64,000 nt of DNA from a virus, in IMG/VR virus record IMGVR_UViG_3300026549_000035, positions 32,918 to 96,917 of that record. One strand, written 5' to 3'. Numbering within the stretch: the first letter of the stretch is position 1; the number at the start of each line of letters is the position of its first letter. The position numbers and the translations under genes were made by a program. The notes under the pieces are model-generated. The model saw nothing but the letters and a program-made list of their open reading frames with translations, had not been told where the DNA came from and searched no databases. Shown one piece after another: positions 1 through 64,000 of this stretch.

Positions 1-881
1 GACGTGGTAACTCTCGTCTTATTGCTTGGGAAGGTGAAAGAACTGTTACTTTTACTATGGAAGATGCTCTTATTTCACCCGCAGGTTTTTCTATTTTAAC
101 TGGCGCAGGTTTAATTGACGCAACAGCTGAAAAGCCTATGTATATTCATAAAACAGAACAAACTGATAAAGTTACTATTACTAAATCTGGTGATGACATT
201 ACTCAAGTTTCAATTGTTTTATCAGAAACCCCGTATATTGGTAGTAATAAAGATTCAGAAGATTATATTTATGTAATGCTTCTTGACGATAATGGTGAAG
301 TAATTTCTGAGCCTTATATTGCAACTGAAGGAACATCTACTAATACTATTACAATTTTAGCAGATGAAACTTCTGAAAATCAATCTGATAATGGTTATGG
401 AGAAGGAAAATATCGTAAAAATGATTTAAGTGGTTTTAAGAACAATGGAATCGTTTTAGTAGATTATTATGTTGAAAAAACATCTGGTGCTTTCCAAATT
501 GACATTACTCCAGATAAATTTGGTGGTAACTTCTATCTTGAAGCTTCTACCTTGTTTAGAGCTACTAATGGTGTAGATATGCCTGCTGAATTTGTTATTC
601 CTAACTGTAAGATTCAGTCCAATTTTACTTTCACAATGGCATCTTCTGGAGACCCATCAACCTTTACATTCACTATGGACGCATTCCCAGATTATACTAG
701 ATGGGATAAAACTAAGAAGGTATTTGCTGCTATTCAAGTAATTGAAGATAGTGTAACTAATGCTGAACTTGAGCGTTTAGGAACTGGTCATGATTTTGGT
801 AAGGCTACTACTGGAACAAACCATGCTGAACCTTATGCAACTTATGTTACTGATCAAAAAGATCATATTGAGAAAGTTTAA
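1..881 (+). CDS. tail structural protein paralog A (5' truncated; putative major tail/tube protein)
   Basis: Frame-0 ORF continues from the window start (RGNSRLIAWEGERTVTFTMEDALISP...) and is about 55% identical to the downstream paralog. It contains no TAG codons and ends TAA at 879-881. It lies upstream of chaperone-like genes and the tape measure gene. Confidence 0.6.
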   Translation, partial: RGNSRLIAWEGERTVTFTMEDALISPAGFSILTGAGLIDATAEKPMYIHKTEQTDKVTITKSGDDITQVSIVLSETPYIGSNKDSEDYIYVMLLDDNGEVISEPYIATEGTSTNTITILADETSENQSDNGYGEGKYRKNDLSGFKNNGIVLVDYYVEKTSGAFQIDITPDKFGGNFYLEASTLFRATNGVDMPAEFVIPNCKIQSNFTFTMASSGDPSTFTFTMDAFPDYTRWDKTKKVFAAIQVIEDSVTNAELERLGTGHDFGKATTGTNHAEPYATYVTDQKDHIEKV

Positions 882-898
882 TTGAATAATTTTTAACT

Positions 899-943
899 AA
901 AGGGAAAGGGATTTAATTCCCTTTCCCTTTATTTTTTTATATA
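899..943 (+). terminator. rho-independent terminator
   Basis: GC hairpin AAAGGGAAAGGGATTTAATTCCCTTTCCCTTT followed by a T-run. Confidence 0.7.
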
Positions 944-968
944 TATTAAAAAAGAAAGGAGAAAAACT

Positions 969-2570
969 ATGAAATTTGGCGTTCGTGAAATTTGTGATGT
1001 AGTCTTAAGAGCCAAATCAGCTATGAAAATTGGTAATAAAGTTTTTTATAAAAATGAACCAGTTTTATATTTTGACACTTTAAAGACTTCTGCTTTAGAA
1101 AATGCTACAAATACGGTATATGCATAGGGTGGAAGAGGAAATGCCAAATTAATTGCTTGGGAAGGCGAAAAGACTATTACTTTTACTATGGAAGACGCGC
1201 TTATTTCTCCTATGGGATTATCTGTTTTAACAGGAGCGGGATTGGTTAAAGCGGAAGAAAAATCTATTATAGTTCATAAGACTGAAATTACTAATAAAGT
1301 TATAAATATTGGTCCAGGTTTTCCAAATAATGTAGGGATTAAAATTACTTTAAAGAATAAGCCTTACATCAATAAAGATAATATAAAATCTGAAGATTAT
1401 ATTTATGTAATGCTACTTGATGAAAAGGGGGAAGTTTGTTCAGAGCCTTATATAGCAAGTGAAACAGAAGAATAGCTCTTAAACAATAAAGAAATAAGTA
1501 TTTATAAAAATGAATCTACATATTATTCAGATAATAATAAAAGAAAAAATGATTTATCTAAATTTTATGAAGGTTGTTCAGTTTTAGTAGATTATTATAC
1601 TGAAGTAACAGAAAAAGTTTATTAGGTAAATATTACTCCAGAAGATTTCAGCGGTAATTTTTATCTTGAGGCTTCAACTTTATTTAGAACTTCAAATGGA
1701 GTTGATATGCCTGCTGAATTTATTATTCCTAATTGTAAGATTCAATCAAATTTCACTTTTACAATGGCATCTTCTGGTGACCCTACCACTTTTAATTTCG
1801 TAATTGACGCATTTCCAGACTATACTCGATGGAACAAAGATAAGAAAGTTTTTGCGGCGATATAGGTAATTGAATAGAATGAAATTACCTCTAAATTAGA
1901 AAGATTAGGAACTCCGCATAATTATAAAAGTGATGAAGATTATAATCCATTTTTAACATATAAAAAAGAACAAGAACAATATATTACTGATGAATCAGAA
2001 GAATTACTTAATGATATATTCACTTCCATTGATGTAGATGGAAAAATTTATGAAAACGTAGGATATAGAAAGAATGCCGCGTTAGTTTCTAGCAATATAG
2101 TTGGAGGAAGTGAAGGATATACAGTTACAGGTTTTATTCCTTATAGTTATGGATAGGATATTAATATCGTTGGCTTTACTAAAGAGGGAGGAGATTTTTA
2201 GTGTATTTACCTTTATAGTGATAATCATTATACTAATTCCAGATAGATAAAATGTAATGGAAAAGAAGGTATACAAAAATTCTCTCCATATGGCGATGAT
2301 TATAAAAATAAAAAATATATTCGTGTTTGTTTTTATAATACTAATCTTAGTGAAATGGCGGTCTTAGTATCTGGAAATCCAATCTCTCCAGAAGAAGAAT
2401 CTAATAATAATTTACAATCTTTATCTTTATCACCTAATTTAAATTTACAATCTAATAATAATGAAGAAGAGTCAATTTCTCCAGAAGAAGAAGTATCTAA
2501 TTTAGTAGACGAGGATTTAGATATATCTGATATTATTTCTCTTTTGGAAGAAGAAGAGAAAAAAGAATAA
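969..2570 (+). CDS. tail structural protein paralog B (about 533 aa) with acidic low-complexity C-terminal extension
   Basis: ATG at 969 with RBS AAAGGAG. Frame 0 runs unbroken to TAA at 2570 once roughly 6 in-frame TAGs are read as sense. It is homologous to paralog A over the N- and C-terminal blocks (…GNFYLEASTLFR…PNCKIQSNFTFTMASSGDP…). The C-terminus is a tail rich in E, S, N and L. Confidence 0.6.
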
Positions 2571-2599
2571 TTATTTTTTGAGATAAAGGAGTGAAAAAA

Positions 2600-3628
2600 A
2601 TGGATGAATTTGTAAACTTAATTGATTATTATATTTTAGAAAATTTTGAAGAAGAAGCTCCAGAAAGTTTAACTGAGCGAAAAATAGCAGTAAGTGGTCA
2701 AATTGCTAGATTAAGATAGATTTATACTTCCTTAGAAGATGAAAAATTAATTTAGAAAAAAATTTTAACAACAAGATCATTATTATATAATATATTGAAA
2801 AATGAAGGAAATAGTCTTATAACAGAAGCTTTATAGGATGCGAAAATTAGAAATCGAATTGGTAAATTAATTTTTGAAGCTTATGAACTGACTTCAATGA
2901 TTTTAGTTAATATAGGTTTAATTGATCCAATTCACTTTACTTTTACATATGCTAGTAAAAAAGGAAATGTTTTTTATCGTTCTGAAAAAATGCAAATTGA
3001 TCCTAATAAGGATTTAAAATTTGAACTACGAAATAACCAACAGACCTTGGTTATACGTTTAAAAACTTCTGTTATACGTTAGAAATTATTAGAAAATTAG
3101 TTGGGTAAAGAAGACGGCGGTATTATAGTTGCTAAACATTATAAAAAGTTTATTGAACCATTTTTAGAAAATGAAAAAAAAGGTTCTTGGAAAATGAACG
3201 TTGGTGTAGCAACAGAAGCATTCGAGCGACATTGGGAATAGTTAAAACATAGTTTAACACCTCCTAATATGAATGATGCAGATTTAGGATCTGTTGGATC
3301 ACGTTGGGTATTATATAAAATGAGTAGCGGTTCTGATCCATATTATACTGGACCAGATACTGCTGAATCTTAGGTTAAAAATGCTAATGCTAGCATTATT
3401 TCTAATGCAGATACTGTTATCAATACAATTTAGGCAGTTTTGAAATTAGCTGATACAAATCTTGACATAACAGCTATTCAACAAATTGCAGCATAGTATA
3501 AATTAGCTTTTTAGTAGAAATAGGCTTCTATAGATAATATATTAAAAGGATTAGAAAATATTGTAGATGAAGATATTTTACAAGAGGCTAAAGAAGCTAT
3601 AGCAGCAAATCCAAATTTAATAAAATAA
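2600..3628 (+). CDS. hypothetical protein (possible tail assembly chaperone), about 342 aa
   Basis: ATG at about 2600 after RBS AAAGGAGTG. Frame 2 is open to TAA at about 3628 with about 12 TAG codons and no TAA or TGA over more than 340 codons. It sits between the tail tube genes and the tape measure gene. Confidence 0.45.
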
Positions 3629-3698
3629 AAATTGACAAAAAGAAAAAATTTTGTTAAAATATATATAGAAATAATAAGAGAAAAAGGAGTGTTTATTT

Positions 3699-4145
3699 AT
3701 GGCAAATAATTATTGTATTTATATGCATAAGAATAAAATTAATAATAAAGTATATATTGGACAAAGTTGTAATATTAAAGTAAGATGGCACCCTATTTCT
3801 TATAAAGGTAGTTCATATTTTTATAACGCTATAAAAAAATATGGATGGAATAATTTTGAACATATTATTTTAGAAAATAATTTATCTTTAGAAGAAGCTG
3901 ATAAAAAAGAAAAATATTATATTAAATTATATGATTTTGTTAATAGAGATAAAGGATATAATTTAAAAAATGGTGGAAATAATGGATATCAACTATCTAA
4001 AGAAACTATTCAAAAAATTAAAAATAGTAATAAAATTTATGCAGAAATGCATAAAGAAGATTATATCCAAAGATTAGAAAAAGCTCATACTAAAGCTAGA
4101 AAAAAGGTAATATGTTTAAATAATAATAAAATTTTTGATAGTTAG
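3699..4145 (+). CDS. GIY-YIG homing endonuclease (free-standing)
   Basis: ORF track: YIYMHKNKINNKVYIGQS…RWH…YNAIKKYGWNNF…GYNLKNGG. It contains no TAG codon and lies between two tail-module genes. Confidence 0.85.
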   Translation: MANNYCIYMHKNKINNKVYIGQSCNIKVRWHPISYKGSSYFYNAIKKYGWNNFEHIILENNLSLEEADKKEKYYIKLYDFVNRDKGYNLKNGGNNGYQLSKETIQKIKNSNKIYAEMHKEDYIQRLEKAHTKARKKVICLNNNKIFDS

Positions 4146-4290
4146 CTTATAGCTGCAAATTATGCAGGTTTAAAAAATAGTGCTCCTATTAGTAGATGTT
4201 GTAAAGGTGAAAGAAAAACAGCGGGAAAAGATCCTATAACAGGAGAAAGATTAAAATGGAATTTTTATGAATTAAAGGAGGAAAACAATT

Positions 4291-4815
4291 ATGAGTAAAG
4301 TATCATTTACAAAACTTGGTTTAACTAAAAATACACAAGTTGGAAAATTTAACTGGAATGGATAGGAAATTGAGGTAAAAGCATATCTTCCTATTCAAGA
4401 AAAATTAGAATTGATTAGTAGTGTTATTAATCAGTGTCAAGATGAAAACAATTTTATTAATGACGCAAAAATGGCTATGTATTTAGATTTAGAAACTGCA
4501 TATCATTATACAAACATTAACTTTACAGATAAATTAAAATCTGATCCAGCTAAATTATATGATTTATTAGCAGGAAGTGGATTTTTACAAGATATGTATG
4601 CGGTTTTGCCATAGACAGAGTCGAGAGGTCTAGCTATTTGGTTAGATAAGACCGCAAATCATATTTATGATTATCGAAATAGCGCTTACGGCATTTTAGA
4701 CGCTTTAAAAACCGACTATGAAAATTTAGATTTTGACGCGGAAACATTAAGACAAAAAATTGCAGATCCACAAACGTTAGATATATTAAAAGGTGTATTA
4801 ACCAATTTTGGTTAA
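4291..4815 (+). CDS. hypothetical protein (possible tail assembly chaperone), 174 aa
   Basis: RBS AGGAGG precedes ATG 4291. Frame 1 is open to TAA at 4813-4815 with 2 internal TAGs. The gene sits immediately upstream of the tape measure gene. Confidence 0.45.
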
Positions 4816-4857
4816 TACAATATGTTAAATCTTCTAATTGTAATAGAAGTAATCTTA

Positions 4858-4900
4858 GGGATAGGAAAAAAGATTATTTTCCTATCCCTTTATTTTTTTA
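4858..4900 (+). terminator. rho-independent terminator
   Basis: GGGATAGGAAAAAAGATTATTTTCCTATCCC hairpin followed by TTTATTTTTTT. Confidence 0.7.
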
Positions 4901-4926
4901 ATAGAGAGAGAAAGGAGTAATAATAA

Positions 4927-7900
4927 ATGGCTAAACAACTATATGTTAATTTAGATGTTAGAGCAAATACCTAGCAAGCAAAGAATGAATTTTAGAGTTT
5001 ATAGAAATCTTTATCTGATATTATTGTATAGACAAATAAAATAAGCAATACATCAATTGATTCTACTTCTTTAAGACAAGCTTCTTCTGCAGCTTAGGAA
5101 TTGTAGCGTCATTTATCAAATGCTGTTAATATTGATACTGGAAAGTTGGATTTAAATAAATTAAATACTAGTTTAAAATAGTCTAAAACTAATATTGGAG
5201 AACTTTCTGGAAAGTTATTATCTGTAGGTTCATCTGGAGAATAGGCTTTTGTGAAGTTGGCTCAATCAGTGGCATCTGCAGAAAGACCAATAGTTTCTTT
5301 AGGATCAAGAGTAAATGGTTTATTAACAACTTTAAAAAATACTGCTCGTTGGTAGATTTCTTCTAGCATTTTGCATGGATTCATGGGAGCCATTTAGAGT
5401 GCTTATGGATATGCATAGGATTTAAATAGATCTTTAAATAATATTAGAATCGTTACTGGGTAGAATGCTGATTAGATGAATGAATTTGCTGTCTCTGCGA
5501 ATAAAGCAGCAAAAGCATTAAATACATCTACTTTAAATTATACAGATGCATCTTTAATTTATTATCAATAGGGTATCAAAGATTAGAAAGAAATTGAAGA
5601 TAGAACTGCTACTACCATTAAATTAGCAAACGTTTCTCGTTAGAGTGCTGAAGAAGTATCTAGTTAGATGACTGCGATTTGGAATAACTTTGAAGATGGA
5701 AGTCATTCTTTAGAGTATTATGCGGACGTAATTACTAAATTAGGTGCAACTACTGCTTCAAGTTCTTCTGAAATTTCTGAAGGTATTTCTAAATTTGCTT
5801 CAGTTGCTGATACTGTTGGATTAAGTTATGATAAGGCGGCAGCTTCTGTGGCTACCGTTGTAGCTGAAACTAGACAAAGCGCAGATACTGTTGGTACAGC
5901 TTTTAAAACAATGTTTGCTCGTGTAGAAGGTCTTAAGCTTGGCGAGACTTTAGAGGATGGAGTAGATTTAAATAAATATTCTACAGCATTAAAAACAGTA
6001 GGAGTAAACATTCTTGATTCTAATAAAGAATTAAAGGGAATGGATACTATTTTAGATGAATTGGGTAAGAAATGGAATAGTATAAGTGAAACTCAACAAA
6101 TAGCTTTAGCTCAAACTGTGGCGGGTGTTAGACAATATACTCAATTCATGTCATTAATGAATAATTATGATAAGGTTTTATAGAATGAAAAAATGGCTGA
6201 AGGATCTTCTGGAACTCTTCAAGAATAGGCTGATACTTATGCTGAAAGTTGGGAAGCAGCATAGAAAAGAGTTAAAGCTACAGCTCAAGGTCTTTATGAT
6301 GATTTATTAGATGATAAATTTTTTATTGGTTTAAATAATGTTTTTGCGGATTTATTAACTGGATTAAGTAACTTTATTAAAGGAATAGGCGGACTTAAAG
6401 GTGTCTTAATGGGCGTTGGTTCATTAGTTTTAAATTATATTTCTGATAAAATTTAGCCAGCTTTATCAAATTTAAAAAATACTGCAATAACAATGTTTTA
6501 GAGTCCTGCTAAACAAGCTCAAGTTTATAAAGACTTAATGGACAAAATTATTAGTTAGGCTAAGAATATTTCAAAAGACAGTATGACAGATTCTTTAAAA
6601 ACTAAATTATAGTATACTGATTAGTTATCAACAGCAAAAAATCGTTTAATGTCTGTTGATAAACAATTAACCGAAGCTGAAAAATAGCAAGCTTAGTAGC
6701 AATTAAACATTATTGATATGTATTATTAGGAAACTCAAGCTATTGCTAATAAATTAACTAAAGAAAAAGAAGAGATTGAAGTTGCTGTATCTTCTTTGTC
6801 TACAAATCAAGCTGTTATAGCTATAGAAGAATCTAGAAAAGATGAATTAGCAGGTTTAATTGAACTTTAGAATCAAGCTAGAGAGGGATATGAAAAAGCT
6901 TCTGGTTTTGCTGAGATTATTGAAGCTGCTGAAGCTTATAGAAAAGCTGCTGCTGAAGTTGAAAAATTTAAAACTGAAACTGATTTATTAGCATCTACAG
7001 AAGAAGATCTTGTTATTGAATTAAGAAATGGTTATGATATAATAATGTAGCAATCTAAAGGGTTAGCTGAAGGTGATGGAATAGTTATCAATTTAGGATA
7101 GCATTTAGGAACAACGGCAGAAGGATTTAAAGTATTAGCAGATAAAGCTCGTCAAGCTATGAATGGAACATCTTCAATAACAAAAGGAGAATTAATAAAA
7201 GAGTTTCGTAATCTTCAAGTTATTTTAGATTAGCTTGGTTTATCAAAAATTCCTCAAGTTGAAGACAAATTGTCAAAACTACTCTCTAAAGGAAAGAGAA
7301 CAAATTTAAAAGATTTAGAATCTGGATTTAAAGAATTATTTAATATATTAACTAATTTAAAAATTCCTGTAAGCAAAGATGCAGAATAGATTGAATGGTT
7401 ACGAAAGTTATTAATAGAAACTTTTAAAGATGGTAAAAATATTGAATATTTAAATGGATTATATAATAAAGCTGGAAAAAGTGCTGAAAATTTAGCAAAT
7501 TCTTAGAATCATTTAAATACTGCTCTTGCCTCTTTTAATCCTTAGCATATGATGTCTGGAGTAGAAGTTTTTTCAAAAATTAGTGCAGCTGGAATGCAAG
7601 CAGCGATGGTTATAAATAGTGTTAAATCAATTATTTCAGCTTGGCAGGATGAAGATATGGATCCACTTGAAAAATTTACTACTACATTAATGGGTATTAG
7701 TATGATTGTTCCAGGTGTAATTAGTTCTATTTAGGGAATTTCAACTGTAATGACTGCTTTAACTGCTGCTCATTCGCTTTTAAATATTTAGACTTAGTTA
7801 GGAATAGGTTTAAATGGAGAAAAAATTGCAGTAGATAGTGCGGAAACAGCAGAGACGATATCTAAAACAGCCGCAAATACAGGATTATTAAGTTCTGAAC

Positions 7901-10900
7901 AAGCTTTATTTGCTTAGGAAATGATGATTCAAGCAATAAAAATAAAAGGATCTGCTCTTAATGCTAAAGAAGTAGCTACCATTATTGCTAAAGCAGGTGC
8001 TACAAACATTAATACAGCTGCTTTAGGAGGAGAAGCAATTGCTACAGAAGCGGCAACTGCTGCTCAGTGGAGTTTAAATGCAGCTATGGATGCAAATCCA
8101 ATTGGGTTAATTATAGTTGCTATTATGGCATTAATTGCTGCTTTAGCTCTATTGGTAGTAGGTATTGCGGCTGTTGTTAATGCTAAATCGGAAGAAGAAA
8201 AAGCTTTAGAAAAAGCCAATAAAGAATTAGAAAAAGCTCAAGAAGAAGCTAAAGCAGCTAAAGAAGCTTATGAAAATTTATATAGTAAAGTTTCTGATTA
8301 TAAAACTGCGTATGAGGCTTTATAGAAATGCACTAAAGGAACTAAAGAATGGAAAGAAGCTTTTGAAGAAGTTTCAAATAAAGCTAATGAATTAATAGAA
8401 GCTTATCCAGATTTATTAAAATATGAAAATCTTTTTGATGCAAATGGATTAATTAATTCTAAAGCTCTAGATAAAGCTTTAAAAGAATATGAAGATAGAG
8501 TTTCTGCTACAAAAATTACTACAATTTAGAAACAAGCTAATGTAACATCTGCTCAATATGAAGTAAATAAATCAAATTTATCTGATAAAATAAAAATTAA
8601 TGATGTTAATGAACAATCTGCAAATAATATAGCTAAAGCTATAACTAGTAGTTTAAATTATCATCCAGTCGAAGCAGGAAAAGCTTTAGTTTCTAGTATT
8701 GAATCTGCGCAATTGGATGAAAAAATTTCAAATGGAGTTACTTCAGCTTTATTAGCTAACAAGGATAAAATAAATAATTATTTTGATTCAGAGTCTGTCA
8801 GTGAAGTTATTAAAAATTATTTAGAAAAAAATGCTGAAGAATATTCTTTAGATAATTCAAGAATAGACGAATTGACAAATGAATTTACTAAAAAAACAAT
8901 TTCTTTAGGAAATGACTTCGCTGATTTATCAGCTGAAACTAAAAAGACTATTACTGCGATGACAAATGCTTCTAAAATGATAGCACAAGAATTCTTTGGT
9001 GAAGAATTAAATATGTCTAATCCAGAAAAAATTCTTTCTTATAATGAGGCTTTATAGAATTATTAGATTGAGACAGAAGAAAAAATAATAAATGCAATGA
9101 ATAACGCTACCGTTGAGGCAACTGAAAAAATGGTGCAAAGTCGTGGTGCGGCTGGTATGACAACTGGAGGAATAATTTCAGAAGATTCTTATTTAAATGA
9201 AATTGGTCAAACTTATATTAATAACAATACAGATGAAGAAAAAAAGAATTGGAAATTTAAAAATGTTAGAAATGATTATTGGAATGGTACTTTAGAATAT
9301 GTATATGTAGATGAAAAAGGAGCAGAATAGGAAATAAGTGCTGATCTAGTAAAAGATTTTATGGTATAGTATGAAGCTCAAAGAGATAGAGATAAAATTA
9401 TAGCAGAAGGAGAAACGAATTCAAAAAATCAATAGTCAGATTCAGAAAAAGCTATATCCTAGTATTTAGTAAATTCAAATCTTAATGGAGCAACTATTAA
9501 ATAGGCTACAGTTTTATCCAAAATTTCAGATCCATTAGAAGCTTATTTTGGAGAAGATTATACTGATGATGATATTAAAGAAAAACTTGCTGTCGCGTGG
9601 GGAAAAGATGTTTCTGAAATTTCAGATGATGAATTTGAAACTTGGAAAAGTGGAATTGCAAGCAATTTAAAAGAAGTATAGGACATGATCGCAGAAACTC
9701 CTAATTTTATTAAAAAAGCTATGGGAGATGACTTAATTAATTCTTTAAGTGTAGAAGCTTTTCCAAAAGTTACTGAAATGTTTTCTTAGGCTTATGTTTA
9801 GAATGGTCAAGCTGGTGTAGATATGTTAAAGAGCATTGTTGATTCTGCGGGAGATGAATCTAGTTAGGTTATGGCTGCTTTATCAGATATGGACTTTGGC
9901 ACAATGAATATTGACGATGCTAATACTGCATTAAAAAATTTAGGAATCTAGTTTTAGTTAAGTGAAATATAGTTTTATAGTTTAAAAAATACTTTATAGG
10001 ATATTAGTACTGTTACCGCTGAAACAGCTAAAGAAACTTATAAGACTGTTTCTTCAATTCTTTCTAAGCTAAAAGCAGAAGGAGATATTATTGAAGATGA
10101 GGATTATTAGAAATTATTAGCTTTGAATCCTGCGATAGAGTCTTTTTTCATTACTTTAGCAGATGGAACTCATATGTTAACTGGAGAAGTAAAAGATTTT
10201 AAAACTGCTATGCAATCAGCTTCACTTAATCAATTACAATAGGTTTAGGAAAATTCTCAAAAGACAGCTTTAGCTTATGGAAAACTTTCTTCAAGTGGTT
10301 CAGTATCAGGATCTTTAAATAATATTAATGATTTTGAAAATAGTTCTTAGGCTGAAATATTAAATGCTCAAATTCAAGTTATGCGTGATTAGGGAGAAGT
10401 CGATCGTGCTAATAATTATGAAGTTCAATTAAAAGATGCTTTAGATACTGGAAATCTTGAAAAATTAAATCAAATTTTAGAAAATGGTAATTAGTCTTGG
10501 ATAGATTATGGCGTTTCAACTGAAGAGGCGACAAAAAAAATTGAAGAAGCTGAAAAAGAAGCTGGAGAGTTAACAGAAGCTATAAAAGAATAGTAGTATC
10601 AAAACGAAATTTCTAATGCTGGATTGGAATATGAAGCAACTGAAAATTATGCTGATGTATTAATGGAGCTTTATGAAGCAGAAGGTTTAAGTAAAGACGC
10701 GGCAAGAGAGTTAGCTATAGCTAATCAAAGAGTTGATAGAGGTTTAACTTCTTTAAATGATAATTTAGATGATTGGAAAACTAGTTTAGAAAAAACAAAT
10801 AAAGCTAGTGCTGAATATGCTGAAACTATTTCTGGATTAAGAGAATCTTTTTCTGATTTATTAAATATTGCAGATGGAAGTGAGTTATCTCTTAGTTGGA

Positions 10901-13900
10901 TTGAGAAGTGGGCTAAGAGCGCCGATATGACAAAAATCCTTGATGGAGATACAGAAGCCTTAGAAAGATTTAGAAAATCAGCTTTTACAGAAATGACTAC
11001 AAACGTATTTTCAGACATGAAAGATTCAGTTGAAGCTTTAATAGAAGATTTAGATTAGGTTAAAGATGCAGCTTATTTATCTGATTTATAGAATCTTTCA
11101 AATGTTTTAAATGATGGAACTTTTTCTGCTGAAAATTTACGAAATGCAATCTAGGATTTAGGAAATCAAGAGATTGGATCCGGCGCAACTTTAAGTGATG
11201 AGTATGTAGAATCTTTAAATAGTATGTTAGCTGCAGGTTTAATGACAGAGCAACAATTAAATGATATTTTTGCTACTATTGGATATAAACCAAAAGTTCG
11301 AACTGCGTCTGTTGATCAATGGGTTGAAATACCTATTTATAAAACAACCGAAGAAATTACTGAAGACACTTCTTCTGGTCTTATGAGTAATCTTTTTGGT
11401 GGAACTCGAAAATCTACTCGTACTGTTGTTTCAAAAACAGTGTAGACTGGTACAGAAAGAATGTTGCAAAAAGTGCCTGTCACTTAGATAGAATCTGCTG
11501 ATACAGCAGGAGGAAATATTGAAATTGTTAATGCAGGAAGTAATAACATTACTCCTTCTTATAGTTCTACTACAACGGGCTCAGGCAGTAACAGTGATTC
11601 TTCATCAAACTCTTCTTCAACACCTACTACTAAAGTAGCTTCTCATACTCATGAAATAAATCGTTATACAGCAGAAGAAAATGCTATTGATGGACTTTCA
11701 AAACAATATGAGAAACTTAATAATATTAAAGACAAGTCTTTTGGAAAAGGTAAAATTCAAGCTATTGAAAATGAAATTAAAGCTTTAAAAGAACTTAAAT
11801 AGGCTTCTACCAACTATATGGATGCTATCGTTGGTGATGGTAATGGTAAAAGAATTGCTGAAGCTATATATCGTGGTGAAAATATTGGCGATCTATTAAG
11901 AAATGGCGCAATTAGTGGTAATTTAGGTTCTGATTATAGAGCTTTAAGCTATGGCATTAGTGCTTCTGGAAAATAGGTTGAATATACTGCTAAAGATGAA
12001 GCAGGAAATGAATGGTTGGCTTCTCGAGATTATAATATAAATGATTTTAATGCCATGTTTGGAACTAACATTCATTTTGATTTAGACGCTTTTGGCAATA
12101 TACAAAATGCAGATTCTATTAGAAATTAGCTTCAATAGTTAAAAAATAATGAATCTGATGCTTATTCTAGTATTGCAGATCCAACTGCAAGCTCTACAAC
12201 TAGATATAATGAACGTATGGCTTATATTGATGAAATATTAGACCGTATGGACACTTTTGGAGATTCTATTAATACTCTAAGTGAACAATCTGAAGAATAT
12301 CTTGACTATATTACTTAGCTTCAAGAGAAAAATGCTGAATTAATTACTTCTAAAATGGAACTTGGAGTTGAATTAGGAGATAAGAGTTTACGAAGAATCG
12401 ATCGTGCTTTAAAAGTTTTAGGAAATGATATATATAGAAGTACTGAAGCTATGAAAAAAGCTTTTGAATTAAATGATCAAAAAATAGAGTCTTCTTAGGA
12501 AAAAGCTTAGTCTTATCAAGAGATGATGAACGAAGCTGAAAGAAGATTTGCTTTATATCAAAAAAATCCTTTAAATGAAGATGCTATTACTCCTGCCGAA
12601 TATGCTGAAATGCTTTCTACTGCTGAAGAAGGATTTGAGTCTATTGCAGATGAAATGCGAGAATATATGAATTATTTTTATGATATGTATTCTGGAATGC
12701 AAGATTATTGGGAAGAAAAAATATCTCGTATTACTAAACAAATGGAAGATAGTATTAAAGTTTTAGAATATTATCAAAAAGTTTTAGAGCTTACAGGGCG
12801 TTCTGGAGATTATGAATTAATTGGAAAAATTTTAGAGGGACAAGCAGAAACAGCTAAGACTATATTTGAAACTTCTCAAGCTCGAGCTGAATTAGCCAAG
12901 AAAGAATGGGAAAGACAAAAAGATGATCTTGAAAAAGCAAAATTAGATCCAACTCTTTCTAAAGATTTATTAGATACATTAGAAAATATGACTGAATTAG
13001 CTTATGAAAAATATGTTGAAGCAGTTGAAACTGCAAGAGAAGATTCCTTAAATTATTTAGAAATAACTCAAACTGCTTTTGAAAATAAAATTAAACAAAT
13101 GCGAGTTGAATCAGAAAAATTCTTGACTAACGGAAGTGATTTTGATAGTTTAAATAAATCTATGGAAAGACAAAAGAGTCTGTCTGAGGATTATTTAACT
13201 AAAACTAATTAGCTTTATGAAACTAATAAGATGTTACGTCAATTAAATCAAGATATTGATAAAACAGACAGTGTTATAGCTAAAAATAAATTAAAAGCAT
13301 TTGCAGATGAAATTTCAGCCATGCAAGACCAAGAGAAATTAAGTAATACTTCTTTAGAGATTGCTAAAGCGAAATATGAAATTTTATAGGCTCAAATTGC
13401 TTTAGAAGATGCCTAGAATGCAAAATCCACAGTATAGTTAAGAAGAGATTCTGAAGGTAATTATGGATATGTATACACAGCTGATGAAGAAGCTGTAAAT
13501 AATGCTTAGCAAAACTTAGAAGATAAAGTAAATGCTTTATATAATTTAGGTAAAAAAGCCAGTGAAGATTTTGCTGAACGAATGATTTAGTTAGAATAGG
13601 AAGAGTGGGCAGAAATTGAAGAAATAGCTAATAATACTATTCTAACTACTGATGAAAAGAATATTAAAATTGCTGAACTATAGGAATATTATAATGCTAA
13701 AAGATAGGCTCTTTCTGAGCAATATGAAGAAGCTAATTTGGCTCTTCAGCAAGGAGCAGTCGCGCAAAGACTTTTAATCACTGATAAATTTAATACTGAA
13801 AATCTTGATATTGAAAAAGTTGCGGCTGAAGCTAGAGCAGAAGCTTGGACAGAAAGTTTTGCTACTACAATAAAAGATTAGAATACTTATGAAGCACATT

Positions 13901-14853
13901 TTAAATAGCTTGCATCACAATTAAAATCTGAGATGTAGAAATTGGATGATAAAAGAAAATAGCATGAACAAGCAACTAAAACAGGAAATAAAGAAATTAA
14001 AGAAAGTATTGATGATATTACTGATGCAGTTGATGATTTAAGTTATGAGATTTTAAAAAGAGATGGTCTTTTAGATTCATACAGTGATGCTTTAAATGCT
14101 TCTAATGCTTTAAAAGATTCTTTTAAAAGATAGTATGAAACAGCAAGAGAATTAGCTAATCAATATTCTAATGCCGCAGATAGAGCTAGTAATTTATATA
14201 CAAAAACAGTTGATTTAATTAATGCTTAGGTTGCTCTTAACCATGCAAATAATGGAGCTACTTATGTAGAGTGGGGTCCTGGAGGAGTTACAGCAGATTA
14301 TAATGGTAATACTGTTTCTAATGGTGGAAATGGAAATAACTCTAGTAATAAAATTTCTGTTGATAATAAATCTCAGTTTAAAAAAGTAGACCCAAGTAAA
14401 GTAATTTTATGGCAAGATGAATATTATCATTTTAAAAATGGAGATATTTCAAAGATTAATAATAGAGGCGCTAAATATGGATGGGAATGGGATGAGCTTG
14501 GTTATAAATATAAAACAGGTGGTTATACAGGCTCTTGGAATGGACCAGATGTAGAAGAAAATGGAAAGTTAGCTTTCTTACATCAAAAAGAATTAGTATT
14601 AAATGCAGATGATACTGAAAATATGTTAAATGCAGTAAAATTAATCCGTTAGATTAGTGAATCTATTGATTTACAAGCTGCAGTTTAGAGTTCTTATTCC
14701 GTTGGAGCAATTTAGTTCCCTGGAAATAATCAAGTTTTATAGCAAGAAGTTACTATTCATGCAGAATTTCCAAATGCAACTGATCATAATGAAATTGAAG
14801 AAGCATTTAACTCTCTTGTTAATAGAGCTTCTCAATATGCAAATCGTAGTTAA
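4927..14853 (+). CDS. tail tape measure protein, about 3,308 aa, with dozens of TAG sense codons
   Basis: RBS AAAGGAG then ATG 4927. Frame 1 is continuous to TAA 14851-14853, and every in-frame stop is TAG. Hallmark tape-measure blocks are present (LGATTASSSSEISEGISKFASVADTVGLS…TAFKTMFARVEG), with long coiled-coil regions. The C-terminal region is the conserved Gram-positive siphophage block (…KTGGYTGSWNGPDVEENGKLAFLHQKELVLNADDTENM…). Confidence 0.9.
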
Positions 14854-14856
14854 TAA

Positions 14857-14892
14857 AAAAAGAGGAAAAGAATAATCTTTTCCTCTTTTTTC
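14857..14892 (+). terminator. rho-independent terminator
   Basis: AAAAAAAGAGGAAAAGAATAATCTTTTCCTCTTTTTTCTTTT. Confidence 0.7.
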
Positions 14893-14981
14893 TTTTATTT
14901 GGACTAAAATTAATATTTGACTTAAATAAAATTTTATGATAATATAGAAATATAGAGATAAAGGAGTGAATAAAAATAGCT

Positions 14982-17900
14982 ATGTCATAGAATAAAATCG
15001 ATTATCCAGAACAAATTTATAAAGCAATAGATATTATAACTAATAAACGATTAGAAGCTCTTTAGTATGATATTACTATTGAAGCAACTATTACTGATGA
15101 TGCATAGGCTGAAAAAGGTGTTTATACTGTATCTAATGGAAATGCTAGCTTTTTAGCTTATAGTAAAGATTCTGAATATAAAAATAATGATGTAGTTATG
15201 GTAACTATTCCACAAGGTAATTACAATAATCAAAAAATTATTGTAGGAAAAAAAATAAATGAAGAAAAAGAAGAAACACCTATTGAATTTAAAAGACCTT
15301 TTTCTAATTTAATTAATATTACAAATAATATTTTAAGTAATGAGAATTAGAAAAAGGAATATAGTTTTATTGCTAATGGAGAAGAATATTGTTGGGATAT
15401 AACTGCTTCGGATATTTTATAGTCTTCTTATAGTCAAAATGATTATATTTCAATAGATTTATCTGAGATTGGTTATACTCGAGTTGGTGTAAAAGCAGAT
15501 TTTTTAACAACTTTAAAAGAATATCAAGTTGTTTCTGGTAATTATGGACTAGAATTTATTTTAACTTTTTCTAATGATCCTCTTTCAGAGGAAAAAATTA
15601 TTAAAACTTTTTCATTAGATAGTAGTAATTTTTTTGGTAATATATATAATTTAGATATTTATCAAAATTAGGAACTTGTTTTTGATATATCTGATATGGA
15701 AAACTATATTTTAAAAAAGATATAGATTTGTCCATATCAACGGAAAAATTTTAAAAATATAAATAATGAAGATATTTCAAATAAAGTTCCTTTTGATAAT
15801 ATTTTTATTAAAAATATTTATATTTGTTTAGGAACATCTGCAATAGATTTTGATAAAGATTCTGTAAAAATTACTACAAAAAATAGCCTTCTTTATAGTA
15901 AGAATAATGAAAAAAATAATGTAAAGATATTAAATCTTTAGTGGATTCATAAAAATGAAGATAGTAATATAATAAAAGTTGTTCAAGAAGATGAAATTCC
16001 CACTAAATATCATATATGGTGGTATATATATGATAGAGAAAGCTCTGATTTGTATGCGGGAGCAGGATGGAAACGTTTTTATGGATGTAAAACTATTATG
16101 AATCCAAAAACAGGAGATTATTTACTTAAAAAAGAAGAAATTAAAAATGAAGAATTAAATTTAAGATATCCAGAAGATGTAACAGATCATTTAGAAGACA
16201 TCTATTTTTTCCCTAATGGAAATGAACAAACTCAATAGTTAAAAGTTATTATTGTAAAAGAAAAAAATAATATTAATGAAGAAAATGCTTTTACAGATAA
16301 TTCAGATATTTATTTTTATGATAAAATTGTAGAATCAACAATTTTTAAAATTGAAAATGAAAATGAAGTCGCTAATAAACAAAGTATTATAGATGCAAAT
16401 GCATTATCTATTAAAATTGATGATAATTCATACGGAAATTATTGTTTATATAATCGGGCTGGGAATATTTTATTAGGTGAAAATACTAAATTAAGAACTT
16501 TAACGGCAGTTTTTGATCCATATGAAAATGAAGTTTATAATAAACCAATTTTAAGTTAGCCTTATAGTTTTATAAAATGGATAATTCCTGCTTCTAATAC
16601 GATGATAATCCCAATTGTAGAAATTGTCGATGAAACAGAAATTGTTGTTTTATAGTAGCCTTCTAATTATGATATTGAAACTTTTCAAAATAACCATCAA
16701 GGAGTTAATGAATATCCCTTATATGATGAATTGACAGCAGGGAAAGGATATAAAATTATTTATAATATAAGTTAGAAAACTTTTGAATATATTGCAGAAG
16801 ATATTGTTTCTAATCAAATTCCTTTAGTTAAAATTGGTTATTATATTAAAGATTTTTTAAATTATAGTAATAATCGAAACACTATTTCTTTAGAAATATT
16901 AAAAGAAGGTTCATCTTATAACGCTTTAATTAATCTGTCTTTTAGTAATTCTGGAGTTTCTGGTTCAGATTATGATATAAAAGTAGATTGGAGCGATAAT
17001 GCTTTTGATATTAATAAAGGAGTTCTTTCAGGTCGAGTCATTTTAATGAAGGATTAGAATGAAATAGATATTGGTTCAGGAGAATATGAATATAGCTGGT
17101 ATAAAGTAAACGCATTAGATAAAACCTCTAAACAATAGATAAAATTTGATTCTAAAATTGAAACAAATAAAGAATTATATTATCCAGTGACTGATGGAGG
17201 CTCAGATGGAAAACTTAGGACCCATTGCGATTGCATGTATATATATATAAATTCTAAATTTAAATATTATGGTGATAATGGAACTGGTAAACCAAAATAT
17301 TGGTTAAGTGGATATAATAAAGAGTATAATACTGATCAATTAGCTTGGTATGACGTGACAAATAAAGAATTTAAAGAGATAACTTCAATTTCAGATTCTA
17401 ATCCAGCGACATTAAATAAACATCAAGAAAAAATTATTTATAGTAAAACTTCAGAAGATAAAAGAAAAATAATATTTAAACCTTTTGATTTTGTATCTAC
17501 AGATAAGTATAATAATAAAGAAGGTGTAGCTGTTTTTAATAATAAGTCAACCTATTATTATAGCAGTACTCGTAGAGCTTTTGTTAAATGCGATGGTAGA
17601 TATATAATTGATCCATGGAATAAATATAGAGAAGATATCTAGTATTATTATCCTGATTATGCAGATGAAAAAATATATGATTATAATACATATAACATTT
17701 TAAAAATTATAAATGATAATTCTTAGCCCAATTCTTTTATAATTACAGATGATGAAAATCATACTAGAAAACCAAATATGCAAGATTTATATATATTACA
17801 AATTACATTAAATAATTTTATTGATTATCCTTTAACGGCTTATTTTCCAATTGCTTTAAAAAATAGTGATATAAATAAAAATTTTATTGTATCTGGATTT

Positions 17901-19862
17901 GAAGGGCCTACAGAAGTTAGATATTCAACTGATGGAGAATTAGACTTTAATAGAGCAACATATGCTATTAATGCGAGCATGTTAACATCTGAGAGACAAT
18001 ATAAAAGAATCCCATTTTATGAACAAAAAACAGCTTATAAAAAAAATTCTCATCAATATGATCCAATTCATTATTATCATTGGGAAATAATATTGCCACC
18101 AGAAAATGGAAATATTAATTTTTATCCTCAATTAGAAGATTTAGAAACAAAAAAGATTGGTGCAGCAGGCTATTAGCCAATATTAAATCCTCCTGCGGTA
18201 TATTTTGAAAATTAGTCATTTTATGGAGTTTCTTTTGTTGTAGATCAAAATATATATTTTAATGATTATGAAGAAGTAGAAATGCTATCAGATAATAATG
18301 AAGATATTAAAATTCCTAAAAGGACTATTTTATGGACTTAGCCAATATATTCTTATCAAGAAAAATATCCTTCTACAACTTTAAATAATTGGAATGGAAG
18401 AGAGATTTTAACAGATAATAACACAGGTATTATTTTAGCTAAAGGATTTTCCGCAGGAAAAAAAGAAAATGATAATACTTTTACTGGAGTTGTAATTGGT
18501 GATTGGTCAAAAACCGATTCTAATATTTAGTTAACTAAAGATACTGGAATTTTTGGTTTTAATCATGGGGCGATGTCATATGCATTAAAAGATGATGGAA
18601 CAGCTTTTTTTGGAAAGGATGGTAAAGGTCGAATTTATTTTGATGGCAATTCGGCTCAAATTTATTCTGCAAATTGGATAGAACCATCTTATTCTAATGG
18701 TTTATATGATATAAGGAAAAAGGGGATGATGTTAGATGTAGATGATGGCATTATTAATATTATTTCCCCTGATTCAAAAATAGACTTTAAATTTATAACA
18801 GATTCAACTAAACCTAACTTTGAAATTTCTTATTATAATTATGATAAAAATAATGAAAATTTTAAAGAAGAGTTAATGACAGATTTATGGTAGGAATATC
18901 ATAATATATTTAAAATATCACTAACATCTCCATATTTGCGAATTGGATCTACTTCTAAGGAGTTTTATTATGGATCTGACTTTGCAAATCTTCATACTCC
19001 CGCATCAGGAATTACTTATTTTACTGAGTGGATACGTATTAATGATAATGGGGGCTGGATCTGTTCTAATAATTATATGCCAACAGCCTCTAAATGGTTA
19101 AAAACTTCTGGATCTTGTTATTATGTTGCAAGTAAAGAAATTTTTCCTGATAATATGAGTTCTCGTGAATATCATTGTTGGGGAGACAATACAAAATATC
19201 CTTTTTCTGGACTAGTATTAGATTTAACTCATGGAAATCTTGTTTTAGGAAATGATTCTGAAATAAAAGGATACCAGACTGGTCAATGGGCTTCAACTGT
19301 TGAGGGCAGAAAAGAAAGAGTATTTCATATTTCAAATGGTGCAACAAATGAAATGTCTGATAGTGGTGCAATATTATCAAAATATAATAGTTCAAACGAT
19401 TTAGGATATTTTATTTTAGCTTAGACTATTGAATCAACTCCTAACCATATTCTTGAAAGTTCTCATTTACCATATAATGATAATTATAAAGACGTCTTTA
19501 GAGTAGGTTGGAATGGAAATGTAACTTGTAGTGGATAGATATCTTCTGGCTCGTCTATAAAATTAAAAAAGAATATTAATTATAATATTAATAGTGAATT
19601 ATTATATAAATTATCACCTGTATCTTTTTAGTATAAAGAATCTGAAGATATTAATTATGGTTTTATTGCCGAGGATGTTTATAAAATATTACCAGAAGTC
19701 GTTCGAATGAAACACGGTAATTCAAAAGAAATTTTTGGATTAAATTATAATAGTATTTTTACTTTAGCTGTAGCAGAAATCCAAAAATTAAGAAAAGAGT
19801 TAGATAGTTTAAAACAAAAGTTAGAGATAAAGGAGAATAAAAATGAATATGATATTAACTAA
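14982..19862 (+). CDS. tail fibre / distal tail protein with C-terminal peptidase S74 intramolecular chaperone domain, about 1,626 aa
   Basis: RBS AAAGGAGTG precedes ATG 14982. Frame 0 is open to TAA 19860-19862, with all track ORF pieces in frame 0 and only TAG interrupting. The C-terminal 130 aa match the S74 chaperone/autoprotease module of tail fibres (…SSHLPYNDNYKDVFRVGWNGNVTCSGQISSGSSIKLKKNINY…GFIAEDVYKILPEVV…NYNSIFTLAVAEIQKLRKELDSLK). Confidence 0.7.
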
Positions 19863-20223
19863 TAATGAAATTTATAATTATGCAACTTCCTTGTAGGAGA
19901 ATTTTTCTAATAACGAAACAAAATTTCCTATAAAAGTTAATTTTTATTTGCAAAAAAATTTAAATACTTTAATAGAACTTGCGAAAGAGATAGAAAAATA
20001 GCGTATTGAAATTATTCAAGAGTATGGTGTTGAAAATAAAGAAACTCAAAAAATTGAGGTTCCCGCAGAAAAAACTCAAGAAGCAACAGAAAAAATGAAT
20101 GAGCTTTTTGATTTAACTCAAGAAGTTCAAATTTATAAAGTAAAACTTGATGCTTTTGGAGATATTTCTTTAACCCCTGGACAAATGCAAGCGTTATTGT
20201 TTATGATAGATGAAGAGGAATGA
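19843..20223 (+). CDS. hypothetical protein, 126 aa
   Basis: ATG 19843 (RBS AAGGAG) overlaps the fibre gene's 3' end in frame 1. The gene ends TGA 20221-20223 and carries 2 TAGs. Confidence 0.4.
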
Positions 20224-20229
20224 TGCAAA

Positions 20230-22641
20230 ATGGCAAAATTATATCCCCCTACAATAAATGAAAATATTCCTGCTTTTTATAAAGAAAACGGAACAGTAAA
20301 AATTACTGTTCCGTTTTCTATGAATAGGGCAGTTTTAAAAAATGATATCTTTGGCTTTATATTAAAAATAAAAACTGTTCAAGGAAATATTTAGTTAGGA
20401 ACGAAATCTATAAAAGATGGATTGGAACAAATTATTAAAGATAAGAAAGTGATTTTTAGTCTTGAAGAAAATAATTCTGATGATGAAACTTTAATAGAAA
20501 AACTTAGAGTTGGACAATTTTTAAAGGTTCAAATGGCTTATTTAGATAAAAATAATGAAGTTGGATATTATTCTACTGTTGGAATAACTAAATATACTTC
20601 TAAACCAATTCTTTCTATTCAAGGTTTTAAAACTGAAGAAGATGAAGATTATTCCATAAATCATTTTCCTACTAAAATTATTGGAGAATATCAATTAGGA
20701 GAAGATAAGACAGAAAGACCTTATTCTTATAATTTCTCTTTGTATGATGAAAAAGATTAGCTTCTCGAAACTTCTGGATGGATTTTGTATAATAATAATA
20801 TAAACAATACTTTAAATTCTTTAAATACTATTACAACTTTACCGTATTATTTTAGAACTGTTTCTGAACCTAATATTAATTACAAAATAAATTTTTAGGT
20901 AAGAACTATAAATAATTTAGAAATATCTAGTCCTAATTATGAGTGTATGGAAATAAATATTGAAGAGTTGTTAGCTGATGATATTTCTACTGGAACAATA
21001 AAATTAGAAAAATTTAAATTTGATTTAAAAGCGAAAAATAATTTTGAAGAAGGATATATAAAATTAGGTTTTAAAATAGATGAAAAAGTTTTAAAATAGT
21101 TAGAATAGGATGTTCGTGATTTATTAAAAAGATCAAGAGATAATGAATTAGGTATTATAAAAAATTAGAAGGAAGAAAATGCTAAATATCCATCTACGTA
21201 TTCAGGAAATAATTTTTTTAATGGAGAAAACTTTCGATATACTATAACTTATAATTCTCTTCCAAGCGGAGGTACAGCTTATCATTACAATTTATATGAT
21301 GGAGATACTTTAAAAGAAGGAGTTTCTTTTTATTATGATATAAATGATTATCTTTATTATATTAAATTTGTAGATAAAATAGATAATTTAATTACTCATT
21401 GGGAAAATTGTGGAGAATACGAAATTTTTCCAATAGAAGAAAACTCTATATCTTTTGAAATTTGTAGAGCTTCTAATAAAGATAATTTTTTAAAATGGTC
21501 TGTTTTGCAAAGGGTGACTTTTGAAGATACGGTTCAAGCTATGGATTGGAGTTTTAAAGATGTCACTGTTGAACAAGGAGTTCAATATAAATATTCTTTT
21601 AGACAATATAATGATAATGGATTATATTCTAATCGAGAAGAAACTGAATCTATTATGGCAGATTTTGAAGATATTTTTTTATGTGATAATGACAAACAAA
21701 TAAAAATTCGTTTTAATCCAAAAATATCATCTTTTAAAACTACTCGATTAGAATCAAAAATGGATACTATTGGAGGAAAACATCCTTTTATTTTTAGAAA
21801 TGGAATAGTTGAGTATAAAGAATTTCCTATTTAGGGATTAATTTCTTATTATTTAGATGAGAATGAAGAATTTCTTAAAGACTCTTATAAAGAATTAGGA
21901 ATTACTTTTGGTAAAAAGTTAGAACGATTAGGAAATTCAAAAGACTTAAAAGATAATGTTAATTAGCAAATAAAAAATTTATCTACTACCAATTTTGAAA
22001 ATTATAATATTAAAGCTGAAAGAGAATTTAAATTAAAATTATTAGATTGGTTAGGTAATGGTGAAATAAAATTATTTAAATCTCCTTCTGAAGGAAATTA
22101 TTTTGTTCGTTTAATGAATATCTCTTTATCTCCGGAGGATAGATTAAATCGTATGATTCATAATTTTTCTTGTTAGGCATATGAAGTTATGGATTATAAT
22201 TATGATAATTTGCTTAATTTAAATTATTATTCTTTAGAAAATGAAGCAGTTAGATATATTGGAAATATTGAAAATATTTATATTATTAATATTTTTAATG
22301 GGGATTTAACTGATAATCCTAACATTTTAGATGATGAAACTCTCAGCAATAAAAAAATTTATTCTCAAAATAATCAATATTTAGAAATAACTTCATTTAA
22401 CAAAGAAGATAAACAATCTTTGTTATTAAATTTAAAAAAAGATATTATTATAGAAAATGATTAGAATAAAATAGGTCTTGATCATTATTATCGTAGAAAA
22501 AAAGGTTCTACTGATGTATGGAATCCTAAATATTTACAAGGTTCTGTTTCTTTTAACTCATACTATGAATATTGCTTAGGAACTAAAATAATTTTAAAAT
22601 GTCAATCAATAAATATTGTTTATAAAAAGGAAAGTGATTAA
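20230..22641 (+). CDS. tail/baseplate structural protein, about 803 aa
   Basis: ATG 20230 (MAKLYPPTINENIPAFYKENGTVKITVPF…). Frame 1 is open to TAA 22639-22641 across track pieces 20422, 21505 and 22189, with about 17 TAG codons. Confidence 0.55.
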
Positions 22642-22643
22642 AA

Positions 22644-25643
22644 ATGAATAATAATTATGAATTATATGATGAAAATTTTTTAATTGCTCTTTCTGAATAG
22701 CAAAATCGAGAGATATATGCAAGAATTACTTCTTTAGATATAAATGAATTACCTCAAGACTATATTGAAGGAAGAATTACAACTGGAAGTATAAATATTG
22801 ATGGTAACTCATCTGTCCGCAGAACTTGTAATTTAACAATGGTAAGTAATAACAAAGAATTAAAAGATTTTTATTGGGGAATAAAAACTAAGTTTCAATT
22901 GGAGATAGGATTGCGCAATCGCTTATACGGAGAATATAAGGCAGTTGAAGGCGGAGATTATCCAGATATTGTATGGTTTCCGCAAGGAATTTATTTAATC
23001 GCAACTTTTAATACTTCAATTTCCACAAATAGTTTAACTGTTTCAATTTCTGGAAAAGATAAAATGAGTTTATTAAATGGTGATTTTGGAGGATAGCTAT
23101 TTGCTTCTATAAACTTTGGAGAAGAAGAAATTGTTAAAACAGGGGTGGAAGAAGCCTTTTTTAATTCTGCCCCAGAAAATTCTAAAGAACTTATTAATAA
23201 AAATTACTATATAAAATTAGAAAAAATAACAGATTTTAATGAATTACAAGATGAAGAATATAATAATATTAATTCTAATAATCCAAACTTTAAATTCTCT
23301 TTAGAAGAAAATGGTTTGTATTATAAATTTGAAAATACATATATACAAGATTTCTCAGGAATAAAATCTGGTAAACATTACAATATATTTGTAAAAATAG
23401 AAAAACTTTTAAAAGATAAAGAATCTTTAGTTTTTGAGGAAGTTCCAAACATGGTAAATTGGAATTATGGTGAGATTAGAAATAATTACTTAGAATATTA
23501 TTATAAAGAAAACAATAAATATACTCTCAACACAGAAAGTTAGTATGATAAAAATAAACAATATTATAAACTAAATATAGATCTTGAGAAATTACCTGAA
23601 AGTATTTCTGAAGAAGACCCTAATTACATCCATGTTATTCCTATAAATATTTATCAAAAAGATTTTTATTATAGTAAACCAGTTCTTGAACAACCTTATT
23701 ATTCATTATAGTCATCTTGGTATGCTAAAAATAAGAAAGACATTTCTAACTTAAGTAATAATCGAACCTATTATAAATTAAAAACTTTATATGAAACATA
23801 TGAAAATGTAAAAAAAAGATAGGTTCCAATTAGAGAAATTATTAAAGAAGCCGTTCATGCTTATGCTAAAGAGCCTTATCAAAATATTATTATAAAGGAT
23901 TTAGATGAATATGGATTAGAATAGTTAACGTATAAAGGAGATATTCCTTTATATGCTTTATATGACACCAGAGTTGGACAATTTACATAGATACTCATAC
24001 TATCAGACACTGAAGCCGCTGATAAATTTCCGCCAAAAGACAATAAACCTTTTCAATTTATGACTTTAAATACTTTTATGAATGATTTAAAAGATTTTAG
24101 TGATTATACTCCGATAGAAAGCAATATTACCTATAAGGTTATGAAAATTAAATATGGGCAAGATGTTGGCTATAGATTAACTGATTTAACATATGCGGGA
24201 GAATTAATTAGTAAGCCTGGAGAAACTTTAACATCTATTTTTGATAAAATAAAATAGATGCTTGGAAATTTTGAATATTTTTATGATTTAAATGGAAGAT
24301 TTGTTTTTTAGAAAAAGCCAAATTATATTCAAACTACTTTTAGTTAGATAGTAAAAAATGAAGATGAATCTTATGTTAATTATGGAAATAGTAATAGTAA
24401 ATTTTCTTTTAATTTCGAAGGAAATAAGTTAATTTCTTCATTTTAGAATAATCCTACTTTAAATAATGTTAAAAATGATTATAGTATTTGGGGAAAAAGA
24501 AAAACTTTATCTGGGGCTGAGAAAAAAATTCATTTACGTTATGCGATAGATAAAAAACCAGTATATTATAAAAATTTAAAAAACGAGATTTATATTACAA
24601 AAGAATATCAAGGAGAAAAAACTAACGAGATGAAAAATGTTGATTGGCGAGAATTAATATACCAAATGGCATTAGATTATTTTGCGGGATAGGGATGGTC
24701 TGAAAAAAATCCTTTTACTAGTGAAAATAGTGAATAGATAACTAGTCCAGATTATTTTTTATATGAAGTTGGAAGAAGAAATCTAGACTATTATCCTTCT
24801 GGATATACTGGATATGAATAGTATTATACTGACTTGCAAGGTTTTTGGAGAGAATTATATAATCCAAATCCAACTCCAGAACCTGTATATTCTAATCCCA
24901 GTTATAAATTAACTAATATAAATAGATATGAATGGATAGAACCCAAATTGTATGACTATAATGTTAAATATTATTTTTATGATGCAAATCCAGATGAGAT
25001 ATTATCATCAAATCAATATAATAAGTATAATGTTTCACAAGATTCTGAAAAATTTGGTTGGAATATTAATGTTTTTGATCATCCTGAGACTTTAGATTTT
25101 TGGTTTGACTTTTTAGAGAGCGACTTTGAATTAGCGCAATTTTCAGTTCCTTAGCTAGGTCCTCGAAGCAAAGTATCAGAAGAAAGTGACGTTAGCGCAA
25201 TTGATTATGGTCAAGTTCCAGATTTAATTTTTTATACTCCTGATATGACAAAAACCGTTTCTTATGAAGGCAAAGAGGGGACGCAGACTGAAGAAATTAA
25301 GGTATGCGATGAAGCTAAATTAGCACATGAAATAAATGAAAATACAGGATATACTTTTATTTATTTGCCTACTGGTTATTCACAATTTTTTGATATTAGT
25401 TCTCGTAAAGCTAGTTTAAAAGATAAATTAGATGAGCTTTTATATCAAAATAGTTATTGTATTGAAAATATAACTATTACAGCAATTCCTATTTATTATC
25501 TAGAACCAAATACTAGAATCTTTGTTCAAGACAAAGAAACTAATATAGAAGATGAATATATTATTAATAGATTAACAATTCCATTAAATTATAATGGAAC
25601 GATGTCTATTACCGCAAATAAAGCACCTTAGCGCATTTATTAA
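22644..25643 (+). CDS. tail/baseplate structural protein (possible tail-associated lysin or hub-like), about 999 aa
   Basis: ATG 22644 lies 2 nt after the previous stop. Frame 0 (track pieces 22839, 23145, 24060, 24834, 25245) is open to TAA at about 25643, and TAG at 25629 is read through. Confidence 0.5.
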
Positions 25644-25707
25644 TTTTTGACATTCTCAAAAAAATATTTTATAATTAATCTATAGAAAAATAAAAGGAGG
25701 TCTTTTT

Positions 25708-26598
25708 ATGGCAACAACAAAATTTTCTTTAAACGATAAAAATTATAATCTTCCTGACGCAGATGGTTATATTCCAGTAGGTGAAAAAACAAGTGTAGGT
25801 AATCCTGCAACACCAGTATATATGACCAATGGAAAACTAAAACCAATCACTTCTTACAGTGGGAATGCTTATACAGCAACTAAATTAAAAAGTGATAGAT
25901 TGATTTTGGGTGATGCTTATTTAATTGGAACTGAAAATGATTAGAATGAAGCTAAACATTTAAAAACTCTTCCGAGCGCAAAAATTACAGTTGCAGGTCC
26001 ATCAGCAGATCCATATAAACAAACTTTACTAACTCTTGGACATGACGCAAGAAATCAGGGAGCTATAAGAATGTATGATGGTAGTAAAAATAATTATTTT
26101 GCTACTATTTTTGCATCAAACTTCTCTGATTATAGAGAATATCTTTTACCAGATAAAGATGGCGAATTTGCTATTATTTCTGAAGGAAATGATTTAGTAG
26201 AATTTAGAGTTGGTCAAGGAAGTATTCTTCCAGGTAGAGTCGTGCAAGAAGTCGGAGATGGCACTTTAAAGATTGCTTCTGAACGTTTAGCTCGTGGTTG
26301 TGAAATTGTTTCTGATACCTATAGTCTTGCTATTGGTAAAGATGATACTGCTGATCTTCCAATTGCTTTAACTGGTAGAGTTCTTGCTTATCCTGATAAA
26401 GATGCTTCTACTTTTGAGATTGGTGCGCCTGTTTGCGCCGGAGAGAATGGAACTGTATCTCAAATGACTGAAGAAGAAGAAAGAATGTATCCAAGCCGCA
26501 TTCTTGGAACTGTTTCTGAAATTCCTACTTATGGAGTTTGGTCTGAAGGAAATAAAAATATTCCTGTAAATGGACGAATTTGGATTCGTGTAAGATAA
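25708..26598 (+). CDS. hypothetical virion/tail fibre-associated protein, 296 aa
   Basis: RBS AAAGGAGG then ATG 25708. Track pieces 25708..25944 and 26071..26598 share frame 1 and are joined by one TAG. This is the last gene of the + strand structural operon. Confidence 0.45.
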
Positions 26599-26602
26599 TA
26601 AA

Positions 26603-26645
26603 CAAAAAAAAGGGTAAGGAAATAAATTCCTTACCCTTTTATTTT
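26603..26645. terminator. bidirectional rho-independent terminator
   Basis: AAAAAAAAGGGTAAGGAAATAAATTCCTTACCCTTTTATTTT sits between convergent + and - strand genes. Confidence 0.75.
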
Positions 26646-26942
26646 ATTAAATATTTTATTTGTAATTTCAATTATTTCTTCGCCATATGAGGCGATTAAA
26701 TCGGCTATGAGTTCTTCCTAATCAATTGTTAAATTAATACCATAGCTAAACATAGCAGCATGAGTTATTTCGTGACATAATACTTTTTTTAATTTTTGGT
26801 TAGATACTAACTCGCTAATATAAATTAATTTAGTATTATCATCACATGCCCCAAGTGCATATGTTCCATTAGTTCGCTAAATTTTAGGGTGATTAGGGGA
26901 AACTAATTTTATCCCCCAATCAACCCCATTTATATTAAACAT
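26631..26942 (-). CDS. HExxH zinc metallopeptidase-like protein (ImmA/IrrE or SprT-like), about 103 aa
   Basis: Minus-strand reading MFNINGVDWGIKLVSPNHPKIQRTNG…KVLCHEITHAAMFSYGI… has an HEITH motif and 2 TAG codons, then TAA. Confidence 0.45.
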
Positions 26943-27516
26943 TTTGGATTTTTGCAGCTAAAGTATTTATTTTTTTCTAAACGATTGCTTTTTCTTCTGG
27001 AGAAGCTTTATCTAAAAGTTCCATCATATCAGAAGTTAAATCTTGCATATAATTTTCTAACTCTTTTATAGTTTTAGATCTTTCCTGTCCAGTAGATTTA
27101 CTTTCCATATACATTTTTCGTTTCATTGGACTGCGTCCTTCGCGCTCATCGCGAATATATATTGGATAATCTCTTTCGGTGTAGTAACTGCGGCCAGCTT
27201 CTCCCATTGAGTTTGAGGAACTGGAAGTTGAGCTGGAATTGCCTCCATTATTGGACGAGCTGGTTCCAGTCCCCGAGTTGGAAGAGTAATACATCCTTCC
27301 TAAATCACGATCCATGTCACGGTCATATGCAGGATAATAACGCTCGGTATAATAGTAATTATTAGAACCTCGCATCATCATTTCTTCTTTGCGGCTTTCT
27401 TCAGAGCTTTTCATTTGATCATAGATTTCGCAATAATAGACTGCTTCAGCTAAGTCTTTTATCATATCTACTACTTCTCCAAGTTCTTTAGCATCTACAC
27501 ATTTTAAATCGCTCAT
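26935..27516 (-). CDS. Tyr/Ser/Gly-rich low-complexity protein, about 193 aa
   Basis: Track ORF 26977..27516 continues through TAG to TAA at about 26935. It carries repeated YYTER(Y/D)YP(A/I)Y(D/I)RD motifs and a poly-Ser/Asn/Gly tract. Confidence 0.5.
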
Positions 27517-27572
27517 TTGTGCCTAGACTTGAGCGATTAACTAATCCTTTATTGTTTTTAATTGTTCTACCA

Positions 27573-27995
27573 TTATGCCACCCTCTCAATAATAAGATTA
27601 GCGTTTTGAACGCTTACAGGTATAGTACTTGTATTTTCTATACTTATTTGACTGCAACATCCAATAGGAACGTCTACATAAATACTAGCACCAACATTAT
27701 TATATTGATCAACCGCCGCAGGAGTTGAAATCATACTAGAGGTGACTACTGGTTCTCCGTTGATTGCTATGGCAAGACTTACGGGGCCTACTGTTTCATC
27801 AGTAGGCACCGCAATATTAGCACCAAATTCAACGAGGAATCTCGCACGACATTGTCCATTTGGCAATCCGCGCAAGCCAACCAATCCGCTGCCTTCTCTA
27901 TGAATCATTGAGCAGTTACCTGGAACTGCAGTTTCATTAAAAAGAACAGCCTAATTTACGGCTACTACTTGAGCCGCATTAGCAGTTATTTCCAT
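27573..27995 (-). CDS. BclA C-terminal domain-like (TNF/C1q-like) protein, about 141 aa
   Basis: Track ORF 27573..27908 extends upstream through TAG to ATG at about 27995 (RBS AGGAGAG). The C-terminus …IPVSVQNANLIIERVA resembles the Bacillus BclA C-terminal domain ending …IIIEKVA. No collagen repeats are present. Confidence 0.45.
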
Positions 27996-28016
27996 CTTTA
28001 AATTCTCTCCTTTCTA

Positions 28017-28808
28017 TTAACCAGCAAATCCATTACATAAAGGACCGCCATACATTGCGTTATAACCATAGGTGCCAAAAACACCAGTATATGGATTAGC
28101 AACAATATAAGCTGGCTCTGCCGCAGGACGAAGAGCATTAATAAGATAGGCATTTTGCTCACTTTGAGAAATTTGACCTTTAAGAGCCTGATTCTCAGAA
28201 GTAAGGGCTGAGATACGATCTTGAACTAAGAAATCAAGAATTTGACGAGTATTATTATTTGCATTATCAATAATATCTCTTGCGCCAGTGGTAATAGCTG
28301 CTCTATCAGCGCATGCTTCAGTTGCAAGATTGTAATTTAAAGTTGCAAAATTAGAATCAATTCTATTATTAGTTTGGCAATTTGCTAATTGTTCTGCGGC
28401 AGTGTGAGAAGCTAATTCGCTAGAAAGCATATTAGTATTCTGTAAACCGCTAACTGTATTAGCATTAATAGCTTGAATAGTTTCAAAACCAGAATTACAA
28501 ATCTAAGATTGAGTTCCAGAAAAACCATTCAAAAGACTTGTATTTAAATTATAAAAACCATTAGCTGTGCTAGAAGCTAAATCTCTAACTCCACTAGAAA
28601 CATCGTGCATATCAAAATTGTAACCAATATCTGCGGTTACATTTCCTGCACCATTGTTTCCCCAGCCGCCAAAGCCATTGCCCCAGCCACCGAAACCGAA
28701 TAAAAATAAAAGAATAATCCACCAACCATTATCTCCGCCGAATCCATTGTTGTTACCGCTTACTGCGGCGATGTCAGATAAGCTATAACCGTCACTTGTG
28801 TTAAACAT
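28017..28808 (-). CDS. Gly/Trp-rich predicted membrane protein, about 263 aa
   Basis: Track ORFs 28503..28808 and 28017..28430 share a frame and are joined by one TAG. The N-terminus is …NGFGGDNGWWIILLFLFGFGGWGNGFGGWGNNGAGN…, with a hydrophobic segment flanked by GW/GF repeats. RBS GGAGGACAA precedes the ATG. Confidence 0.5.
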
Positions 28809-28824
28809 TTAAATTGTCCTCCTT

Positions 28825-29063
28825 CATAATCCTAATTTCTGCTTAAATGCAGAGAATTCTTTGTCGAAGTCGAGGCCTCTTTGTGCACACAAATTTCGGG
28901 CGAATTGTTCTATCCCCTTTCCATCATTGTTTTGAGCCATTCTAAGCAAGTTCTGACCGACAGGCGTATTACCTGCTTGCTACTGGAGCATATTCATTAT
29001 CATTTCTTGAGGGTTATTACCACTCCGCATCATTTGTATAAATTGCATTATAGAATTTGCCAT
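28825..29063 (-). CDS. small hypothetical protein, about 79 aa
   Basis: RBS AGGAGAGG then ATG at about 29063. Reading is MANSIMQFIQMMRSGNNPQEM…, with one TAG, ending TGA at about 28825. Confidence 0.4.
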
Positions 29064-29082
29064 TTAAAAAACCTCTCCTTCA

Positions 29083-29481
29083 TTAAAACTTGAATTCTGG
29101 AACAGAAGTTTGTTGAGGCTGAGTTTGATCATGACTCTCCATTACAAGATTAGCTTGCGCCAATATCTGTTTCAATGCTGCAATTGCCTAATCAAATTCA
29201 TCTCTTGTGACAAAAGCATTTGAATTTACTTCTGGACTCATGGGAATCTCTTTTAATTCATACATATTAAGAGCTGCTGTCCCATCTACATTACATTGTT
29301 TTGTATAAATTCTCCCGTTGGCCAAATCGGGAAAAAATGAAACAGTCCCATCAAAATCAATTGCGGCTGCTCGAACTTCTTCTAACCCGGTCACTGGACG
29401 TCCTTTTAATCCTAATAAAGGAGATCGAGTAGAAGGAGCTGGAGTCTAATAATAATAATTTTGTGTTGGTTGATATGGCAT
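29083..29481 (-). CDS. hypothetical protein, about 132 aa
   Basis: RBS GGAGG then ATG at about 29481 (MPYQPTQNYYYQTPAPS…). The gene runs in frame through track ORF 29188..29394 and one TAG to TAA at about 29083. Confidence 0.45.
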
Positions 29482-29617
29482 TTGCTAAACCTCCTTTTTA
29501 CCAAAAATTCACGGAAATTTTTCCCTTTCCGCATTATTCTTTAATTTTTATTTTCTAATAATTTTCCCACTTTGTCCAAATTTTTCCGGGAATTTTTGGT
29601 AAAAGGCGTCAGGAGGT

Positions 29618-29646
29618 TGCATTTTAAAAAATTTTTTGCTATAATA
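29618..29646 (+). promoter_or_regulatory. sigma-70/SigA-type promoter for the holin operon
   Basis: TTGCAT, a 17-bp spacer, then TATAAT lie about 90 nt upstream of ATG 29735. The element is embedded in an inverted repeat carrying GAATTTTTGGTAAAAGG motifs at 29495-29515 and 29586-29606. Confidence 0.5.
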
Positions 29647-29734
29647 AAGACAGAGAATAAGTGAAAGGGTAGGAGAAAATAGTATGGGTTTTGAATAAGT
29701 AATTTTTAATTAGAAAAAGAAAGGAGGAAAAAAT

Positions 29735-30124
29735 ATGGATTTTAAAACAATTTTACCTATTATTTTTGAAGTAGTCATTATACCACTTCTTGCAGCTTTA
29801 ACTACCGTTGCTGTAAAATGGCTTAATGCTAAAGCAAATGAAATTAAAGCAAAAACAGATAATACAGTATTAAAAAAATATATTGATATGTTAAATGAAA
29901 CTATTTCAACTACTGTAATAGCAGTCAATCAAACATATGTTGATTCTCTCAAAGAACAAGATATCTTTACTGAAGAAGCGCAATAGAAAGCTTTTAATAA
30001 AGTTCTTGAAACTGTAAAAAGTTCTTTAACTGAAGATGCTGTAATTTATCTGAATGAAGCAATTGGAGATCTTGATTCTTATATTAAAAATAAAATTGAA
30101 GAGCAAGTAAAAATTAATAAATAA
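29735..30124 (+). CDS. holin (LL-H family-like), about 129 aa
   Basis: RBS AAAGGAGG precedes the ATG. There is a single N-terminal TM helix (ILPIIFEVVIIPLLAALTTVAVKWL) followed by a charged C-terminus typical of Holin_LLH. One TAG is read through, ending TAA at about 30124. Confidence 0.55.
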
Positions 30125-30139
30125 TATAGAATTGGCGTG

Positions 30140-30175
30140 GGGCGAATATTTTCGCCCCTCCTATCTTTTTAGGGT
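30140..30175 (+). terminator. rho-independent terminator / attenuator
   Basis: GGGGCGAATATTTTCGCCCC is followed by TCCTATCTTTTT. Its 3' arm can alternatively pair with AAAAAGATAGGAGGGGC at 30229-30245. Confidence 0.6.
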
Positions 30176-30250
30176 CAATTTTTGTTAAAATTTTTATTAT
30201 AAAATTTAAAAATAAATAGATAATTAAAAAGATAGGAGGGGCATAGCTTT

Positions 30251-30727
30251 ATGGAAGAAGTTCTACAATGGATAGGAACTCATTGGGTGGAATGGCTCTT
30301 TTGTTTAATTGGTATTGTATTGACGTTTTTAGCTAAACATCATGTTAAAGTATAGAAAGAGTTATTAGAAGAAAAGTGGAAAGATAAAGAAAAAAATATG
30401 TGTGGAAAAATAATTACTACTTTTGATACAAAAATTAGTGAAGTAGAAAAAAAATCTTCAGAAGAAGATGCATTGATTCATAATGAGTTAGATAAAATTA
30501 ATACAGAAGTAGATACTATTGAATCAGGTATCTTATCCATCCAAGGAAAGCAATTTAGAGAACTTTGTGAAGAGCTTTTAACACAAGATTATATTACTGT
30601 TGAAGAATATGAAGACTTTGAAGCAGAATATGATATTTATAAAAGCTTAGGAGGTAATCACAAAGGAGATGCTCTTCATGCTAGAGTTGTTGCAAAATAT
30701 GATAGATAGAAAAGTAAATCAGAATAA
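30251..30727 (+). CDS. second holin-like/lysis-associated membrane protein, about 158 aa
   Basis: RBS GATAGGAGGGG then ATG 30251. An N-terminal TM segment (WVEWLFCLIGIVLTFLAK) is followed by a coiled-coil C-terminus, with 2 TAGs, ending TAA at about 30727. Confidence 0.45.
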
Positions 30728-30772
30728 AAAAAAGGGCGATAGTCAATTAAGACTATCGCCCTTTTTTTTATT
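30727..30772. terminator. bidirectional terminator
   Basis: AAAAAAAAGGGCGATAGTCAATTAAGACTATCGCCCTTTTTTTT. Confidence 0.75.
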
Positions 30773-31253
30773 CTCCCCAATTATTAATATTCTAATAAAT
30801 AATATGGGCCCCAATACAAATAGCATCAACTTCATCTTGAGTAGCTTTAATTCCATAATTTTCTGCTACCCATGCCTAAGCCGCACGTTTCTGTTCGGGT
30901 CGTGTTTTACCTTTAATTCCAAGAGTAGATTTCCAAGTTCCTGCTAATACAGCTTCTACTGGAATATTCATATCAATACATAATTCATATAAGACTCCAA
31001 AAACCTCTGCGAGAATTTTAAAAGTCTATACATTATTTACTCGCTATCCATCCATATATATATCTTCTAAAATAACTTTATCTACATTTAATTTATTGAT
31101 TATATCTTGAACTAAACATCGAGCTTGATGTAATCTTTCACCAATATTTGGCTCTTCACTTAGGTCAAATTTTCCATATTCTATTAATTCATTTCCATCA
31201 AAAAGTGCCCAACCAGTTATTCTACTGGACTAATCTAATGCTAAAATTCTCAT
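30768..31253 (-). CDS. RuvC-like Holliday junction resolvase, about 161 aa
   Basis: MRILALDQSSRITGWALFDGNELIEYGK… is the RuvC/YqgF-family N-terminal catalytic motif. Several TAG sense codons are present. The start ATG overlaps the upstream homing-endonuclease gene's stop (ATGA). Confidence 0.7.
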
Positions 31254-32092
31254 TTTACTAACTCCTTTACTTGTTCTTCTGTTAGTTTATTTTTTGTACT
31301 AATTAGTTCAGGACATTCTTTCCAATGTAAAGGTTCTTTAGTAATAGGATGTTTTCCTGCACTTTTATTTTTTCCTCTAATACATGCTCGAATATTGCTT
31401 GAAGAAAAACCGTATTTTTTTTCTACTTCTGATGTTGAATTAAAAAATTCATTTAATTCAATGCAATATAAAGGTATCTTTATACCTTTTAAAATTTCAG
31501 TCCTGTTTTTTAAATTATTAATTTTTTCTTGATTTACCTAATCTAAATATAACCAATGTATAGGCTATCCATTTGGCATAAAACCAGCATATTTTAATTT
31601 ATTTTTACAGACTTTTTGAATTGTACTATTATCAATACCAGTTGCACGCTCTGCGCTTAAAGCACTTTCAAAAGTTAAATCTAGTTCAACACAATAGACA
31701 GGTTTATTAATAATTTTTTTAAAAGTACCATCATTCCACATCTAATAATTTAATTCACGTCGTTTTTCTTTTTGCTCATCAGTTAAAGTATTTGTATTTC
31801 CACCTGCAGTAATATTATAGCCATACTTTGGATGTTGTGTATTATATTTAGCTATTAATTCTTGTTCTTTCTAATTTGCTTCTTCTTTTGTTAAATTAGT
31901 ATATAATACTTCATGGTTAAAATTATCCCATCCATATTTTAAAATAGCTAAACTAAAATGACTATTAGGTTGTTTTCTTATATATTCTAATCCATTTTTT
32001 CCCCAACGAGCCTAAAGAGTTTGTTTCGTCTACCCAATATATTTTTTACCATTAATTTTATTAGTATGACAATAAATTTTATAACTATTCAT
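31250..32092 (-). CDS. GIY-YIG homing endonuclease with NUMOD-like repeats (free-standing), about 280 aa
   Basis: MNSYKIYCHTNKINGKKYIG[TAG]TKQTL[TAG]ARWGKNG…KYGYNITAGG, where TAGs sit at the conserved Gln positions of the YIGQT and LQxRW motifs. The C-terminal region carries two repeated DNA-binding modules. Confidence 0.8.
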
Positions 32093-32172
32093 TTTTATTT
32101 ACTTACCTGCCTTTCATAAGAATATGGAAAATAAAGTAAATAAATTTGAAAATTTTGACCAGTACTTCCAAA

Positions 32173-32382
32173 TTATTTGGAAGTACTGCCAAAACCTCCC
32201 GTGCGTTTGGCGTTTGTCCATTCAAAAGTGGCATCTTCTTCAACTGTTTTATAATTCAAGAAAACACCCTAGCCTATTTTATCACCTTTTTGCAAAATTA
32301 TATCTTGAGGAAATAAATTAATTATTTGAAAATAAATATGTCCTTCATTGTCGGGATTATTATAATAATCAGAATCAATAAT
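32173..32382 (-). CDS. dut: dUTPase exon 2 (motifs 3-5)
   Basis: IIDSDYYNNPDNEGHIYFQIINLFPQDIILQKGDKIG[TAG]GVFL…RTGGFGSTSK then TAA. The TAG falls at the invariant Gln of dUTPase motif 4. The stop lies in the loop of a 13-bp perfect palindrome CAGTACTTCCAAA/TTTGGAAGTACTG. Confidence 0.8.
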
Positions 32383-33824
32383 CATTTGTTATCCTATAGG
32401 CTTTTTATCCTACAGTTCTTATATTTTTCCATCATATAAGTTCGGCGTACATTTTCATTTTTAAATAAAAAATGTTGAACACTCTTGGAGGGATTATATT
32501 TATTCACCCCCTACGCTCTACGGTGTCTCTTCGCCTTTCGCAATCGAAGAGATTACCTCGGTATTGTCCTTTTTTTTTGGAGGATTTCACCGATTTTGCT
32601 CAATTTTTAGTCGGCATTATTTGTCACTATAAAATTACTTGTTTCTAATAATAAATCTTCTATTTTTAAATCCTTTAATTGCGTATAGGGGATACGAATT
32701 AAGGGAATATGATTTTCTTTACACCATTCGTTTTTGATTAAATCATGCCTATGAGTATATTCATAATTAAAAATAGTTTCCTAAAAATGCTGTATTCCAT
32801 CAAATTCAATTAAATATTTATTATTTATATAAAAATCAAAAGGTAATAATGTTTTATCTTTGCAGGTTTTAAATTTTTTTTCAATTTCAAAAGGAATATT
32901 ATTAGAAAATAATAATTGTTTAATTTTTTCATTTCCTTTTGAAATATTACTATGTTGTCCACAGCTAAGAGTTAATCCTTGTCGTAGACTAATTCCTAAA
33001 ACGTCTCTTTCAATGCCGCAGTTACATTTACAGCGCCAATAGATAGCTCCTCCGGCACTTCTTTTATTTGTTTTATATAAAACGTGCCACATTCCAAAAG
33101 TCTGTCCAGAGATATCTTTTTCGTTGGTTTTAGAAGATATTATTTCTTTTCCTGATAAATGATTATCATACCAAATTTTAGTAATCATTCCTCTAGAAAC
33201 ATTAAGTTCTCTAGCTAATTGATTAGATGTTTTTGTATTATAAGAATCTATAATATACTATTTATCTTCTTTAGATAGTTTATATTCTTTATTTTCATAA
33301 ACATCATAATTATATTTTTTAGCATAATTTAAAATCGCTGTTGAACTACAATTGTATTTTTTGCCCATTGCCTATGCATTTTTTAATATTTTATAATCTT
33401 TAATAAAATCCTCTAATTTTATATTATCTAATTTGTTATTATGGTTTTTAAGAATATAACCATGTGATTTTAAATAATTTGCAACGGCTGTTGGGCTACA
33501 ATTATATTTTTCACCTACTTTTTGACAACTTAATAATTCTTCATAATCTTTAATTACCTGTTCAATTGGAATATTTATAATTTTTATTTTTTTATTTTTA
33601 CTATTATCATAGTTAATTTTTTTAGCATGATTAAGAATTGAAGTTTTACTACAATTATACAATTCTGCCATTTTTCTAGAACTTTTTAATTTTTGATAAT
33701 TTTTAATAAATTCTTCATTAGTGCCAAAATCCATATATTCACATCCTTTCACTTATATATGAAAGAAGTTAATATTTTATTAGAAGATTTTTGACCAAAC
33801 TTTTTATAGTTAGGAAAAAAGTCT
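32383..33824 (-). mobile_element. self-splicing intron (group I-like, type 'A/B') in dut carrying a homing endonuclease gene
   Basis: It separates dut exon 1 (…SVRSSCPLKNWLILANGVG) from exon 2 (IIDSDY…), which together restore dUTPase motif 3. The 5' exon ends in T and the intron ends …GGATAACAAATG. The 3' end holds a roughly 190-nt conserved structured core (32383-32575), paralogous to the core at 35689-35885. Confidence 0.7.
32607..33752 (-). CDS. intron-encoded homing endonuclease: triple-HTH + zinc finger + Vsr-like PD-(D/E)xK nuclease domain, about 380 aa
   Basis: Track ORFs 33372..33752 and 32781..33188 plus read-through of TAGs give three NCS(K/P/S)T(S/A)(I/V)xN(H/Y)(A/L)KK HTH repeats. 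A CKCNCG zinc finger follows. The C-terminus …LIEFDGIQHF[Q]…D…K…C…IPLIRIPY is typical of DUF559/Vsr-fold homing endonucleases. Confidence 0.65.
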
Positions 33825-34175
33825 ACCGACTCCATTTGCGAGAATGAGCCAATTTTTTAAAGGACAAGAACTTCGAACAGATAATTGCAAATATTGATTT
33901 TTTGGAATATAAGCTTTAACTCCAGTAGGAACTAGAGTCGGCTTAAAATTATATTTTTTAGTTATTTCTTTTACTTCATCTAAGTCAAATAAATATCTAT
34001 CTCTAATTAAACCATATTTAGATAAATTCTAGACATTTTTAAAATAACTTGGAACAATTGTATCTTCGGCAACAACAAAATCATATCCTGCGCTATCTGC
34101 AGTTGCTCTTTTGGGTAATAAAGAACTATCAGGATATTTTGATATTAATTCAAATTTAGGATATGCTAAACTCAT
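33825..34175 (-). CDS. dut: dUTPase exon 1 (motifs 1-2)
   Basis: MSLAYPKFELISKYPDSSLLPKRATADSAGYDFVV…PTGVKAYIPKNQYLQLSVRSSCPLKNWLILANGVG. The start ATG overlaps the upstream gene's TAA (TAATG). Confidence 0.8.
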
Positions 34176-34423
34176 TAAAAAGTCACCTCATATTTTACAT
34201 CAATAGATCTATCAGGTTCTTTTTCATTATTAAAAACCTTTTTAGCCTTTACAACCTGATATTCATCTACGATTTCACCTTTTACTTTAATATATTTAGT
34301 AGTATAACTAAAAGCAGTAAGCTCAAAAGTTGGATCTGTTAATAATTCTTGATGTAAATCTTCAACTTCTTTTACTGTTGCTACTCTATAAGTAGTAACG
34401 TCATTAATTAAATATTTTACCAT
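34175..34423 (-). CDS. hypothetical protein, 82 aa
   Basis: ORF track. It contains no TAG and ends TAA. Confidence 0.45.
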   Translation of the reverse strand: MVKYLINDVTTYRVATVKEVEDLHQELLTDPTFELTAFSYTTKYIKVKGEIVDEYQVVKAKKVFNNEKEPDRSIDVKYEVTF

Positions 34424-34691
34424 TAATATAAATCCTCATTTCTTTATTATTTGAATATTTTGTCATTAATGAATTTAAAAGGTGTGATCCAAATTCTTTT
34501 AAATATGACTCATAACCTCTTAAATCTATACCATCAATATCTTCGTGCTAGTTCATTAAATAAGTTAATTCTTCAGGAATTAAATCTACTGGTTTAGAAG
34601 ATTGTGATAAAACTTTTCCACTATCTTCTACTAAGTAAATACTTTGATCTCCATCAAATAAATTAAAATCTACTATTAAATGTTTAGACAT
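34404..34691 (-). CDS. hypothetical protein, about 95 aa
   Basis: MSKHLIVDFNLFDGDQSIYLVEDSGKV… has one TAG. Its end overlaps the next gene's start. Confidence 0.4.
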
Positions 34692-35058
34692 AAGTTACAA
34701 CTCCTTCGTCATATGGGAATAACATGAAAGCATGAGCTTCTTGACCAGTCGTTTCATTTTTTGCCCAAATTTCACAATGCTCAGAATCTTCTTCAATTTC
34801 ATCGGAATGGATTGTCCAACCCGTTTCTAATAAAATAGAAATAACAGCATTTCCAAAAGTATCAAATTCTGCCCTAGTAGGTTTTCTATGTTGAAAAACA
34901 GTATAATAATTAATTTCTCTACATAAAAGCATATAAAAGTGTCCTTCAAAATATTTCTTTTCCCATTCGTTGATACGAGCTTTTAAGTCTTCTATTTGAG
35001 ATTCATCATATGCAGGTAACTAACTAATTATACTTTGATTTATTTCATACAAAGACAT
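34684..35058 (-). CDS. hypothetical protein, about 124 aa
   Basis: Track ORF 34684..34932 extends upstream through one TAG to ATG at about 35058 (MSLYEINQSIIS…). Confidence 0.4.
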
Positions 35059-35089
35059 ATTGATATTTCCTTGTCCTTTTACTTTATTT

Positions 35090-35602
35090 TTAATGTTCTT
35101 TTTTTTCATTTTCTCTTATTTCCTTCATATTTAAAATTCTTTGATTGCGGCTTCCGCGCATAGCGAGGGTAATATCTCTTTCAGATAGTAAAAAAGGTCC
35201 TTCAATTAAATAATCTATGTTGTCAAAAACCATATCTATTTTAGGTTCTATCTTCTCAATTAATTCCTATAATTGCTCATAGGTATAGCCTGTCCAAACA
35301 TAAATTTTTATATTAGGATAAACCTTTCTTACTTCTGTGATAATCATCGCTGTTAAAAAAACATTTTCTCCACAAAGAGGTTCTCCACCCATAATACTTA
35401 AATTTCTTTGAACCCCATTGGCATGTAAAGCTTCGATAATTTCCTATAAAACTTCTGGAGTGAATTCTTTTCCGCCATTAAAATCCCAAGTCTAAGGATT
35501 CTGACAACCAGGGCAATGAATAGGACAGCCCTAGGTGAAGAAGCTAACATTAACTCCTTCACCTGCAGCAATATCATTTTTTATAATACCGGCATATCTC
35601 AT
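35090..35602 (-). CDS. nrdG: anaerobic ribonucleotide reductase activating protein (radical SAM), about 170 aa
   Basis: MRYAGIIKNDIAAGEGVNVSFFT[Q]GCPIHCPGCQNP… carries the CxxxCxxC radical-SAM motif of NrdG with 4 TAG codons. The start ATG overlaps the TGA of nrdD exon 4 (ATGA). Confidence 0.8.
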
Positions 35603-35688
35603 TCCATTACCCCCACGTGTTTAGCTCTATTATGGACTTCGTCTTGTTTTCCGAGATTAAATGCTTCGGTGTAATTACCAGTTAAATA
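35599..35688 (-). CDS. nrdD: NrdD exon 4 (C-terminal about 29 aa after the glycyl-radical Gly)
   Basis: YLTGNYTEAFNLGKQDEVHNRAKHVGVME then TGA. It joins exon 3's …EQLRRVTG to give the RVTGYL glycyl-radical motif. Confidence 0.7.
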   Translation of the reverse strand, partial: YLTGNYTEAFNLGKQDEVHNRAKHVGVME

Positions 35689-36925
35689 CAATTTTGTTAT
35701 CCTACAGGCTTTTTATCCTATAGTTCTTATAGTTTCCTATAAGTTCGGCGTACATTTTCATCTACGACTTTACGTTTAGATGTTGGACACTCTTGGAAGG
35801 ATTATATTTATTCACCTTCTACGCTCTACGGTACTTCTTTGCCTTTCGCAATCAAAGAAGTTACCTCGGTATTAGCATAAATTAAATTATATTTTCTTTT
35901 AAGATAATGATTATTATGATTTTTATATAAATAATTTCGTAATAAAACTATATCTTTTTGACTAGACCATCTAATTCTTTTTATAGAACCTTCTTTAGTA
36001 ATATTATTTTTATTTAAAGAAGGTAAAGCTTTAAAAAGATTTTTCTAAACCCAAGATATAATATTTTCATTTCCACAAAAACTTATTTCACAACATTTTT
36101 GACCAGAAGATCGAATATATGTTGTAAAACCTCCATCTCCATCAAAAAGACCTCTTAAAAAAGATGAATTGTATTTAGAATTAAAAATTGGAACTTGCAC
36201 AGAAAAAGTTTTCTTTTGAGTAATTCCCATTTTTTCTAAATCTAAAATTATTTTTTTACACCCTAAGCTAAATCGTTTATAATTTTTATTACTTGTATAT
36301 ACTTTATTAACAACTCCTAAATCTTGTTCTAATAAGTGTAAGATATCTTCATCTTCTTGTTTTAACGTTAATTCTAACTAAAACTTGCTTTTTTCTGGCT
36401 AATTAGTAATTGAACCATCACTAATAATCCATCCGAGCCAATAAGCTTTTTCTGGAGAGTCAATATTTTCAAAATAATTTTCATTTAAATCAGGGTTTTT
36501 TCTTTTTGAAGAAGAAATATTTTCACAATCTTTCACAATTTTTTTTATTCTTTCATAACTAATACTATATTCTTTCTACAATTTTATTAAAGGCTCATAA
36601 TTCATATAACGTTTTTTAATTTCTTCTTCCTATTCTTTTGTTAAAACATTTTTAATTTTAGCACCTATTCTTCTAGGGAGATTATTTATTCTCGCGATTC
36701 GACTAATTGTTGATGTGCTAATATTAAACTATTTTGCTATATCTTGAGTTGATATTTCTGGATGATTTAAATATAAATCAATAATTTTTTTGTCTCTATC
36801 CGTCATAATATAAAAAACTCCTTTACTGGTTTTTCTATTAAGACTTGAAAATTTAATCAGTAGCTTTCACCGATTTTGCCCAATAATATTTTAAAAAATT
36901 TCTTTTTTAAACGGCTATTTAATTA
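35689..36925 (-). mobile_element. self-splicing intron (type 'A/B') in nrdD at the glycyl-radical motif, carrying a LAGLIDADG homing endonuclease gene
   Basis: The 5' exon ends …ACAGGT and the intron ends …GGATAACAAAATTG. The roughly 190-nt 3' core (35689-35885) is about 85% identical to 32383-32575, with compensatory base changes in two stems. Confidence 0.7.
35808..36806 (-). CDS. LAGLIDADG homing endonuclease with N-terminal HTH, about 332 aa
   Basis: …AYWLGWIISDGSIT… and …LRGLFDGDGGF… are the two LAGLIDADG motifs, with an N-terminal sigma-70 region-4-like HTH. Roughly 7 TAG codons are present, and the C-terminal about 25 codons overlap the conserved intron core. Confidence 0.75.
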
Positions 36926-37453
36926 ACCTGTTACTCTACGAAGTTGTTCTATATGAGTTCCACCGCAGCGAGGACAAGTATCATTAATTTCACCTTCCCA
37001 ATCGCAATCTAAACATTTATCAGAAGGAACATTTATTGCAAAATAAGGAATATCTTTGTCCATAGCATAGTTAACTATTTGTTCTAAGGCTTTTGTATTA
37101 TGAACGGCAGACGCATCTAATTCTACATAAGTGATACAACCTGCAGAAGAGTATGGAGTTAATTGACTTTCAATGTCAATCTTATCAAATGGGCTAATAG
37201 AATACCAAACTGGAACATGGATACTATTAGTAAAGAACTCTTTATCAGAAACATTTTTAATAATTCCATATTTTTCTCTAAATTTTTTCAATGCTGTATA
37301 ACATAGATTTTCTGCTGGGGTATAATAAACTCCGAAGTTAAGAGAATATTGCTCTTTGAATTCAGCGCAACGCTTTTTAAATAACTCTTCAATTCTTTTA
37401 GCAACTTCCATACCTTTTTTTGTGGTATGATCGCAACCAACTAAGATCTAAAG
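36926..37453 (-). CDS. nrdD: NrdD exon 3
   Basis: …(ILV)GCDHTTKKGMEVAKRIEEL…CLDCDWEGEINDTCPRCGGTHIEQLRRVTG. This is the C-terminal Zn-ribbon of class III ribonucleotide reductase. The 5' boundary is approximate. Confidence 0.65.
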
Positions 37454-38686
37454 AGTCTCTGCGAGACCTAACTGCATTTTTTATACCCTTCTTTTCAGAA
37501 TATTTAAAGGGATTAGACTATACCATAAATTGATTTATAAATTTCTTGATTGTCTAATTTATTTTTTCTTATTGGTAGTTTAAATTGATTAGTAATTTCT
37601 TTCCATGTAACTCCTCTAGAAATATCTCCTACAGTATTTTTTCCTATGTTATAAGAATTAGCAATTTCCTATAAAGTATTACTAGTAAATATAAGCTAAT
37701 AACAAATATTTTGGACTTCTAATTCAGATAATTTATTCTAATAAACATTCTTTTTTATATTTTTTCTAATAGGATAATTTAAATCCTTAGGACACCAGCT
37801 GTTTTTTCCCCTGTTTATTTCCCCAACAGTATAATTACTTATACCTAAAGTTAAACCGATATCTACAATAGATAAATTTAAATCATTTTTTAACATATCT
37901 ATAATCTTTTTAACTAAATCATTATTTAATTTAGTATGATTTGGGGTTTTTCTTATTGGATAATCTAAATTAGCTTCATAAAAACTTCGCCCTCTATTAA
38001 TATCACTAATACAAGTGAGACTTACTCCAAAATCATTTGCAATTGTTTGAAATGTTATATTACTATTTTTTAACAAGTCTTTAATTTCCATTTCAGCAGA
38101 ACCGCATATTAATTGTTTAGAGGTGCTTCGTTTTCCTCCTTTAGTCATATTATATCCTTTTCCAGAAGTATAATATGCATCAGTTATTTTTATTTGATAA
38201 ATTTCTCTTTCATCTAATTTTTCTAATGGAATAAAATCTTCTACAACCTCTATTGAAAAATTATCAATTCCATATTTTTTTAAAGCTCGATGAAAATACA
38301 ATTCATCATTTTTGGTATCCTATAAATGTTTATTAATTCTATCTTGTAATCTACAGGTAGTCTAACCAATATAAATTTTTCCATTAATTTTATTAGTAAA
38401 TTTATAAATTAAACCAGTTCTCATAAAAATAATTGCTCCTTTTTTACTTTTTCATATTATTATGAAAACTGGGACAATCGCATTTTTCAATTTTGTCCAT
38501 TATAGTCGTTGAACGTTCCTCTGTTCTAGAGGCTTCGCTGCGTCTGGTTGCCCAATCCTTAACGATTTTACCATATCTTGGTCGCTAACCTTGCCACTTA
38601 TATATTCCTATATAAGCTTGGTTGTTAAGGCTCTAAGGGTGTTCCCGCAATTTAGGACATTTATAGTGGGCCAGTGTTAGGCTTTA
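37454..38686 (-). mobile_element. group I intron (distinct subtype) in nrdD carrying a GIY-YIG homing endonuclease gene
   Basis: Exon 2 ends …ALKHGTLAVG (…CAGTGGGT), complementary to an internal guide-like GGCCCACTA. A roughly 260-nt 5' core with hairpins (GTGGGTTAAAGCCTAACACTGGCCCAC…) precedes the ORF. After the ORF comes a roughly 60-nt 3' tail …GTCTCGCAGAGACTCTTTAG. Confidence 0.6.
37513..38424 (-). CDS. GIY-YIG homing endonuclease, about 303 aa
   Basis: MRTGLIYKFTNKINGKIYIG[TAG]TTCRLQDRINKHL[TAG]DTKNDELYFHRALKKYGIDNF…GYNMTKGG, followed by two repeated HTH modules (…IANDFGVSLTCISDINRG…, …LTLGISNYTVGEINRGK…). Confidence 0.8.
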
Positions 38687-39023
38687 ACCCACTGCCAAAG
38701 TTCCATGTTTAAGAGCAGAACGTATACCCTCTTCTGGAATGTAACCTGCCATAGTATGATTTTCATACATAAATTTAGCAGAATTTGGATTTTGAGAACA
38801 AATCCATTCAAAACGTTCAAGTAAAGAATCTTTTGCATCAAAAATAGCTTGATCCAAAATCTTTAAAAATACTTCTACAATATCATCATCATATTCACTG
38901 TCAAAAACTTCTTTTGCTTCCATTGCTAAAGTAGGAAGGATAATTGTAACAGGACAAATATTTCCTCTACCATCTTTTAACTGACCAAAACCATTAATAT
39001 CCCAACCATTTGCAGTTCTACAC
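38687..39023 (-). CDS. nrdD: NrdD exon 2
   Basis: CRTANGWDINGFGQLKDGRGNICPVTIILPTLAMEAKE…ALKHGTLAVG. Joined to exon 1 it restores the conserved MGCR motif (…STMG|CRT…). Confidence 0.65.
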
Positions 39024-39830
39024 ATGTTTACCTAATGTTGCCATTAGCACTGACTATATCTTCTATCTTTTTATTAAGATAGCCTTCCGCTTCGAATATG
39101 TGCCTATCTCATATTCTACTCCCTTACATTCATCAGGGATAGTCGATACAGGTTTTTAATCTTTATCATATTTCCAAATATATCCATAAGCTGTTTTTTG
39201 TTTATTATTTAAACAATAATTAATTCCAACATTTTTAGATTCATTTCCTAAAAATCTAGCTGCTTCTCTTGCTGTTTGGAATCTTTTTAATAATTGTCCA
39301 TTTTTATTATACATTAAAACATCAGCAACATATTTAGAATTTTTATTACCTTTTCCTTTTTCTGAAATAATTTCTTTAATATAATCAGAATGTTTATGAT
39401 ATTCAATACCGCCTAGATCAGCATTATATCCATTTGGTAGTAAAGAATTATACTTTTGAATATATTCACGTTCTATTTTTGATATTTCATTATCTTTTAT
39501 ATTTGTTAAAAGTATTTCAAAAGAAAAATTTTCAATTCCATTTGCCTATATTGCTTTTCCTATAAATGATTTAGAACTTGGTTTTTTATGTTCTGCGAAT
39601 CGTTCATATGGATTTCTATTTGTAATACCTATATAATTTTTATTATTTAATAAATTTGTAATTTTATATAAACTATACATTTTATCACCTTCTCTTTTTA
39701 AGATGATAAAGATTAAACTTCCCACGGTCTCATCCGCATGGGACCTAACCGTTAGCGCAGTCACATTATTTGCGGCCGCACACCCTCAGGCGAGGTTCAA
39801 AAGGTTTTAGATGAGCTATAGTTTCCACTT
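39024..39830 (-). mobile_element. group I intron (IA2-like 'GCTAACGG' family) in nrdD carrying a GIY-YIG homing endonuclease gene
   Basis: The 5' exon ends …ATGGGT. The intron carries …GCGCTAACGGTTAGGTCCCATGCGGATGAGACCGTGGGAAG… (compare T4 td …AACGGGGAACC…AATCCCGTG…). After the ORF come CCTGTATCGACTATCCC…ATAGTCAGTGC then a hairpin, ending G. Confidence 0.65.
39157..39680 (-). CDS. GIY-YIG homing endonuclease, about 174 aa
   Basis: MYSLYKITNLLNNKNYIGITNRNPYERFAEHKK…NGYNADLGG…KTAYGYIWKYDKD. The start is anchored by track ORF 39546..39764. The 3' end coordinate is approximate. Confidence 0.75.
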
Positions 39831-41096
39831 ACCCATCGTTGAGAAATAAGTTCTTGGGTCATTTCGATCATATCCAGCATTACCAGACCAATCAACATTA
39901 GCATAATTTGGATATAATCTCTTAGCAGTAGATTGTAAAGCTAATTGATATAAATCGTAATTGGGGTCTCCCGGTTTACGATTAACTCCCTTCATACATT
40001 GGAAAATTCCACAAGGGAAAATTGAAGTTCTATAATGTTTTCCTAATCCTTCAATAGACACATCTAATAAAGCTTTAATTACCATTCGACCTTCTGAACT
40101 AGTGCAAGTTCCATAATTAATAGAAGTAAATGGAAGTTGATTTCCACTTCTGGACTGTAGAGTATTTAAATTATGATACATACCTTCTGCAGCTTGGTGG
40201 GCTTCTCTTTTAGTCATTTTAATCGCAAAATTATATACTCGCTCATTATATGCTTTCCATTCTGGATCATCAATGCTATAATCTTTCGCATTTTTTGCCA
40301 TATTGACAATTTCATAATCGGCTTGAGACCAATTTTTATCTTCAAGGAATTCCCAACCATCTATATAGTGCTTTACAAAACTTTTACGCACATATGGAAC
40401 CATTGTCCAATCTAAATGAGTTGCAGAAACTCCACCAAACTATTGTAAGCTTTGTAACTAGAAAATAACCGCAACCAATTGGAAAGCAGTTTCTAATGCT
40501 CCAGCAGTTCGAACATCCGTTTGACGAGTGTTAAATCCTTCTGCTAACAAATCATCAAAAGGAATACTTAAACAGTTATGAGATCCAACATAATAACTAC
40601 CTAAATCATGGATATAGTTTCTATTATTAATATGATTGTAACAAGCTTTATCAGATATAATAAAATCTAAAGCTAATTTTTTAGCTACAACATCCATTGC
40701 TTCGCCAGTTCTTCCTCCAAAAGAGTTCTCATCTACATTAGCATTTTGCTTTTGAATGTTTTTTGCATCTAGCTTTTCTCTAATAGCATCAATAAAATCA
40801 TGTTGATAATTACGAGCTACCTCTTTTTTATAACGATATCGAATATATGCACGAGCCACATCAAGACGCTCAGAGCGCATTAAATATTCTTCTACTAAAT
40901 CTTGAATTTTTTCAATTGTGCAGAGGTCATTATCTTGAGATTTAAAATAATCTTCAATTTCATCTGCAATATCTTTAGCAGTATCTTCTTCATAGAGTTT
41001 TCCATCTACTTCAAGAAAAGCAGCATTAATGGCATCTATAATTTTTTGTTTATCAAATGTAACAAGAGTTTTATCTCTTTTTTCTACATTAATCAT
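39831..41096 (-). CDS. nrdD: NrdD exon 1 (ATP-cone + N-terminal catalytic region), about 422 aa
   Basis: RBS AAGGAGTG then MINVEKRDKTLVTFDKQKIIDAINAAF… is an ATP-cone. …NRNYIHDLGSYYVGSHNCLSIPFDDLL…LQSRSGNQLPFTSINYGT…YFSTMG follows. Track ORFs 40458..41096 and 39816..40403 are in frame and joined via TAGs. Confidence 0.75.
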
Positions 41097-41174
41097 AAAA
41101 ATTCACTCCTTATACAAAATATTGTGTTTTACTAAAAAACTCTATCAATATATATGGTGTTTTGGATTGAATTT

Positions 41175-41408
41175 TTAACTATTGTTGTCCTAATCCGCAA
41201 TGAGATAGTTAATATACCAAATTGCTTTTTTTAAATCTTCTACACCATTTTTATATTTCCATCGCCACAAATACTTAATTGCATTTGCTGTACAGAAAGA
41301 TTCTATTCCCTCAAGACCTATTGTTGCAGCCTTGAGGGCTTCTATACATTCAATTCCACCCTCGTTGTAATGACGAGGATGATTTACATTATCATTTTGA
41401 ATTATCAT
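41175..41408 (-). CDS. DUF3310-family phage protein, about 77 aa
   Basis: …HPRHYNEGGIECIEALKAATIGLEGIESFCTANAIKYLWRWKYKNG… matches the HPxHY…IEcI signature. Confidence 0.55.
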
Positions 41409-41436
41409 TGTATATTTACTCCTCTGTTGAAATTAT

Positions 41437-41847
41437 TAATTCATATGGAGATATATAAAACATTTCTGGTTTATAGTCTGCATATAAAACAGTTCTTTTC
41501 TAATAATAAATTTTTATATCAAGATTGTTATTTAAACAATACCAATGATATTTTACATTTTTAAATTCTGGTAAAAAACGATATTCTTGTCCAGGCTTAA
41601 TAATTATATTTTTTAATATCATTTTTTCTAAAGGAATTTCTATATAAGCACCATAATCACCAATAACAACACGAGAATATCCTTTAGCTAAAAAATGACC
41701 ATATTTATCATATATTTTACAATTAAGATTTCCGTTCAAAGAGAAACAAGACGGAAGTTCTTTTTCGTATTGTCTTCTTTGTTTTATAGATAATTCTTTC
41801 GGTAAAGGTTTATAATGATATTGATCTACTAATTGTTGAATTGTCAT
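41437..41847 (-). CDS. hypothetical protein, about 136 aa
   Basis: Track ORF 41500..41847 extends through TAG. The start overlaps the dnaE stop (TAATG). Confidence 0.4.
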
Positions 41848-43250
41848 TATTCTCCATTCTCTCCTTTATATCTTTCACTCTAAAGAATTAAACTACCATC
41901 ATCATTAACTTCTAAAATATGATATAATTGATGCCCAACAGAAGAAGCATATTTTTTAGTTACAAAAGTATCTCCAAGTCTAATTCCTTGCACCATAATC
42001 ATATTACCTCTATTAAAAAAACTTTTTTCTATTACATGTTTAACTCCGTCTAATCCTTTTTCTGAAATTTGTTTATCAAATAATGCAAAATATTCTTTTC
42101 TGAATTTTACATTAACAACTCCGTTAGTCGTTAAAATTGTTACTGTACCTTTTGTCTTATTTTTAGCAATACAAGTTCCACAAATACGACAAAGTTTAAA
42201 GATATGAATAGGCTTATTCTTTTTATAAAAGGTTTTCTCTATTTCAGGTTCTTCAGGTAAATTATAAAAATTTTTTAAACCATATCTTTCAAAATCAACC
42301 TTTGCTAATTCATGTTCATGTTTATAGAAGCAAAGAACTTCCATTTCCCAAGCAGATAAATTCGCCTTTCCCGCATATTTATCCCAATCTGCTTTAAATA
42401 TTCGAGTATTTAATTCAGATAAAATTTCTTGTCCATCTTGCGCAAGCCATTCTCTAAAAACATCCATATAAGATTGATATATTTTATCCCATTTTTTCAT
42501 ATTTAACGTATTATCTGAGTTAATTAAATTAGCGACTTCTATTTCTACTAAAAAATCAATTGCTCGATTATCAACATGATAACATACTGAATCATTCTTT
42601 ACTTTACATATAGCTTTTAAATATCTATTAAATTCATAAACTCTAAAAGCTAATTTTCTTTCTTCTGTATCTAATGGAACTAAGTCTTGTTTTAATAAAG
42701 TTGGAAAATTTTGTAATGTTAATCTAGCTTTTTTATCACAAGTTTCCCATATATACCAAGCCATAGCTTTTTTTCTATCCATCATTTCATCAAAAGCTCC
42801 CGCTTTAATTAATGATATCATAGGTTGTTTTTTTGGTTTTACTTTTTGATAGAAATCTTTTATTGAACTATATGGACGATTTTTAATAATCTGATTCACA
42901 AAATCATCGTTTACATTTAATAAAGCTTTCATTCCAAAAAGAATTCGATTGTTTTCTACATCAGGTTTAAATCCAAAATCAGAAGTATTAATATTTACTA
43001 GACTAACATTAATACCTGCATTAATAATTTCATTCAAAGCTTTTGCAACTTTACCATAATCAGTACTTGCTGCTTTTTTTTGAGTTTCATTTTCTTCTGA
43101 TTCTAATACATTTTCATCATCGTCATCTTCTTCTAATGAACCACTGTTTACAACTAAGCAAGCCGTATCCCAATATATAGGATTCCAATGAGTTCCTAAA
43201 TATAAAGTTTGCGCTCCAACAAAACTATATGCTAAAGCGTGTATGCATAA
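41847..43250 (-). CDS. dnaE: DNA polymerase III alpha (DnaE-type) exon 3
   Basis: …CIHALAYSFVGAQTLYLGTHWNPIYWDTACL… aligns with DnaE HSAAYALVSYQTAWLKAHYP…, and the C-terminal region runs to TAA at about 41847. The 5' boundary is approximate. Confidence 0.65.
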
Positions 43251-44462
43251 TTAATTTATTACTGACTATTTTTTACAGGTGTTGTAGTGAAGTTGGCAAA
43301 ACTTCTTACCTGCACACTGTTTCCCAATGCGTATCAATAGCATCAGTACTCTCTGTCTAACCAGAGATAGTCGATACAACATTTCTTATTTAAAAGGTTT
43401 ATTATATTATTTATTTCTTAAAGGATATTGATATTCTTTTTGTTTATGCGAACGTCCAGAATTAATATTTTTTACAGTAGAATAAGATTTTCCCCATTTA
43501 TCAGCAATTTTTTTTAATGATATATCAGAAGTTAAAATATCTTTAATAATTCCTTTTACCCAAATTTCATTATCTTGTTTTCTACAGCCTTTATTACAAA
43601 GAGGATATTTTTCTTCTTTATCATAAAAATATTTTCCTGTATTTATCATAGATAAAAATCCAGCGCTTTTTATATTAAAATCTTTTTGAATAGAACTATA
43701 TTTTTCTCCAGATTTTATTCTTTTTTTAATTTCTTTAATTTCTTTTTGAGAAAATTTACTTTTAGCATTTTTCTTTAAAGGATAATCAAAGTCAGGATTA
43801 AAAAAATTAGTTCCTGTATTGATATTTACTAAAAAAGTTCTTTTTAACTTTGGAGAATACAAATTCTCAATATCATCATATTCTTCATCATTTAACAATC
43901 TTTTTTGAATATCTTTAATCTCATTCTCTGTAAATAATTTTGAGCGTTTTAATTTTTCTTCATAGCTTAAAGGAGGCTTTGGACATCCCTCTCCACCAAT
44001 AGTTACATTATATCCATTTTCATCTTTTAAAGAATGATAATAAGCAATAAAAAATTTTTCTCTTTCATTTATAAAATCTTGACTTTCTTCGTCTGCAATC
44101 TCTTCTAAAACTTCATAATCAAAATTTTCTATGCCATATTTTCTAATTGCGCAATGAAAAGGAAGCCAATAGCCAAAAGCTTTTTCATTAAATGATTCAC
44201 TTTTATGTCCATTATATCTTTTTTGTAAATTATTCGTTTGTCCAATATAACAATGTCCATTTATTTTATTTGTAAATTTATAAATATAAGTCATCTTTTT
44301 TCACTCCTCTCATGGATATTTGAAAAATATAATATCTCTTTTAAATAGATTTGTCACGAGATTTTACCCTCGTTAGCAATTATTTTATTTATTTGCCAAA
44401 TAAATTATCAAAATAATTACCCCCGTGATGAGCGGGTTAAGTGTGTAAGCGCCATTACAACG
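43251..44462 (-). mobile_element. group I intron (IA2-like family) in dnaE carrying a GIY-YIG homing endonuclease gene
   Basis: It splits the conserved DnaE motif GY(S/G)F|N-K-S-H-S-A-A-Y. The 5' part carries …GCTAACGAGGGTAAAATCTCGTGACAAATC…. The 3' part carries …TTGTATCGACTATCTC…AAAAATAGTCAGTAATAAATTAATTATG. Confidence 0.6.
43407..44294 (-). CDS. GIY-YIG homing endonuclease, 295 aa, TAG-free
   Basis: ORF track: MTYIYKFTNKINGHCYIGQTNNLQKRYNGHK…GYNVTIGGEG…, with repeated C-terminal modules. Confidence 0.85.
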   Translation of the reverse strand: MTYIYKFTNKINGHCYIGQTNNLQKRYNGHKSESFNEKAFGYWLPFHCAIRKYGIENFDYEVLEEIADEESQDFINEREKFFIAYYHSLKDENGYNVTIGGEGCPKPPLSYEEKLKRSKLFTENEIKDIQKRLLNDEEYDDIENLYSPKLKRTFLVNINTGTNFFNPDFDYPLKKNAKSKFSQKEIKEIKKRIKSGEKYSSIQKDFNIKSAGFLSMINTGKYFYDKEEKYPLCNKGCRKQDNEIWVKGIIKDILTSDISLKKIADKWGKSYSTVKNINSGRSHKQKEYQYPLRNK

Positions 44463-45665
44463 CTAAATGAATAACCCATCTGAGGTCCAGCTCCGTAACG
44501 CCAAACATATTGACCTAATTTTTCACTTTTAGCTTGCCGCAAAACCTTATCTCTTAATTCAGGAATTTTATCCATCAATTTTTTACCAACCACTTTACGA
44601 GCTTTGTTAGCATCTCCTAAACTAAAATTACAAATATTAGGATCCATTAACATTTTCATAAGCTGCTCTTGGCTTGGTGGAACTCCATATGACTATTTAA
44701 AATATGGTTCTAATATTTTTTGTTCAGTTTTAGTTAAACCAAAATCATCCATTTCTTTATACCATAAAGAAATATCATTTTTATAACGATAATATTTATC
44801 TATAGGACGTTCTTCGCCTTCTTCACCCATCAATCTCATTAATCCATTTGCATCAGCCATTTCAAGAATAGATTGAGGTTTAAGAAGTTTAGCGGTTTTT
44901 ACACCCTCTGTGCCTTCAAATTGGAAGGTATTAATAACAGACATCTTTCCTAATGCTTCCCATATTTTTTTATCAGTTTCTATTGGAAGAACATTTGGAT
45001 GAAGATATTTATTATAAATTTCTCGAAGAGATAAATCTTTTTCAATTTCACCGTCTTCTTGAAGAAATTGAATTGTTTGAACAATTTTATCTTGTGCTTC
45101 AGTTACAAGAAAATCATATTTTGTTAATCCCATATATTCGGCATCATGTAAATCATATTGAGTAATAATTTTGCCTTTTGGAGTTTTCATAAAAGCACTA
45201 TGTTCAAATGGATCACCATCAAATAAAACAATTCCAGAAGCATGAGAACTTCTTTTATTTATTGTTCCTTCAATAGCTAAAATAATATCTAATAATCCGG
45301 GGTAATTATTTACTTCATAAATAAAAGTTTTTACAGGTTTTCTATGTTTTTCTTCATTACCATGTACAACATCTTTAATACTCCATAAAAATCCTCGTTC
45401 TTGTGGAATTAAAGAAGCCATATACTGGGCTTGGTCAACATCGATACCATCTGGATACTCTTCACTACGATAACCTCTACATGCGGTTAAAACAGCAGAC
45501 TTAGAACCTTCTGTCCCAAAAGTAGAAATACGAGCACAACCAAAAATTTCTTTTGCCCATTCTGGAACATCATTATTAAACATTTTACTGCGTTCAGTTG
45601 CAATTTTTTGAAGAATTAAATTACATTTAGATGGACATATATCTATATCAATATCCTTTTATTAT
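44463..45665 (-). CDS. dnaE: DNA polymerase III alpha (DnaE-type) exon 2
   Basis: DIDIDICPSK…ISTFGTEGSKSAVLTACRGY…AIEGTINKRSSHASGIVLFDGDP…GLTKYDFL…LGDANKARKVVGKK…GYSF. These are the DnaE core motifs (PDIDIDF, RHASTHAAGVV, AMGKKK). Boundaries are approximate. Confidence 0.65.
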
Positions 45666-46815
45666 TGGACTATATCTTTTACAATAAACTACTGAGAATA
45701 ATTACTTCATTTATTGTAAGAGTGCGCTACGGAATAGTGCTTATCTCTATTCCTCTATATTAGTCTCTACACTCCAATAAAAACCTTTATATAATGTTTT
45801 ATTTTTAATGGCTTTATCTAAACCTGTATGACCTTTCATATTTAAAAAATCTAATACTGCTGTTTTAGCATTAAAAATTTTTATTAAATTATAATCTTTA
45901 TCATACATATAAACTTTTTTACCATTAATAGCATTATTTTTACTTTTTCCATACATTCCATTTTTTACTCCTGAAGTTTTTCCTTTACTATGTTCAGACA
46001 TTAATTTTTTAGATTCTTCAGTATGATGTTTTCCATACATTCCATTTTTTGCTCCTTTAGTAGCCTCTGACATAGTTTTACGATATTCTTCAGTTTTCAT
46101 ATAAGATGTATCTCTATTTTTACGAATTTTTTCTTTAGTCTCTTCTGTCAAATGAATACCATATCTAGGATTATTTTTTCCTTTATATTTATTACTCATT
46201 TTTTGTGAATATTTTTCTTTTTCTTCTTTACTCCATCCAGCTCTTGTATTACCACCATTTCCGCCTTCGTGAATATTATAAAAATTTTCATCTTGAACTG
46301 CGTTAAAAGCAGAAATAAATTCTCTTTCTTTATTAAAATTTTCTTCTTCATTAGATGAAATAAAAAGAATTTCTTTTTTAAAATATTCTATGCCTATTTT
46401 TTTTATATCTTCTTTTAACTTAGTTCCACTACCTAAGTATTTATCATCTAATTCTCCGTAGTGTTTTCCGATGTATTTTTTACCAGTTAAAAGATTTGTT
46501 GTTAAATAAATATAATGTTGTTTCATATTATCACCCTTTCATTATTATATGATTAAAGTGATATTGACTTTGACAGACATTGACCAAGATTTTTATATAG
46601 TTTTTATTAAAGCACGGTATTACGTGTCTAGCCTTTTCAGGACCACTCGCTCTCTTAGTCAGCTGATTCGCATATTATAAAATATATATAATATCTTATT
46701 TTGCTGATACCGTTAGCTTGTGCTTTACCAATTTTTGACAGGAATTTTTGGTAAGCCACAAACACCTCTTAGCAGAGTTCACACTCTTTTTTTACAACTC
46801 GGCAATATCAATATT
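45666..46815 (-). mobile_element. group I intron (diverged member of the IA2-like family) in dnaE at the PDIDIDF motif, carrying a GIY-YIG homing endonuclease gene
   Basis: Exon 1 …ERIELGSL and exon 2 DIDIDIC… rebuild the conserved DnaE motif. The 5' part carries …GCTAACGGTATCAGC…ATACCGTGCTTTAAT…. The 3' part carries …ATATAGTCCAATAATAAAAGG. The repeated GAATTTTTGGTAA motif also occurs at 46725-46760. Confidence 0.55.
45747..46526 (-). CDS. GIY-YIG homing endonuclease with NUMOD3-like repeats, 259 aa, TAG-free
   Basis: ORF track: MKQHYIYLTTNLLTGKKYIGKHYG…NIHEGGNGG… plus repeated NxxYGxHxTEEtK modules. Confidence 0.85.
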   Translation of the reverse strand: MKQHYIYLTTNLLTGKKYIGKHYGELDDKYLGSGTKLKEDIKKIGIEYFKKEILFISSNEEENFNKEREFISAFNAVQDENFYNIHEGGNGGNTRAGWSKEEKEKYSQKMSNKYKGKNNPRYGIHLTEETKEKIRKNRDTSYMKTEEYRKTMSEATKGAKNGMYGKHHTEESKKLMSEHSKGKTSGVKNGMYGKSKNNAINGKKVYMYDKDYNLIKIFNAKTAVLDFLNMKGHTGLDKAIKNKTLYKGFYWSVETNIEE

Positions 46816-48206
46816 AGACTACCGAGTTCGATTCTCTCATCATTTAAATATCTAAAGAAAGGAAGCTCCCATTCTATTGGATCTAATTGAGTTATTCCCA
46901 TAAGATAATGGTTTAACGCAGCGCAAGAAGAACCTCTACCTGCGCCAACCATAGATCCTGAATCCCATATTAAATCAATATAATGTTGTAAAGTATTAGG
47001 ATAACGAAACATATTTGTTTCTAATTTTTCACTAATAATACTTTTTACTCTTGCTTCTTCTTCTAATTCATCTATATACTTAGATTCACCAGTTTCATTA
47101 TAATTATTCCAACCATGACCAATTTCATCTAATTTTTCCCAACACTGATTTACCCAATATCTATCTTGAATATCATCTGATGTAAATAATTTTTTTAATG
47201 TCGGATAGTTAGTCATATCATCGGCATAATCATTATTAACACTCCACCATGCTGATTTAGGATAATCTTTAACTTCTACAGAAGGAATGTCTTGTTTATG
47301 AAATAATGAATAAGGCTTTATTTTATTTTGTATATCTAATGTATTTTTTAATATCCACTGACAATCTTCAATAGGATAACTATTTTTTAATAAATCAAAT
47401 ACTTCTGAATAATTCATTAAATAAGTAAATTCATAAAAGGCATCTACTTCTCGGTCGCCTTCTTTTGAATTTAAATATGCTTTATGGACTTGTCTTTCTT
47501 GTTTTGTTAAATAATGTGCGTCTGTGCCTACCACCAATTTAATATCATATGCTTTCGATATTTTTAATAAAGCTTGATTAACTGAAATTTGATCAGATGA
47601 AGTGCCCGGCGCACACTCAAGATAAAAATCATCTTTAAATAAATCTTTACAAAATAAAAGGAAATTATGAATTTTTTGATAATAAATCATAGCATTATTA
47701 TCATCATTAATTTTTCTAGCCATTAAATATAATAATATATTCTAAGGAAGTTCTCCTCCTATACATGCAGATGTTGCAATTAAATGACCAGAAAATTTAT
47801 TTACAATCTCTTTTAATTCTGTTTTTAAAGTAGGAACACGTTCAATTTTACGATCTACATAAGAATTTATCCATGCCCTTGAGCTTAATTCTCTAAGTGC
47901 TCTATGACCAATGGCATCTTTCGCAACTAAAATAAAGTGATAATATTTTTGACCTCTATCTCGAGATTCTGTTAAATAAATCTCATTCCCAAGCGCAAGT
48001 TTAAAATTAGGATGTTCTTTCTAAATAGACTTCATATGTTTTTCCGCTCTTACATGAGCAGATAAACATTCGTGATCTGTTATAGCAATACCAGATAAAC
48101 CTAACTCTATTGCTTTATCAATTAAACCTTCGGGCTGATTAATACTATCTATTAAGCGAATATTACTATAAATTGTATGATTATGACAACCAAAATAAGA
48201 CTGCAT
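46816..48206 (-). CDS. dnaE: DNA polymerase III alpha (DnaE-type) exon 1 (PHP domain + fingers), about 465 aa
   Basis: MQSYFGCHNHTIYSNIRLIDS…GLSGIAITDHECLSAH… is a PHP domain. Track ORFs 48021..48206 and 46779..47723 are in frame and bridged by TAG-containing sequence (…GAGRGSSCAALNHYLMGITQLDPIEWELPFFRYLNDERIELGSL). Confidence 0.7.
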
Positions 48207-48269
48207 ATTCTCTTTTTCCGCCCTTTCTTTTTTATTCTTTTTATATTATAAAATATATTTTTATAAAAG

Positions 48270-49406
48270 TCAAGCCACAACAACGAGTCGATCTATTGCA
48301 CGAGTAACTCCAGTATACATATATTTACGACGTTCATCTGGATCTCTAGGCCATCCGGGCTCTTGGAATAGTAAAACTTTATTCCATTCGCTACCTTGAG
48401 CTTTCCAAACGGTAATTGCATATCCAAAATTAAAGTGTAACGGTATTCTTTTATCTTTTATCTGTTTATATATAATATATTCTTCTTTACTTGTCAAAGA
48501 AGGCTTTCCAGTAAAAAGTTCTGAATAATCAGCACATAGCCCTTCAAATTCTTCGCCTTCTTCATCTCCGTATATAGTAGTAGTTAAAACTGGAACTGAA
48601 AGATCTTCTTTTCTTAACCAAAAAGGATAATTCCAATTTTCGACATTAAATTCTTTAATAGAACCAATAACTCCATTAGTTAAAGGATTCTCATGATTTG
48701 ATAATATTTCCCATTCGTTATGTAAATTGATAACTTTATCTCCAACTTGAGGCTGATTTGGATCAAATCCATAAGATGCTCTAACTTGTTGATTTAATGA
48801 ATTTTTAGTTTGTCTTGTTGCACATAATATCTAATCCGCCCAAGTCATCATTGAAACAGAAACTTCTCCGCGAGGAATAATCATAACCTGTTCTTTAGCA
48901 CATGGAAAAGCCATAATTGGTTTTCCTTCTCTTACATGCATAGATAAACGAATAATTTCACTCTCTTGGGCTTGACGCATAATCTCATCTAAAAAGATAT
49001 GAGGATTGTCTAAGACATGATTATTTGGATCTTCTTCCATAGATGTTTTATTCCATATTGGCGGCAACTGTTCAGGGTCTCCGCAAGCAAGAATATAGAA
49101 GTTATGACTACATAATAAATCCCACATTTTTTTTGGAAGCATTGATATTTCATCTACTACTACAACTTTAATTTTTAAGTCTATCTCAAAAGGCTTTTTA
49201 GGAGTGAAGGCATATTTACCACTTGGCATTAACTTTGCATGATATAATAATTTATGCGCTGTCATTGAACCAGGACATCCTTTATTTTTTAAAACATTTG
49301 CAGCTTTTCCAGTGTAAGCTACATATCGGACTTCTGATTCATCTAACTCCATTGCCGCAATAATAAATTTTATTAGAGTTGATTTTCCTGTACCTGCCTT
49401 AAGCAT
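48270..49406 (-). CDS. Dda/RecD-like superfamily-1 DNA helicase, about 378 aa
   Basis: Walker A LKAGTGKST, Walker B VVVDEISML, and C-terminal GYAITVWKAQGSEW…YTGVTRA. Track ORFs 48831..49406 and 48270..48497 are in frame and joined through TAGs. The true start may be an upstream TTG at about 49457. Confidence 0.75.
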
Positions 49407-49477
49407 AGCCAGATATGCAAGTATATTTTTCTCCTGCTTTATATCTGGCTAAAGCAATACGTAAACCTTCTTCCTAT

Positions 49478-49993
49478 TTATGAGTTAATTCCAAGATTTA
49501 CTTCCTCCTCTCTTATTATATCTTCTATTTTCCATAATCCATCATGCAATTCTCTATGACAATTCGCACAAATTAAAATACATTTTTTACTTTCTTCTAC
49601 TGCGTCTTTTAATCGAAAATGATCATTACTAATAGTAAAATCTTTTTGAGAAGGGTTTAAATGATGAAATTCTAAAGCCTTTAAACATTTGTCATATCCA
49701 CATTTTTGGCAATATCCACCACGCTATTGTTTAATTTTGGCTAAAAAATCTCCTCTTTTTAACTACTATCCTTCTGGCATACACTCATAACAACAAGTTC
49801 GTTGATTTGCAGAAGAACTCTTTGGCTAAAATTCTTTTCCACAAATTAAACAAGTTTTATGAACATCTTTCATTTCCTTTTTCTATAAGATACGTAATTT
49901 ACGAGCCTCATTTTCGCAATGACGACTACAATATTTAGCCGTATTTTTTTTACATTCAAAATCTTTGTGACAAATAACACACTATTTTATCAT
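49478..49993 (-). CDS. HNH endonuclease with multiple CxxC zinc knuckles, about 171 aa
   Basis: MIKQCVICHKDFECKK…CLICGKEF…CYECM…CQKCGYDKCLKALEFHHLNP…CILICANCHRELHDG. About 6 TAGs are present, with RBS AAAGGAGAA. Confidence 0.6.
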
Positions 49994-50073
49994 AATAAAT
50001 TTTCTCCTTTTATATTTTTCTATTATATATATTTTTTATAAAAAGAAAAATTTAGTGGCTTTGTCCAAAAGGT

Positions 50074-50436
50074 TTAGCCAGTAAGATTGCGTCTTCTTGT
50101 TTCCGAGTAAGGACCATCTTCTTTTCTCACCACCCAATCTATATAAGGTTGAAATTGAATGGTATATCGACTAGAAAAATAATCCACTATATCATCAATT
50201 TCTAAATTATCAAACATATAAATACCATAAATGTCTTTAAAACGTCTATCATATTCATTTTCTATTGTTTCAACTAAATTTACTAAACTTCTGCCTTCAG
50301 TTATAAAATTACTAAAATTATGCTTATCTAAACATTCTATATTATATATAAAATCTTCAGAAACTAAATTTTCACATTGTTTATTTTTAATGTATTGTGA
50401 ACGAGCAGTTCTTTTATATCTATCTTCAGAACTCAT
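50074..50436 (-). CDS. hypothetical protein, 120 aa
   Basis: ORF track. It contains no TAG and ends TAA. Confidence 0.45.
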   Translation of the reverse strand: MSSEDRYKRTARSQYIKNKQCENLVSEDFIYNIECLDKHNFSNFITEGRSLVNLVETIENEYDRRFKDIYGIYMFDNLEIDDIVDYFSSRYTIQFQPYIDWVVRKEDGPYSETRRRNLTG

Positions 50437-50511
50437 ATAAAACTCCTTTTTACATTTTTCTATATATATTATATCATATTCTTTATATTAATTCAACTAA
50501 AAAAGCATCTT

Positions 50512-50847
50512 TTATTTATTAGATATAAAAAAATTATCAATATAGTCATAGGCATTTTCATTTAAAAAATCGAAAACACCATTTTCATTTGATTTCTCGG
50601 GTTTTTCAATCGTTTCCGATCGGAGCAGCTCTTTTTCTTCTTTATTTAATAAAATAGAATTAGAATCAATATCTTTAAAAACTTCTTTTATTTCTCTAAA
50701 TTCTCCATTAGGTGTAAATAAAGAAATATTCATCTTAGATAAAGCTTCACTAACTCTATTTAATCCCTAAGAAATTTCTTGCATACTTACAGCACTTTTT
50801 TGAGATATATTAGATAAAACTTCTACAACTTCAGAGGTAGAAAGCAT
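50512..50847 (-). CDS. hypothetical protein, about 111 aa
   Basis: RBS GGGGAAGATAAAG then ATG at about 50847. It joins the track ORF via one TAG. Confidence 0.4.
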
Positions 50848-50862
50848 CTTTATCTTCCCCTT

Positions 50863-52004
50863 TTAAAAATAATAATTAAATTCATTTGTAATTTCATATT
50901 CCTCAATAATAATCTAAGGACTAAAATTTCCATTCCATTCATTTAAATTACAAGTTCCAACAACATTAATTGTTTTATGTCCTGTTTCAGAATATAACCT
51001 ATTAAACTCATCTTGACTTGAATTAAATTTAATTAATGTTAAATTGCCAGGTAAAATAATTTTTAGTGTCGGTCTTTTATCTGGTGACATTAATATTAAA
51101 TTATCTTTATGAACTGAAATATTTTCTATAGCGACTTGAGGTTCTGGTAAGCCTTGTCCCCAATAACTTGCAAGTCCTCCTAAATTCATAATATCTTCTT
51201 TATATAATCCTACTTCTCCTGCAGACCAAATAAAATCTACTCTATAACAATTAGTAAAATCAAAATCTTTTAATTCTCTATCTATATATTCTTTAAAGGC
51301 TTCTAAATTTTTATCTAAAATACTAATACCAAAGGCACTTGCATGCCCCTAAGCATATTCTACTAAATTACTATTGGCTAAAAATTCTCTCATATTTTCT
51401 AATTTAGAATAAGTAGCATTACGACCAGACCCTCGCCAAGAATAAGACAATACTTCGCCAGTATTTTCATCAACTTCTATATGACGATTAAGAATCAAAA
51501 CTGGTCGCATATATTTACCCATAATCTAATTTGCAATTAAACCAGTTAAATTTTCTGAAACAGGTTCTTCTAATTGCACAATAATTATAGGATGTTCTAA
51601 CAAATTATTCTATTGAATTAATTCCTCAATAACTGTTAAATTATAATCTCTAACTCTTGTCTATCTATTTTTAATATTTTTACAATTTCTGCAAGCCTAA
51701 TCGATTCTAGGTTCTAGCTAACCTTTTGCTCCCCTTTTATTAGAGGGTATTAATTCATATGCTTTAAAATCTAACATAGACTCAAATAAAAGCATTTTTT
51801 CATCTAAACTGCCGACTCTAATAGTTGCATTAATATATGGCGCTATATAGAATGAAATTCCAAATGGTGTTACTTCTCCTCTAAGAGAATAAGCCTACTC
51901 TTCGACAAAAGCAGAAATAAAGGGGTTCTTTATATTATTTTTACTTGTTCCAAGAGTGATCAATTCTCTAGTTTCTAAATTTCTTAAATCCATCATATCT
52001 GCTA
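50863..52004 (-). CDS. recJ: RecJ-like 5'-3' ssDNA exonuclease exon 2
   Basis: …VADMMDLRNLETRELITLGTSKNN…FGISFYIAPYINATIRVGSLDEK… matches the RecJ …TVADVVPL…LGFALGPRLNAAGRL region. It continues through the track ORF 50914..51189 to TAA at about 50863. The 5' boundary is approximate. Confidence 0.65.
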
Positions 52005-53070
52005 CTCACGAAAATCCAGTGTTTCCACTGGCGCTGACTATTTTTTAATATTATAAAAATAATATTATATCTCTTTCGGTTTTCAAATGCTTCGTTTCCT
52101 AAAACATTACTATGTATCAATAATAGCCCTACTCCCCTGCATTTCAACATAAGGGATAGTCGATACAGGCTTCATTTTATAGAAGAATAACTTTCTTTTA
52201 AAGCAATTCTTCTTACTGTAGATTTGGATAAAAAATTATATATTTTTTGTATATCTACAAAACTTTCTCCATTATTATATCTTTTTCGAATATCAAGAAC
52301 TTGTTCTCTAGAGCATTTGGCTCTTCCATTTTTAACCCCTTGATTAGCCTCTGAAGAATATTCTGCTCTAGTTTTACTATTAGTCGGGATAAGATATTCT
52401 GCTCCTATATTAGGATAGCCATGCCCAAGCCATACTTTTTCAAAACTTCCAAACGGATGATTTTTATAATCTTGATAAACATCTTTTTTTCGCTCTTTTA
52501 AAAAACGTCTTTTTCTAATATCTAAAACTTCTTTATTAGTAAAAACCGCTCTTGAATTATTTTCTCCGTTTTGATTACAAGCATCTCCGCCTTTAGTTAA
52601 ATTATATCCAATCTATTTATTGTTAGAATTATAAAAACTAATCCAATACTTTTCTCGTTCTTCCATAATAGATAAATTATTTATAAATTCTAATACTTCA
52701 ACCTTAGTAATCTTTCCGTATTTTTTAATAGCAAGATCACAAGGATATAATTTCTAATGAGAATTATGATTATGCTCTTTCATTCTTCTTTTTAAATCTA
52801 TAGTGCAGCCTATATAAATTTTATTATTTGGATAATTAATTTTGTAAATACAAGCCATATTAGGCTATAATTGAGAAACTTTATAAATCATATAATTTTT
52901 TTCCTTTCTTTCAGTTTAAAAATGATTCCCACGAGATTATCATGTATAATAGAAATTCATCATGTCATCATGTCTTCTATTATATTTAGACTTCCTCGTT
53001 AGCCAATTAATTAAAATTGACCCCTCTGATAAAAGGAAAAGATATATTAGGCCAGTTTACTTTTAGCCCT
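52005..53070 (-). mobile_element. group I intron (IA2-like family) in recJ carrying a GIY-YIG homing endonuclease gene
   Basis: It splits the RecJ motif LDLVA(L/V)G|T(V)AD. The 5' part carries …GGCTAACGAGGAAGTC…ATAATCTCGTGGGAATC…. After the ORF stop come AGCCTGTATCGACTATCCC…AAAAATAGTCAGCGCCAGTGGAAACACTGGATTTTCGTGAG. Confidence 0.6.
52172..52858 (-). CDS. GIY-YIG homing endonuclease, about 228 aa
   Basis: MACIYKINYPNNKIYIGCTIDLKRRMKEHNHNSH[Q]KLYPCDLAIKKYG…GYNLTKGGD…, with 2 TAGs and TGA stop immediately followed by the conserved intron motif. Confidence 0.75.
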
Positions 53071-53686
53071 ACTGCGACTAAATCTAATAAATGATTTGCA
53101 CAACGCTTTTCTGGTGGTAGCAGTGAATCAATATACTAGCAAAATTTATAAACAATACCAACACCAGATAAACTTTTGTTAGGGTAATCACTTAATTGAT
53201 TATTAATAATACAAGCATTTTCTGAAACTTTTTCTGCTTCGTGATGATCTAATACCAATACATCAATACCCTTTTCTCTTAGCTATTTATGTTGTTCATA
53301 ATCATTGCTACTTGAGTCTGGGGCAATTACTAATTTAACATCTTCTGGAATAGTTTCTACAATAAGACCATGCTCTTTACCATCGTGAATACGATAAGAA
53401 ATATTCTACTGGGCATGACCTGGCGCAAACATATTTATATAGTTAATAAGTGCGGCCGCCGATGTATAGCCATCTACATCGCTATCTACCTATATAAAAA
53501 TTTTATCACCAGCTACTAAATGCTTAATAAGCATTTCTGCGCCTTGTTGCATATTATCAAGATAGGAGGGGTCTAAAATATCTTCTTTACAAGTAAGTAA
53601 ATATCTTTCAATTTCATCGGGTTTAATTCCTCTATTAACGAAAACCCATTCGATAGCTTTAAGATCTGACTAATCTATTGGAATTT
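53071..53686 (-). CDS. recJ: RecJ-like exonuclease exon 1 (DHH domain)
   Basis: MKPEIPID…LVAGDKIFI[Q]VDSDVDGYTSAAALINYI…VLVLDHHEAE…HLLDLVAVG carries the DHH motifs I-III. The start ATG overlaps the upstream gene's TGA. Confidence 0.7.
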
Positions 53687-53692
53687 CAGGTT

Positions 53693-54031
53693 TCATAAGT
53701 TTATATTCCATGTGCCAAACTCTCCTTCTAATTCTCCTTCACCATAAAAATCATAGGCTTGATATGGACAAAATTTAGTAGCAGGACGTACAAAAGTATT
53801 AAAATCTTCAATAGAAACATTTCGTTCAACTAAAGATATATTACATCCATGTCCTCTAGAATTATCATCAATTTTTAAAAGTTTCCATATATCGCCATTT
53901 TGAAAAACGATTTTATCTGGATATGAAAAAATTTTATCTATTCTTATATTATTTTTTGCATAATCATCTACTAATTGTTGTAATCGACTTTTTCCTTTTT
54001 CTTTATTATAATACCATATAATACCATACAT
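53693..54031 (-). CDS. hypothetical protein, 112 aa
   Basis: ORF track. Its start overlaps the primase stop (TAATG). Confidence 0.45.
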   Translation of the reverse strand: MYGIIWYYNKEKGKSRLQQLVDDYAKNNIRIDKIFSYPDKIVFQNGDIWKLLKIDDNSRGHGCNISLVERNVSIEDFNTFVRPATKFCPYQAYDFYGEGELEGEFGTWNINL

Positions 54032-55167
54032 TAATATAATTTCACTCTTTCTTTAAATAATTTTAAAAATACTTCCTATCCATGGTCTATCGGCGCAGAT
54101 TTATAATCTGTAATTTTATGTTTATCAATAATACAAGATATGTTAACATAATTCTTATATTTTTTTGTAATTTTTTTTAAATTTTTAATTAAATGGATAA
54201 ATTCATCATCGCCTAAATTTTGAAACTACCTATCAAAGGCAATAATTATTTCTTGCGCACCAGCATCAATTAGGAGCTAAGCTTGATATGCAGAAAAACT
54301 ACTGCCGCAACAGGCTACTGAAATATCATTATCTATTCCAAAATAGCTTTGGTATTTAAGAGAACTTTTTTCACCTTCAAATACTATTGCTTTTTTAATT
54401 TTTGGAATAATACAACGACTATTGTTAAAATTATATAAATTTAAACCAAGAGGATGATTATATAAAATTCCATTTACTTTAATTGGTCTATACTTACCAT
54501 ATAATTCAATATCTTCTTCAACAAAATTACGTCCACGTAATCCTATAAAACGATTATCTTTATCATAATGTGGAATAGTAATCTATTCTCCTCCTGGATA
54601 ATATCCAATTTTAGCTCGGTTTAATACTTCTTGAGATATACCTTCTTCTAACCAAGGGGTTAATTTTATTTTATAATTAAATCTATCTAAAATAGATTTA
54701 TCATATTCTTCTAATATGACATGAGGAGTTCCAGCCTGAATATCTTGAATACGAGAATAATTCGCTAAAATTTTCCAATCTTCTAGCCCTTTTTCTTTTG
54801 GACTATCTTCTTCTCTACCTGCTCTTCCAAAACGTCTAGCTATCCATCTTACAGCATCATTTAAGTCATATTTAATATTATGCTATAAATCCATAACTTT
54901 TATACATAACTAAAAAATATCAAATACAGGGTCTTCACAGCCTGTATAACATCTAAATAGACCAGTATTTTCATAATAATATAATTTACGGGAAGCTCCA
55001 TCATTTAATCTGTTATGACATATAGTTCGGGCGATGAGCCCAGTAGGACAATACTCTGGCTCACCACCCCATTCTTCAAGTAAATCATATACTTCATTAA
55101 TTGATAAACTTTCCCTTATTTCTTGTTTATCAAAAATTAACATTAGTAAAGAGTCACCTTCGTGCAA
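54031..55167 (-). CDS. DNA primase (CHC2 zinc finger + TOPRIM), about 378 aa
   Basis: Track ORF 54910..55167 (…YCPTGLIARTICHNRLNDGASRKLYYYENTGLFRCYTGC…, a CHC2 Zn finger) continues through TAGs into a TOPRIM-like region (…IVFEGEKSSLKY…AFDR[Q]F…) and ends TAA at about 54031. Confidence 0.65.
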
Positions 55168-55328
55168 TTATTTTTTAAACCACATTCACGATTTACATAA
55201 TCAATAAGATACTGTTGGATATTTAAATGCTTTTTATTTTTTCCACTTAACTTAATAAGGTCTTCTGCCATTGCTTCTGGCATTCTATATTCTACAGCAC
55301 CTGGTTTTAATAATTTTTCTTTTCCCAT
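55143..55328 (-). CDS. small hypothetical protein, 61 aa
   Basis: ORF track. It overlaps the primase start by about 25 nt. Confidence 0.35.
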   Translation of the reverse strand: MGKEKLLKPGAVEYRMPEAMAEDLIKLSGKNKKHLNIQQYLIDYVNRECGLKNNCTKVTLY

Positions 55329-55355
55329 AATTATTATTCTCCTTTAAAATTGTTT

Positions 55356-55875
55356 TTAATCTTCATCTTCATCATCTGGAAATGCACTTGCTATATGTAT
55401 ACGAGTATCATCAATTGGAATTAATTCATAATCCCATCCCGTTGCAAATAAAGGACGAATTCTGCATACTCCTAAATCTGCTTTACACCATAAATAAATT
55501 CCTTTATATCTACCTCGTCTATTTTTATAAACTGATATTTTAATTGTAGGTTTATCAAAGGTGCCTGTTGCTAAAATTTTTTCTAATCCAGTATAATCAT
55601 CTTCTTTTGCCATTAAAAGAATAGCTCCAAAGTCAATCTTATCTGCAATACTTTTTGCACCTCGAAGTAAATTTTGATCAGGTGTTTCACTTGTCTAATA
55701 ATCTCCATTTAATTGTGTAGCAGACATAATAAAAATACCTTCTCGATTACAAATATCTTTTAATCTATTAGATAACATAAATAAAATATTATCTTCACGA
55801 AGTTTTATTCCTCCACTTCTACGAGTAATTTCTTCAAGAATTTTCATAGAAGTATGTATATAATCATGACACGTT
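55356..55875 (-). CDS. dnaB: replicative DnaB-like helicase exon 2 (C-terminal RecA-fold part)
   Basis: …CHDYIHTSMKILEEITRRSGGIKLREDNILFMLSNRLKDICNREGIFIMSATQLNG…DFGAILLMAKEDDYTG…ISVYKNRRGRYKG…. The 5' boundary is approximate. Confidence 0.65.
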
Positions 55876-56186
55876 CTTCCTTTATTTCTAAAGGCGCTGA
55901 CTAACTCTTACTTGCGGTCGCAACCACAAGGACACCTTTTCGAAATGCGTATCAATAGCATTTCTACTCCCTCGCCCAGAAGGCAAAAGGGATAGTCGAT
56001 ACAGGTTCAAATATTTATTCAATTGAAAGAGAATGGATAAATATAAGTTTCCCACGGGATTACCATGCTATTTTATAGTTTAGGCTTCCCCGTTAGCCTT
56101 ATTTATAGTTATAAATAAGACCCCGTTGATAAAACAGTAAAGTGTTTCATTCTCCCACACCCTTTTCGGGTTGAAGACATACTAAA
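55876..56186 (-). mobile_element. ORF-less group I intron (IA2-like family) in the dnaB-like helicase gene
   Basis: About 310 nt carrying …AAGGCTAACGGGGAAGCCTAAACTATAAAATAGCATGGTAATCCCGTGGGAAAC… then …GAACCTGTATCGACTATCCC…GCTATTGATACGCATT…AAGAGTTAGTCAGCGCC then a hairpin. It has the same core as the ORF-containing introns but no endonuclease ORF. Confidence 0.6.
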
Positions 56187-57204
56187 TCTAATGTTCACGA
56201 ATATTTTTCTTTATTTTATTTTCGATATCCTATAAAGAAAAATCTGGTAATAACTCTACATATAAAGAAGATTCTTTTAAAACTTCTGCGGCTATAATGA
56301 CACGCTCCTCTTCATCTCCTTCATATCTTCCATCTAAGATATGTCCTTCATCTACGTTAGATAAAAATGCTAACATCATTGTTTGAACTTCGCTCATTTC
56401 TTGTTCAGTTGCAATATATAATGTTGGCTAAGCTGGACCTGTCTTTATCCAACCAAAAATTTCATCATACATTTTATTACAGCCAATATAGCAGGCATCT
56501 GCTATCATAGATCTTGTCTTTCCGACACCTGTTGCGGCTGAGCGCAAATAGAATTTTTTAAGTCTAGCACCTCTAGTAACTGTATTAATAAGTGGACCAT
56601 ATAGAGGAACTCCAGCTTCAGGATTTTCTTTAAACCCTTGAATTAATTCTAAAATTCCTTCACCAGCTTGCTAAGCTTCATCTGCTACATCATCAACATA
56701 TGTCATCCTAATTTTTTCAATCTTTTGATCAATAGTATCTGCTATTTGAACTAAAGACATATTATCTAGTCTATCTTCTTGAAGCTATCTTTTTTTAGTA
56801 TCTAAGATATCATCTGGATCATATATGTCTGTTACAGAAACTCCATAGGCATCATACATTCTTAATAAAGTGAATTTTTTTAATCTATTATAGTAATAAT
56901 CAAAAGCGGCTGAATTTGAATTTTCAGCTATTTTTAATAACCACTCTTCGCCTTTTTCTTGCTTAAAGATTGCTTCGCTTTTTGGTCTTGAAGATAAAAA
57001 ATCTGAAATAGCTTTTAAATCAATTTTTTCTACACCTAATTCATGTAATTTATATATAGCTCCAAAAGCAATTTTATGAAATTTATCTGGGAAATCTTCT
57101 TCATTTACAACATATTTGTCTGTCAAGTCCAGAAGCTGTGGATTATTAAAAACATTTCCTATTACTTGGATAATTGCGGTTGTATCAATGTATTTGCTTG
57201 CCAC
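56187..57204 (-). CDS. dnaB: replicative DnaB-like helicase exon 1 (N-terminal domain + Walker A)
   Basis: GTG start with RBS AGAGGAGG. MASKYIDTTAIIQVIGNVFNNPQLLD… continues to …SAATGVGKTRSM…LYIATEQEMSEVQTMMLAF…KKNIREH. Track ORF 56785..57204 is extended through TAGs. Confidence 0.65.
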
Positions 57205-57403
57205 GGGCTTCGACCTCCTCTTGATCTAAAAATGTAAATCTTTTTCTTCTTATAGGCTCTCTTTTTGGAGGCTATATAATAATTTCCCTTACTTTTGGAA
57301 CATATGCAGAAATATCTTTTTCTTTATTCTTTTGGCTTAATAGCCATTTATTATAATAATATCTTTTAGCTTCTTCATATATCCATGGAACAATCGTGAT
57401 ACT
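57185..57403 (-). CDS. Zn-finger hypothetical protein exon 2
   Basis: SITIVPWIYEEAKRYYYNKWLLSQKNKEKDISAYVPKVREIII[Q]PPKREPIRRKRFTFLDQEEVEARGKQIH then TGA. It overlaps the dnaB-like gene start by about 20 nt. Confidence 0.45.
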
Positions 57404-58591
57404 CTTATGTTTTCATAAGCACTGACTATATCTTAATAAATTAAATATATTAATTTATAAAACCTGTTTCGAACTACGTATCAATAGTAGCCCTACTCTC
57501 CCGATCCGGAGATAGTCGATACAGCATTATTAATCATTATTGTCTAATGGGATAATTTAAATTATCTATATGATGAATTTTTCCACTATTAATCCTTCCT
57601 ATCGTGCTTGTAGAAAGATTAAATTTTTTTCCAATATCAGTAAAAGATAATTTCGTTGTTAATAATAATTGAATAATAGAATTATAATCTGTTGAAGTCT
57701 TTTTTCTTTTTTTGCGAATAGGATAAGAGTAATCTTTCTAAATATAAGTTATTCCTCTATTTATTTTTGAAATAGTAGTATAACTCACATTGTATTTTTT
57801 GGCAATTTCTTCTAAAGATAAAATATTTTCTTCTAAATCAACATATACCTCTTTTAAAGATTGGTTAGATGTAAATTTTGCAGAATAATTGTTAATTCCA
57901 CTTCCTGCCCCTTTCGGTTTAGGAGGTTTTCTCAATGGATAGTTTAAAAACTCATTATAATATCTTTTTCCTAAATTAATTTCACTAATTGCTTCTGGAG
58001 ACATATTGTATTTTGAAGCTATTTCATATATATATAATTCAGTATGATTTATTAATAAATCATATACTTCAGATAATGTTTTTTTGTTTAATTTAGCTGA
58101 TGAATTATATACTCCTAGAGCGGCTCCGTCTCCGCCGGCAGTCAAATTATATCCTTTTTCTTTATTATTAAAAGTATCGTAATATTTTATCCAATATCTT
58201 TCTTTATCTGCCATTTCTTTTCTGGAACAATTCTAACAATCTTCTAAAATTTTTACTTCATAATTGTATTTTCTCATAGCACAATGAACAGGTAATAAAT
58301 CATTATTTCTCGCATCTATTTTATGTTCTTTTATTCTATCTTTAATATTATTACTCATTCCAATATATCTTTTTTTATTGGAAAAATTAATGGAATAAAT
58401 TCCTCTTTTAATTTCTTGCTTATTCATAAATCCTCACCTCGTTTATATATGAATAAACAAGCAAGACAATTAATTAAACTTGCCACGGGATTACCATGCT
58501 TTTAAAGTTTAGGCTTCCCCGTTAGCTTTACCTGCAGCCGCAGGTAAAACCCCCTTGATGAAAGGGTAAAGGTTTTACAGGCATTGTTACA
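57404..58591 (-). mobile_element. group I intron (IA2-like family) in a Zn-finger gene carrying a GIY-YIG homing endonuclease gene
   Basis: The 5' exon ends …GGAATTGGT. The intron carries …GCTAACGGGGAAGCCTAAACTTTAAAAGCATGGTAATCCCGTGGCAAG…. After the ORF come GCTGTATCGACTATCTCC…AGATATAGTCAGTGCTTATGAAAACATAAG, then the exon. Confidence 0.6.
57537..58427 (-). CDS. GIY-YIG homing endonuclease, about 296 aa
   Basis: Track ORFs 58233..58427 (MNKQEIKRGIYSINFSNKKRYIGMSNN…) and 57738..58214 (…GYNLTAGGDG…) are in frame and joined by one TAG. C-terminal HTH repeats follow. Confidence 0.8.
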
Positions 58592-58934
58592 TACCAATTC
58601 CACCATTGGCTTTATCTATTGGATTCTTTTTTATTTCATAAAAATATTCTAAAGAACGACGAATACCCGAATAAGTATATTCTGGATGTTCTTGTAAATA
58701 TCTTTTTATCTATAAAGTAATTTTTCCGTCCATATGTTCTAAATTAAATAATTTAATAATATAAGTTTCTAACGCTATTCGTTCTTCTTCTTTCTTTTTT
58801 TCTTCTTCGGATAATACTCCTGCACAAAGGGCGTGAGCATATCGACGAGAACTTGTTAATACGGCAGGATATTTATCTCTGTCAAATCTCTTTTTACAAA
58901 TTGAACAAGTGACATAATGAGCCATCTGCGTCAC
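58592..58934 (-). CDS. Zn-finger hypothetical protein exon 1
   Basis: MAHYVTCSICKKRFDRDKYPAVLTSSRRYAHALCAGVL… is a C2HC-like finger, continuing through one TAG to …EIKKNPIDKANGGIG. Confidence 0.45.
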
Positions 58935-59052
58935 GTCTTTCCTTTAATTCTTTTAGCCAGTTTGCTAGCTATTTATGTTCTTCTGCGCACTTTTTATTAG
59001 AACAAGTTTTTGAAACTTCTTCACAGTGAATAATCGCATCATTTAAATCCAT
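58894..59052 (-). CDS. small Cys-rich hypothetical protein, about 52 aa
   Basis: RBS TAAGGAG then MDLNDAIIHCEEVSKTCSNKKCAEEHK[Q]LANWLKE…. Confidence 0.3.
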
Positions 59053-59061
59053 GTAAACTCC

Positions 59062-59262
59062 TTAAGTAAAAATATATAATCCATCATAATCTCCGCCAAA
59101 AATGACGTCTAATAACTTCAAAGCTTCTAAATCTTCTTTAGAAATTTTTTCATAATCAACATTAAATCCTAAAATATCATGTTCTGTCCAAACTGGATAT
59201 TTTTTCTATCCTTCGGTCATATATTTTTCAATAATATTAAAAATTAATTTAATTTTATCCAT
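59062..59262 (-). CDS. hypothetical protein, about 66 aa
   Basis: MDKIKLIFNIIEKYMTEG[Q]KKYPVWTEHDILGF…. Confidence 0.3.
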
Positions 59263-59291
59263 GTTTTTCCTTTTATATTATACTATATTTT

Positions 59292-59336
59292 TATAAAAAA
59301 ATCAAGCCCCGAGGAAAATATCCTCAGGGCTATAAT
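59292..59336 (-). terminator. rho-independent terminator
   Basis: AGCCCTGAGGATATTTTCCTCGGGGCT hairpin followed by a T-run, downstream of the Sak4-like gene. Confidence 0.65.
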
Positions 59337-59337
59337 A

Positions 59338-60321
59338 TCATTTTACAAGATCAGTTTTAATTTCATCAACAATTAATGAAACTAATTCTGCTTGAGCAGG
59401 AGTAGTATCTGAAACCTTTTTACCTTTGCCCAAATACTTATCTACAATAACAACAATCTTAGCCGCATTAGATTGATTTTCAAGCATTAATTTTTGAACT
59501 AAGTTATTAAATTCTTCCATTAAAGCAGCATGATCAAATTGAGGTTCGTCAACTGCTACTTGACGTTGGTCAGTAACAAAAGCCCCAGAAGTTTCTTTAG
59601 CTTCTGCATCAATAGCATCATTTAAAGCTTTTTCAAGAGCTTCATAAGTAAAAGGAATCTCAGTAGCCATATATTTAAATCTACATCCGCAACGAATACT
59701 ATTATCATTTGAACGTAAAGTTAAAACACGTCTTCCTGTGCTAATATCTCCTACTGGATGAGCATAGCCAATAATATCACACATATTTTCAACAATGCTC
59801 AACGCTGAAGACTAAAGGGACGAACCAATTTGCTGATATTCTTGACCATTTTGTGGTTTAATTGTCTTTTCCTTATCATGGGATATAAAAACAATAGCAT
59901 ATCCAAGCTAAGTTAATTCTCTAAAAGTCCCTTCAAATTCCTTCTTGTATTTAGTCCAACCATTATTGGTCCAACCACCATCACCGATATTATCAATTCC
60001 AAGCTAGTTGCAAATATATTTCTAGCAAGCGTCAGCCGCAAAATCTACTGTATCGATAATCAAGCTTTGATATTTTTCTTTAATTTGTGGTTTTTTTAAT
60101 TCACGAACAACCTATTTAAAAACTCCCCACGTTGCGACATCCTAAATCATTGCTCCTGGCAAAGCATTATAACCTTTTTCAAAAGCAAGAATCAGATGTC
60201 CTGGCATATGAGCGCCAAAAGTTGTTTTACCAACCTTTGCAGGTCCATATATAAAAGTTAAATATCCAGATAAATCACGAGATACCTTATGAGGTTGTAT
60301 ATTTAATAAATCTATAGCCAT
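59338..60321 (-). CDS. Sak4-like RecA-fold ATPase (AAA_24 family ssDNA annealing/recombination protein), about 327 aa
   Basis: …GYLTFIYGPAKVGKTTFGAHMPG…LIIDTVDFAADAC…. Track ORF 59338..59802 extends upstream through about 6 TAGs to ATG at about 60321. Confidence 0.65.
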
Positions 60322-60489
60322 TATTCAGTTCCTTCTTTCTCACTTTTTTCATAAACGGCCGACAAAATAAATGCCGGCACGTTTATATCTGTTGTATTAT
60401 TTAATAAAAATTGTGTAAATTTACTATCTTCAATAAAATTTTTTTACTTCATCTAAATCGATGCTTAATTCCATAGATTTATTTCTTTA

Positions 60490-61437
60490 TTAAAATACGA
60501 AACTTCCCTTTTCTTGAGTTGCAGCTGGAGGAACTGCTGCGGCAGCAGCTTTAGAAGCCTTATACTCATCTTGACGCTTTTTAATAGAAGCAAGATAAGT
60601 TTCACGATCAGCCATTGCTTCAGTTAATTCAGCTGCAGTAATAGATCCCTCTTCATCCCAAACATAAGGTTCAGGATTAGAACCAGTAATAACCCAATCA
60701 CGACGAGTGCGAGGAGTTTCTCTTACTAAAGTTTCACCCCAAGCAGACTCTTCAATTGTTTTATCCATAGTAGTTTGAGAAATCTGACGGCCCCAAACTT
60801 TAGTGAAAACAGGCTCTTTAGTAGAAGCTCCAAGACCAAGGAAATAATCCATTCCACGACTATTAGTTACAGAAAACTCTACTGGAAGAATTGCCTTACG
60901 GAAATCAAAGATACAACCACGAACGATTGCCTTATCTTTTGTTCCTTTCTCTTCATCACCATCAATTTGGGTTACAGAAGTAATCAACATATCGGCAGTA
61001 AAAGTATTATGAGTTTTCTCATCTGGAGCAAGAGTGTTTGTGATATGAACAAATCCACCCTCATTTCTCTTTACAGATACTAACTCTTCAGTACCATTAC
61101 GATCAGAATAAAACTCGTTTAAACCAATTGCAGAATCAATACGAACTTTTCCTGCCTTATCTTTTCCGTTAGTCATAACAGTGCCAATTTTACCATCAAT
61201 AATATCTTTAAGAACTCCAAAAGTAGCATTAGCATTACCTTTTGAAGTTGTAGCAGTTACATAAGTAAAATGCACAGGAACAATATTGACACAATCACTA
61301 TCAGTAGCAATATTTAAATTACCCATAATGAACTATGTTCCAGGGTGCTTAGAATTTTCACCAGAAGTACGAAGTTCAAGAGCATGTTCATAAACAAGAC
61401 CCTCCAAATGGGTCGAATTAATAATGTTTGATTTCAT
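60490..61437 (-). CDS. putative phage single-stranded DNA-binding protein (DUF2815-like), about 315 aa
   Basis: Track ORF 60490..61326 extends through one TAG to ATG at about 61437 (RBS AAAGGAGAG). It sits adjacent to the Sak4-like gene, as is typical for Sak4/SSB pairs. Confidence 0.45.
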
Positions 61438-61470
61438 ATTTTTTTTTCTCTCCTTTAAAATATCTATATA

Positions 61471-62376
61471 TTAATTATACAATAAAAATTTACTTTTTTC
61501 AACTATTATATCTTGATATGTTAAATTATCTATTGAAATATAAGGAATTCTTATTATTGGAATATTATGTTTAATACAATACTAATTTTTATATTTGTCA
61601 TGCTATATTACTTTTTCATATAAAGTTTTTGCTTTTTCATCACTAATGTTTTCTCCATACTTTACCGGAAAAAAATGATGCTATCCATCTACTTCAATAA
61701 TATATTGATTATTTACAAAAAAATCAAAACGAGCATAATTTTTTGTATCTGAAAAAAAACAATCTTTAAAAGTTTTTTCTTTTTCAAAAGGTATATTATG
61801 TTTTTTTAATAACTAAGCAATTTTATACTCTCCTTTTGATTTTTCTCCACAGACAGAACATAAATGCCCATTTTTTCTGGTTAAATTATATTTGATTACT
61901 TCTTGAATATTTCCGCAATCAATACATGAACATACCCAATAAACAGAGCCATCTTTTCCTCTTTTTTCAGATGGAAATAAAGCTTGTAATTGTCCAAAAA
62001 TCTCCCCAGATATATCTTTCATCGTTGTTGTATTTTTTATTTTACAAAATGGACACATTTGCTATTTTTCTTTTCTAAAATCTATAGCGTCTAAAATATG
62101 CCAATTATTACAATCACAAACGGTTAAAAATGATAAACCTCCACTTGTTGTTCGATTAGCTCTTCGTAAAGGTGCTACATAAGTAAGATATCCATTTTTC
62201 TATTTTTCTAAAAATTCTGGAATTTTTGCCTATTTTGCAGGATTAATAACAGTTAAATAATGAGTATTTTTCTATACTTTTTTATTATTAATTAAAATAG
62301 AATCATAAAATTTTTTTTTCTATTCCTCTGTCATTGATAAATAATCTTTTATTGAAATTTCCTATATATTTACCAT
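61471..62376 (-). CDS. free-standing homing endonuclease-like protein: zinc finger + Vsr-like PD-(D/E)xK domain, about 301 aa
   Basis: RBS GGAGG then MVNI…. Track ORF 61813..62058 (…SVYWVCSCIDCGN…) continues through TAGs to …YIIEVDG[Q]HHF…D…K…YCIKHNIPIIRIPY…. It is paralogous to the dut-intron endonuclease. About 12 TAGs are present. Confidence 0.6.
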
Positions 62377-62457
62377 AAAATTACCTCCATTATTTTATTT
62401 CTTTTTCATAAGAATATAAAAAAATAAAAAGATAAAATAATGGATTTTGACCAATTT

Positions 62458-62829
62458 TTAAATAATTTTTATATCTTTTCCTTGTTGTGTAATACTGTAT
62501 ATCACCGGGTCTTGACCAACTTTTTCTACAAAACCATCATTAACTAGTTTACGGATAGATCCAGATACCGTTCTAGAAGAAATAAACATTCCTTCGGCAA
62601 TATCTTTTGCTTTCCATGTATTAGTTTCTGGGTGTTGCTGTAAAAAAGTTAAAATAAGTTTTCCATTTTCAGTGAATAAAGGTTTTTCTCCTTTATCCGC
62701 TCCGCCTTTAAATTTTTCCCAATACTCATTTAAGTTTTCTGGCATAGGGTTTCTTTCAAAGTTACTTTCTACATAATTAATAAAATCTTGTTTTAATGAC
62801 ATTTTTTTTATAAACTCCTTAATTTTCAT
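62458..62829 (-). CDS. winged-helix DNA-binding protein (putative transcriptional regulator), 123 aa
   Basis: ORF track: …AEGMFISSRTVSGSIRKLVNDGFVEKVGQDPVIYSITQQGKD is MarR/PadR-like wHTH. Confidence 0.45.
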   Translation of the reverse strand: MKIKEFIKKMSLKQDFINYVESNFERNPMPENLNEYWEKFKGGADKGEKPLFTENGKLILTFLQQHPETNTWKAKDIAEGMFISSRTVSGSIRKLVNDGFVEKVGQDPVIYSITQQGKDIKII

Positions 62830-62889
62830 TTTCTATATATATTATATAATATTTTTATTTGAAAGTCAATCTTTTTATCTTATTTTATT

Positions 62890-63738
62890 TTATTCTTTAT
62901 ATCTAAAAATATATCCTTTACAACTTTTTGAACGTCCCTAACAAACAGAGCATATATTACCTGGAGTAGTTTTAAGTGCTCTAGCTGCTTCAGATATACT
63001 TTTAAATTCTTTTATAAATTTTCCATCTTTAGAAAATTGCTAAACAACTCTATAAGGCGGTTTATATTTTATTTTTTCTATTGTGGAGGAATAACTCCAA
63101 TAATATCCATATGCTGTTTTTTGTCTTCCTTTACAGCAAGCGCAAATTTTAGATTTATCTATATTTAATTTATTTGCGGCTTCTGTTAAAGAAGAAAATT
63201 TTTGTATAAAATTTCCGTTTAAATCAAATTGATATATATCTTTAGATTTTTGTTTTTCTTTAGGTAAAATAATTGTATTATCATCTGCATATTTCCATTG
63301 ATAATCTCCAGCATAAAATCTTTTTGGGTAATGCTAACATACGCTAATTATTTTTTCACTAGAAGTATTAGTATCTAAAGCAGCTTCTACAATTGAATCA
63401 TACTCTTTAACAAATTCTCCTAATTCATTAAAGGATTGAACCGCTCTTTTTAAACTTCCTTCTCCTCCTAAAGTCATATTATATCCTTCTTCATAAGAAT
63501 TATATTCTTTAATCCAAAAAATTTCTCTTTCGTTTAATAATTCTGGAGGACATTCTTCTATTACTTCAAAAGAAAAATTATTTAATCCATATTTTTTAAA
63601 AGCTTGATGAATAGCACAATTGTCTTTACTTCTTTTATGTTTTTCCCATCTTGCTTTTATATCTAATGATTGTCCAATATATATTTTATTATTTATTAAA
63701 TTTTTAATTTTATATATTCCACACATTAATTTTATCAC
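62890..63738 (-). CDS. GIY-YIG homing endonuclease with three C-terminal repeat modules (free-standing), about 282 aa
   Basis: Track ORF 63334..63738 (MCGIYKIKNLINNKIYIGQSLDIKARWEKHK…GYNMTLGGEG) continues through 3 TAGs with three …EAA…L……I..C..G..K.A.GY.W.Y repeats. Confidence 0.8.
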
Positions 63739-63802
63739 CTCTATTTATTTATAAAAGTATTAGCTATAAAATTAAATAAAAGTGGCCTGTTTTTAATAAA
63801 AA

Positions 63803-64000
63803 TTAATTAGTTAAAAATTCTTTAGCATATGGAAGAGTTTCAATCCAATGACAAAATTCCTACCATTCTGGCAAACGATGATCATGACGCTAGATATATA
63901 TATTTCTAAGACAACGATAATTTGTTGTCATTCTTGCAGTCAGTATAAATCCTGCGGGATTTGTATAAAGAATTTCTAAATATTTTTCTTTAGCCTATTC
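63803..64000 (-). CDS. hypothetical protein (3' end; gene continues beyond window)
   Basis: The minus-strand frame is open from the window edge through TAGs to TAA at about 63803 (…TARMTTNYRCLRNIYI[Q]RHDHRLPEW[Q]EFCHWIETLPYAKEFLTN). Confidence 0.3.

Follow-up and report, generated by a model that had tools for sequence, protein, structure and literature searches.

In a 64,000-nucleotide stretch of phage DNA (the window), the dUTPase gene (dut) is interrupted at motif 3, its most conserved motif, by what is very probably a mobile group I intron that encodes an EDxHD-family homing endonuclease, and the same reading attributes the palindrome around the dut stop codon to a GIY-YIG endonuclease cassette, a selfish element separate from the intron. 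The intron and its nuclease are explained by known families and are not a new kind of system. The features on which this interpretation is based are as follows.

31253..32175, minus strand: free-standing GIY-YIG/NUMOD homing-endonuclease cassette, identified by Pfam, PHROG and its presence or absence among relatives
32148..32199, minus strand: predicted RNA hairpin whose 24-bp stem has one bulge and whose loop holds the dut stop codon
32173..32382, minus strand: dut exon 2, 69 codons (IIDSDY...GGFGSTSK) and TAA (32175-32173)
32383..33824, minus strand: insert in dut, 1442 nt, absent exactly from loci L003 and L004
32383..33824, minus strand: group I intron as read from that insert, with a predicted 5' splice site after U33825 and G32383 as terminal G
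32383..32603, minus strand: ribozyme core (P3, P4, P5, P6/P6a, P7, P7.1, P3', P8, P7', P9, P9.1 and the terminal G)
32609..32621, minus strand: internal guide sequence, read directly from the DNA
32607..33734, minus strand: intron ORF, 375 aa, with an HTH array, a putative zinc module and a predicted EDxHD/Vsr-like nuclease
33825..34175, minus strand: dut exon 1, 117 codons ending ...LANGVG (GGT); tblastn places Dut residues 1-117 here
35689..36925, minus strand: second intron of the same ribozyme family, in nrdD, sharing 82% identity with the dut core across 186 nt
61471..62376, minus strand: free-standing paralogue of the intron ORF, 301 aa with ten TAG codons (BLASTP 39% identity over 189 aa, E = 9e-40)

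The dUTPase gene and the cassette at its 3' end

Joining of exons 1 and 2 produces a 186-aa dUTPase that matches the trimeric dUTPase family of Pfam (PF00692; 5.6e-16, 58.9 bits versus a cut-off of 22) and PHROG 135 (5.5e-34), and that possesses all five dUTPase motifs (AGYDF, VRSS, GVGIIDSDY, GDKIGQ and RTGGFGSTSK, conserved in A3). Uninterrupted homologues are 91-92% identical to the joined product over its full length, with LANGVGIIDSDYYNNP unbroken across the junction; in all, Dut has more than 7900 homologues. In the syntenic intron-less loci L003 (96% nucleotide identity) and L004 (92%), the alignment continues to 33824 and resumes at 32382; the break is at GGAGTCGGT^ATTATTGAT, exactly the predicted junction, where both alleles read GGAGTCGGTATTATTGAT. 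The profile matches, intact homologues and intron-less alleles together bear out the proposal, made in a sequence-only reading of the window, that the two exons rebuild one dUTPase, and Pfam, PHROG and the homologues assign both exons to this single protein rather than to different proteins. The same intron site is occupied in the diverged dut of L002 (Dut 52-58% identical) and in the short, different dUTPase type (ANCVG^VIDADY) of L005, L006, L007 and L024, exon 1 ending in GTCGGT in each case; L120 and L121 carry a variant of the intron target site, GGGGTTGGTATAATTGA.

The cassette downstream is an insertion that precisely separates the final sense codon of dut from the TGA/ATGA overlap with a RuvC-like gene. 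Its ORF (32092-31250; 280 aa with six TAG codons) matches GIY-YIG and I-HmuI_NUMOD-like in Pfam and PHROG 314 (6.5e-31). The cassette is absent from L003, L004 and L120, and homologous cassettes with 63-80% identity are located between dut and ruvC in L111-L116. Free-standing phage GIY-YIG and HNH endonucleases, such as seg and mob of T4 and mobE of Aeh1, spread by intron-less homing. The present cassette resembles these genes in its location between two conserved genes, its presence or absence among close relatives and the short altered tract that flanks it (the 3' end of dut), but differs in that its start builds a 24-bp hairpin around a new dut stop codon.

The palindrome had been reported as a separate feature with arms of 13 bp. 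It is indeed perfect, with TAA in its loop, but each arm has 14 nt (32160-32173 and 32175-32188, 100% complementary about the middle A of TAA), the arms are the core of the 24-bp hairpin, and instead of standing by itself the palindrome marks the junction of the GIY-YIG cassette with the end of dut: the 5' arm of the hairpin is dut coding sequence and the 3' arm consists of the first bases of the cassette. Because the start of the cassette is the inverted complement of the end of dut, the dut mRNA is predicted to end in this hairpin, with the loop holding the new stop codon. The hairpin has a free energy of -28.3 kcal/mol, whereas shuffled sequences average -8.9 (z = -8.2) and none of 200 is as stable. 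Folding of the 3' UTR, which had been suggested as a check of terminator function, produced this stable hairpin and no canonical terminator; a terminator scan did not flag the stem, which is followed by AAAUUUAUUUAC with no U-tract directly after it, and the same scan did find a bidirectional terminator at 30724-30771. An intrinsic (rho-independent) terminator was rejected as an explanation of the palindrome for the missing U-tract and the result of the scan. The 29-nt palindrome has no exact match in IMG/VR, where only distant relatives of the GIY-YIG protein are present.

The hairpin most likely acts at the level of RNA, where it may form a barrier at the 3' end, stabilise the transcript or insulate dut from the endonuclease gene. 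Related cassettes retain a weaker stem, which is weak in L114 (z -0.25) and L112 (z -1.65). A DNA-level signal, either a binding or cleavage site of a dimeric protein or a cruciform, would suit a perfect 29-bp DNA palindrome and enzymes of the I-Bth0305I type, which are dimers that prefer pseudopalindromic sites (PMC3239194), but is improbable, given that the two arm changes in L111, which has the closest related cassette, are G.U-compatible only on the dut-sense RNA strand and break the DNA palindrome, that more distant cassettes keep a stem-loop here and not the palindromic sequence, and that the allele without the endonuclease gene (L120) has the 5' arm alone.

The protein encoded within the intron

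The intron ORF had been given a start at 33752, which is an upstream in-frame GTG; the ORF is present, but the start that matches those of its homologues is the ATG at 33734, 90 nt downstream of the 5' junction. The three tandem HTH repeats described earlier are three close repeats (16-22 identities over 36-37 aa) in an array of four units (about residues 5-44, 56-95, 106-145 and 155-194), of which the fourth, divergent unit gives the best Pfam HTH match (matches to the ORF: HTH_11, 8.9e-9; HTH_50, 4.2e-8); a structural model contains four three-helix units in this array. The reported CxCxC knuckle is part of a CxCxC...C module (about 200-262) that is predicted to bind zinc, whose residues C235, C237, C239 and C258 are shared by all 33 aligned relatives. 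In the nuclease domain (about 265-365), D300, E310, D312, H316, D331 and K334 are invariant in aligned relatives, and 29 of 33 retain E285. D and H are 16 residues apart compared to 17 in I-Bth0305I, and the candidate E/D/H/D mapping onto that enzyme is based on spacing.

Of the earlier assignment to a DUF559/Vsr fold, the Vsr part is retained, as a C-terminal Vsr/I-Bth0305I fold was matched in a model of the homologue P0001 (70% identical), but the DUF559 label is not, as neither the intron ORF nor its paralogue matches Pfam DUF559 (PF04480) at E<=1. The profile comparison with Vsr that had been suggested did not reach it: neither 3R3P nor Vsr was found by phmmer or by a 34-sequence profile among all PDB sequences at E<=10, and the link is one of fold only. 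PHROG matches of the ORF are labelled 'homing endonuclease' and 'intron encoded nuclease', and homologues match DUF5889 marginally (26-31 bits versus a gathering score of 27.1). The architecture had been called rarely described, but it is not rare in nature: protein search (E<=0.001) found 1385 relatives, and IMG/VR contains 543 confirmed stretches. These relatives are mostly mis-annotated, often as 'HNH endonuclease'. The free-standing paralogue noticed in the same reading is confirmed by BLASTP and shares the zinc module, the nuclease domain and the PHROGs of the intron ORF; its N-terminus is unrelated and has no HTH repeats, it matches DUF2726 weakly (0.012), it is flanked by complete genes, and there is no ribozyme core near 61471-62376.

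The prototype of the EDxHD family is I-Bth0305I, the endonuclease of a recA group I intron in Bacillus thuringiensis phage 0305phi8-36 (PMC3239194, PDB 3R3P). Both proteins are encoded by phage group I introns in conserved DNA-metabolism genes, and both combine N-terminal HTH/NUMOD-type repeats with a C-terminal Vsr-like nuclease in which conserved acidic and His residues, candidates for the active site in the dut-intron ORF, have a similar spacing (D196 and H213 of I-Bth0305I; PMC3239194). The dut-intron ORF is longer (375 versus 266 aa), with four HTH units instead of two, and an additional invariant CxCxC...C module separates its HTH array from the nuclease; the catalytic domain of I-Bth0305I contains no bound zinc in its crystal structure, and the I-Bth0305I ORF interrupts P5 whereas the present ORF is in L1 (PMC3239194). 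The host genes also differ (dut here, recA there), recoded TAG codons are found here, and there is no HMMER-detectable similarity between the two proteins. Escherichia coli Vsr (PDB 1CW0/1VSR) is a mismatch-repair nickase that stands alone and holds a zinc site within its fold, whereas the Cys cluster of the dut-intron ORF is a separate module upstream of the nuclease; unlike Vsr and DUF559 proteins such as NGO0050 (3HRL), the dut-intron ORF has no Pfam DUF559 or Vsr match. In the homing site, a pseudopalindrome noted by eye (GAGTCGGTATTATTGATTC, with 6 of 9 pairs symmetric) is not beyond chance.

TAG is read as Gln throughout the window, where the length covered by ORFs of 100 aa or more rises from 30.8 kb in the standard code to 65.8 kb when TAG counts as sense. 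Exon 1 has one in-frame TAG (34031-34029) that is read as Gln, and the TAG of exon 2 (32271-32269) falls on the invariant Gln of dUTPase motif 4. The intron ORF is in four pieces under the standard code and is open only with three TAG codons as sense (33374-33372, 33260-33258 and 32783-32781), a dependence on which the sequence-only reading did not remark. ARAGORN found no tRNA in the window, so the TAG suppressor is not encoded within it. An ORF that would be truncated by three TAG codons in cells without a TAG-Gln suppressor, in a window without tRNA, could now ride along in an immobile intron as a degenerate passenger, or serve there as a maturase-like or DNA-binding helper. This is quite unlikely, however, because TAG is a sense codon throughout the window, with Gln commonest or joint-commonest among homologues at two of the three TAG sites of the ORF, because every candidate catalytic or zinc residue is present in the ORF and unchanged in 33-46 relatives that are 53-70% identical, and because presence or absence among 92-96% identical genomes argues for recent mobility.

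The phage is large (177.5 kb) and TAG-to-Gln recoded, and probably infects a Firmicute; it has at least four intervening sequences and at least nine endonuclease genes in 64 kb. Its polymerase is of the DnaE type and its virion protein is closest (41%) to those of Enterococcus EF1/VRE9 and Lactococcus 949-like phages. Genome size, recoding and intron load prompted consideration of a crAss-like (Zeta group) origin, which was rejected because of this polymerase and the nearest relatives of the virion protein. Zeta-group crAss-like gut phages have TAG/TGA reassignment and up to 14 introns per genome (PMC7886860), and the present phage is like them in its use of TAG as sense and its very dense introns and homing endonuclease genes. 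Megablast of positions 26000-50000 against a phage collection returned only short intron-core matches; since no match in the searches made covers most of a query, a close relative appears to be missing from that collection.

The predicted ribozyme

Judged from its sequence, the insert in dut is a group I intron of a subgroup-IA-like type. P1 consists of seven pairs between AGUCGGU at the end of exon 1 (ending with U33825) and the guide GCCGACU (32615-32609), with G32615.U33825 at the splice site, and P10 pairs the guide AAUAAU (32621-32616), directly 5' of the P1 guide, with AUUAUU of exon 2. The intron ends in ...AACAAAUG (G32383), and a G precedes exon 2 in all relatives. The guide GCCGAC and the exon end GTCGGT are conserved in L002, L005, L006 and L007, and the exon end only in L024. 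There is no P2. Compensatory changes were found in 30 of 38 core pairs (RNAalifold). When the named core structure with the P3-P7 pseudoknot is considered, its 54 pairs are 88.7% paired, with both-side changes in 34 of them, and P3 and P7 are each 100% paired across the aligned cores. The covariation score of the core is 0.506 compared to 0.195 for shuffled alignments (0 of 500 reached it), and slid controls for the named core structure are at most 43% paired with covariation scores of at most 0.118.

Rfam identified no intron family in the whole window at the gathering threshold or in 32100-34200 at E<=10, and gave only spurious miRNA-like matches, on the palindrome; with 32375-32630 searched alone, RF00028 matches at 28.3 bits (E 1.3e-5), below its gathering score of 50. 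The weak score is probably due to the 1.1-kb ORF in L1 and the IA-type core. Cores 68-81% identical to that of dut split terL, helicase and other genes in known phages, cultured ones among them, with 68-77% identity for the cores in genes of Staphylococcus, Clostridium and crAss-like phages; in Staphylococcus phage Rosita, a 'dUTPase' annotation beside an intron-like core is located in the head-tail module. The second intron in the window, which is absent from L003/L004, is located directly after the glycyl-radical Gly codon of nrdD (RRVTG^Y) and contains an HTH-LAGLIDADG ORF (36806-35808).

The intron ORF is placed in ribozyme loop L1 and overlaps the guide sequence, such that its last codons and stop are the guide region (AAU AAU GCC GAC UAA); the C-terminal extensions (...ADNKSSKIGE) of some homologues are the translated P3/P4 region of the ribozyme. 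This arrangement is unusual and could hinder the formation of P1. The dut intron is like subgroup-IA phage introns (those of T4 td/nrdB/nrdD and Staphylococcus phage Twort, and the terminase introns of Bacillus, Lactobacillus and Staphylococcus phages) in interrupting a nucleotide-metabolism gene at a highly conserved motif, in possessing a P7.1 extension, and in meeting a stop soon after the 5' splice site with the endonuclease gene looped out of the core. It differs from them in the location of its ORF in L1 over the guide instead of in the P6, P8 or P9 loops, and in the absence of P2. The literature searched yielded no description of a dUTPase gene that hosts a group I intron.

It is very unlikely that dut is dead, disrupted by insertion of a nuclease gene with no splicing and its halves left as decaying remnants. 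Public gene calls at L117 do break the locus into small separate genes of 121, 375 and 70 aa, and Rfam at the gathering threshold recognizes no intron; but both exons are in frame and retain the stated 91-92% protein identity to intact homologues, the same interruption recurs, always with intact exons, in the diverged and other-subtype dUTPases, and the non-coding 3' part of the insert is a conserved, covarying group I structure with a guide that pairs with both exon ends. Almost no weight can be given to a fractured gene of the intein type, with dUTPase halves joined as protein or acting as separate subunits, which recalls the split-gene and intein contexts in which the EDxHD family was partly first reported (PMC3239194), because Pfam detects no intein/Hint signal in the ORF or the exon ends, exon 1 continues as RLFS to a stop five codons past the junction, the ORF has its own start in a frame that is not continuous with the exons, and the ribozyme is complete.

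Proposed mechanism and significance

With dut interrupted by a mobile group I intron, the primary transcript would fold into a subgroup-IA-like ribozyme (P1, P3-P9.1 and P7.1, without P2), in which the guide AAUAAU-GCCGACU aligns both exons. Guanosine-initiated splicing after U33825, followed by exon ligation after G32383, would restore ...N-G-V-G^I-I-D-S-D-Y of motif 3 and permit production of a normal dUTPase. The four HTH units and the Cys4 zinc module are predicted to hold the endonuclease on the motif-3 DNA of an intron-less dut, the C-terminal nuclease to cut that allele, and recombinational repair from an intron-bearing genome to copy the intron in. Cutting next to the insertion site is supported indirectly, by the exact presence or absence of the insert among 92-96% identical genomes and by the occupation of one site in diverged dut genes. 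The GIY-YIG cassette would be a second selfish element, independent of the intron.

A more elaborate joint reading, in which translation excludes splicing, recoding gates the endonuclease and the GIY-YIG cassette is a portable 'gene-end' module, is conceivable but doubtful. Because the ORF occupies L1 and runs through the guide in its five final codons and stop, a ribosome that ends the ORF would occupy P1/P10, and a given transcript could either be translated into endonuclease or have its dut exons spliced, but not both. Because the ORF requires TAG to be read as Gln, the recoding state of the phage would decide whether endonuclease is made, and only recoded hosts could harbour the element. 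The cassette, for its part, would supply dut with a new stop codon and with the second arm of the hairpin, which matches the end of the gene by complementarity, and would recreate the ATGA overlap with ruvC.

To our knowledge, I-Bth0305I is the only EDxHD homing endonuclease that has been characterised. The dut-intron nuclease is a member of a large phage family with a longer DNA-binding array (four HTH units and a zinc module), and its predicted natural target is known to the base (CTCGCAAATGGAGTCGGT^ATTATTGATTCTGAT), so that studies of specificity are directly feasible. With an intron at its catalytic motif 3, dut joins the genes colonised by phage group I introns. On the practical side, public gene calls fragment this dut, and ORFs break at TAG under the standard code. 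The case is a clear-cut natural instance of selfish elements having adapted to a non-standard genetic code.

The dut gene and its predicted group I intron

The two dUTPase pieces on the minus strand are one gene, dut, that carries a precise insertion.

34175-33825, minus strand: dut exon 1, the N-terminal 117 residues of dUTPase, last residues LANGVG (GGT, last base 33825)
33824-32383, minus strand: insert between the dut exons, 1442 nt, holding a 375-codon reading frame
33734-32607, minus strand: the intron ORF, 375 codons
32382-32173, minus strand: dut exon 2, IIDSDYYNNP... to GGFGSTSK-TAA (TAA at 32175-32173)

The reading frame of exon 1 reaches a stop five codons beyond the junction. The 186-aa product of the joined exons matches Pfam dUTPase (5.6e-16) and PHROG 135 (5.5e-34), and uninterrupted proteins from public metagenomes are 91-92% identical to it over the full length, unbroken through LANGVGIIDSDYYNNP. 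Two related contigs, L003 and L004, which are syntenic with the window (NrdD, NrdG, three small genes, dut) and 96% and 92% identical to it in DNA sequence, encode uninterrupted dUTPases; the alignments end at 33824 and restart at 32382, and both contigs read GGAGTCGGTATTATTGAT, the window's exon ends exactly joined. The sequence-only reading had proposed that LANGVG of exon 1 and IIDSDY of exon 2 rebuild dUTPase motif 3, which these homologues and junctions bear out. An ENA contig (ERZ27252065 k141_7166, 177,555 bp) is 100% identical to the window. Dut residues about 45-80 (window 34040-33945) are an insertion of ~35 residues between motifs 1 and 2 (PSYFKNVQNLSKYGLIRDRYLFDLDEVKEITKKYNF) that varies among homologues and is missing from the short dUTPase type of L005-L007, three of the IMG/VR contigs discussed below.

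The insert itself is predicted to be a group I intron. No Rfam family matched the insert at the gathering threshold; with the 3' 256 nt alone, RF00028 aligned over model positions 27-253 with 28.3 bits (E 1.3e-5), below its gathering score of 50. All seven bases at the end of exon 1, AGUCGGU, pair with intron GCCGACU (32615-32609) to form P1 with a G.U wobble at the splice site, the AAUAAU immediately 5' of GCCGACU forms P10 with the six bases that open exon 2, and the final intron base is G. Non-coding stretches that interrupt phage genes share 68-81% identity with the 220-nt 3' region; the interrupted genes include terL of a Staphylococcus phage, a helicase gene of the crAss-like phage cr118_1, and others in Clostridium/Clostridioides phages. 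From 12 such sequences RNAalifold recovered P6/P6a, P7, P7.1, P8, P9 and P9.1, with compensatory changes at 30 of 38 pairs. A fuller structure, written by hand with P3, P4 and P5 added and with P3 and P7 crossing, was scored on seven sequences: it was 88.7% paired (100% in both P3 and P7) and 34 of 54 pairs had changed on both sides, while none of 500 shuffles reached the score and slid controls were 35-43% paired. To our knowledge, the crossing of P3 and P7 is a trait of every group I intron. P2 is absent from the dut intron, and the P7.1 hairpin points to subgroup IA. Loop L1, 13 nt long in the Staphylococcus terL intron, a relative that lacks an ORF, contains the entire 1.1-kb ORF in the dut intron; the guide sequence is the last codons of that ORF (AAU AAU GCC GAC UAA), and some homologous ORFs continue past the guide to end ...ADNKSSKIGE, which is translated P3/P4.

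The same site is occupied in diverged dUTPases. A contig with a Dut only 52-58% identical (L002) carries the intron, with a homologous ORF, at precisely this codon, and in four IMG/VR contigs (L005, L006, L007, L024) an intron of this kind splits a short dUTPase of another type at ...ANCVG|VIDADY. Exon 1 ends in GTCGGT in all five, and the GCCGAC guide is found in L002, L005, L006 and L007. Of 80 loci retrieved from IMG/VR for the nuclease family, the four short-type contigs have the ORFs most closely related to that of the window, and the remaining 76 are in other contexts; there is thus a sublineage specific to dut motif 3 inside a far larger family. The dut intron of L024 (2395-4090) carries two endonuclease-like ORFs in tandem, one of EDxHD type (2465-3340) and one (3451-3948) in which an HNH-like motif was recognized by eye. 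In two more distant relatives, L120 and L121 (about 1842-1875), the intron-less dut reads GGGGTTGGTATAATTGA at the insertion site, with four differences from GGAGTCGGTATTATTGA; these variants may be naturally resistant sites.

The putative intron endonuclease, its paralogue and TAG as a sense codon

TAG is a sense codon (Gln) throughout the window, and was translated as Q in all protein analyses. ORFs of at least 100 aa on both strands cover 65.8 kb with TAG as sense versus 30.8 kb under the standard code, approximately a doubling, and the 3309-codon frame at 4927-14853 contains 96 TAGs; TAG density is higher in the plus-strand structural genes than in the minus-strand replication genes. The intron ORF stays open only with readthrough of three TAG codons, and under the standard code it becomes four ORFs; at two of these three positions no residue is commoner than Gln among the homologues. 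In dut, one TAG occupies the position of the motif 4 Gln (GDKIG-Q-G), an invariant residue that all 12 aligned homologues share. A search of the window found no tRNA gene, suppressor tRNA included, and therefore the TAG suppressor would be located elsewhere.

Pfam recognizes only helix-turn-helix (HTH) families in the intron protein (HTH_11, 8.9e-9; HTH_50, 4.2e-8), and PHROGs 559, 9084 and 7140 ('homing endonuclease', 'intron encoded nuclease') match it. An AlphaFold model of its 70% identical homologue P0001 (pLDDT 84.7) has four three-helix units, then a small beta module bearing the invariant C235-x-C237-x-C239...C258, then an alpha/beta domain. Repeats 1-3 of the intron protein share 16-22 identities over 36-37 residues, and since shorter dut-specific relatives (275 aa) have two units, the array has grown by tandem duplication. 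The tandem HTH repeats and the CxCxC knuckle of the earlier reading thus stand, the number of units being four in the model instead of three. In the nuclease domain D300, E310, D312, H316, D331 and K334 are invariant among relatives and E285 is nearly so; their spacing resembles that of D196/N208/H213/D222 of I-Bth0305I, the prototype EDxHD homing endonuclease, to which they would correspond. Pfam DUF559, the label proposed earlier, did not match the intron protein, DUF5889 matched marginally among its homologues, and sequence and profile searches of the PDB found neither 3R3P (I-Bth0305I) nor Vsr. I-Bth0305I has 266 aa with two NUMOD-like HTH motifs, and the crystal structure of its catalytic domain is without zinc (PMC3239194); in the window protein the HTH array is longer and a Cys4 module is added. 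The architecture, earlier called rarely described, is not rare in nature: a search at E<=0.001 gave 1385 relatives, of which the best 120 are mostly full length (53-70% identity), and IMG/VR has 543 confirmed stretches. The nuclease part matches 314 cultured-phage records, many labelled 'HNH endonuclease', none of which covers 80% of the protein. In L007, the dut-intron nuclease (286-1365) and a neighbouring free-standing paralogue (1857-2612) have two FGxLxV...CxCxCG...SCG zinc modules in place of the HTH array, and thus the DNA-binding part of the nuclease family is modular.

62376-61471, minus strand: paralogue of the intron nuclease, 301 aa, 10 TAG

This protein has the zinc module and nuclease in common with the intron protein (39% identity over 189 aa, E 9e-40) and an unrelated N-terminus. 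Because its neighbours, a winged-helix gene and a PHROG-2367 gene, are complete and no ribozyme core of the dut-intron family was found nearby, the earlier description of it as free-standing is reasonable.

The palindrome and the GIY-YIG cassette

32175-31253, minus strand: GIY-YIG cassette, 923 nt

The dut stop codon does lie within a perfect palindrome, as had been noticed; it comprises 14+14 nt centred on the middle A of the TAA. Folded as RNA, it extends to a 24-bp hairpin with a single bulge (-28.3 kcal/mol, z -8.2), which is not a canonical terminator because no U-tract follows the stem. L003 and L004 are without window 32188-31256, and their dut ends GGTTCTACTGACAAGTGA, the TGA overlapping the ATG of a RuvC-like gene; dut of L120, also cassette-less, ends CAGTACTTCCAAATGAGAAT. 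The window junction reads CAGTACTTCCAAA, then the inserted segment (TAATTTGGAAGTACTG ... GIY-YIG ORF ... GTAAAA), then TGAGAAT. Compared with these cassette-less ends, the cassette therefore lies exactly between the last dut sense codon and the stop/start overlap. It supplies a new TAA for dut and recreates the ATGA overlap with ruvC, and the 13 bases that directly follow the new TAA make up the palindrome's second arm. Six further contigs have GIY-YIG homologues (63-80% identity) at the same dut-ruvC position, and in all six a stem-loop centred on CCAAAUAA(U)UUGG is retained, with varying strength. The two arm differences in one of them, L111, permit G.U pairs solely on the sense RNA. In L112 and L113 both arms are downstream of a different dut end, and thus the hairpin travels with the cassette; we read it as a putative RNA element at the boundary of dut and the endonuclease gene. 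Between the window and L003, six of the last 15 dut bases differ while the flanks are 96% identical, the pattern that would be expected from co-conversion during homing.

Homing endonuclease load and overall assessment

nrdD is interrupted by three intervening sequences into four exons (35602-41096, minus strand).

About 41096-39822, 39025-38687, 37474-36926 and 35688-35602, minus strand: nrdD exons
35689-36925, minus strand: second intron with a ribozyme of the dut-intron family (82% identity between the two cores)
31250-32092, 37513-38451, 57537-58433, 62890-63744 and 3678-4298: five GIY-YIG-type genes, four by Pfam GIY-YIG and the last (3678-4298) by sequence motif only

The first nrdD gap differs between the window and L004, the latter having a GIY-YIG ORF of its own at this place, and the GIY-YIG ORF of the second gap (38451-37513) is missing from L004. 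The intron at 35689-36925, not present in L003 or L004, lies immediately after the codon for the glycyl-radical Gly (RRVTG|YLTG), and its ORF (36806-35808) is of HTH-LAGLIDADG type. Five GIY-YIG-type, two EDxHD-type and one LAGLIDADG homing endonuclease genes in 64 kb are an unusually heavy load. A DnaE/PHP-type DNA polymerase (41847-48245, minus strand) appears to be divided among at least three ORFs (46779-48245, 44417-45658, 41847-43250), which suggests further introns or inteins.

A virion protein is closest (41%) to those of Enterococcus EF1/VRE9 and Lactococcus 949-type phages, which suggests a Firmicute host and argues against a crAss-like phage. Two adjacent paralogous virion structural genes (3-881 and 897-2570, plus strand; PHROG 2729) have long identical stretches, e.g. 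FTMEDALISP and DMPAEF.IPNCKIQSNFTFTMASSGDP, and the second is extended at its C-terminus by a long acidic stretch. Between convergent genes, a perfect 24-bp inverted repeat (30721-30774) with A and T runs on its flanks resembles a bidirectional intrinsic terminator.

Overall, the initial observation is confirmed and its interpretation is supported with corrections. All components belong to known classes (group I introns, EDxHD homing endonucleases, free-standing GIY-YIG endonucleases). The searched literature yielded no description of an intron in dut, and so dut is counted as new among host genes; the other new points are the extended DNA-binding architecture, the L1 ORF that overlaps the guide, the recoded TAG codons in selfish genes, and the hairpin that the cassette builds around the dut stop.

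Follow-up and report, generated by a model that had tools for sequence, protein, structure and literature searches.

The two related stretches at 32383-32575 and 35689-35885 of the window (the whole 64,000-nt stretch of viral DNA analysed here) are, on the minus strand, the catalytic portions of a related pair of classical group I introns. Intron A interrupts the phage dUTPase gene (dut) and intron B the gene for the anaerobic ribonucleotide reductase (nrdD). The sequence makes it highly probable that both elements are mobile, self-splicing introns that belong to subgroup IA and resemble IA1 most closely, and that the host phage reads TAG as Gln. The initial annotation had placed both stretches correctly and had called them the 3′ parts of dut and nrdD introns, which is borne out by exon junctions that restore uninterrupted Pfam dUTPase and NRDD matches. 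Its further proposal of a "distinct small self-splicing intron class" falls, because the 5′ parts of the ribozymes had been omitted: in intron A this part (32621-32576) directly adjoins the core, and in intron B (36925-36850) an ORF lies between it and the core. With these parts added, all canonical group I elements are present. The order is P1, in which U.G is the pair at the 5′ splice site, with its neighbouring P10, then P3-J3/4-P4-P5-P6/P6a-J6/7, P7 (where an A bulges out next to a G-C pair), P7.1, P3′ (forming the pseudoknot), P8, J8/7, P7′, P9, P9.x and a terminal G. This kind of intron, IA1-like phage group I, is already known and widespread, and the window pair represents new members of it rather than a new class of catalytic RNA.

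Intron A spans 1442 nt (32383..33824; all coordinates of the two introns are on the minus strand), with its 5′ splice site after U33825 and its 3′ splice site after G32383. Exon 1 ends in ...LANGVG (GUCGGU, 33830-33825), exon 2 starts with IIDSDY at 32382, and the predicted spliced dUTPase gives a single continuous Pfam dUTPase match (16-128/129). An in-frame stop is found four codons past the 5′ splice site. The internal guide, read directly from the sequence, occupies 32610..32621: GCCGAC (32615-32610) pairs with the exon-1 end GUCGGU as a 6-bp P1 with U33825.G32615 at the splice site, while AAUAAU (32621-32616) pairs with AUUAUU (32382-32377), the first bases of exon 2, as P10. An ORF of 375 aa (32607..33734, from the ORF listing with TAG read as Q; three in-frame TAG codons) occupies the P1 loop that separates the 5′ splice site from the guide, and its final codons, GCC GAC TAA, include the guide. 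Its product has HTH repeats (Pfam matches) and a C-terminal homing-nuclease-like domain, matches phrog_559, 9084 and 7140 in PHROGs, which are annotated as homing or intron-encoded nucleases, and has no sequence relative in the PDB.

The P3-P6 domain of intron A (32519..32603) is supported by covariation and by the MFE fold. It consists of the P3 5′ strand UUGAGC (32603-32598), J3/4 AAAA, P4 UCGGU (32593-32589), J4/5 GAAA, a short P5 (UCC...GGA), J5/4 CAAU, P4′ ACCGA (32562-32558), P6 (GG/CC) with P6a (UCUCUUCG/CGAAGAGA; 32552-32526, the loop containing GAAA) and J6/7 GUA (32521-32519). The catalytic 3′ half (32383..32518) follows with the P7 5′ strand G(A)GCGUA (32518-32512), its bulged A beside the G-C pair, P7.1 (GGGGG/CCCUC, 32511-32488) with the 14-nt loop UGAAUAAAUAUAAU, P3′ GUUCAA (32480-32475), P8 (32474-32456), J8/7 AAAAUG, P7′ UACGCC (32449-32444), P9 (32440-32418), P9.x (32415-32394) and the tail GAUAACAAAUG, which ends in G32383. 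The MFE fold of the contiguous intron A core has a z of -3.5 and recovers P4, P5 and P6/P6a, P5 being a weak helix of only 3 bp.

Intron B spans 1237 nt (35689..36925). Its 5′ splice site, after U36926, falls directly past the glycyl-radical Gly codon in RVTG|YL, and its 3′ splice site follows G35689. The upstream exon ends in ...EQLRRVTG, the downstream exon starts with YLTGNYTEAFNLGKQDEV, and the predicted spliced NrdD C-terminus matches Pfam NRDD (385-562/562) and Gly_radical; a UAA stands in frame at once past the 5′ splice site. The 5′ ribozyme part (36850..36925) contains the P10 strand UUAAAUA (36922-36916), which pairs with exon UAUUUAA (35688-35682), the P1 guide GCCGU (36915-36911), a P2 hairpin (UAAAAAA-GAAA-UUUUUUA), P3 UUGGGC (36883-36878) followed by J3/4 AAAA, P4 UCGGU (36873-36869) followed by J4/5 GAAA, and the P5 5′ strand GCUACUGAUUAAAUU, which runs down to 36850. 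In both introns the P10 strand immediately precedes the P1 guide on its 5′ side. Intron B has a weak P1 of three contiguous pairs (GGU|/GCC, with U.G), or six if one bulged A is allowed. The 3′ ribozyme part (35689..35888) resumes with the P5 3′ strand AAUUUAAUU (35888-35880) and J5/4, and continues through P4′ ACCGA (35870-35866), P6/P6a (35865-35830), J6/7 GUA, P7 GAGCGUA (35826-35820), P7.1 (35819-35796), P3′ GUCCAA (35788-35783), P8 (35782-35759), J8/7, P7′ UACGCC (35752-35747), P9 (35743-35726) and P9.x (35723-35702) to the terminal G at 35689.

The P5 loop of intron B holds an ORF for a 332-aa LAGLIDADG homing endonuclease with an N-terminal HTH (35808..36806). It matches PF14528 LAGLIDADG_3 (35.6 bits; cut-off 22.5), PF14527 (25.1 bits; cut-off 23.2) and the endonuclease family phrog_4645 (3.8e-50), and its sequence contains LRGLFDGDGG. 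Seven TAG codons occur in frame, and the seventh of them is the J6/7 UAG (35828-35826). The last 25 codons cross P5′, P4′, P6, J6/7 and P7 into the P7.1 loop. The overlap of about 25 codons reported earlier is correct with TAG read as Gln (to 35811; stop TAA 35810-35808), whereas under the standard code only about 20 codons overlap the core, up to the UAG at 35828-35826.

The two cores are close relatives of each other within a large family. They are about 90% identical on the minus strand (32383-32575 versus 35689-35885), and for the gapless repeat families D7 and D15 the values are 88% and 90%. A MAFFT alignment of both regions with their flanks has a mean column identity of 83% and a near-continuous conserved block from ...AAUACCGAGGUAA through ...GGAUAACAAA. 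Over 171 anchored core positions, identity is 90%; 15 of the 17 differences fall in paired columns and two in unpaired columns. They affect nine pairs, six of which changed on both sides and three from G.U to Watson-Crick, and all nine are still standard pairs. The three covarying stems of the initial annotation are all real: they correspond on the minus strand to P6a (UCUCUUCG/CGAAGAGA versus CUUCUUUG/CAAAGAAG), P7.1 (GGGGG/CCUCC versus GAAGG/CCUUC) and P8 (CAUUUUU/AAAAAUG versus CAUCUA/UAGAUG). P3 likewise shows a compensatory A-U to G-C change (UUGAGC/GUUCAA in intron A, UUGGGC/GUCCAA in intron B). That 15 of 17 changes preserve pairing points to selection on the RNA fold, in agreement with the view that these are functional structured RNAs with genuine compensatory changes. 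The core ends, GGAUAACAAAUG and GGAUAACAAAAUUG, immediately precede the exon codons IIDSDY (dut) and YLTGNY (nrdD), so that the 3′ splice site does lie at the end of the core, with the last G marking it and the exon codons fixed by protein homology. Given this close relationship, it is probable that one gave rise to the other or that both derive from a shared donor pool.

Homologs support the same fold. The family alignment was gathered by means of a pattern in which J6/7-P7 and the P7.1 loop are fixed, so these positions are invariant by construction. Helix strands were delimited by anchors and not by an independent alignment program, and the P3 strands were located by anchors independently of their complementarity. 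In a set of 87 distinct cores, of which 57 had an identified 5′ strand, standard pairs make up 98% in P3, 99.6% in P4, 100% in P6, 96-97% in P6a, 100% in P7, 99.5% in P7.1, 93% in P8, 83% in P9 and 93% in P9.x, against 59-97% in shuffled controls (60-78% in the variable helices). P7 shows G-C and A-U at 60:27 with zero mismatches, and five of the six P3 pairs changed on both sides. When pairing is scored with the pseudoknot included over 56 distinct homologs, 95.7% of cells are paired versus 74.3% after shuffling (0/500 shuffles) and 32-42% with slid partners; 35 of 46 pairs changed on both sides, with a covariation score of 0.60 versus 0.19. Across these 56 homologs, covariation backs each of the canonical group I elements.

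The individual hallmarks of group I agree with this. The P4-P6 domain has J3/4 AAAA, J4/5 GAAA, J6/7 GUA and J8/7 AAAAUG, as expected of group I introns (J3/4 and J4/5 short and A-rich, J6/7 of 2-3 nt, J8/7 of 6-7 nt), with P4, P6 and P6a covarying, and P3′ lies between both P7 strands, as in the P3-P8/P7 pseudoknot. At the sequence level, the guanosine site is present in both copies as P7 G(A)GCGUA/UACGCC, with a G-C pair by the bulged nucleotide; in the crAss-like relative cr118_1 the first P7 pair is changed to C-G on both sides. G32383 and G35689, as the last intron nucleotides, provide the omega G, and both introns have P1 with U.G at the splice site as well as P10.

The same core is found in 56 GenBank phage records, at least 120 IMG/VR viral contigs and 67 bacterial species genomes, including locations between the halves of split genes for TerL, a RecD-like helicase and a crAss-like helicase. 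The TerL homolog of Staphylococcus phage SA2 has the same P1/P10 layout (GACGGU|/GCCGUC and AGAAA/UUUCU). The intron of Staphylococcus phage ROSA, which blastn links directly to the window core and which has the same order P4′-P6a-P7-P7.1-P3′-P8-P7′-P9-P9.x and the same end GAUAACAAAUG, was treated as group I in 2008 (PMC2504315), and terminase and TMP introns of B. cereus-group prophages were classed as IA1 or IA2 (Tourasse & Kolsto 2008, PMC2504315). An early in-frame stop past the 5′ splice site is typical of phage group I introns, and a homing-endonuclease gene (HEG) within P1 has been reported among Bacillota phage introns (PMC2504315). The window introns resemble the latter in residing in conserved phage genes, with an HEG in a peripheral loop and an early in-frame stop, but differ in their host genes (dut and nrdD), in the reading of TAG as Gln and in carrying different HEG types in different loops, at about 68-78% nucleotide identity.

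In the Michel-Westhof scheme, IA1 introns have P7.1/P7.1a between P7 and P3′. The window family is IA1-like in having a single extended hairpin there, whose 5-bp P7.1 is the well-paired helix described above. Two relatives, phiCP39-O and Bacillus phage PJN02, do have P7.1a: there the conserved "loop" UGAA...AAUAUAAU forms an internal loop from which this additional hairpin extends. Unlike IA1, the window copies and most family members have P7.1a reduced to two nucleotides (UA); for this reason, the assignment of the window introns to IA1 is something we infer rather than a test against curated IA1 models.

Four td-like introns with GCUAACGG are located in the same window (39749, 46710, 56090 and 58519). 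A search of the sequence for GCTAACGG found it absent from both cores. Hence, the statement that the cores lack their neighbours' signature is literally true, but the separate class deduced from it is not, since only the P4 sequence differs. The signature GCUAACGGGG ... AAUCCCGUGG is the P3-J3/4-P4 ... J5/4-P4′ segment of the td-like introns, and the dut and nrdD introns have GCAAAAUCGGUGAAA ... AAUACCGAGG at the equivalent place. P4 is CGGGG/CCCGU in IA2/td-like introns versus UCGGU/ACCGA in the dut and nrdD introns, and ACGGG/CCCGU in cr118_1. T4 td and nrdD (sunY), the Twort IA2 introns and the window's td-like introns share with the present pair the group I mechanism and nucleotide-metabolism hosts, nrdD included. 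The td intron ends in ...AACAUAAUG, which resembles the 3′ ends of the dut and nrdD introns. However, IA2 introns have separate P7.1 and P7.2 hairpins, unlike the dut and nrdD introns, and no nucleotide similarity is detectable between td/IA2-type introns and the family studied here.

Rfam RF00028 (Intron_gpI), run on the window, matches neither copy at the gathering threshold, at E <= 1 or at E <= 10. This says little, as the four td-like introns go undetected by the model too. In the window copies, the ORF insertions split the model. The comparison with Rfam suggested earlier is therefore negative for the window copies themselves but positive for the compact homolog L063, which aligns over model positions 1-253 (39.9 bits, E = 8.9e-7, below the gathering threshold of 50) with P3, P4, P6, P3′, P8 and J8/7-P7′ placed as in our own assignment. 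L063 is the one match among nine compact relatives, or among the 11 copies tested.

On the group I reading, the internal guide of the minus-strand transcript would pair with the last exon bases as P1, setting U.G at the 5′ splice site, and the adjacent guide bases would form P10 with the start of the downstream exon, both of which can be read in the sequence. Covariation shows that the core adopts a fold made up of the P4-P6 domain and the P3-P8/P7 pseudoknot. A guanosine from outside the intron, bound in P7 at the G-C pair beside the bulged A, would presumably attack the 5′ splice site, after which the terminal G (32383 or 35689) would take the same site and the exons would be ligated. At the sequence level, joining the exons restores the GVG|IIDSDY motif of dUTPase and the glycyl-radical motif RVTG|YL of NrdD. 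The HTH-nuclease of intron A and the LAGLIDADG enzyme of intron B presumably spread their introns by DNA homing.

We consider it extremely improbable that these are members of a previously unknown small self-splicing class with only a superficial resemblance to group I, along the lines that the first reading suggested. The lack of an Rfam match to the window copies, the absence of the neighbours' GCUAACGG motif and the unusual invariant 14-nt loop would suit such a class, but the group I elements all occur in canonical order with covariation (pseudoknot, bulged-A P7, terminal G, P1 U.G and P10), RF00028 aligns a homolog end to end (E = 9e-7), relatives are already published as group I introns, and the "signature" is a P4 sequence variant. 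It is also very unlikely that both are splicing-dead relics, with dut and nrdD broken and the core kept for some other purpose, for example HEG expression or a DNA-level target. Such decay would be consistent with the intrusion of the HEG ORF into the intron B core and with the weak P1 of intron B and P5 of intron A; against it, the changes between the copies preserve pairing (15 of 17), each guide matches the exons of its own gene, which differ between the two introns, in P1 as well as in P10, and the exons are in frame with their catalytic motifs intact.

There is next to no chance that the similarity reflects protein-coding conservation of overlapping ORF ends rather than RNA structure. The LAGLIDADG ORF does overlap core B by 25 codons, but the intron A ORF ends at 32607, upstream of the entire shared core, so that no long RNA-strand ORF covers the intron A core. 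Moreover, the substitutions are compensatory pairs without a third-codon-position pattern, and the core is kept in hundreds of loci regardless of ORF type or position.

That stop-codon recoding gates these group I introns is a possibility we regard as unlikely. Of the seven in-frame UAG codons in the LAGLIDADG ORF, the seventh is the J6/7 UAG, which does not vary within the family. With the standard code, translation would end well before the intron B core; with UAG read as Gln, the endonuclease would be made and ribosomes would cross P4′, P6 and P7 into the P7.1 loop. Through such readthrough into the core, a code switch could time both the production of the homing endonuclease and interference with nrdD splicing.

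For phage annotation, the exact dut and nrdD exon junctions are now fixed and two apparent gene fragments are explained. The pair also offers a clean case of one ribozyme core combined with two homing endonucleases that are unrelated to each other, one placed in the P1 loop and the other in the P5 loop. Rfam largely misses this IA1-derived core lacking P7.1a (1/11 copies, below threshold), which suggests that recoded gut phages contain more group I introns than have been annotated. That a common phage group I family escapes the standard Rfam model is of practical value for annotating intron-rich, stop-codon-recoded gut phages.

This region has its genes on the minus strand, and all of their fragmented reading frames become continuous when TAG is taken as a sense codon. 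Exon 1 of dut ends in ...LANGVG with GUCGGU at 33830-33825, and the next exon runs from 32382 and begins IIDSDYYNNPDNEGH; for nrdD, the exon ends in ...EQLRRVTG with ACAGGU at 36931-36926, and the next runs from 35688 and begins YLTGNYTEAFNLGKQDEV. The predicted ligated junctions are GGAGUCGGU-AUUAUUGAU for dut (33825|32382) and ACAGGU-UAUUUAACU for nrdD (36926|35688). The spliced dut product matches the Pfam dUTPase profile (16-128 of 129) in one stretch across the junction, and the spliced nrdD product matches NRDD (385-562 of 562) and Gly_radical, each as a single stretch across the junction. Given these uninterrupted matches, we place intron A (dut) at 33824-32383 (1442 nt) and intron B (nrdD) at 36925-35689 (1237 nt), both on the minus strand and both with G as the last nucleotide. 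The initial annotation had described two cores, 32383-32575 and 35689-35885, as the 3' parts of these introns; the location holds, but the cores amount to no more than two-thirds of the ribozyme, at its 3' end. An in-frame stop follows the 5' splice site immediately in intron B and four codons on in intron A, and such early stops are described as typical of group I introns in phages (PMC2504315). The last nrdD exon is immediately followed by an nrdG-like activase ORF with in-frame TAGs (35620-35093, minus; …CPIHCPGCQNP…), and just beyond the dut stop codon is a perfect 13-bp hairpin (32148-32199; CAGUACUUCCAAA...UUUGGAAGUACUG), which probably serves in termination or RNA processing.

Essentially all minus-strand genes between 31 and 38 kb contain in-frame TAG codons, with seven in the intron B ORF (36806-35808) and three in the intron A ORF (33734-32607). 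The dut TAG at 32271-32269 falls on what we take to be the site of Gln in the conserved dUTPase ...IGQG... motif, and on this basis TAG very likely stands for Gln in this phage. A tRNA scan of the 64-kb window returned no suppressor tRNA, nor any tRNA gene. Among crAss-like phages, the Delta and Zeta groups are described as combining TAG/TGA recoding with dense group I introns (PMC7886860).

Both introns have a canonical group I architecture. In intron A, the missing 5' part of the ribozyme lies directly upstream of the core, at 32621-32576, in the order AAUAAU (P10 strand), GCCGAC (P1 guide), UUGAGC (P3), AAAA (J3/4) and UCGGU (P4). These are followed by GAAA (J4/5), a short P5, CAAU and ACCGA (P4'); P6 (GG...CC) around P6a (UCUCUUCG/CGAAGAGA); J6/7 (GUA); P7, G(A)GCGUA, whose bulged A adjoins a G-C pair; P7.1 (GGGGG-UGAAUAAAUAUAAU-CCCUC); GUUCAA (P3'); P8 (CAUUUUU/AAAAAUG); AAAAUG (J8/7); UACGCC (P7'); and finally P9, P9.x and GAUAACAAAUG with the terminal G. 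P1 and P10 comprise 6 bp each, those of P1 forming an unbroken helix that has U.G at the splice site. Minimum-free-energy folding of the contiguous A core reproduces P4, P5, P6/P6a, P7.1, P9 and P9.x (z = -3.5), the pseudoknot being beyond the method. In intron B, the 5' elements lie at 36925-36850, parted from the core by the ORF in the P5 loop. Here P10 is 7 bp (UAUUUAA/UUAAAUA), P1 is weaker (GGU/GCC, extending to 6 bp if one A bulges out), P2 is a hairpin with a GAAA loop, and P3 (UUGGGC/GUCCAA) shows a compensatory change relative to that of A.

The same helices are maintained throughout the family. Strands were extracted at set distances from conserved single-stranded anchors, with complementarity playing no part and ORF insertions in P1 and P5 splitting the intron sequences; the strict anchors left out 34 of 127 cores, which carry length variants, and the set comprised 87 distinct cores, with the 5' P3/P4 strand located in 57. 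Standard pairing reached 98% in P3, 99.6% in P4, 100% in P6, 97% in P6a, 100% in P7, 99.5% in P7.1, 93% in P8, 83% in P9 and 93% in P9.x, where invariance of J6/7, most of P7 and the P7.1 loop is by construction, these being fixed by the collecting pattern. With partners shuffled among sequences, 59-97% paired (60-78% in the variable helices; 94% and 97% in the nearly invariant P4 and P7). Counted over structure pairs in the family alignment of spliced anchored segments, pseudoknot included, 95.7% paired versus 74.3% when shuffled (none of 500 shuffles as high), the shuffle statistics being inflated by the kinship of the sequences; sliding the partners by 1-3 columns, a control that answers this effect, gave 32-42%. 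For P9.x, this count used the three inner pairs only, owing to a spurious MAFFT gap column, while the 87-core tally used the full helix. Changes on both sides were found in 35 of 46 pairs, and the covariation score was 0.60 versus 0.19. P4 occurs as UCGGU/ACCGA, ACGGU/ACCGU, UCGGA/UCCGA and UCGGG/CCCGA.

The likeness of the two cores themselves, reported initially, is borne out and is far from chance: they are 83% identical including flanks, 88-90% in gapless blocks (repeat families D7 and D15) and 90% across the anchored core. Within the latter, 15 of the 17 differing positions fall in paired columns, and all nine pairs touched still pair, six through changes on both sides and three by G.U becoming Watson-Crick. 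The three covarying stems originally cited are real, and their reading as a functional RNA was right. Readings of the cores as a group II intron, as protein-coding conservation or as simple repeats were considered and rejected.

The further proposal of a distinct small self-splicing class is unsupported, given the canonical group I fold and a match of the Rfam group I model RF00028 to a relative. In the window, RF00028 has no match at gathering, E <= 1 or E <= 10, and Rfam as a whole yields no intron family, only chance miRNA-type sub-threshold matches on the hairpin at 32148-32199. However, RF00028 also misses the td-like introns of the same window, and hence this negative carries little weight. 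Run against nine compact relatives, the model matched one over its entire length (locus L063; model 1-253, 39.9 bits, E = 8.9e-7), short of the gathering score of 50, and its alignment agrees with our assigned P3, P4, P6, P3', P8 and J8/7-P7'. That the standard Rfam model is blind to this lineage is mildly interesting. The cores had also been set apart by lacking the signature of the other introns here. This signature, GCUAACGG, occurs four times on the minus strand (39749, 46710, 56090 and 58519); the introns at 39749, 56090 and 58519 align as ...GCUAACGG(GG)...CCGUGG..., which we take to be P3-J3/4-P4 ... J5/4-P4' as in T4 td, while the region at 46710 failed to align. At the equivalent site, introns A and B instead have GCAAAAUCGGUGAAA ... 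AAUACCGAGG, and the crAss-like relative cr118_1 (L128) has a P4 of ACGGG/CCCGU. What differs is the P4 sequence, which varies between these two lineages of group I introns and does not mark another class. The flanks of the GCTAACGG sites at 39749, 56090 and 58519 (minus) look like td-like (IA2-like) group I introns, 46710 being unaligned; Rfam detects none of the four sites even at E <= 1.

As for subgroup, the conserved 'loop' UGAA...AAUAUAAU bears an extra hairpin in two relatives, phiCP39-O and Bacillus phage PJN02, giving a P7.1/P7.1a arrangement; in the window copies this hairpin is shrunk to UA. Such an arrangement is what distinguishes subgroup IA1 in the scheme of Michel and Westhof, and we thus infer that the family is IA1-like. 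Introns of B. cereus-group prophages are classed as IA1 or IA2, and a homing endonuclease gene inside P1 has been described there as well (PMC2504315). The intron of Staphylococcus phage ROSA, a member of the same family as A and B, is listed as a BLASTN relative of the B. cereus prophage terminase group I intron (PMC2504315). Introns A and B are further members of a widespread, already recognised phage group I lineage.

By blastn, the core is present at 68-78% identity in 56 GenBank phage records, including Staphylococcus, Clostridium, Clostridioides, Enterocloster and Bacillus phages, one cyanophage and several crAss-like phages; a pattern on J6/7-P7-P7.1 finds it in at least 120 IMG/VR contigs and in 67 species-representative genomes of bacteria, most of them Bacillota. 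When 10 kb of the window was compared with GenBank phages by megablast, no close relative of the phage itself emerged, only the intron cores matching. Annotated records place the core between two parts of a split gene, which is TerL in phage SA2, a RecD-like helicase (adjoining a 'mobile intron protein') in Bacillus phage PJN02 and a helicase in cr118_1. In SA2 (L001; MH356730, 2490-3636), the compact TerL intron ends at about 2705, with P10 support, and the annotation does not begin the second TerL CDS until 3636, beyond another small ORF, suggesting that the published genome has a second intron or a wrongly annotated exon here.

The intron A ORF (33734-32607, minus; 375 aa) occupies the P1 loop and encodes HTH repeats plus a C-terminal domain whose matching PHROG families carry homing or intron-encoded nuclease annotations; a PDB sequence search found no relative. 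Its final codons, GCC GAC TAA, include the internal guide. An upstream ORF in L002 (MT835539, ~2440-2460) likewise ends exactly on the guide (GCC GCU UAG), and hence this mildly interesting layout, a P1-loop endonuclease ORF that finishes on the guide, recurs in the family. Upstream of the ORF start, at 33745-33775 (minus), an SD-like GAAAGGA can pair with a UCUUUCA lying 5' of it (UUCUUUCAUAUAUAAGUGAAAGGA), which could sequester the endonuclease's ribosome-binding site, as happens in some T4 intron ORFs. Paralogous GIY-YIG-type ORFs with TAG codons lie at 32098-31253 and 38451-37516 (minus; IYCHTNKINGKKYIGqT / IYKFTNKINGKIYIGqT), one free-standing just downstream of dut and the other, upstream of the nrdD C-terminal exon, probably part of another nrdD intron; repeat families D2, D3, D5 and D8 point to further such copies at 44, 52, 58 and 63 kb.

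The intron B ORF (36806-35808, minus) encodes a 332-aa LAGLIDADG protein in the P5 loop and, as first noted, overlaps core B by 25 codons, passing the J6/7 UAG, invariant in the family as collected, to reach a UAA in the P7.1 loop. TAG recoding might possibly gate ribosome entry into this ribozyme core, which would be mildly interesting if true. The closest relative of core A is core B (90%) and that of core B is L014, another homologous intron locus (91%), against a mean identity of 74% within the family. Cores A and B are thus close relatives with unrelated endonucleases in different loops, which fits independent endonuclease invasion of related ribozymes.

Follow-up and report, generated by a model that had tools for sequence, protein, structure and literature searches.

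The nrdD gene of the 64,000-nt stretch of phage DNA analyzed here (the window) lies on the minus strand between 41096 and 35599 and is divided into four exons by three insertions (Table 1), and we hold it, with a probability of roughly 0.9, to be one functional gene whose transcript would include three mobile group I introns (I1 to I3). An arrangement of four exons and three introns with one endonuclease each had been proposed in a sequence-only reading, and it is borne out by the splice sites, the P1 and P10 pairings, covariation, Pfam matches, and an allele without introns with which the exons are colinear. The first and third junctions of that reading, ..STMG/CRT.. and ..RRVTG/YLTG.. (the slash marks the break), are exact, at 39831/39022 and 36926/35688, respectively, and the nrdG gene that it placed downstream of nrdD was found there (Fer4_12, 100 bits; Radical_SAM, 43 bits), its start overlapping the nrdD stop (ATGA, 35602-35599).

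Table 1. Coordinates of nrdD, its predicted introns and endonuclease ORFs, and nrdG in the window.
Feature	Position	Strand	Description
nrdD exon 1	39831..41096	-	422 codons, ATP-cone to ..YFSTMG; translation and gapless L003 match
intron 1	39023..39830	-	808 nt, predicted group I, T4 nrdD/sunY lineage
I1 endonuclease ORF	39156..39680	-	GIY-YIG + NUMOD-like, 174 aa; PF01541 40.6 bits; 1 TAG
nrdD exon 2	38687..39022	-	112 codons, CRTANGW...HGTLAVG
intron 2	37475..38686	-	1212 nt (corrected 3' end), predicted group I with P5a/b/c extension
I2 endonuclease ORF	37513..38424	-	GIY-YIG + repeated HTH modules, 303 aa; PF01541 31.4 bits; 5 TAGs
nrdD exon 3	36926..37474	-	183 codons, QLGLAETL-Q(TAG)-ILVG ... 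RRVTG; colinear with TR-TP1 and L003 peptides
intron 3	35689..36925	-	1237 nt, predicted group I, JCL1032-terL/ROSA lineage
I3 endonuclease ORF	35808..36806	-	N-terminal HTH + double-motif LAGLIDADG, 332 aa; PF14528 35.6 bits; 7 TAGs
nrdD exon 4	35599..35688	-	29 codons + TGA; YLTGNYTEAFNLGKQDEVHNRAKHVGVME
nrdG	35090..35602	-	activating radical-SAM enzyme, downstream of nrdD; 4 TAG codons

Joined, the exons form a 2241-nt CDS encoding a 746-aa NrdD. Because this ligated CDS aligns colinearly and without gaps to the intronless allele of a related metagenomic phage, L003 (92.7% nucleotide identity), the three insertions are precise. The product scores 435 bits against TIGR02487 (cut-off 326), and as first built it aligned end to end with Prevotella copri NrdD (8p23; E 6.5e-117). 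The catalytic Cys (MGCR), the glycyl-radical RVxGY and the C-terminal Zn ribbon are present, these motifs being restored solely by exon ligation: I1 stands directly before the catalytic Cys codon (TMG/CR), the first of exon 2, and I3 directly after the glycyl-radical Gly codon (RVTG/Y), the last of exon 3, which also contains the Zn ribbon (CxxC..CxxC), while I2 interrupts the conserved GxLGLAE strand. Relatives carry 0 (L003), 1 (Thomasclavelia phage TR-TP1), or at least 3 (L098) insertions in nrdD, at sites that partly differ, which is the presence/absence pattern expected for mobile introns; no excess of exon divergence beside the junctions, as from co-conversion tracts, was detected (p=0.08).

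The second junction had been misplaced. It was given as HGTLAVG/ILVGCDH (3' site 37448/37447), which leaves a nine-residue gap relative to Prevotella copri NrdD; the corrected 3' splice site lies 27 nt away, at 37475/37474, so that exon 3 starts at 37474 and not 37448, and the junction becomes HGTLAVG/QLGLAETLQILVG, i.e., G/QLGLAETL-TAG-ILVGCDH. The error arose because the in-frame TAG was taken for a stop and the recoding of TAG to Gln was overlooked. We rejected the original boundary, which drops nine conserved residues; the corrected one is gapless against both L003 and TR-TP1 and pairs in P10, and the peptide HGTLAVGQLGLAETLQIL, identical in TR-TP1, agrees with it. Further in-frame TAGs stand at nrdD codons 213 and 219 (exon 1), both previously missed, in addition to codon 543; L003 keeps TAG at all three, and TR-TP1 has Q, E, and Q there. 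Almost every long ORF of the window needs TAG read-through, one of 3308 aa having 96 TAGs. The phage thus appears to read TAG as Gln, in a code 15-like manner; because the window contains no suppressor tRNA, the amino acid is one that we infer. Complete translation of nrdD and of the endonuclease genes, whose TAGs (Table 1) had also been missed, would both hinge on this recoding, and the three endonuclease ORFs are intact only under it.

The assignment of these ORFs as GIY-YIG, GIY-YIG, and LAGLIDADG endonucleases, in the order I1 to I3, stands, all three exceeding the Pfam gathering cut-offs (PF01541, 22.6 bits; PF14528, LAGLIDADG_3, 22.5 bits). Each gene has its own frame and its own Shine-Dalgarno sequence and occupies a peripheral loop: P6a in I1, with the final codons forming the 3' strand of P6a; P8 in I2, with the final codons overlapping P8-3' and P7-3'; and P5 in I3, with the last ~70 nt overlapping P4-3', P6, P7-5', and P7.1. 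Similarity between the I1 endonuclease and I-TevII was not found. The I3 endonuclease (motifs LGWIISDGS and LRGLFDGDGG) is weakly similar to the LAGLIDADG of the Lbo-JY46 intron, and that of I2 is paralogous to further GIY-YIG ORFs of the window. The window also holds at least four more introns, in neighboring replication genes (dUTPase, polIII-alpha, RecJ-like).

Judged by their splice sites and predicted folds, I1, I2, and I3 all belong to group I. In each, a U ends the 5' exon and forms a U.G wobble in P1, G is the last intron nucleotide, and P1 and P10 use the same guide segment with adjacent strands; the cores are homologous to known phage introns and show compensatory changes (92-96% paired, 0/500 shuffles). 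For I1, we identified P1 GAUGGGU/GCUCAUC (-8.8 kcal/mol; the terminal U of exon 1 pairs with G of the IGS), P3 CCUUUU/GGAAGG, P4 ACGGUU/GACCGU, P5 GUCC/GGAU, P7 GACUAU/AUAGUC, a 15-bp P6a around the ORF, P7.1, P7.2, P8, P9 with a GCAA loop, P10 (-3.1 kcal/mol), and the terminal G at 39023. Across P7-P7.1, 30 of 30 nt are identical to the T4 nrdD intron core. The family alignment (A3), which covers P3, P7, P7.1, P7.2, P8, and P9, is 96.4% paired with compensatory changes in 20 of 35 pairs (0/500 shuffles); P4-P6 were placed by single-sequence folding and inspection only. An oddity of I1 is an insertion of ~45 nt, forming two hairpins, between P3 and J3/4.

The I2 fold comprises P1 AGUGGGU/GCCCACU (-11.6 kcal/mol), P3 UGUCC/GGACA, P4-P6 (38650-38500), P7 GACUAUA/UAUAGUC (3' strand at 37522-37516), P8 AAAUUGA/UCAAUUU around the ORF, P9 CCCUU/AAGGG, a terminal G at 37475, and a P10 formed with CAGUUAGG (-9.5 kcal/mol). 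Over P4, P5, P5a-c, and P6, an alignment of nine homologues (A2) is 92.4% paired, with compensatory changes in 25 of 41 pairs (0/500 shuffles). P3, P7, P8, and P9 are based on inspection and one close homologue, that at the same site in L098, which has compensatory changes in P3, P5b, and P6; an automated search for these four helices yielded spurious AT-rich pairings. In I3, we recognized P1 AAC(A)GGU/GCCGUU (-3.2 kcal/mol; weak, with one bulged A), P10 UAUUUAA/UUAAAUA (-2.7 kcal/mol), P3 UUGGGCA/UGUCCAA, P4 UCGGU/ACCGA, P7 GCGUA/UACGC, P2, P6, P7.1, P8, P9, P9.1, and the terminal G at 35689. Its 3' 190 nt are ~78% identical to many phage introns, and its family alignment (A1), which includes the JCL1032 terL intron, a join in the GenBank annotation, is 96.3% paired over P3, P4, P6, P7, P7.1, P8, P9, and P9.1, with compensatory changes in 31 of 51 pairs (0/500 shuffles).

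A search of the window with Rfam RF00028 gave no hits, the nrdD introns included, either at the gathering score or at E<=10, probably owing to model bias and to the endonuclease ORFs that interrupt P6, P8, and P5. Where no ORF intervenes, homologues of I1 (T4, 105 bits; Vibrio P1, 50-74) and of I2 (cr108_1, 80 bits; PhiPA3, 72) pass, and the silence on I1 and I2 is thus accounted for; in the I3 family, the ORF-less homologue JCL1032 fails to match. Rfam has a single family for group I introns. The earlier proposal of three types belonging to three RNA families therefore holds only loosely; still, the cores have no BLAST-detectable similarity to one another, and each resembles its own set of phage introns, so that the nrdD introns would represent three distinct group I lineages. 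P7.1 helices are typical of subgroup IA. With regard to the P7.1 and P7.2 of this subgroup (Michel-Westhof), I1 has both and I3 has P7.1 only; I2, of a type found in Bastillevirinae, AR9, PhiPA3, and Lak, lacks both in the copy seen here, although its relatives in PhiPA3, AR9, and Lak have them, and contains a P5abc-like extension.

The T4 nrdD intron is a model of self-splicing. By the same route, each intron RNA here would fold into a group I ribozyme, whose guide sequence would form P1 with the final 6-7 nt of the exon before the intron, a U.G wobble marking the cleavage site, and P10 with the first nucleotides of the exon after it. Free guanosine would attack the 5' splice site, and the released exon would then attack past the terminal G, joining the exons; three such rounds would yield an mRNA for a class III ribonucleotide reductase of 746 aa. 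The endonucleases, by analogy with I-TevI/II and LAGLIDADG enzymes, would cut the intronless nrdD of co-infecting relatives, and repair of the cut allele would copy the intron in (homing).

Alternatively, one might suppose that the ribozymes are splicing-dead and that four nrdD fragments are translated apart and assemble non-covalently. The NrdA of Aeromonas phage Aeh1 is reportedly split by a free-standing endonuclease into pieces that assemble in this way. The intron ends do offer potential in-frame starts (..ACATG/TGT, ..AAATG/CAG, ..AATTG/TAT), each preceded, 5-9 nt away, by a purine-rich stretch, and intronless split RNR genes are known (PMC3653736). However, an AUG at the intron end characterizes the family, JCL1032, ROSA, and phiCDKH02 having it too, and the ribozyme cores are complete and retain family-specific pairings, among them P1 and P10 with the exons that flank them here. 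Moreover, the protein would be divided ahead of the catalytic Cys and behind the radical Gly, with a last fragment of 29 residues. We consider separate translation very improbable.

It is equally hard to credit that nrdD is a pseudogene being lost, with at least one intron splicing-dead. The weak P1 of I3, the odd insertion in I1, and the silence of Rfam could be read as signs of decay, but every exon is under purifying selection (dN/dS relative to the intronless allele of 0.09, 0.12, 0.03, and 0.05 for exons 1 to 4), there is no frameshift and no stop other than TAG, nrdG is intact downstream, and NrdD keeps its catalytic Cys, Gly-radical motif, and Zn ribbon. Finally, although inteins are common at the catalytic sites of RNR genes (PMC3653736) and the original second junction preserves the reading frame, a reading of the insertions as inteins, or of exon 3 as starting at 37447, is refuted by the alignments above; also against it are the TAA stops that, in the frame of the exon, occur at or within eight codons after every 5' junction, and endonuclease ORFs with frames and ribosome-binding sites of their own.

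The T4 nrdD (sunY) group IA2 intron shares host gene and ribozyme lineage with I1, as well as the P7.1/P7.2/P8/P9 layout, a near-identical guide (GCUCAU), and a GIY-YIG endonuclease, but it is the only intron of T4 nrdD, as compared to three here, it lies at ..QAYE/YEVNTL (~residue 308 here) rather than at TMG/CR (422/423), and its ORF (I-TevII) follows the core, within the P9 region, rather than lying in P6a. Vibrio phage 1.084.O carries an I1-family ribozyme at exactly the I1 site of nrdD (CCTATGGGT/, PMG/CRS), with an ORF in the P6 loop; its NrdD is only ~30% identical, its intron ORF is winged-HTH and not GIY-YIG, it uses the standard code, and it is annotated as two nrdD CDSs and a wHTH protein. 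I2-family ribozymes (72-74% identity) occur in nrdD of Enterococcus phage VRE9_1 and Enterocloster phage CB457P1, where the upstream exon closes with the hexamer seen at I2 (GUGGGU, paired to the guide GCYCAC), but at the glycyl-radical site (RVCG-T/AT), 1 nt from the I3 site, rather than at LAVG/QLG, and with different endonucleases and ORF positions. The I3-family introns of JCL1032 terL (Lactobacillus phage), ROSA (Staphylococcus phage), and Clostridioides phages conserve all helices with compensatory changes, and the JCL1032 guide (GCCGUU) is that of I3; they interrupt other genes (terminase, tail, DNA polymerase) and have either no ORF or an HNH or other ORF, located, where present, in P5 or upstream of P3.

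The sequence-only reading went too far in calling the gene unusually intron-loaded, since an nrdD in four pieces has been published (PMC12880540), phage genes with 3-5 introns are known, and further introns lie in this window. Of 104 genomes of gut Jug phages, 95 have an nrdD broken up by group I introns, with four fragments in one example and endonucleases between fragments, and metatranscriptome reads support splicing for part of them (PMC12880540); these are 360-402 kb Bacteroides phages, compared here for fragmentation, endonucleases, and splicing evidence. Among phage RNR genes, nrdD is the one most often split (PMC3653736). Multi-intron genes include Twort orf142 (3), AR9 RNAP beta (join of 6), Brochothrix A9 nrdE (3), pol/terL of Bastillevirinae (2-3), and the Vibrio phage P1 tape measure gene (4 in tandem) (PMC3653736; PMC11878797). 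Like nrdD here, they combine mixed group I lineages within one essential gene; they concern other genes or phages, and for none have endonuclease ORFs dependent on TAG=Gln been reported. It is thus well supported that the three-intron nrdD of this TAG=Gln phage is real and a further example of a phage phenomenon already described.

The gene for the large subunit of anaerobic ribonucleotide reductase, nrdD (35599-41096, minus strand), is interrupted by three insertions, I1, I2 and I3 (table). The division into four exons proposed in the sequence-only reading stands: the corrected ligated coding sequence (2241 nt) aligns without gaps, at 92.7% identity, to the intronless nrdD of viral contig IMGVR_UViG_3300032038_006377 (L003). 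Junction 2, however, had been placed at 37448|37447, which leaves the product nine residues short of Prevotella copri NrdD (8p23); the missing residues are encoded just 5' of that site, with a TAG codon among them (QLGLAETL-TAG), and the placement was dropped on the basis of this loss and of alignments to L003 and the Thomasclavelia phage TR-TP1. The identical peptide HGTLAVGQLGLAETLQIL spans junction 2 in TR-TP1, as RRVTGYLTG spans junction 3. In its first build, the ligated product matched 8p23 as an end-to-end NrdD (E 6.5e-117) and scored 435 bits against TIGR02487 (cut-off 326); it has the MGCR cysteine, the RVTGY glycyl-radical motif and the Zn ribbon. Measured against the intronless allele, exons 1-4 have dN/dS values of 0.09, 0.12, 0.03 and 0.05, from which we conclude that all four pieces are kept as coding sequence. 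As the earlier reading had it, nrdG lies directly downstream, with an ATGA overlap. Inteins are ruled out by stops in the exon frame (a TAA directly follows the 5' splice site of I2 and of I3 and comes eight codons into I1) together with the separate reading frames of the insertion ORFs.

Coordinates of nrdD exons and introns and of other interrupted genes in the window
Feature	Position	Strand	Remarks
nrdD exon 1	41096-39831	-	
I1	39830-39023	-	808 nt
nrdD exon 2	39022-38687	-	
I2	38686-37475	-	1212 nt
nrdD exon 3	37474-36926	-	
I3	36925-35689	-	1237 nt
nrdD exon 4	35688-35599	-	
dUTPase gene	32173-34175	-	split ..LANGVG|IIDSDYY..; intron about 32386-33809; ligated product matches Pfam dUTPase
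DNA polymerase III alpha-like gene	41847-48206	-	three pieces
polIII-alpha, PHP + NTPase-N	46779-48206	-	
polIII-alpha, NTPase-C + finger	44417-45583	-	
polIII-alpha, HHH_6/OB	41847-42932	-	
RecJ-like exonuclease	50863-53711	-	split; DHH 53007-53711; RecJ_OB 50863-51996

The earlier map did not take into account that TAG may be recoded. The exon 1 frame has two TAG codons (..AVIF-TAG-LQSLQ-TAG-FGGVS..); in their place the closest cultured relative, TR-TP1, has Gln and Glu. L003 nrdD has TAG at the same three codons as nrdD of the window. With TAG read as Gln, nrdG, the three intron ORFs and almost all long ORFs in the window become continuous; one ORF of 3308 aa has 96 in-frame TAGs and another, of 1626 aa, has 25 (example region 4927-14853, plus strand). 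Taken together, the residues in TR-TP1 and this continuity indicate a TAG-recoded phage in which TAG is read as a sense codon, most likely Gln. A search of the window for tRNA genes found none, hence no suppressor tRNA. Codon 153 of nrdD (about 40638-40640) is variable, being TAG in L003 and TAC (Tyr) in the window, a difference that is compatible with a recent single-base change but also cautions that we infer, rather than observe, which amino acid TAG specifies.

The intron ORFs of I1, I2 and I3, of 174, 303 and 332 aa with TAG as Gln, include 1, 5 and 7 TAG codons, and all have a good Shine-Dalgarno sequence. Their assignment to the GIY-YIG, GIY-YIG and LAGLIDADG families was borne out by matches above the Pfam cut-offs (LAGLIDADG_3 for I3). 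That all three depend on TAG=Gln is of added interest. These homing endonuclease genes have adapted to, or depend on, this recoding; one could also envision, as a weaker possibility, that their TAG codons gate translation to the phase of infection with active suppression.

The ends of the insertions are those of group I introns. In all three, the last base of the upstream exon is U and that of the insertion is G, and a guide segment near the 5' end of the insertion pairs with the last 6-7 upstream-exon nt (P1, with U.G at the junction) and also with the first downstream-exon nt (P10). The claim that the introns are of three types holds only loosely, in that BLAST against phage genomes matches the non-coding part of each to a different widespread set of phage introns; in Rfam, group I is a single model.

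The 3' half of I1 matches the core of the T4 nrdD (sunY) intron at 30 of 30 nt. When I1 was aligned with the introns of T4, SA20RB and Vibrio phage 1.084.O and two introns of Vibrio phage P1, P3, P7, P7.1, P7.2, P8 and P9 were 96.4% paired, with changes on both sides in 20/35 pairs; 0/500 shuffles reached these values, and slid controls were 32-42% paired. The GIY-YIG ORF lies in P6a, enclosed by a 15-bp helix, UUUAAUCUUUAUCAU / AUGAUAAAGAUUAAA, whose 3' strand consists of the last codons of that ORF. An alternative P3 (CGCU/AGCG) was dropped in favor of CCUUUU/GGAAGG, which covaries across the family, and putative P4 and P5 can be drawn after the family pattern. Between P3 and J3/4 lies an unusual two-hairpin insertion of ~45 nt (39765-39810, minus strand) with a GCGGCCGC palindrome, absent in every other family member examined. 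A local hairpin, UAUCAUCUU / AGAAGGUGAUA (39700-39727, minus strand), would sequester the Shine-Dalgarno of the endonuclease gene and competes with the long-range P6a helix for the same UAUCAU; the two may form a switch between endonuclease translation and ribozyme folding.

Over its first 190 nt, I2 is matched by introns from Enterocloster phage CB457P1, Enterococcus phage VRE9_1, Bastillevirinae, AR9/PBS1, PhiPA3, Lak phages and crAss-like cr108_1. Across a nine-sequence alignment, P4, P5, a P5a/b/c extension with an A-rich bulge, and P6 were 92.4% paired, with compensatory changes in 25/41 pairs, which 0/500 shuffles reached. The GIY-YIG ORF fills the P8 loop, and its last codons are P8-3' (UCAAUUU) and P7-3' (UAUAGUC, 37522-37516), after which P9 and ..AAAAAAUG| complete the intron. 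A same-site homologue in a more distant relative, IMGVR_UViG_3300032038_000031 (L098), has compensatory changes in P3, P5b and P6 and an identical 3' splice site. When P3/P8 were searched for automatically in this family, the pairings returned were spurious and AT-rich, and they were set aside.

The last 190 nt of I3 are ~78% identical to Staphylococcus, Clostridioides, Bacillus, cyanobacterial (Leptolyngbya) and crAss-like phage introns; for the terL intron of Lactobacillus phage JCL1032, whose terL GenBank annotates as a join, the figure is ~69%. Aligned with a copy in the window's dUTPase gene and with JCL1032, phiCDKH02, ROSA and Lbo-JY46, I3 gave P3, P4, P6, P7, P7.1, P8, P9 and P9.1 that were 96.3% paired, with compensatory changes in 31/51 pairs (0/500 shuffles). 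Its P1 is weak, with one bulged A. The P5 loop holds the LAGLIDADG ORF, the last ~70 nt of which cross P4-3', P6 and P7-5' into P7.1.

The Rfam Intron_gpI (RF00028) check proposed with the original map matched none of the three introns; there was no hit in the window at the gathering score or in 35000-41500 even at E<=10. The same search was also applied to homologues whose cores hold no interrupting ORF, and T4, cr108_1 and PhiPA3 scored 105, 80 and 72 bits. Because uninterrupted homologues pass, we attribute the misses of I1 and I2 to the 0.5-1 kb ORFs inside P6 and P8 and do not count the silence of Rfam against the introns. JCL1032 gave no match in this control search, and the I3 lineage is beyond the reach of the Rfam group I model, in agreement with the bias of that model remarked on in the literature (PMC11878797). 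The control also gave four tandem Intron_gpI matches (50-74 bits) in Vibrio phage vB_CoeS_P1, inside a 1.2-kb stretch (423-1609) of its tape-measure gene, which is annotated as two separate CDSs. Each nrdD intron ends in a potential start codon that is in frame with the exon after it and preceded by a purine-rich stretch (AUG 39023-39025, AUG 37475-37477 and UUG 35689-35691, minus strand); as the terminal AUG is common to JCL1032, ROSA and phiCDKH02, it probably belongs to the ribozyme 3' end and does not act as a translation signal.

Among relatives, nrdD is uninterrupted in all of the best 80 of ~450 from viral contigs, and exact-junction scans of viral contigs found the I2 junction once, in L098, and no second copy of the I1 or I3 junction. 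Besides carrying its I2 homologue, L098 nrdD is interrupted after ..SRSGN| and after ..TSIFP|, and the I1 and I3 sites are empty; one of its other insertions has an I3-type core and lies in the region matching window exon 1, and L098 and L003 come from the same metagenome. In TR-TP1 nrdD a single intron, which carries an HNH gene, is inserted 4 nt upstream of the I1 position. An I1-family intron occupies exactly the I1 site in Vibrio phage 1.084.O (ATGGGT|, PMG|CRS), whereas the T4 nrdD intron sits elsewhere, at about residue 308 in window NrdD numbering. In VRE9_1 and CB457P1 the glycyl-radical site holds a ribozyme of the I2 type, 1 nt away from the I3-type site of the window.

Inheritance of I1 together with its endonuclease from a T4-like source is unsupported, because similarity of this endonuclease to I-TevII, that of the T4 nrdD intron, was not detectable; ribozyme lineage and endonuclease are thus decoupled, as reported for other phages (PMC11878797). 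An excess of exon divergence beside the junctions, as a co-conversion tract would leave, did not reach significance (p=0.08). For each ribozyme there is a relative at another site with the same or nearly the same guide and 5'-exon hexamer: GUGGGU for I2 (LAVG|Q here and RVCG-Y in VRE9_1/CB457P1, in different reading frames), AUGGGU for I1 against AUGAGU in T4, and AACAGGU for I3 against AACGGU in JCL1032 terL. This pattern fits P1-constrained colonization of new sites, whether by reverse splicing or by selection following ectopic homing, but proves neither. The broader proposition, that group I introns colonize new sites even within one gene, by guide-directed reverse splicing or selection for P1 compatibility, and that endonuclease genes are swapped in later, is one we advance only tentatively (probability roughly 0.3). 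On that reading, the shared guides would be natural evidence for such colonization. The alleles with 0, 1 and at least 3 insertions offer a clean set for studying intron gain, site switching and ribozyme/endonuclease decoupling.

The window's dUTPase, polIII-alpha and RecJ-like genes are also interrupted, as probably is a DnaB-like gene. The dUTPase intron is of the I3 lineage (core at 32385-32565, 82% identical), with a 375-aa multi-HTH ORF (32607-33734) upstream of P3. Each polIII-alpha gap holds a GIY-YIG ORF (45741-46526 and 43407-44294). In the RecJ-like insertion, a GIY-YIG ORF (52172-52891) precedes a core of the I1/sunY type (P7-P7.1 at 52129-52172); a convincing P1 was looked for there and not found. 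Four further GIY-YIG ORFs are paralogous to the I1 and I2 endonucleases (3699-4298, plus strand; 31250-32092, 57537-58427 and 62890-63726, minus strand), the third lying upstream of a DnaB_C-like piece (56080-56859).

Gene calling that uses the standard code and ignores introns fragments nrdD alone into about a dozen spurious ORFs, and the case shows that the annotation of recoded gut phages has to allow for code 15 as well as for introns. Two of the intron sites map to essential NrdD residues, before the thiyl-radical Cys and after the radical Gly, and the latter is occupied in different phages by different ribozyme lineages 1 nt apart; such combinations of site and lineage at catalytic motifs are of added interest. 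None of these results overturns current understanding: the nrdD intron finding is real and cleanly resolved, but precedents of the same kind are published. Among phage RNR genes nrdD is the most often split, and Brochothrix A9 nrdE has three introns (PMC3653736). In Jug phages nrdD is fragmented in 95/104 genomes, into four fragments in one example, partly validated by RNA reads (PMC12880540). Bastillevirinae genes have two or three introns, Twort has one three-intron gene (PMC11878797), and for AR9 the annotation gives the RNA polymerase beta gene as a six-piece join.

Follow-up and report, generated by a model that had tools for sequence, protein, structure and literature searches.

Five T4 td-like group I introns, four of them carrying a GIY-YIG gene, within the DNA-replication genes of an uncultured phage

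Insertions, host genes and reading frames

We analysed a 64,000-nt stretch of viral DNA (hereafter the window) in which six minus-strand insertions, here introns A to F, lie in nrdD, dnaE (twice), recJ, a dnaB-like helicase gene and a gene for a 180-aa Zn-finger-like protein. Intron A, in nrdD, has exact limits of 39023..39830 (808 nt; 5' core 39830..39681, 3' core 39155..39023; junction STMG|CRTANG), within 1 nt of the 39024-39830 given by the first-pass annotation, and its L6 holds a GIY-YIG homing endonuclease gene (39156..39680, minus strand, 174 aa, one in-frame TAG; Pfam GIY-YIG 40.6 bits, cut-off 22.6). The second dnaE intron, B (43246..44459, 1214 nt; junction GYSFSV|IHALAY), carries a GIY-YIG gene in L6 on the same strand (43407..44294, 295 aa, 32.3 bits). 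Upstream in the same gene, the first dnaE intron, C (45656..46820, 1165 nt; junction ERIELG|DIDIDI), contains a minus-strand ORF (45741..46526) with NUMOD3 repeats (Pfam, 48.8 bits) and a weak GIY-YIG-like N-terminus (SegE_GIY-YIG, 19.5 bits, under its cut-off). Intron D, in recJ (52007..53064, 1058 nt; junction AVGL|VADMMDL), has a minus-strand GIY-YIG gene in L6 (52172..52891, 239 aa, three in-frame TAG, 40.0 bits). Intron E, in the dnaB-like gene (55870..56173), is 304 nt long, has a 45-nt L6 and no ORF, and splits a codon TT|T at the junction YVF|HDYIHTS; it had been described earlier as an ORF-less copy with the same core, which held, at 55876-56186, which did not. Finally, intron F (57395..58592, 1198 nt; junction GGIG|IVPWIY) lies in the Zn-finger gene, the product of which had no match in a Pfam search, and carries in L6 a minus-strand GIY-YIG gene with repeated HTH modules (57537..58427, 296 aa, two in-frame TAG; GIY-YIG 27.6 bits plus HTH families). 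GIY-YIG is above the Pfam cut-off in the ORFs of introns A, B, D and F, and the four endonucleases share 27-41% identity among themselves. At least four further introns of other types are present in the window; nrdD has three introns in all, and dut one more, which the first-pass annotation had missed.

Intron limits were set by splice-site rules together with reading frame. All nine introns mapped in the window are preceded by U at the 5' splice site and end in G; a U.G-closed P1 could be drawn for introns A to G and a P10 for A, B and D. For intron A these pairings are P1 AUGGGU/GCUCAU and P10 UGUAG/CUAUA, and the P1 of introns B and D reads AGCGU/GCGCU and GGGCU/GGCCU, respectively; in the dnaB and Zn-finger introns the exon contributes only 3-4 pairs to P1. 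Joined at these sites, the predicted spliced coding sequences stay in frame and, once TAG is read as sense, contain no stop, and alignments to solved structures run without gaps across the junctions (NrdD 8p23_A, DnaB 2q6t_A, RecJ 8y30_A and PolIII-alpha 3e0d_A). TAG is a sense codon in this phage, the amino acid at TAG being an assumption; the first-pass annotation had overlooked this reassignment, and the exons had looked fragmented for that reason. ARAGORN predicted no tRNA, and hence no visible suppressor tRNA, in the window. Unless TAG reassignment and introns were both recognised, gene callers would shred nrdD, dnaE, recJ, dnaB and dut. Inteins were also considered and rejected: reading on from exon 1 soon meets TAA or TGA inside each insertion, and each ORF begins with an ATG of its own and is accompanied by a ribosome-binding-like sequence.

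A shared ribozyme core

The first-pass annotation had remarked on a motif repeated five times on the plus strand. We confirmed this, its positions being within 5 nt of ours: GGATAGTCGATACAG occurs at 39137, 43365, 52154, 55990 and 57510 with two mismatches or fewer, compared with an expected count of 0.04, and five copies were reached in none of 100 shuffles. In a group I ribozyme this motif is the segment J6/7-P7-P7.1. We built a covariance model of the 3' half (R1; P3-P6 were assessed separately), and it matched the window at exactly five places, each on the minus strand and scoring 71-115 bits: nrdD (108.5 bits, 39021-39152), the second dnaE intron (71.2 bits, 43236-43380), recJ (87.6 bits, 52005-52169), dnaB (114.6 bits) and the Zn-finger gene (114.1 bits, 57393-57525). 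The next best score was 14.6 bits. Two of the five, the second dnaE intron, which is the most divergent member of the family, and recJ, were absent from the seeds. R1 also matched the 3' half of the T4 td intron (44.3 bits, E 5e-10).

The resemblance to td and its endonuclease I-TevI extends to the order of elements, namely P4 (ACGGGG/CCCGU), P7 (GACUA/UAGUC), P7.1 (UCCC..GGGA, then GUAG) and P7.2, with P7.1 and P7.2 homologous in position, then CGAAA before the 3' strand of P3, followed by P8 and P9. As in td, a GIY-YIG gene occupies the P6 loop and the host is a phage nucleotide-metabolism or replication gene. Each of the four GIY-YIG ORFs lies between P6 strands GGG and CCU. The earlier observation on this loop proved correct: in the dnaB copy 45 nt separate ...CGTGGG from CCTGTATC, and this is the interval in which the nrdD, second dnaE, recJ and Zn-finger introns carry their genes. 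We conclude that five of the six regions are very probably homologous minus-strand group I introns of subgroup IA and of the T4 td type, and the central reading of the earlier annotation, td-like introns that carry their GIY-YIG genes in one and the same loop, here assigned to P6, plus an ORF-less dnaB copy, stands.

The signature blocks said to occur in all six regions are less uniform. CCTGTATCGACTATCCC is exact in the nrdD, recJ and dnaB introns, has the variants GTTGTATCGACTATCTC in the second dnaE intron and GCTGTATCGACTATCTC in the Zn-finger intron, and is absent from the first dnaE intron, which carries GCACTATTCCG in its place. Likewise, CGTGGGAA is replaced by CGTGACAA in the second dnaE intron, CGTGGCAA in the Zn-finger intron and CGTGCTTT in the first dnaE intron, and ATAGTCAG by TTAGTCAG in dnaB and ATAGTCCA in the first dnaE intron.

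Covariation was assessed in 129 copies (121 distinct) from the window and from IMG/VR viral metagenome loci. In this alignment, which was fitted to the model structure and is thereby biased toward pairing, 97.7% of pair cells were standard, compared with 35-43% when partners were slid, and 695 cells had changes on both sides (46-116 when slid). Compensatory change was found in 21 of the 26 pairs, and the observed values were reached in none of 500 shuffles. P7.1, P7.2, P8 and P9 were all supported by compensatory changes; P7.1 and P7.2 are present in all five introns, and all 10 of their pairs are compensatory across the 121 sequences. P7 itself is invariant and so contributes no covariation, part of this invariance arising because the loci were collected with a search pattern that included GACTATCCC. 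P3 and hairpin X fell out of register when the 5' half was aligned with MAFFT, and no model was built on those alignments; the 5' half was assessed instead by position-anchored counts and a matched-versus-mismatched duplex test. In 31 copies with positions fixed by conserved anchors, P4 was paired in 185/186 cases, P5 in 84/93 and P6 in 93/93, with compensatory changes, and the P3 strands paired better with their own partners (-8.08 kcal/mol) than with mismatched ones (-6.43 kcal/mol; 0/10000 permutations). The minimum free energy fold of the ORF-less dnaB intron alone yields the same helices (z = -3.1). The introns thus show the core pairings of a group I intron from P3 to P8, with the P3/P7 pseudoknot, a group I assignment being what the first-pass annotation had proposed.

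Rfam had been suggested as a check, and its outcome depended on how the search was run. At the gathering score (50 bits) there were no matches in the whole window, and at E<=10, with 25 kb searched at once, no Intron_gpI was returned; the ORF-less dnaB intron on its own matched RF00028 at 25.4 bits (E 1.3e-4) over all 253 model positions. We did not count the miss against a group I assignment because the positive control, T4 td, also falls below the gathering score (40.3 bits) and because a search confined to the ORF-less copy does give a match. For this subgroup the RF00028 gathering score does not discriminate.

The description of the introns as IA2-like holds in part. Subgroup IA2 is characterized by two hairpins, P7.1 and P7.2, that separate the P7 5' strand from the P3 3' strand, and by an extended P9 domain (PMC4227781). 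The former, like the similarity to td, is present. The latter is not: a single P9 hairpin is followed by ~8-10 nt to the terminal G, and P9.0, P9.1 and P9.2 are lacking. The hairpin reported before the 3' splice site is this P9, present in four of the five introns and weak in the second dnaE intron. P2 is also lacking; the 5' strand of P3 begins ~6 nt after P1, and two hairpins precede GCUAA-P4. In td the usual order is P1-P2-P3, and one relative (L115) has this usual order. Compared with td, the family is without P2 and has two covarying hairpins from the P3 5' strand to J3/4, a P9 reduced to one GAAA-loop hairpin plus ~8 nt without P9.1 or P9.2, and a conserved UAUUGAUAC in L7.2, and some copies, including intron D, have an additional hairpin 3' of P7.2. 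P2 and P3.1 are optional pairings (PMC3873408); we considered the hairpin pair between P3 and P4 as a new feature and dropped it, P3.1 being a known pairing of this kind.

Taken together with the splice sites, the fold suggests how these elements would work. Each intron would be transcribed inside its host gene and the RNA would fold into P1 and P3-P9 plus P7.1 and P7.2; exogenous guanosine bound in P7 (GACUA/UAGUC) would attack after the U of the P1 U.G pair, and the freed exon would then attack after the terminal G, restoring the reading frame. The endonuclease gene, in the P6 loop of four of the five introns, lies outside the catalytic core, and the dnaB copy has just a 45-nt hairpin there. 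By analogy with I-TevI, the enzyme would cleave alleles that lack the intron when a related phage infects the same cell, and the intron would be copied in during repair.

The insertions might instead be free-standing endonuclease cassettes that divide their host genes into fragments translated separately, as in some T4-type split genes, and stay unspliced, with flanks that are simply endonuclease-associated DNA. Free-standing GIY-YIG genes do occur in the window (31250-32098 and 62890-63744), and splicing is read here from DNA rather than from RNA. The flanks nevertheless show compensatory changes of the RNA type at 21 of the 26 pairs, and the boundaries fit the U...G rule and the P1 and P10 pairings. 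Moreover, the insertion in dnaB splits the Walker-B region even though it has no ORF, with a stop 30 codons into the intron, and the downstream exons begin mid-motif, three of them mid-codon, without start codons. We therefore consider cassettes very improbable.

We see an equally slim chance that these group I introns have decayed and lost the ability to splice, their host genes being pseudogenes of a defective or mis-assembled genome. The weak P9 of the second dnaE intron and the short P1 of two copies would fit decay, and splicing is a prediction from sequence. However, decay would have inactivated six replication or nucleotide-supply genes (nrdD, dnaE, recJ, dnaB, dut and the Zn-finger gene), whereas all six keep a fully open spliced frame and conserved catalytic motifs; pairing in the core helices is 95-100% in each of the five introns, and the fold is kept in introns at the same sites in other contigs. 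Functional, self-splicing introns remain our preferred reading.

The first dnaE intron

The proposed family of six contracts to five, the first dnaE intron (C) being the one left out. It went undetected by R1 (9.7 bits, E 0.8), and Rfam found nothing in it. By hand we could draw P1 (ACUCGGU/GCCGAGU), P4 (CGGUAU/AUACCG) and P7 (ACUAU/AUAGU), with no P7.1 or P7.2; the intron obeys the U/G splice rule, leaves an open frame and is colinear with 3e0d_A. A single family of six, in which this copy has merely diverged too far for the model, would account for the shared GCTAACGG...CCGTG (P4) and ATAGTC, the hairpin between the P3 5' strand and GCUAA, the position of the ORF between two P6 strands and its NUMOD3/GIY-YIG-like product. 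Against this stand the R1 score, the blank Rfam result, the lack of P7.1, P7.2, P9 and the J6/7 GUAUC, and a structure that is hand-drawn only. We judge common membership improbable, if less so than the two alternatives above, and regard intron C as a separate element, probably a group I intron of a different type at best.

Relatives, history and known systems

A relative of the phage (L124; 91-98% nucleotide identity by segment, ~95%) lacks introns D, E and F and reads exon 1 directly into exon 2 at the predicted junctions: exactly the 304 nt of the dnaB intron are missing, and the 3' edge of the recJ intron is exact. Among the matches listed (144 found), dnaB is uninterrupted in 80 of 80 relatives. 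A megablast search of 24 kb against 50,697 phage records returned only a 68-nt match, so the phage has no close cultured relative in that set.

Over their 3' halves the introns of the window share 33-55% identity with one another and 50-80% with copies on other contigs, the latter value being 70-80% for four of these introns. Recent spread within the genome was rejected on this ground, siblings being less alike than copies elsewhere, and the copies are old site-specific lineages with no recent duplication inside this genome. The ORF-less copy had been taken to mark the site of endonuclease insertion. It does mark where the ORFs are located; insertion itself does not follow, as one relative, L070 at the nrdD site, has plainly arisen by deletion of the ORF, and ORF loss is equally possible. 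Intron-plus, intron-minus and ORF-deleted natural alleles illustrate the gain-and-loss cycle of homing endonuclease genes, homing of these introns being proposed by analogy.

Several related IA-type introns per genome, more than one in a single gene, are known from Staphylococcus phage Twort (orf142, nrdE), which our phage resembles by description in having several such introns. Multi-intron genes of Twort are cited in PMC3984707. The crAss-like phages (PMC7886860) and Jug phages (PMC12880540) have many group I introns and homing endonuclease genes in nrdD, DNA polymerase and other essential genes, combined in crAss-like phages with stop-codon reassignment (PMC7886860) and with splicing confirmed by metatranscriptomes in Jug phages (PMC12880540). 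Jug phages have genomes of 360-402 kb and the standard code, whereas the relatives of the window are contigs of up to ~200 kb and TAG is sense in the window. Intron-dense gut phages are thus already published and little here is new: both they and GIY-YIG-bearing group I introns in phage replication genes are established, current understanding is unchanged, and the window presents a clear but ordinary case of a known type of mobile element.

The family occurs in at least 119 IMG/VR loci, often with 2-4 copies per contig, and with the family model and its >100 related copies a compact IA ribozyme of 304 nt can be aligned with good support. We raise, as a tentative and on balance doubtful idea, that the family, missed by the standard Rfam model at its curated threshold, forms a distinct, abundant structural subclass of IA introns, lacking P2, with two hairpins from the P3 5' strand to J3/4, an invariant L7.2 UAUUGAUAC, a minimal P9 and an optional module 3' of P7.2 whose loop, UUUUAGGAAACGAAG, is conserved. 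If so, annotation would overlook it in many large phages without a cultured representative, as well as in isolates like Enterococcus phage VRE9_3 (PP680569). In the latter, which uses the standard code, R1 matched the 3' half of an unannotated intron at 103.2 bits just downstream of an annotated homing endonuclease gene, in a region annotated as hypothetical proteins; judged from this 3' half, it appears to be a member of the family in a cultured phage.

Nine introns and their junctions

We mapped introns using three splice-site rules: the last nucleotide of the 5' exon is a U that pairs with a G in P1, G is the final intron nucleotide, and splicing preserves the reading frame. Nine were located, all on the minus strand: one in dut (33824..32383), three in nrdD (36925..35689, 38686..37475 and 39830..39023), two in dnaE (46820..45656, the first, and 44459..43246, dnaE-2) and one each in recJ (53064..52007), the dnaB-like gene (56173..55870; 304 nt) and a Zn-finger gene (58592..57395). 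Their summed length is 9638 nt, or 36.8% of 32383-58592. All spliced coding sequences kept the reading frame and contained no TAA or TGA stop, and every junction was gap-free when spliced NrdD, DnaB, RecJ and PolIII-alpha were aligned to solved structures. These junctions (arrows) comprised all three in NrdD (8p23_A), including that in the glycyl-radical motif RRVTG↓YLTG, YVF↓HDYI in the Walker-B region of DnaB (2q6t_A), AVGL↓VADMMDL in RecJ (8y30_A), and ERIELG↓DIDIDI and GYSFSV↓IHALAY in PolIII-alpha (3e0d_A). The dut junction reads LANGVG↓IIDSDYY, and the predicted ligated dnaB exons join UAUGUCUU to UCAUGAUU. Pfam matches were obtained for DnaB/DnaB_C, dUTPase and DHH/RecJ_OB, and a Pfam search with the Zn-finger protein gave no match. 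The exact intron boundaries are thus established, and the introns presumably self-splice.

TAG is a sense codon throughout the window (1-64000; 28.7% G+C). ORFs of ≥150 aa covered 18 kb with the standard code versus 54 kb with TAG readthrough, and it is this use of TAG that fragments the mechanical ORF list. A clear gene map emerged once TAG was read as Q, the amino acid we assume it to encode; a search for tRNA genes in the window found none. In-frame TAG codons occur in recJ (13), in dnaB (8) and also in the endonuclease genes, their frequency being about equal in intron ORFs plus free-standing endonuclease genes (10.9 per 1000 codons) and in host genes (9.0).

A td-like family of five group I introns

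The first-pass annotation had noticed a motif repeated five times on the plus strand, and the repetition is far beyond chance: with up to two mismatches, the 15-mer GGATAGTCGATACAG occurs there at 39137, 43365, 52154, 55990 and 57510, against 0.04 copies expected. Since every gene between 30 and 64 kb lies on the minus strand, the motif corresponds to CUGUAUCGACUAUCC in RNA. We built a covariance model of the family's 3' half (R1; 127 positions, 11 sequences) spanning the P6 3' strand, P7, P7.1, P7.2, the P3 3' strand, P8, the P7 3' strand and P9. With filters off, it returned exactly five strong matches in the window, all on the minus strand: the seed introns of dnaB (114.6 bits), the Zn-finger gene (114.1 bits) and nrdD (39021-39152; 108.5 bits), and the non-seed introns of recJ (87.6 bits) and dnaE-2 (71.2 bits). 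The next best match scored 14.6 bits. A family of at least six had been proposed, but the first dnaE intron reached only 9.7 bits (E 0.8) and had no match in an Rfam search. Its hand-drawn, predicted fold has a good P1 (ACUCGGU/GCCGAGU), P4, P6, P7 (ACUAU/AUAGU) and P8, and lacks P7.1, P7.2 and P9. On these grounds it is probably group I but of a different type, which leaves five members.

Rfam found nothing in the window at its gathering score, a threshold that the archetypal IA2 intron, T4 td, likewise misses (40.3 bits against 50). Searched alone, the ORF-less dnaB copy did match the group I model RF00028 over its whole length (25.4 bits, E 1.3e-4). Scanning IMG/VR for CTGTATCGACTATCCC yielded at least 119 loci, and the window together with 99 of these provided 129 R1 copies, frequently two to four per contig. 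In their alignment, standard pairs filled 97.7% of pair cells versus 35–43% with slid partners, both-side changes numbered 695 cells versus 46–116, and 21 of 26 pairs showed compensatory change; none of 500 shuffles reached the observed covariation values. P7 (GACUA/UAGUC) was invariant across copies, which is partly an artefact of how the loci were collected. P4, P5 and P6, read in 31 distinct copies at conserved-anchor positions rather than picked for complementarity, were paired in 185/186, 84/93 and 93/93 cells, with compensatory changes in P6 that included GGG/CCU, GGC/GCU and GAC/GUU. P3 is formed by NNNNCUUU near the 5' end and GAAAnGGNNNN after P7.2; each intron's own strands paired better than mismatched ones (−8.08 versus −6.43 kcal/mol), and none of 10000 permutations was as good. 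The minimum free energy fold of the 304-nt dnaB intron alone recovered the same helices (z = −3.1). The five introns therefore fold into a group I core supported by covariation, as had been proposed. P5 reads CCUAA(A/G)...(U/C)AUGG, which we take to resemble the 11-nt tetraloop receptor, a likeness that makes an L9-P5 contact plausible.

The family is homologous to td, whose 3' half matched R1 at 44.3 bits (E 5e-10). The IA2-like assignment made earlier holds for P7.1 and P7.2, the IA2 hallmark, which are present and covary. In other respects the family departs from td: it has no P2 between P1 and P3, it carries two hairpins between the P3 5' strand and GCUAA-P4, and its P9 consists of one hairpin, in most copies capped by a GAAA loop, the extended P9 domain given as an IA2 feature (PMC4227781) being absent. 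P2 and P3.1 are optional pairings (PMC3873408). Some members have a further hairpin that separates P7.2 from the P3 3' strand; this optional element was seen at 52070-52110 (minus strand) and in about half of the IMG/VR copies, with a covarying stem and a conserved loop UUUUAGGAAACGAAG, followed by UGAGAACCGAAA. Outside IMG/VR, Enterococcus phage VRE9_3 (PP680569; L002:3006-3133) has a family member, which scored 103 bits with R1 and immediately follows a gene annotated as a homing endonuclease. The same phage has a second 3' core, td-like, at L002:3925-4036 (42.9 bits), and neither element is annotated as an intron.

Endonuclease genes and other introns

The ORFs of the nrdD (39023..39830), dnaE-2, recJ and Zn-finger introns encode GIY-YIG proteins, all above the Pfam cut-off, that presumably mediate homing and are mutually only 27–41% identical. 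Each lies between the two P6 strands, at precisely the point occupied by a 45-nt hairpin in the dnaB copy, so the position of the ORF had been correctly read from the ORF-less copy; the ORF may have been either gained or lost there. In an IMG/VR relative (IMGVR_UViG_3300026522_000187; L070:7267-7642), the intron at the same nrdD site has ATGTATAGTTTATATA fused to TTTGGAAATATGATAAAGATTAA, that is, the first ~5 and last ~7 codons of the window's nrdD endonuclease gene, and is thus a clean ORF-deletion derivative. Apparently free-standing GIY-YIG ORFs above the Pfam cut-off lie between genes at 31250-32098 and 62890-63744 (both minus strand), and another of GIY-YIG type, recognised only via IYxxxNKINNKVYIGQS, lies among structural genes at 3678-4298 (plus strand).

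A second nrdD intron, at 37475-38686 (minus strand), is of a different group I type from the family. RF00028 matched its contiguous 5' core (38450-38720; 35.4 bits, E 4.8e-7), its P1 is GUGGGU/GCCCAC, and the GIY-YIG gene that it carries (37513-38424) occupies the 3' part instead of L6; the full-length identity of the encoded protein to the dnaE-2 and Zn-finger intron endonucleases is ~30%. The nrdD intron at 35689-36925, which splits the glycyl-radical motif, has a LAGLIDADG ORF, and the dut intron (32383-33824) an ORF with HTH repeats. These two share a 186-nt 3' core (82% identity) and a 20-nt block that precedes the ORF in one and follows it in the other; judged by sequence, they appear to represent a second intron family, whose ORFs occupy different loops.

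Intron-less alleles and the age of the copies

A search of IMG/VR with the spliced DnaB segment retrieved 144 relatives, and the best 80 of the 144 were all uninterrupted (~894-nt match). The closest among the matches listed, L124 (IMGVR_UViG_3300032038_007184), is 98% identical at the protein level, and its DNA is 91–98% identical by segment to 51590-60798 of the window. The Zn-finger, dnaB and recJ introns are all missing from it, the exons being joined precisely where the junctions were predicted (ggaataggt↓attgttcc, agtatgtttt↓tcatgatt and gttggagt↓agtagcag, respectively), and intron-less alleles thus exist at these sites. Divergence prevents alignment of the ~60 nt of exon that immediately precede the recJ site, and the dnaB and Zn-finger sites are flanked by single substitutions; this flank divergence could reflect co-conversion or target-site immunity.

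The 3' halves of the window introns were 50–80% identical to their nearest copies in other contigs (70–80% for four of the five) and only 33–55% identical to their siblings in the window. On visual inspection, the window's nrdD, recJ and dnaB introns had site-specific features in common with introns found at the same sites elsewhere. Being closer to copies elsewhere than to one another, the five introns are old lineages, and the low identity between siblings rules out a recent burst of copies within this genome.

Intron-dense gut phages were established beforehand (PMC12880540, PMC7886860). Jug phages carry a mean of 18.5 group I introns per genome, have a split nrdD in 95 of 104 genomes and show splicing in metatranscriptome reads (PMC12880540); in crAss-like phages, introns occur together with alternative codes (PMC7886860), and a recoded phage with a group I intron endonuclease has been described (Borges et al. 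preprint; 10.1101/2021.08.26.457843). Against this background, the identification of the introns is well supported, and what is new here is the family members. Multi-copy carriage is typical of this phage group, whose contigs reach ~200 kb. Four IMG/VR loci (L008, L036, L076 and L093) have three to four family copies within ~10–15 kb of one contig.
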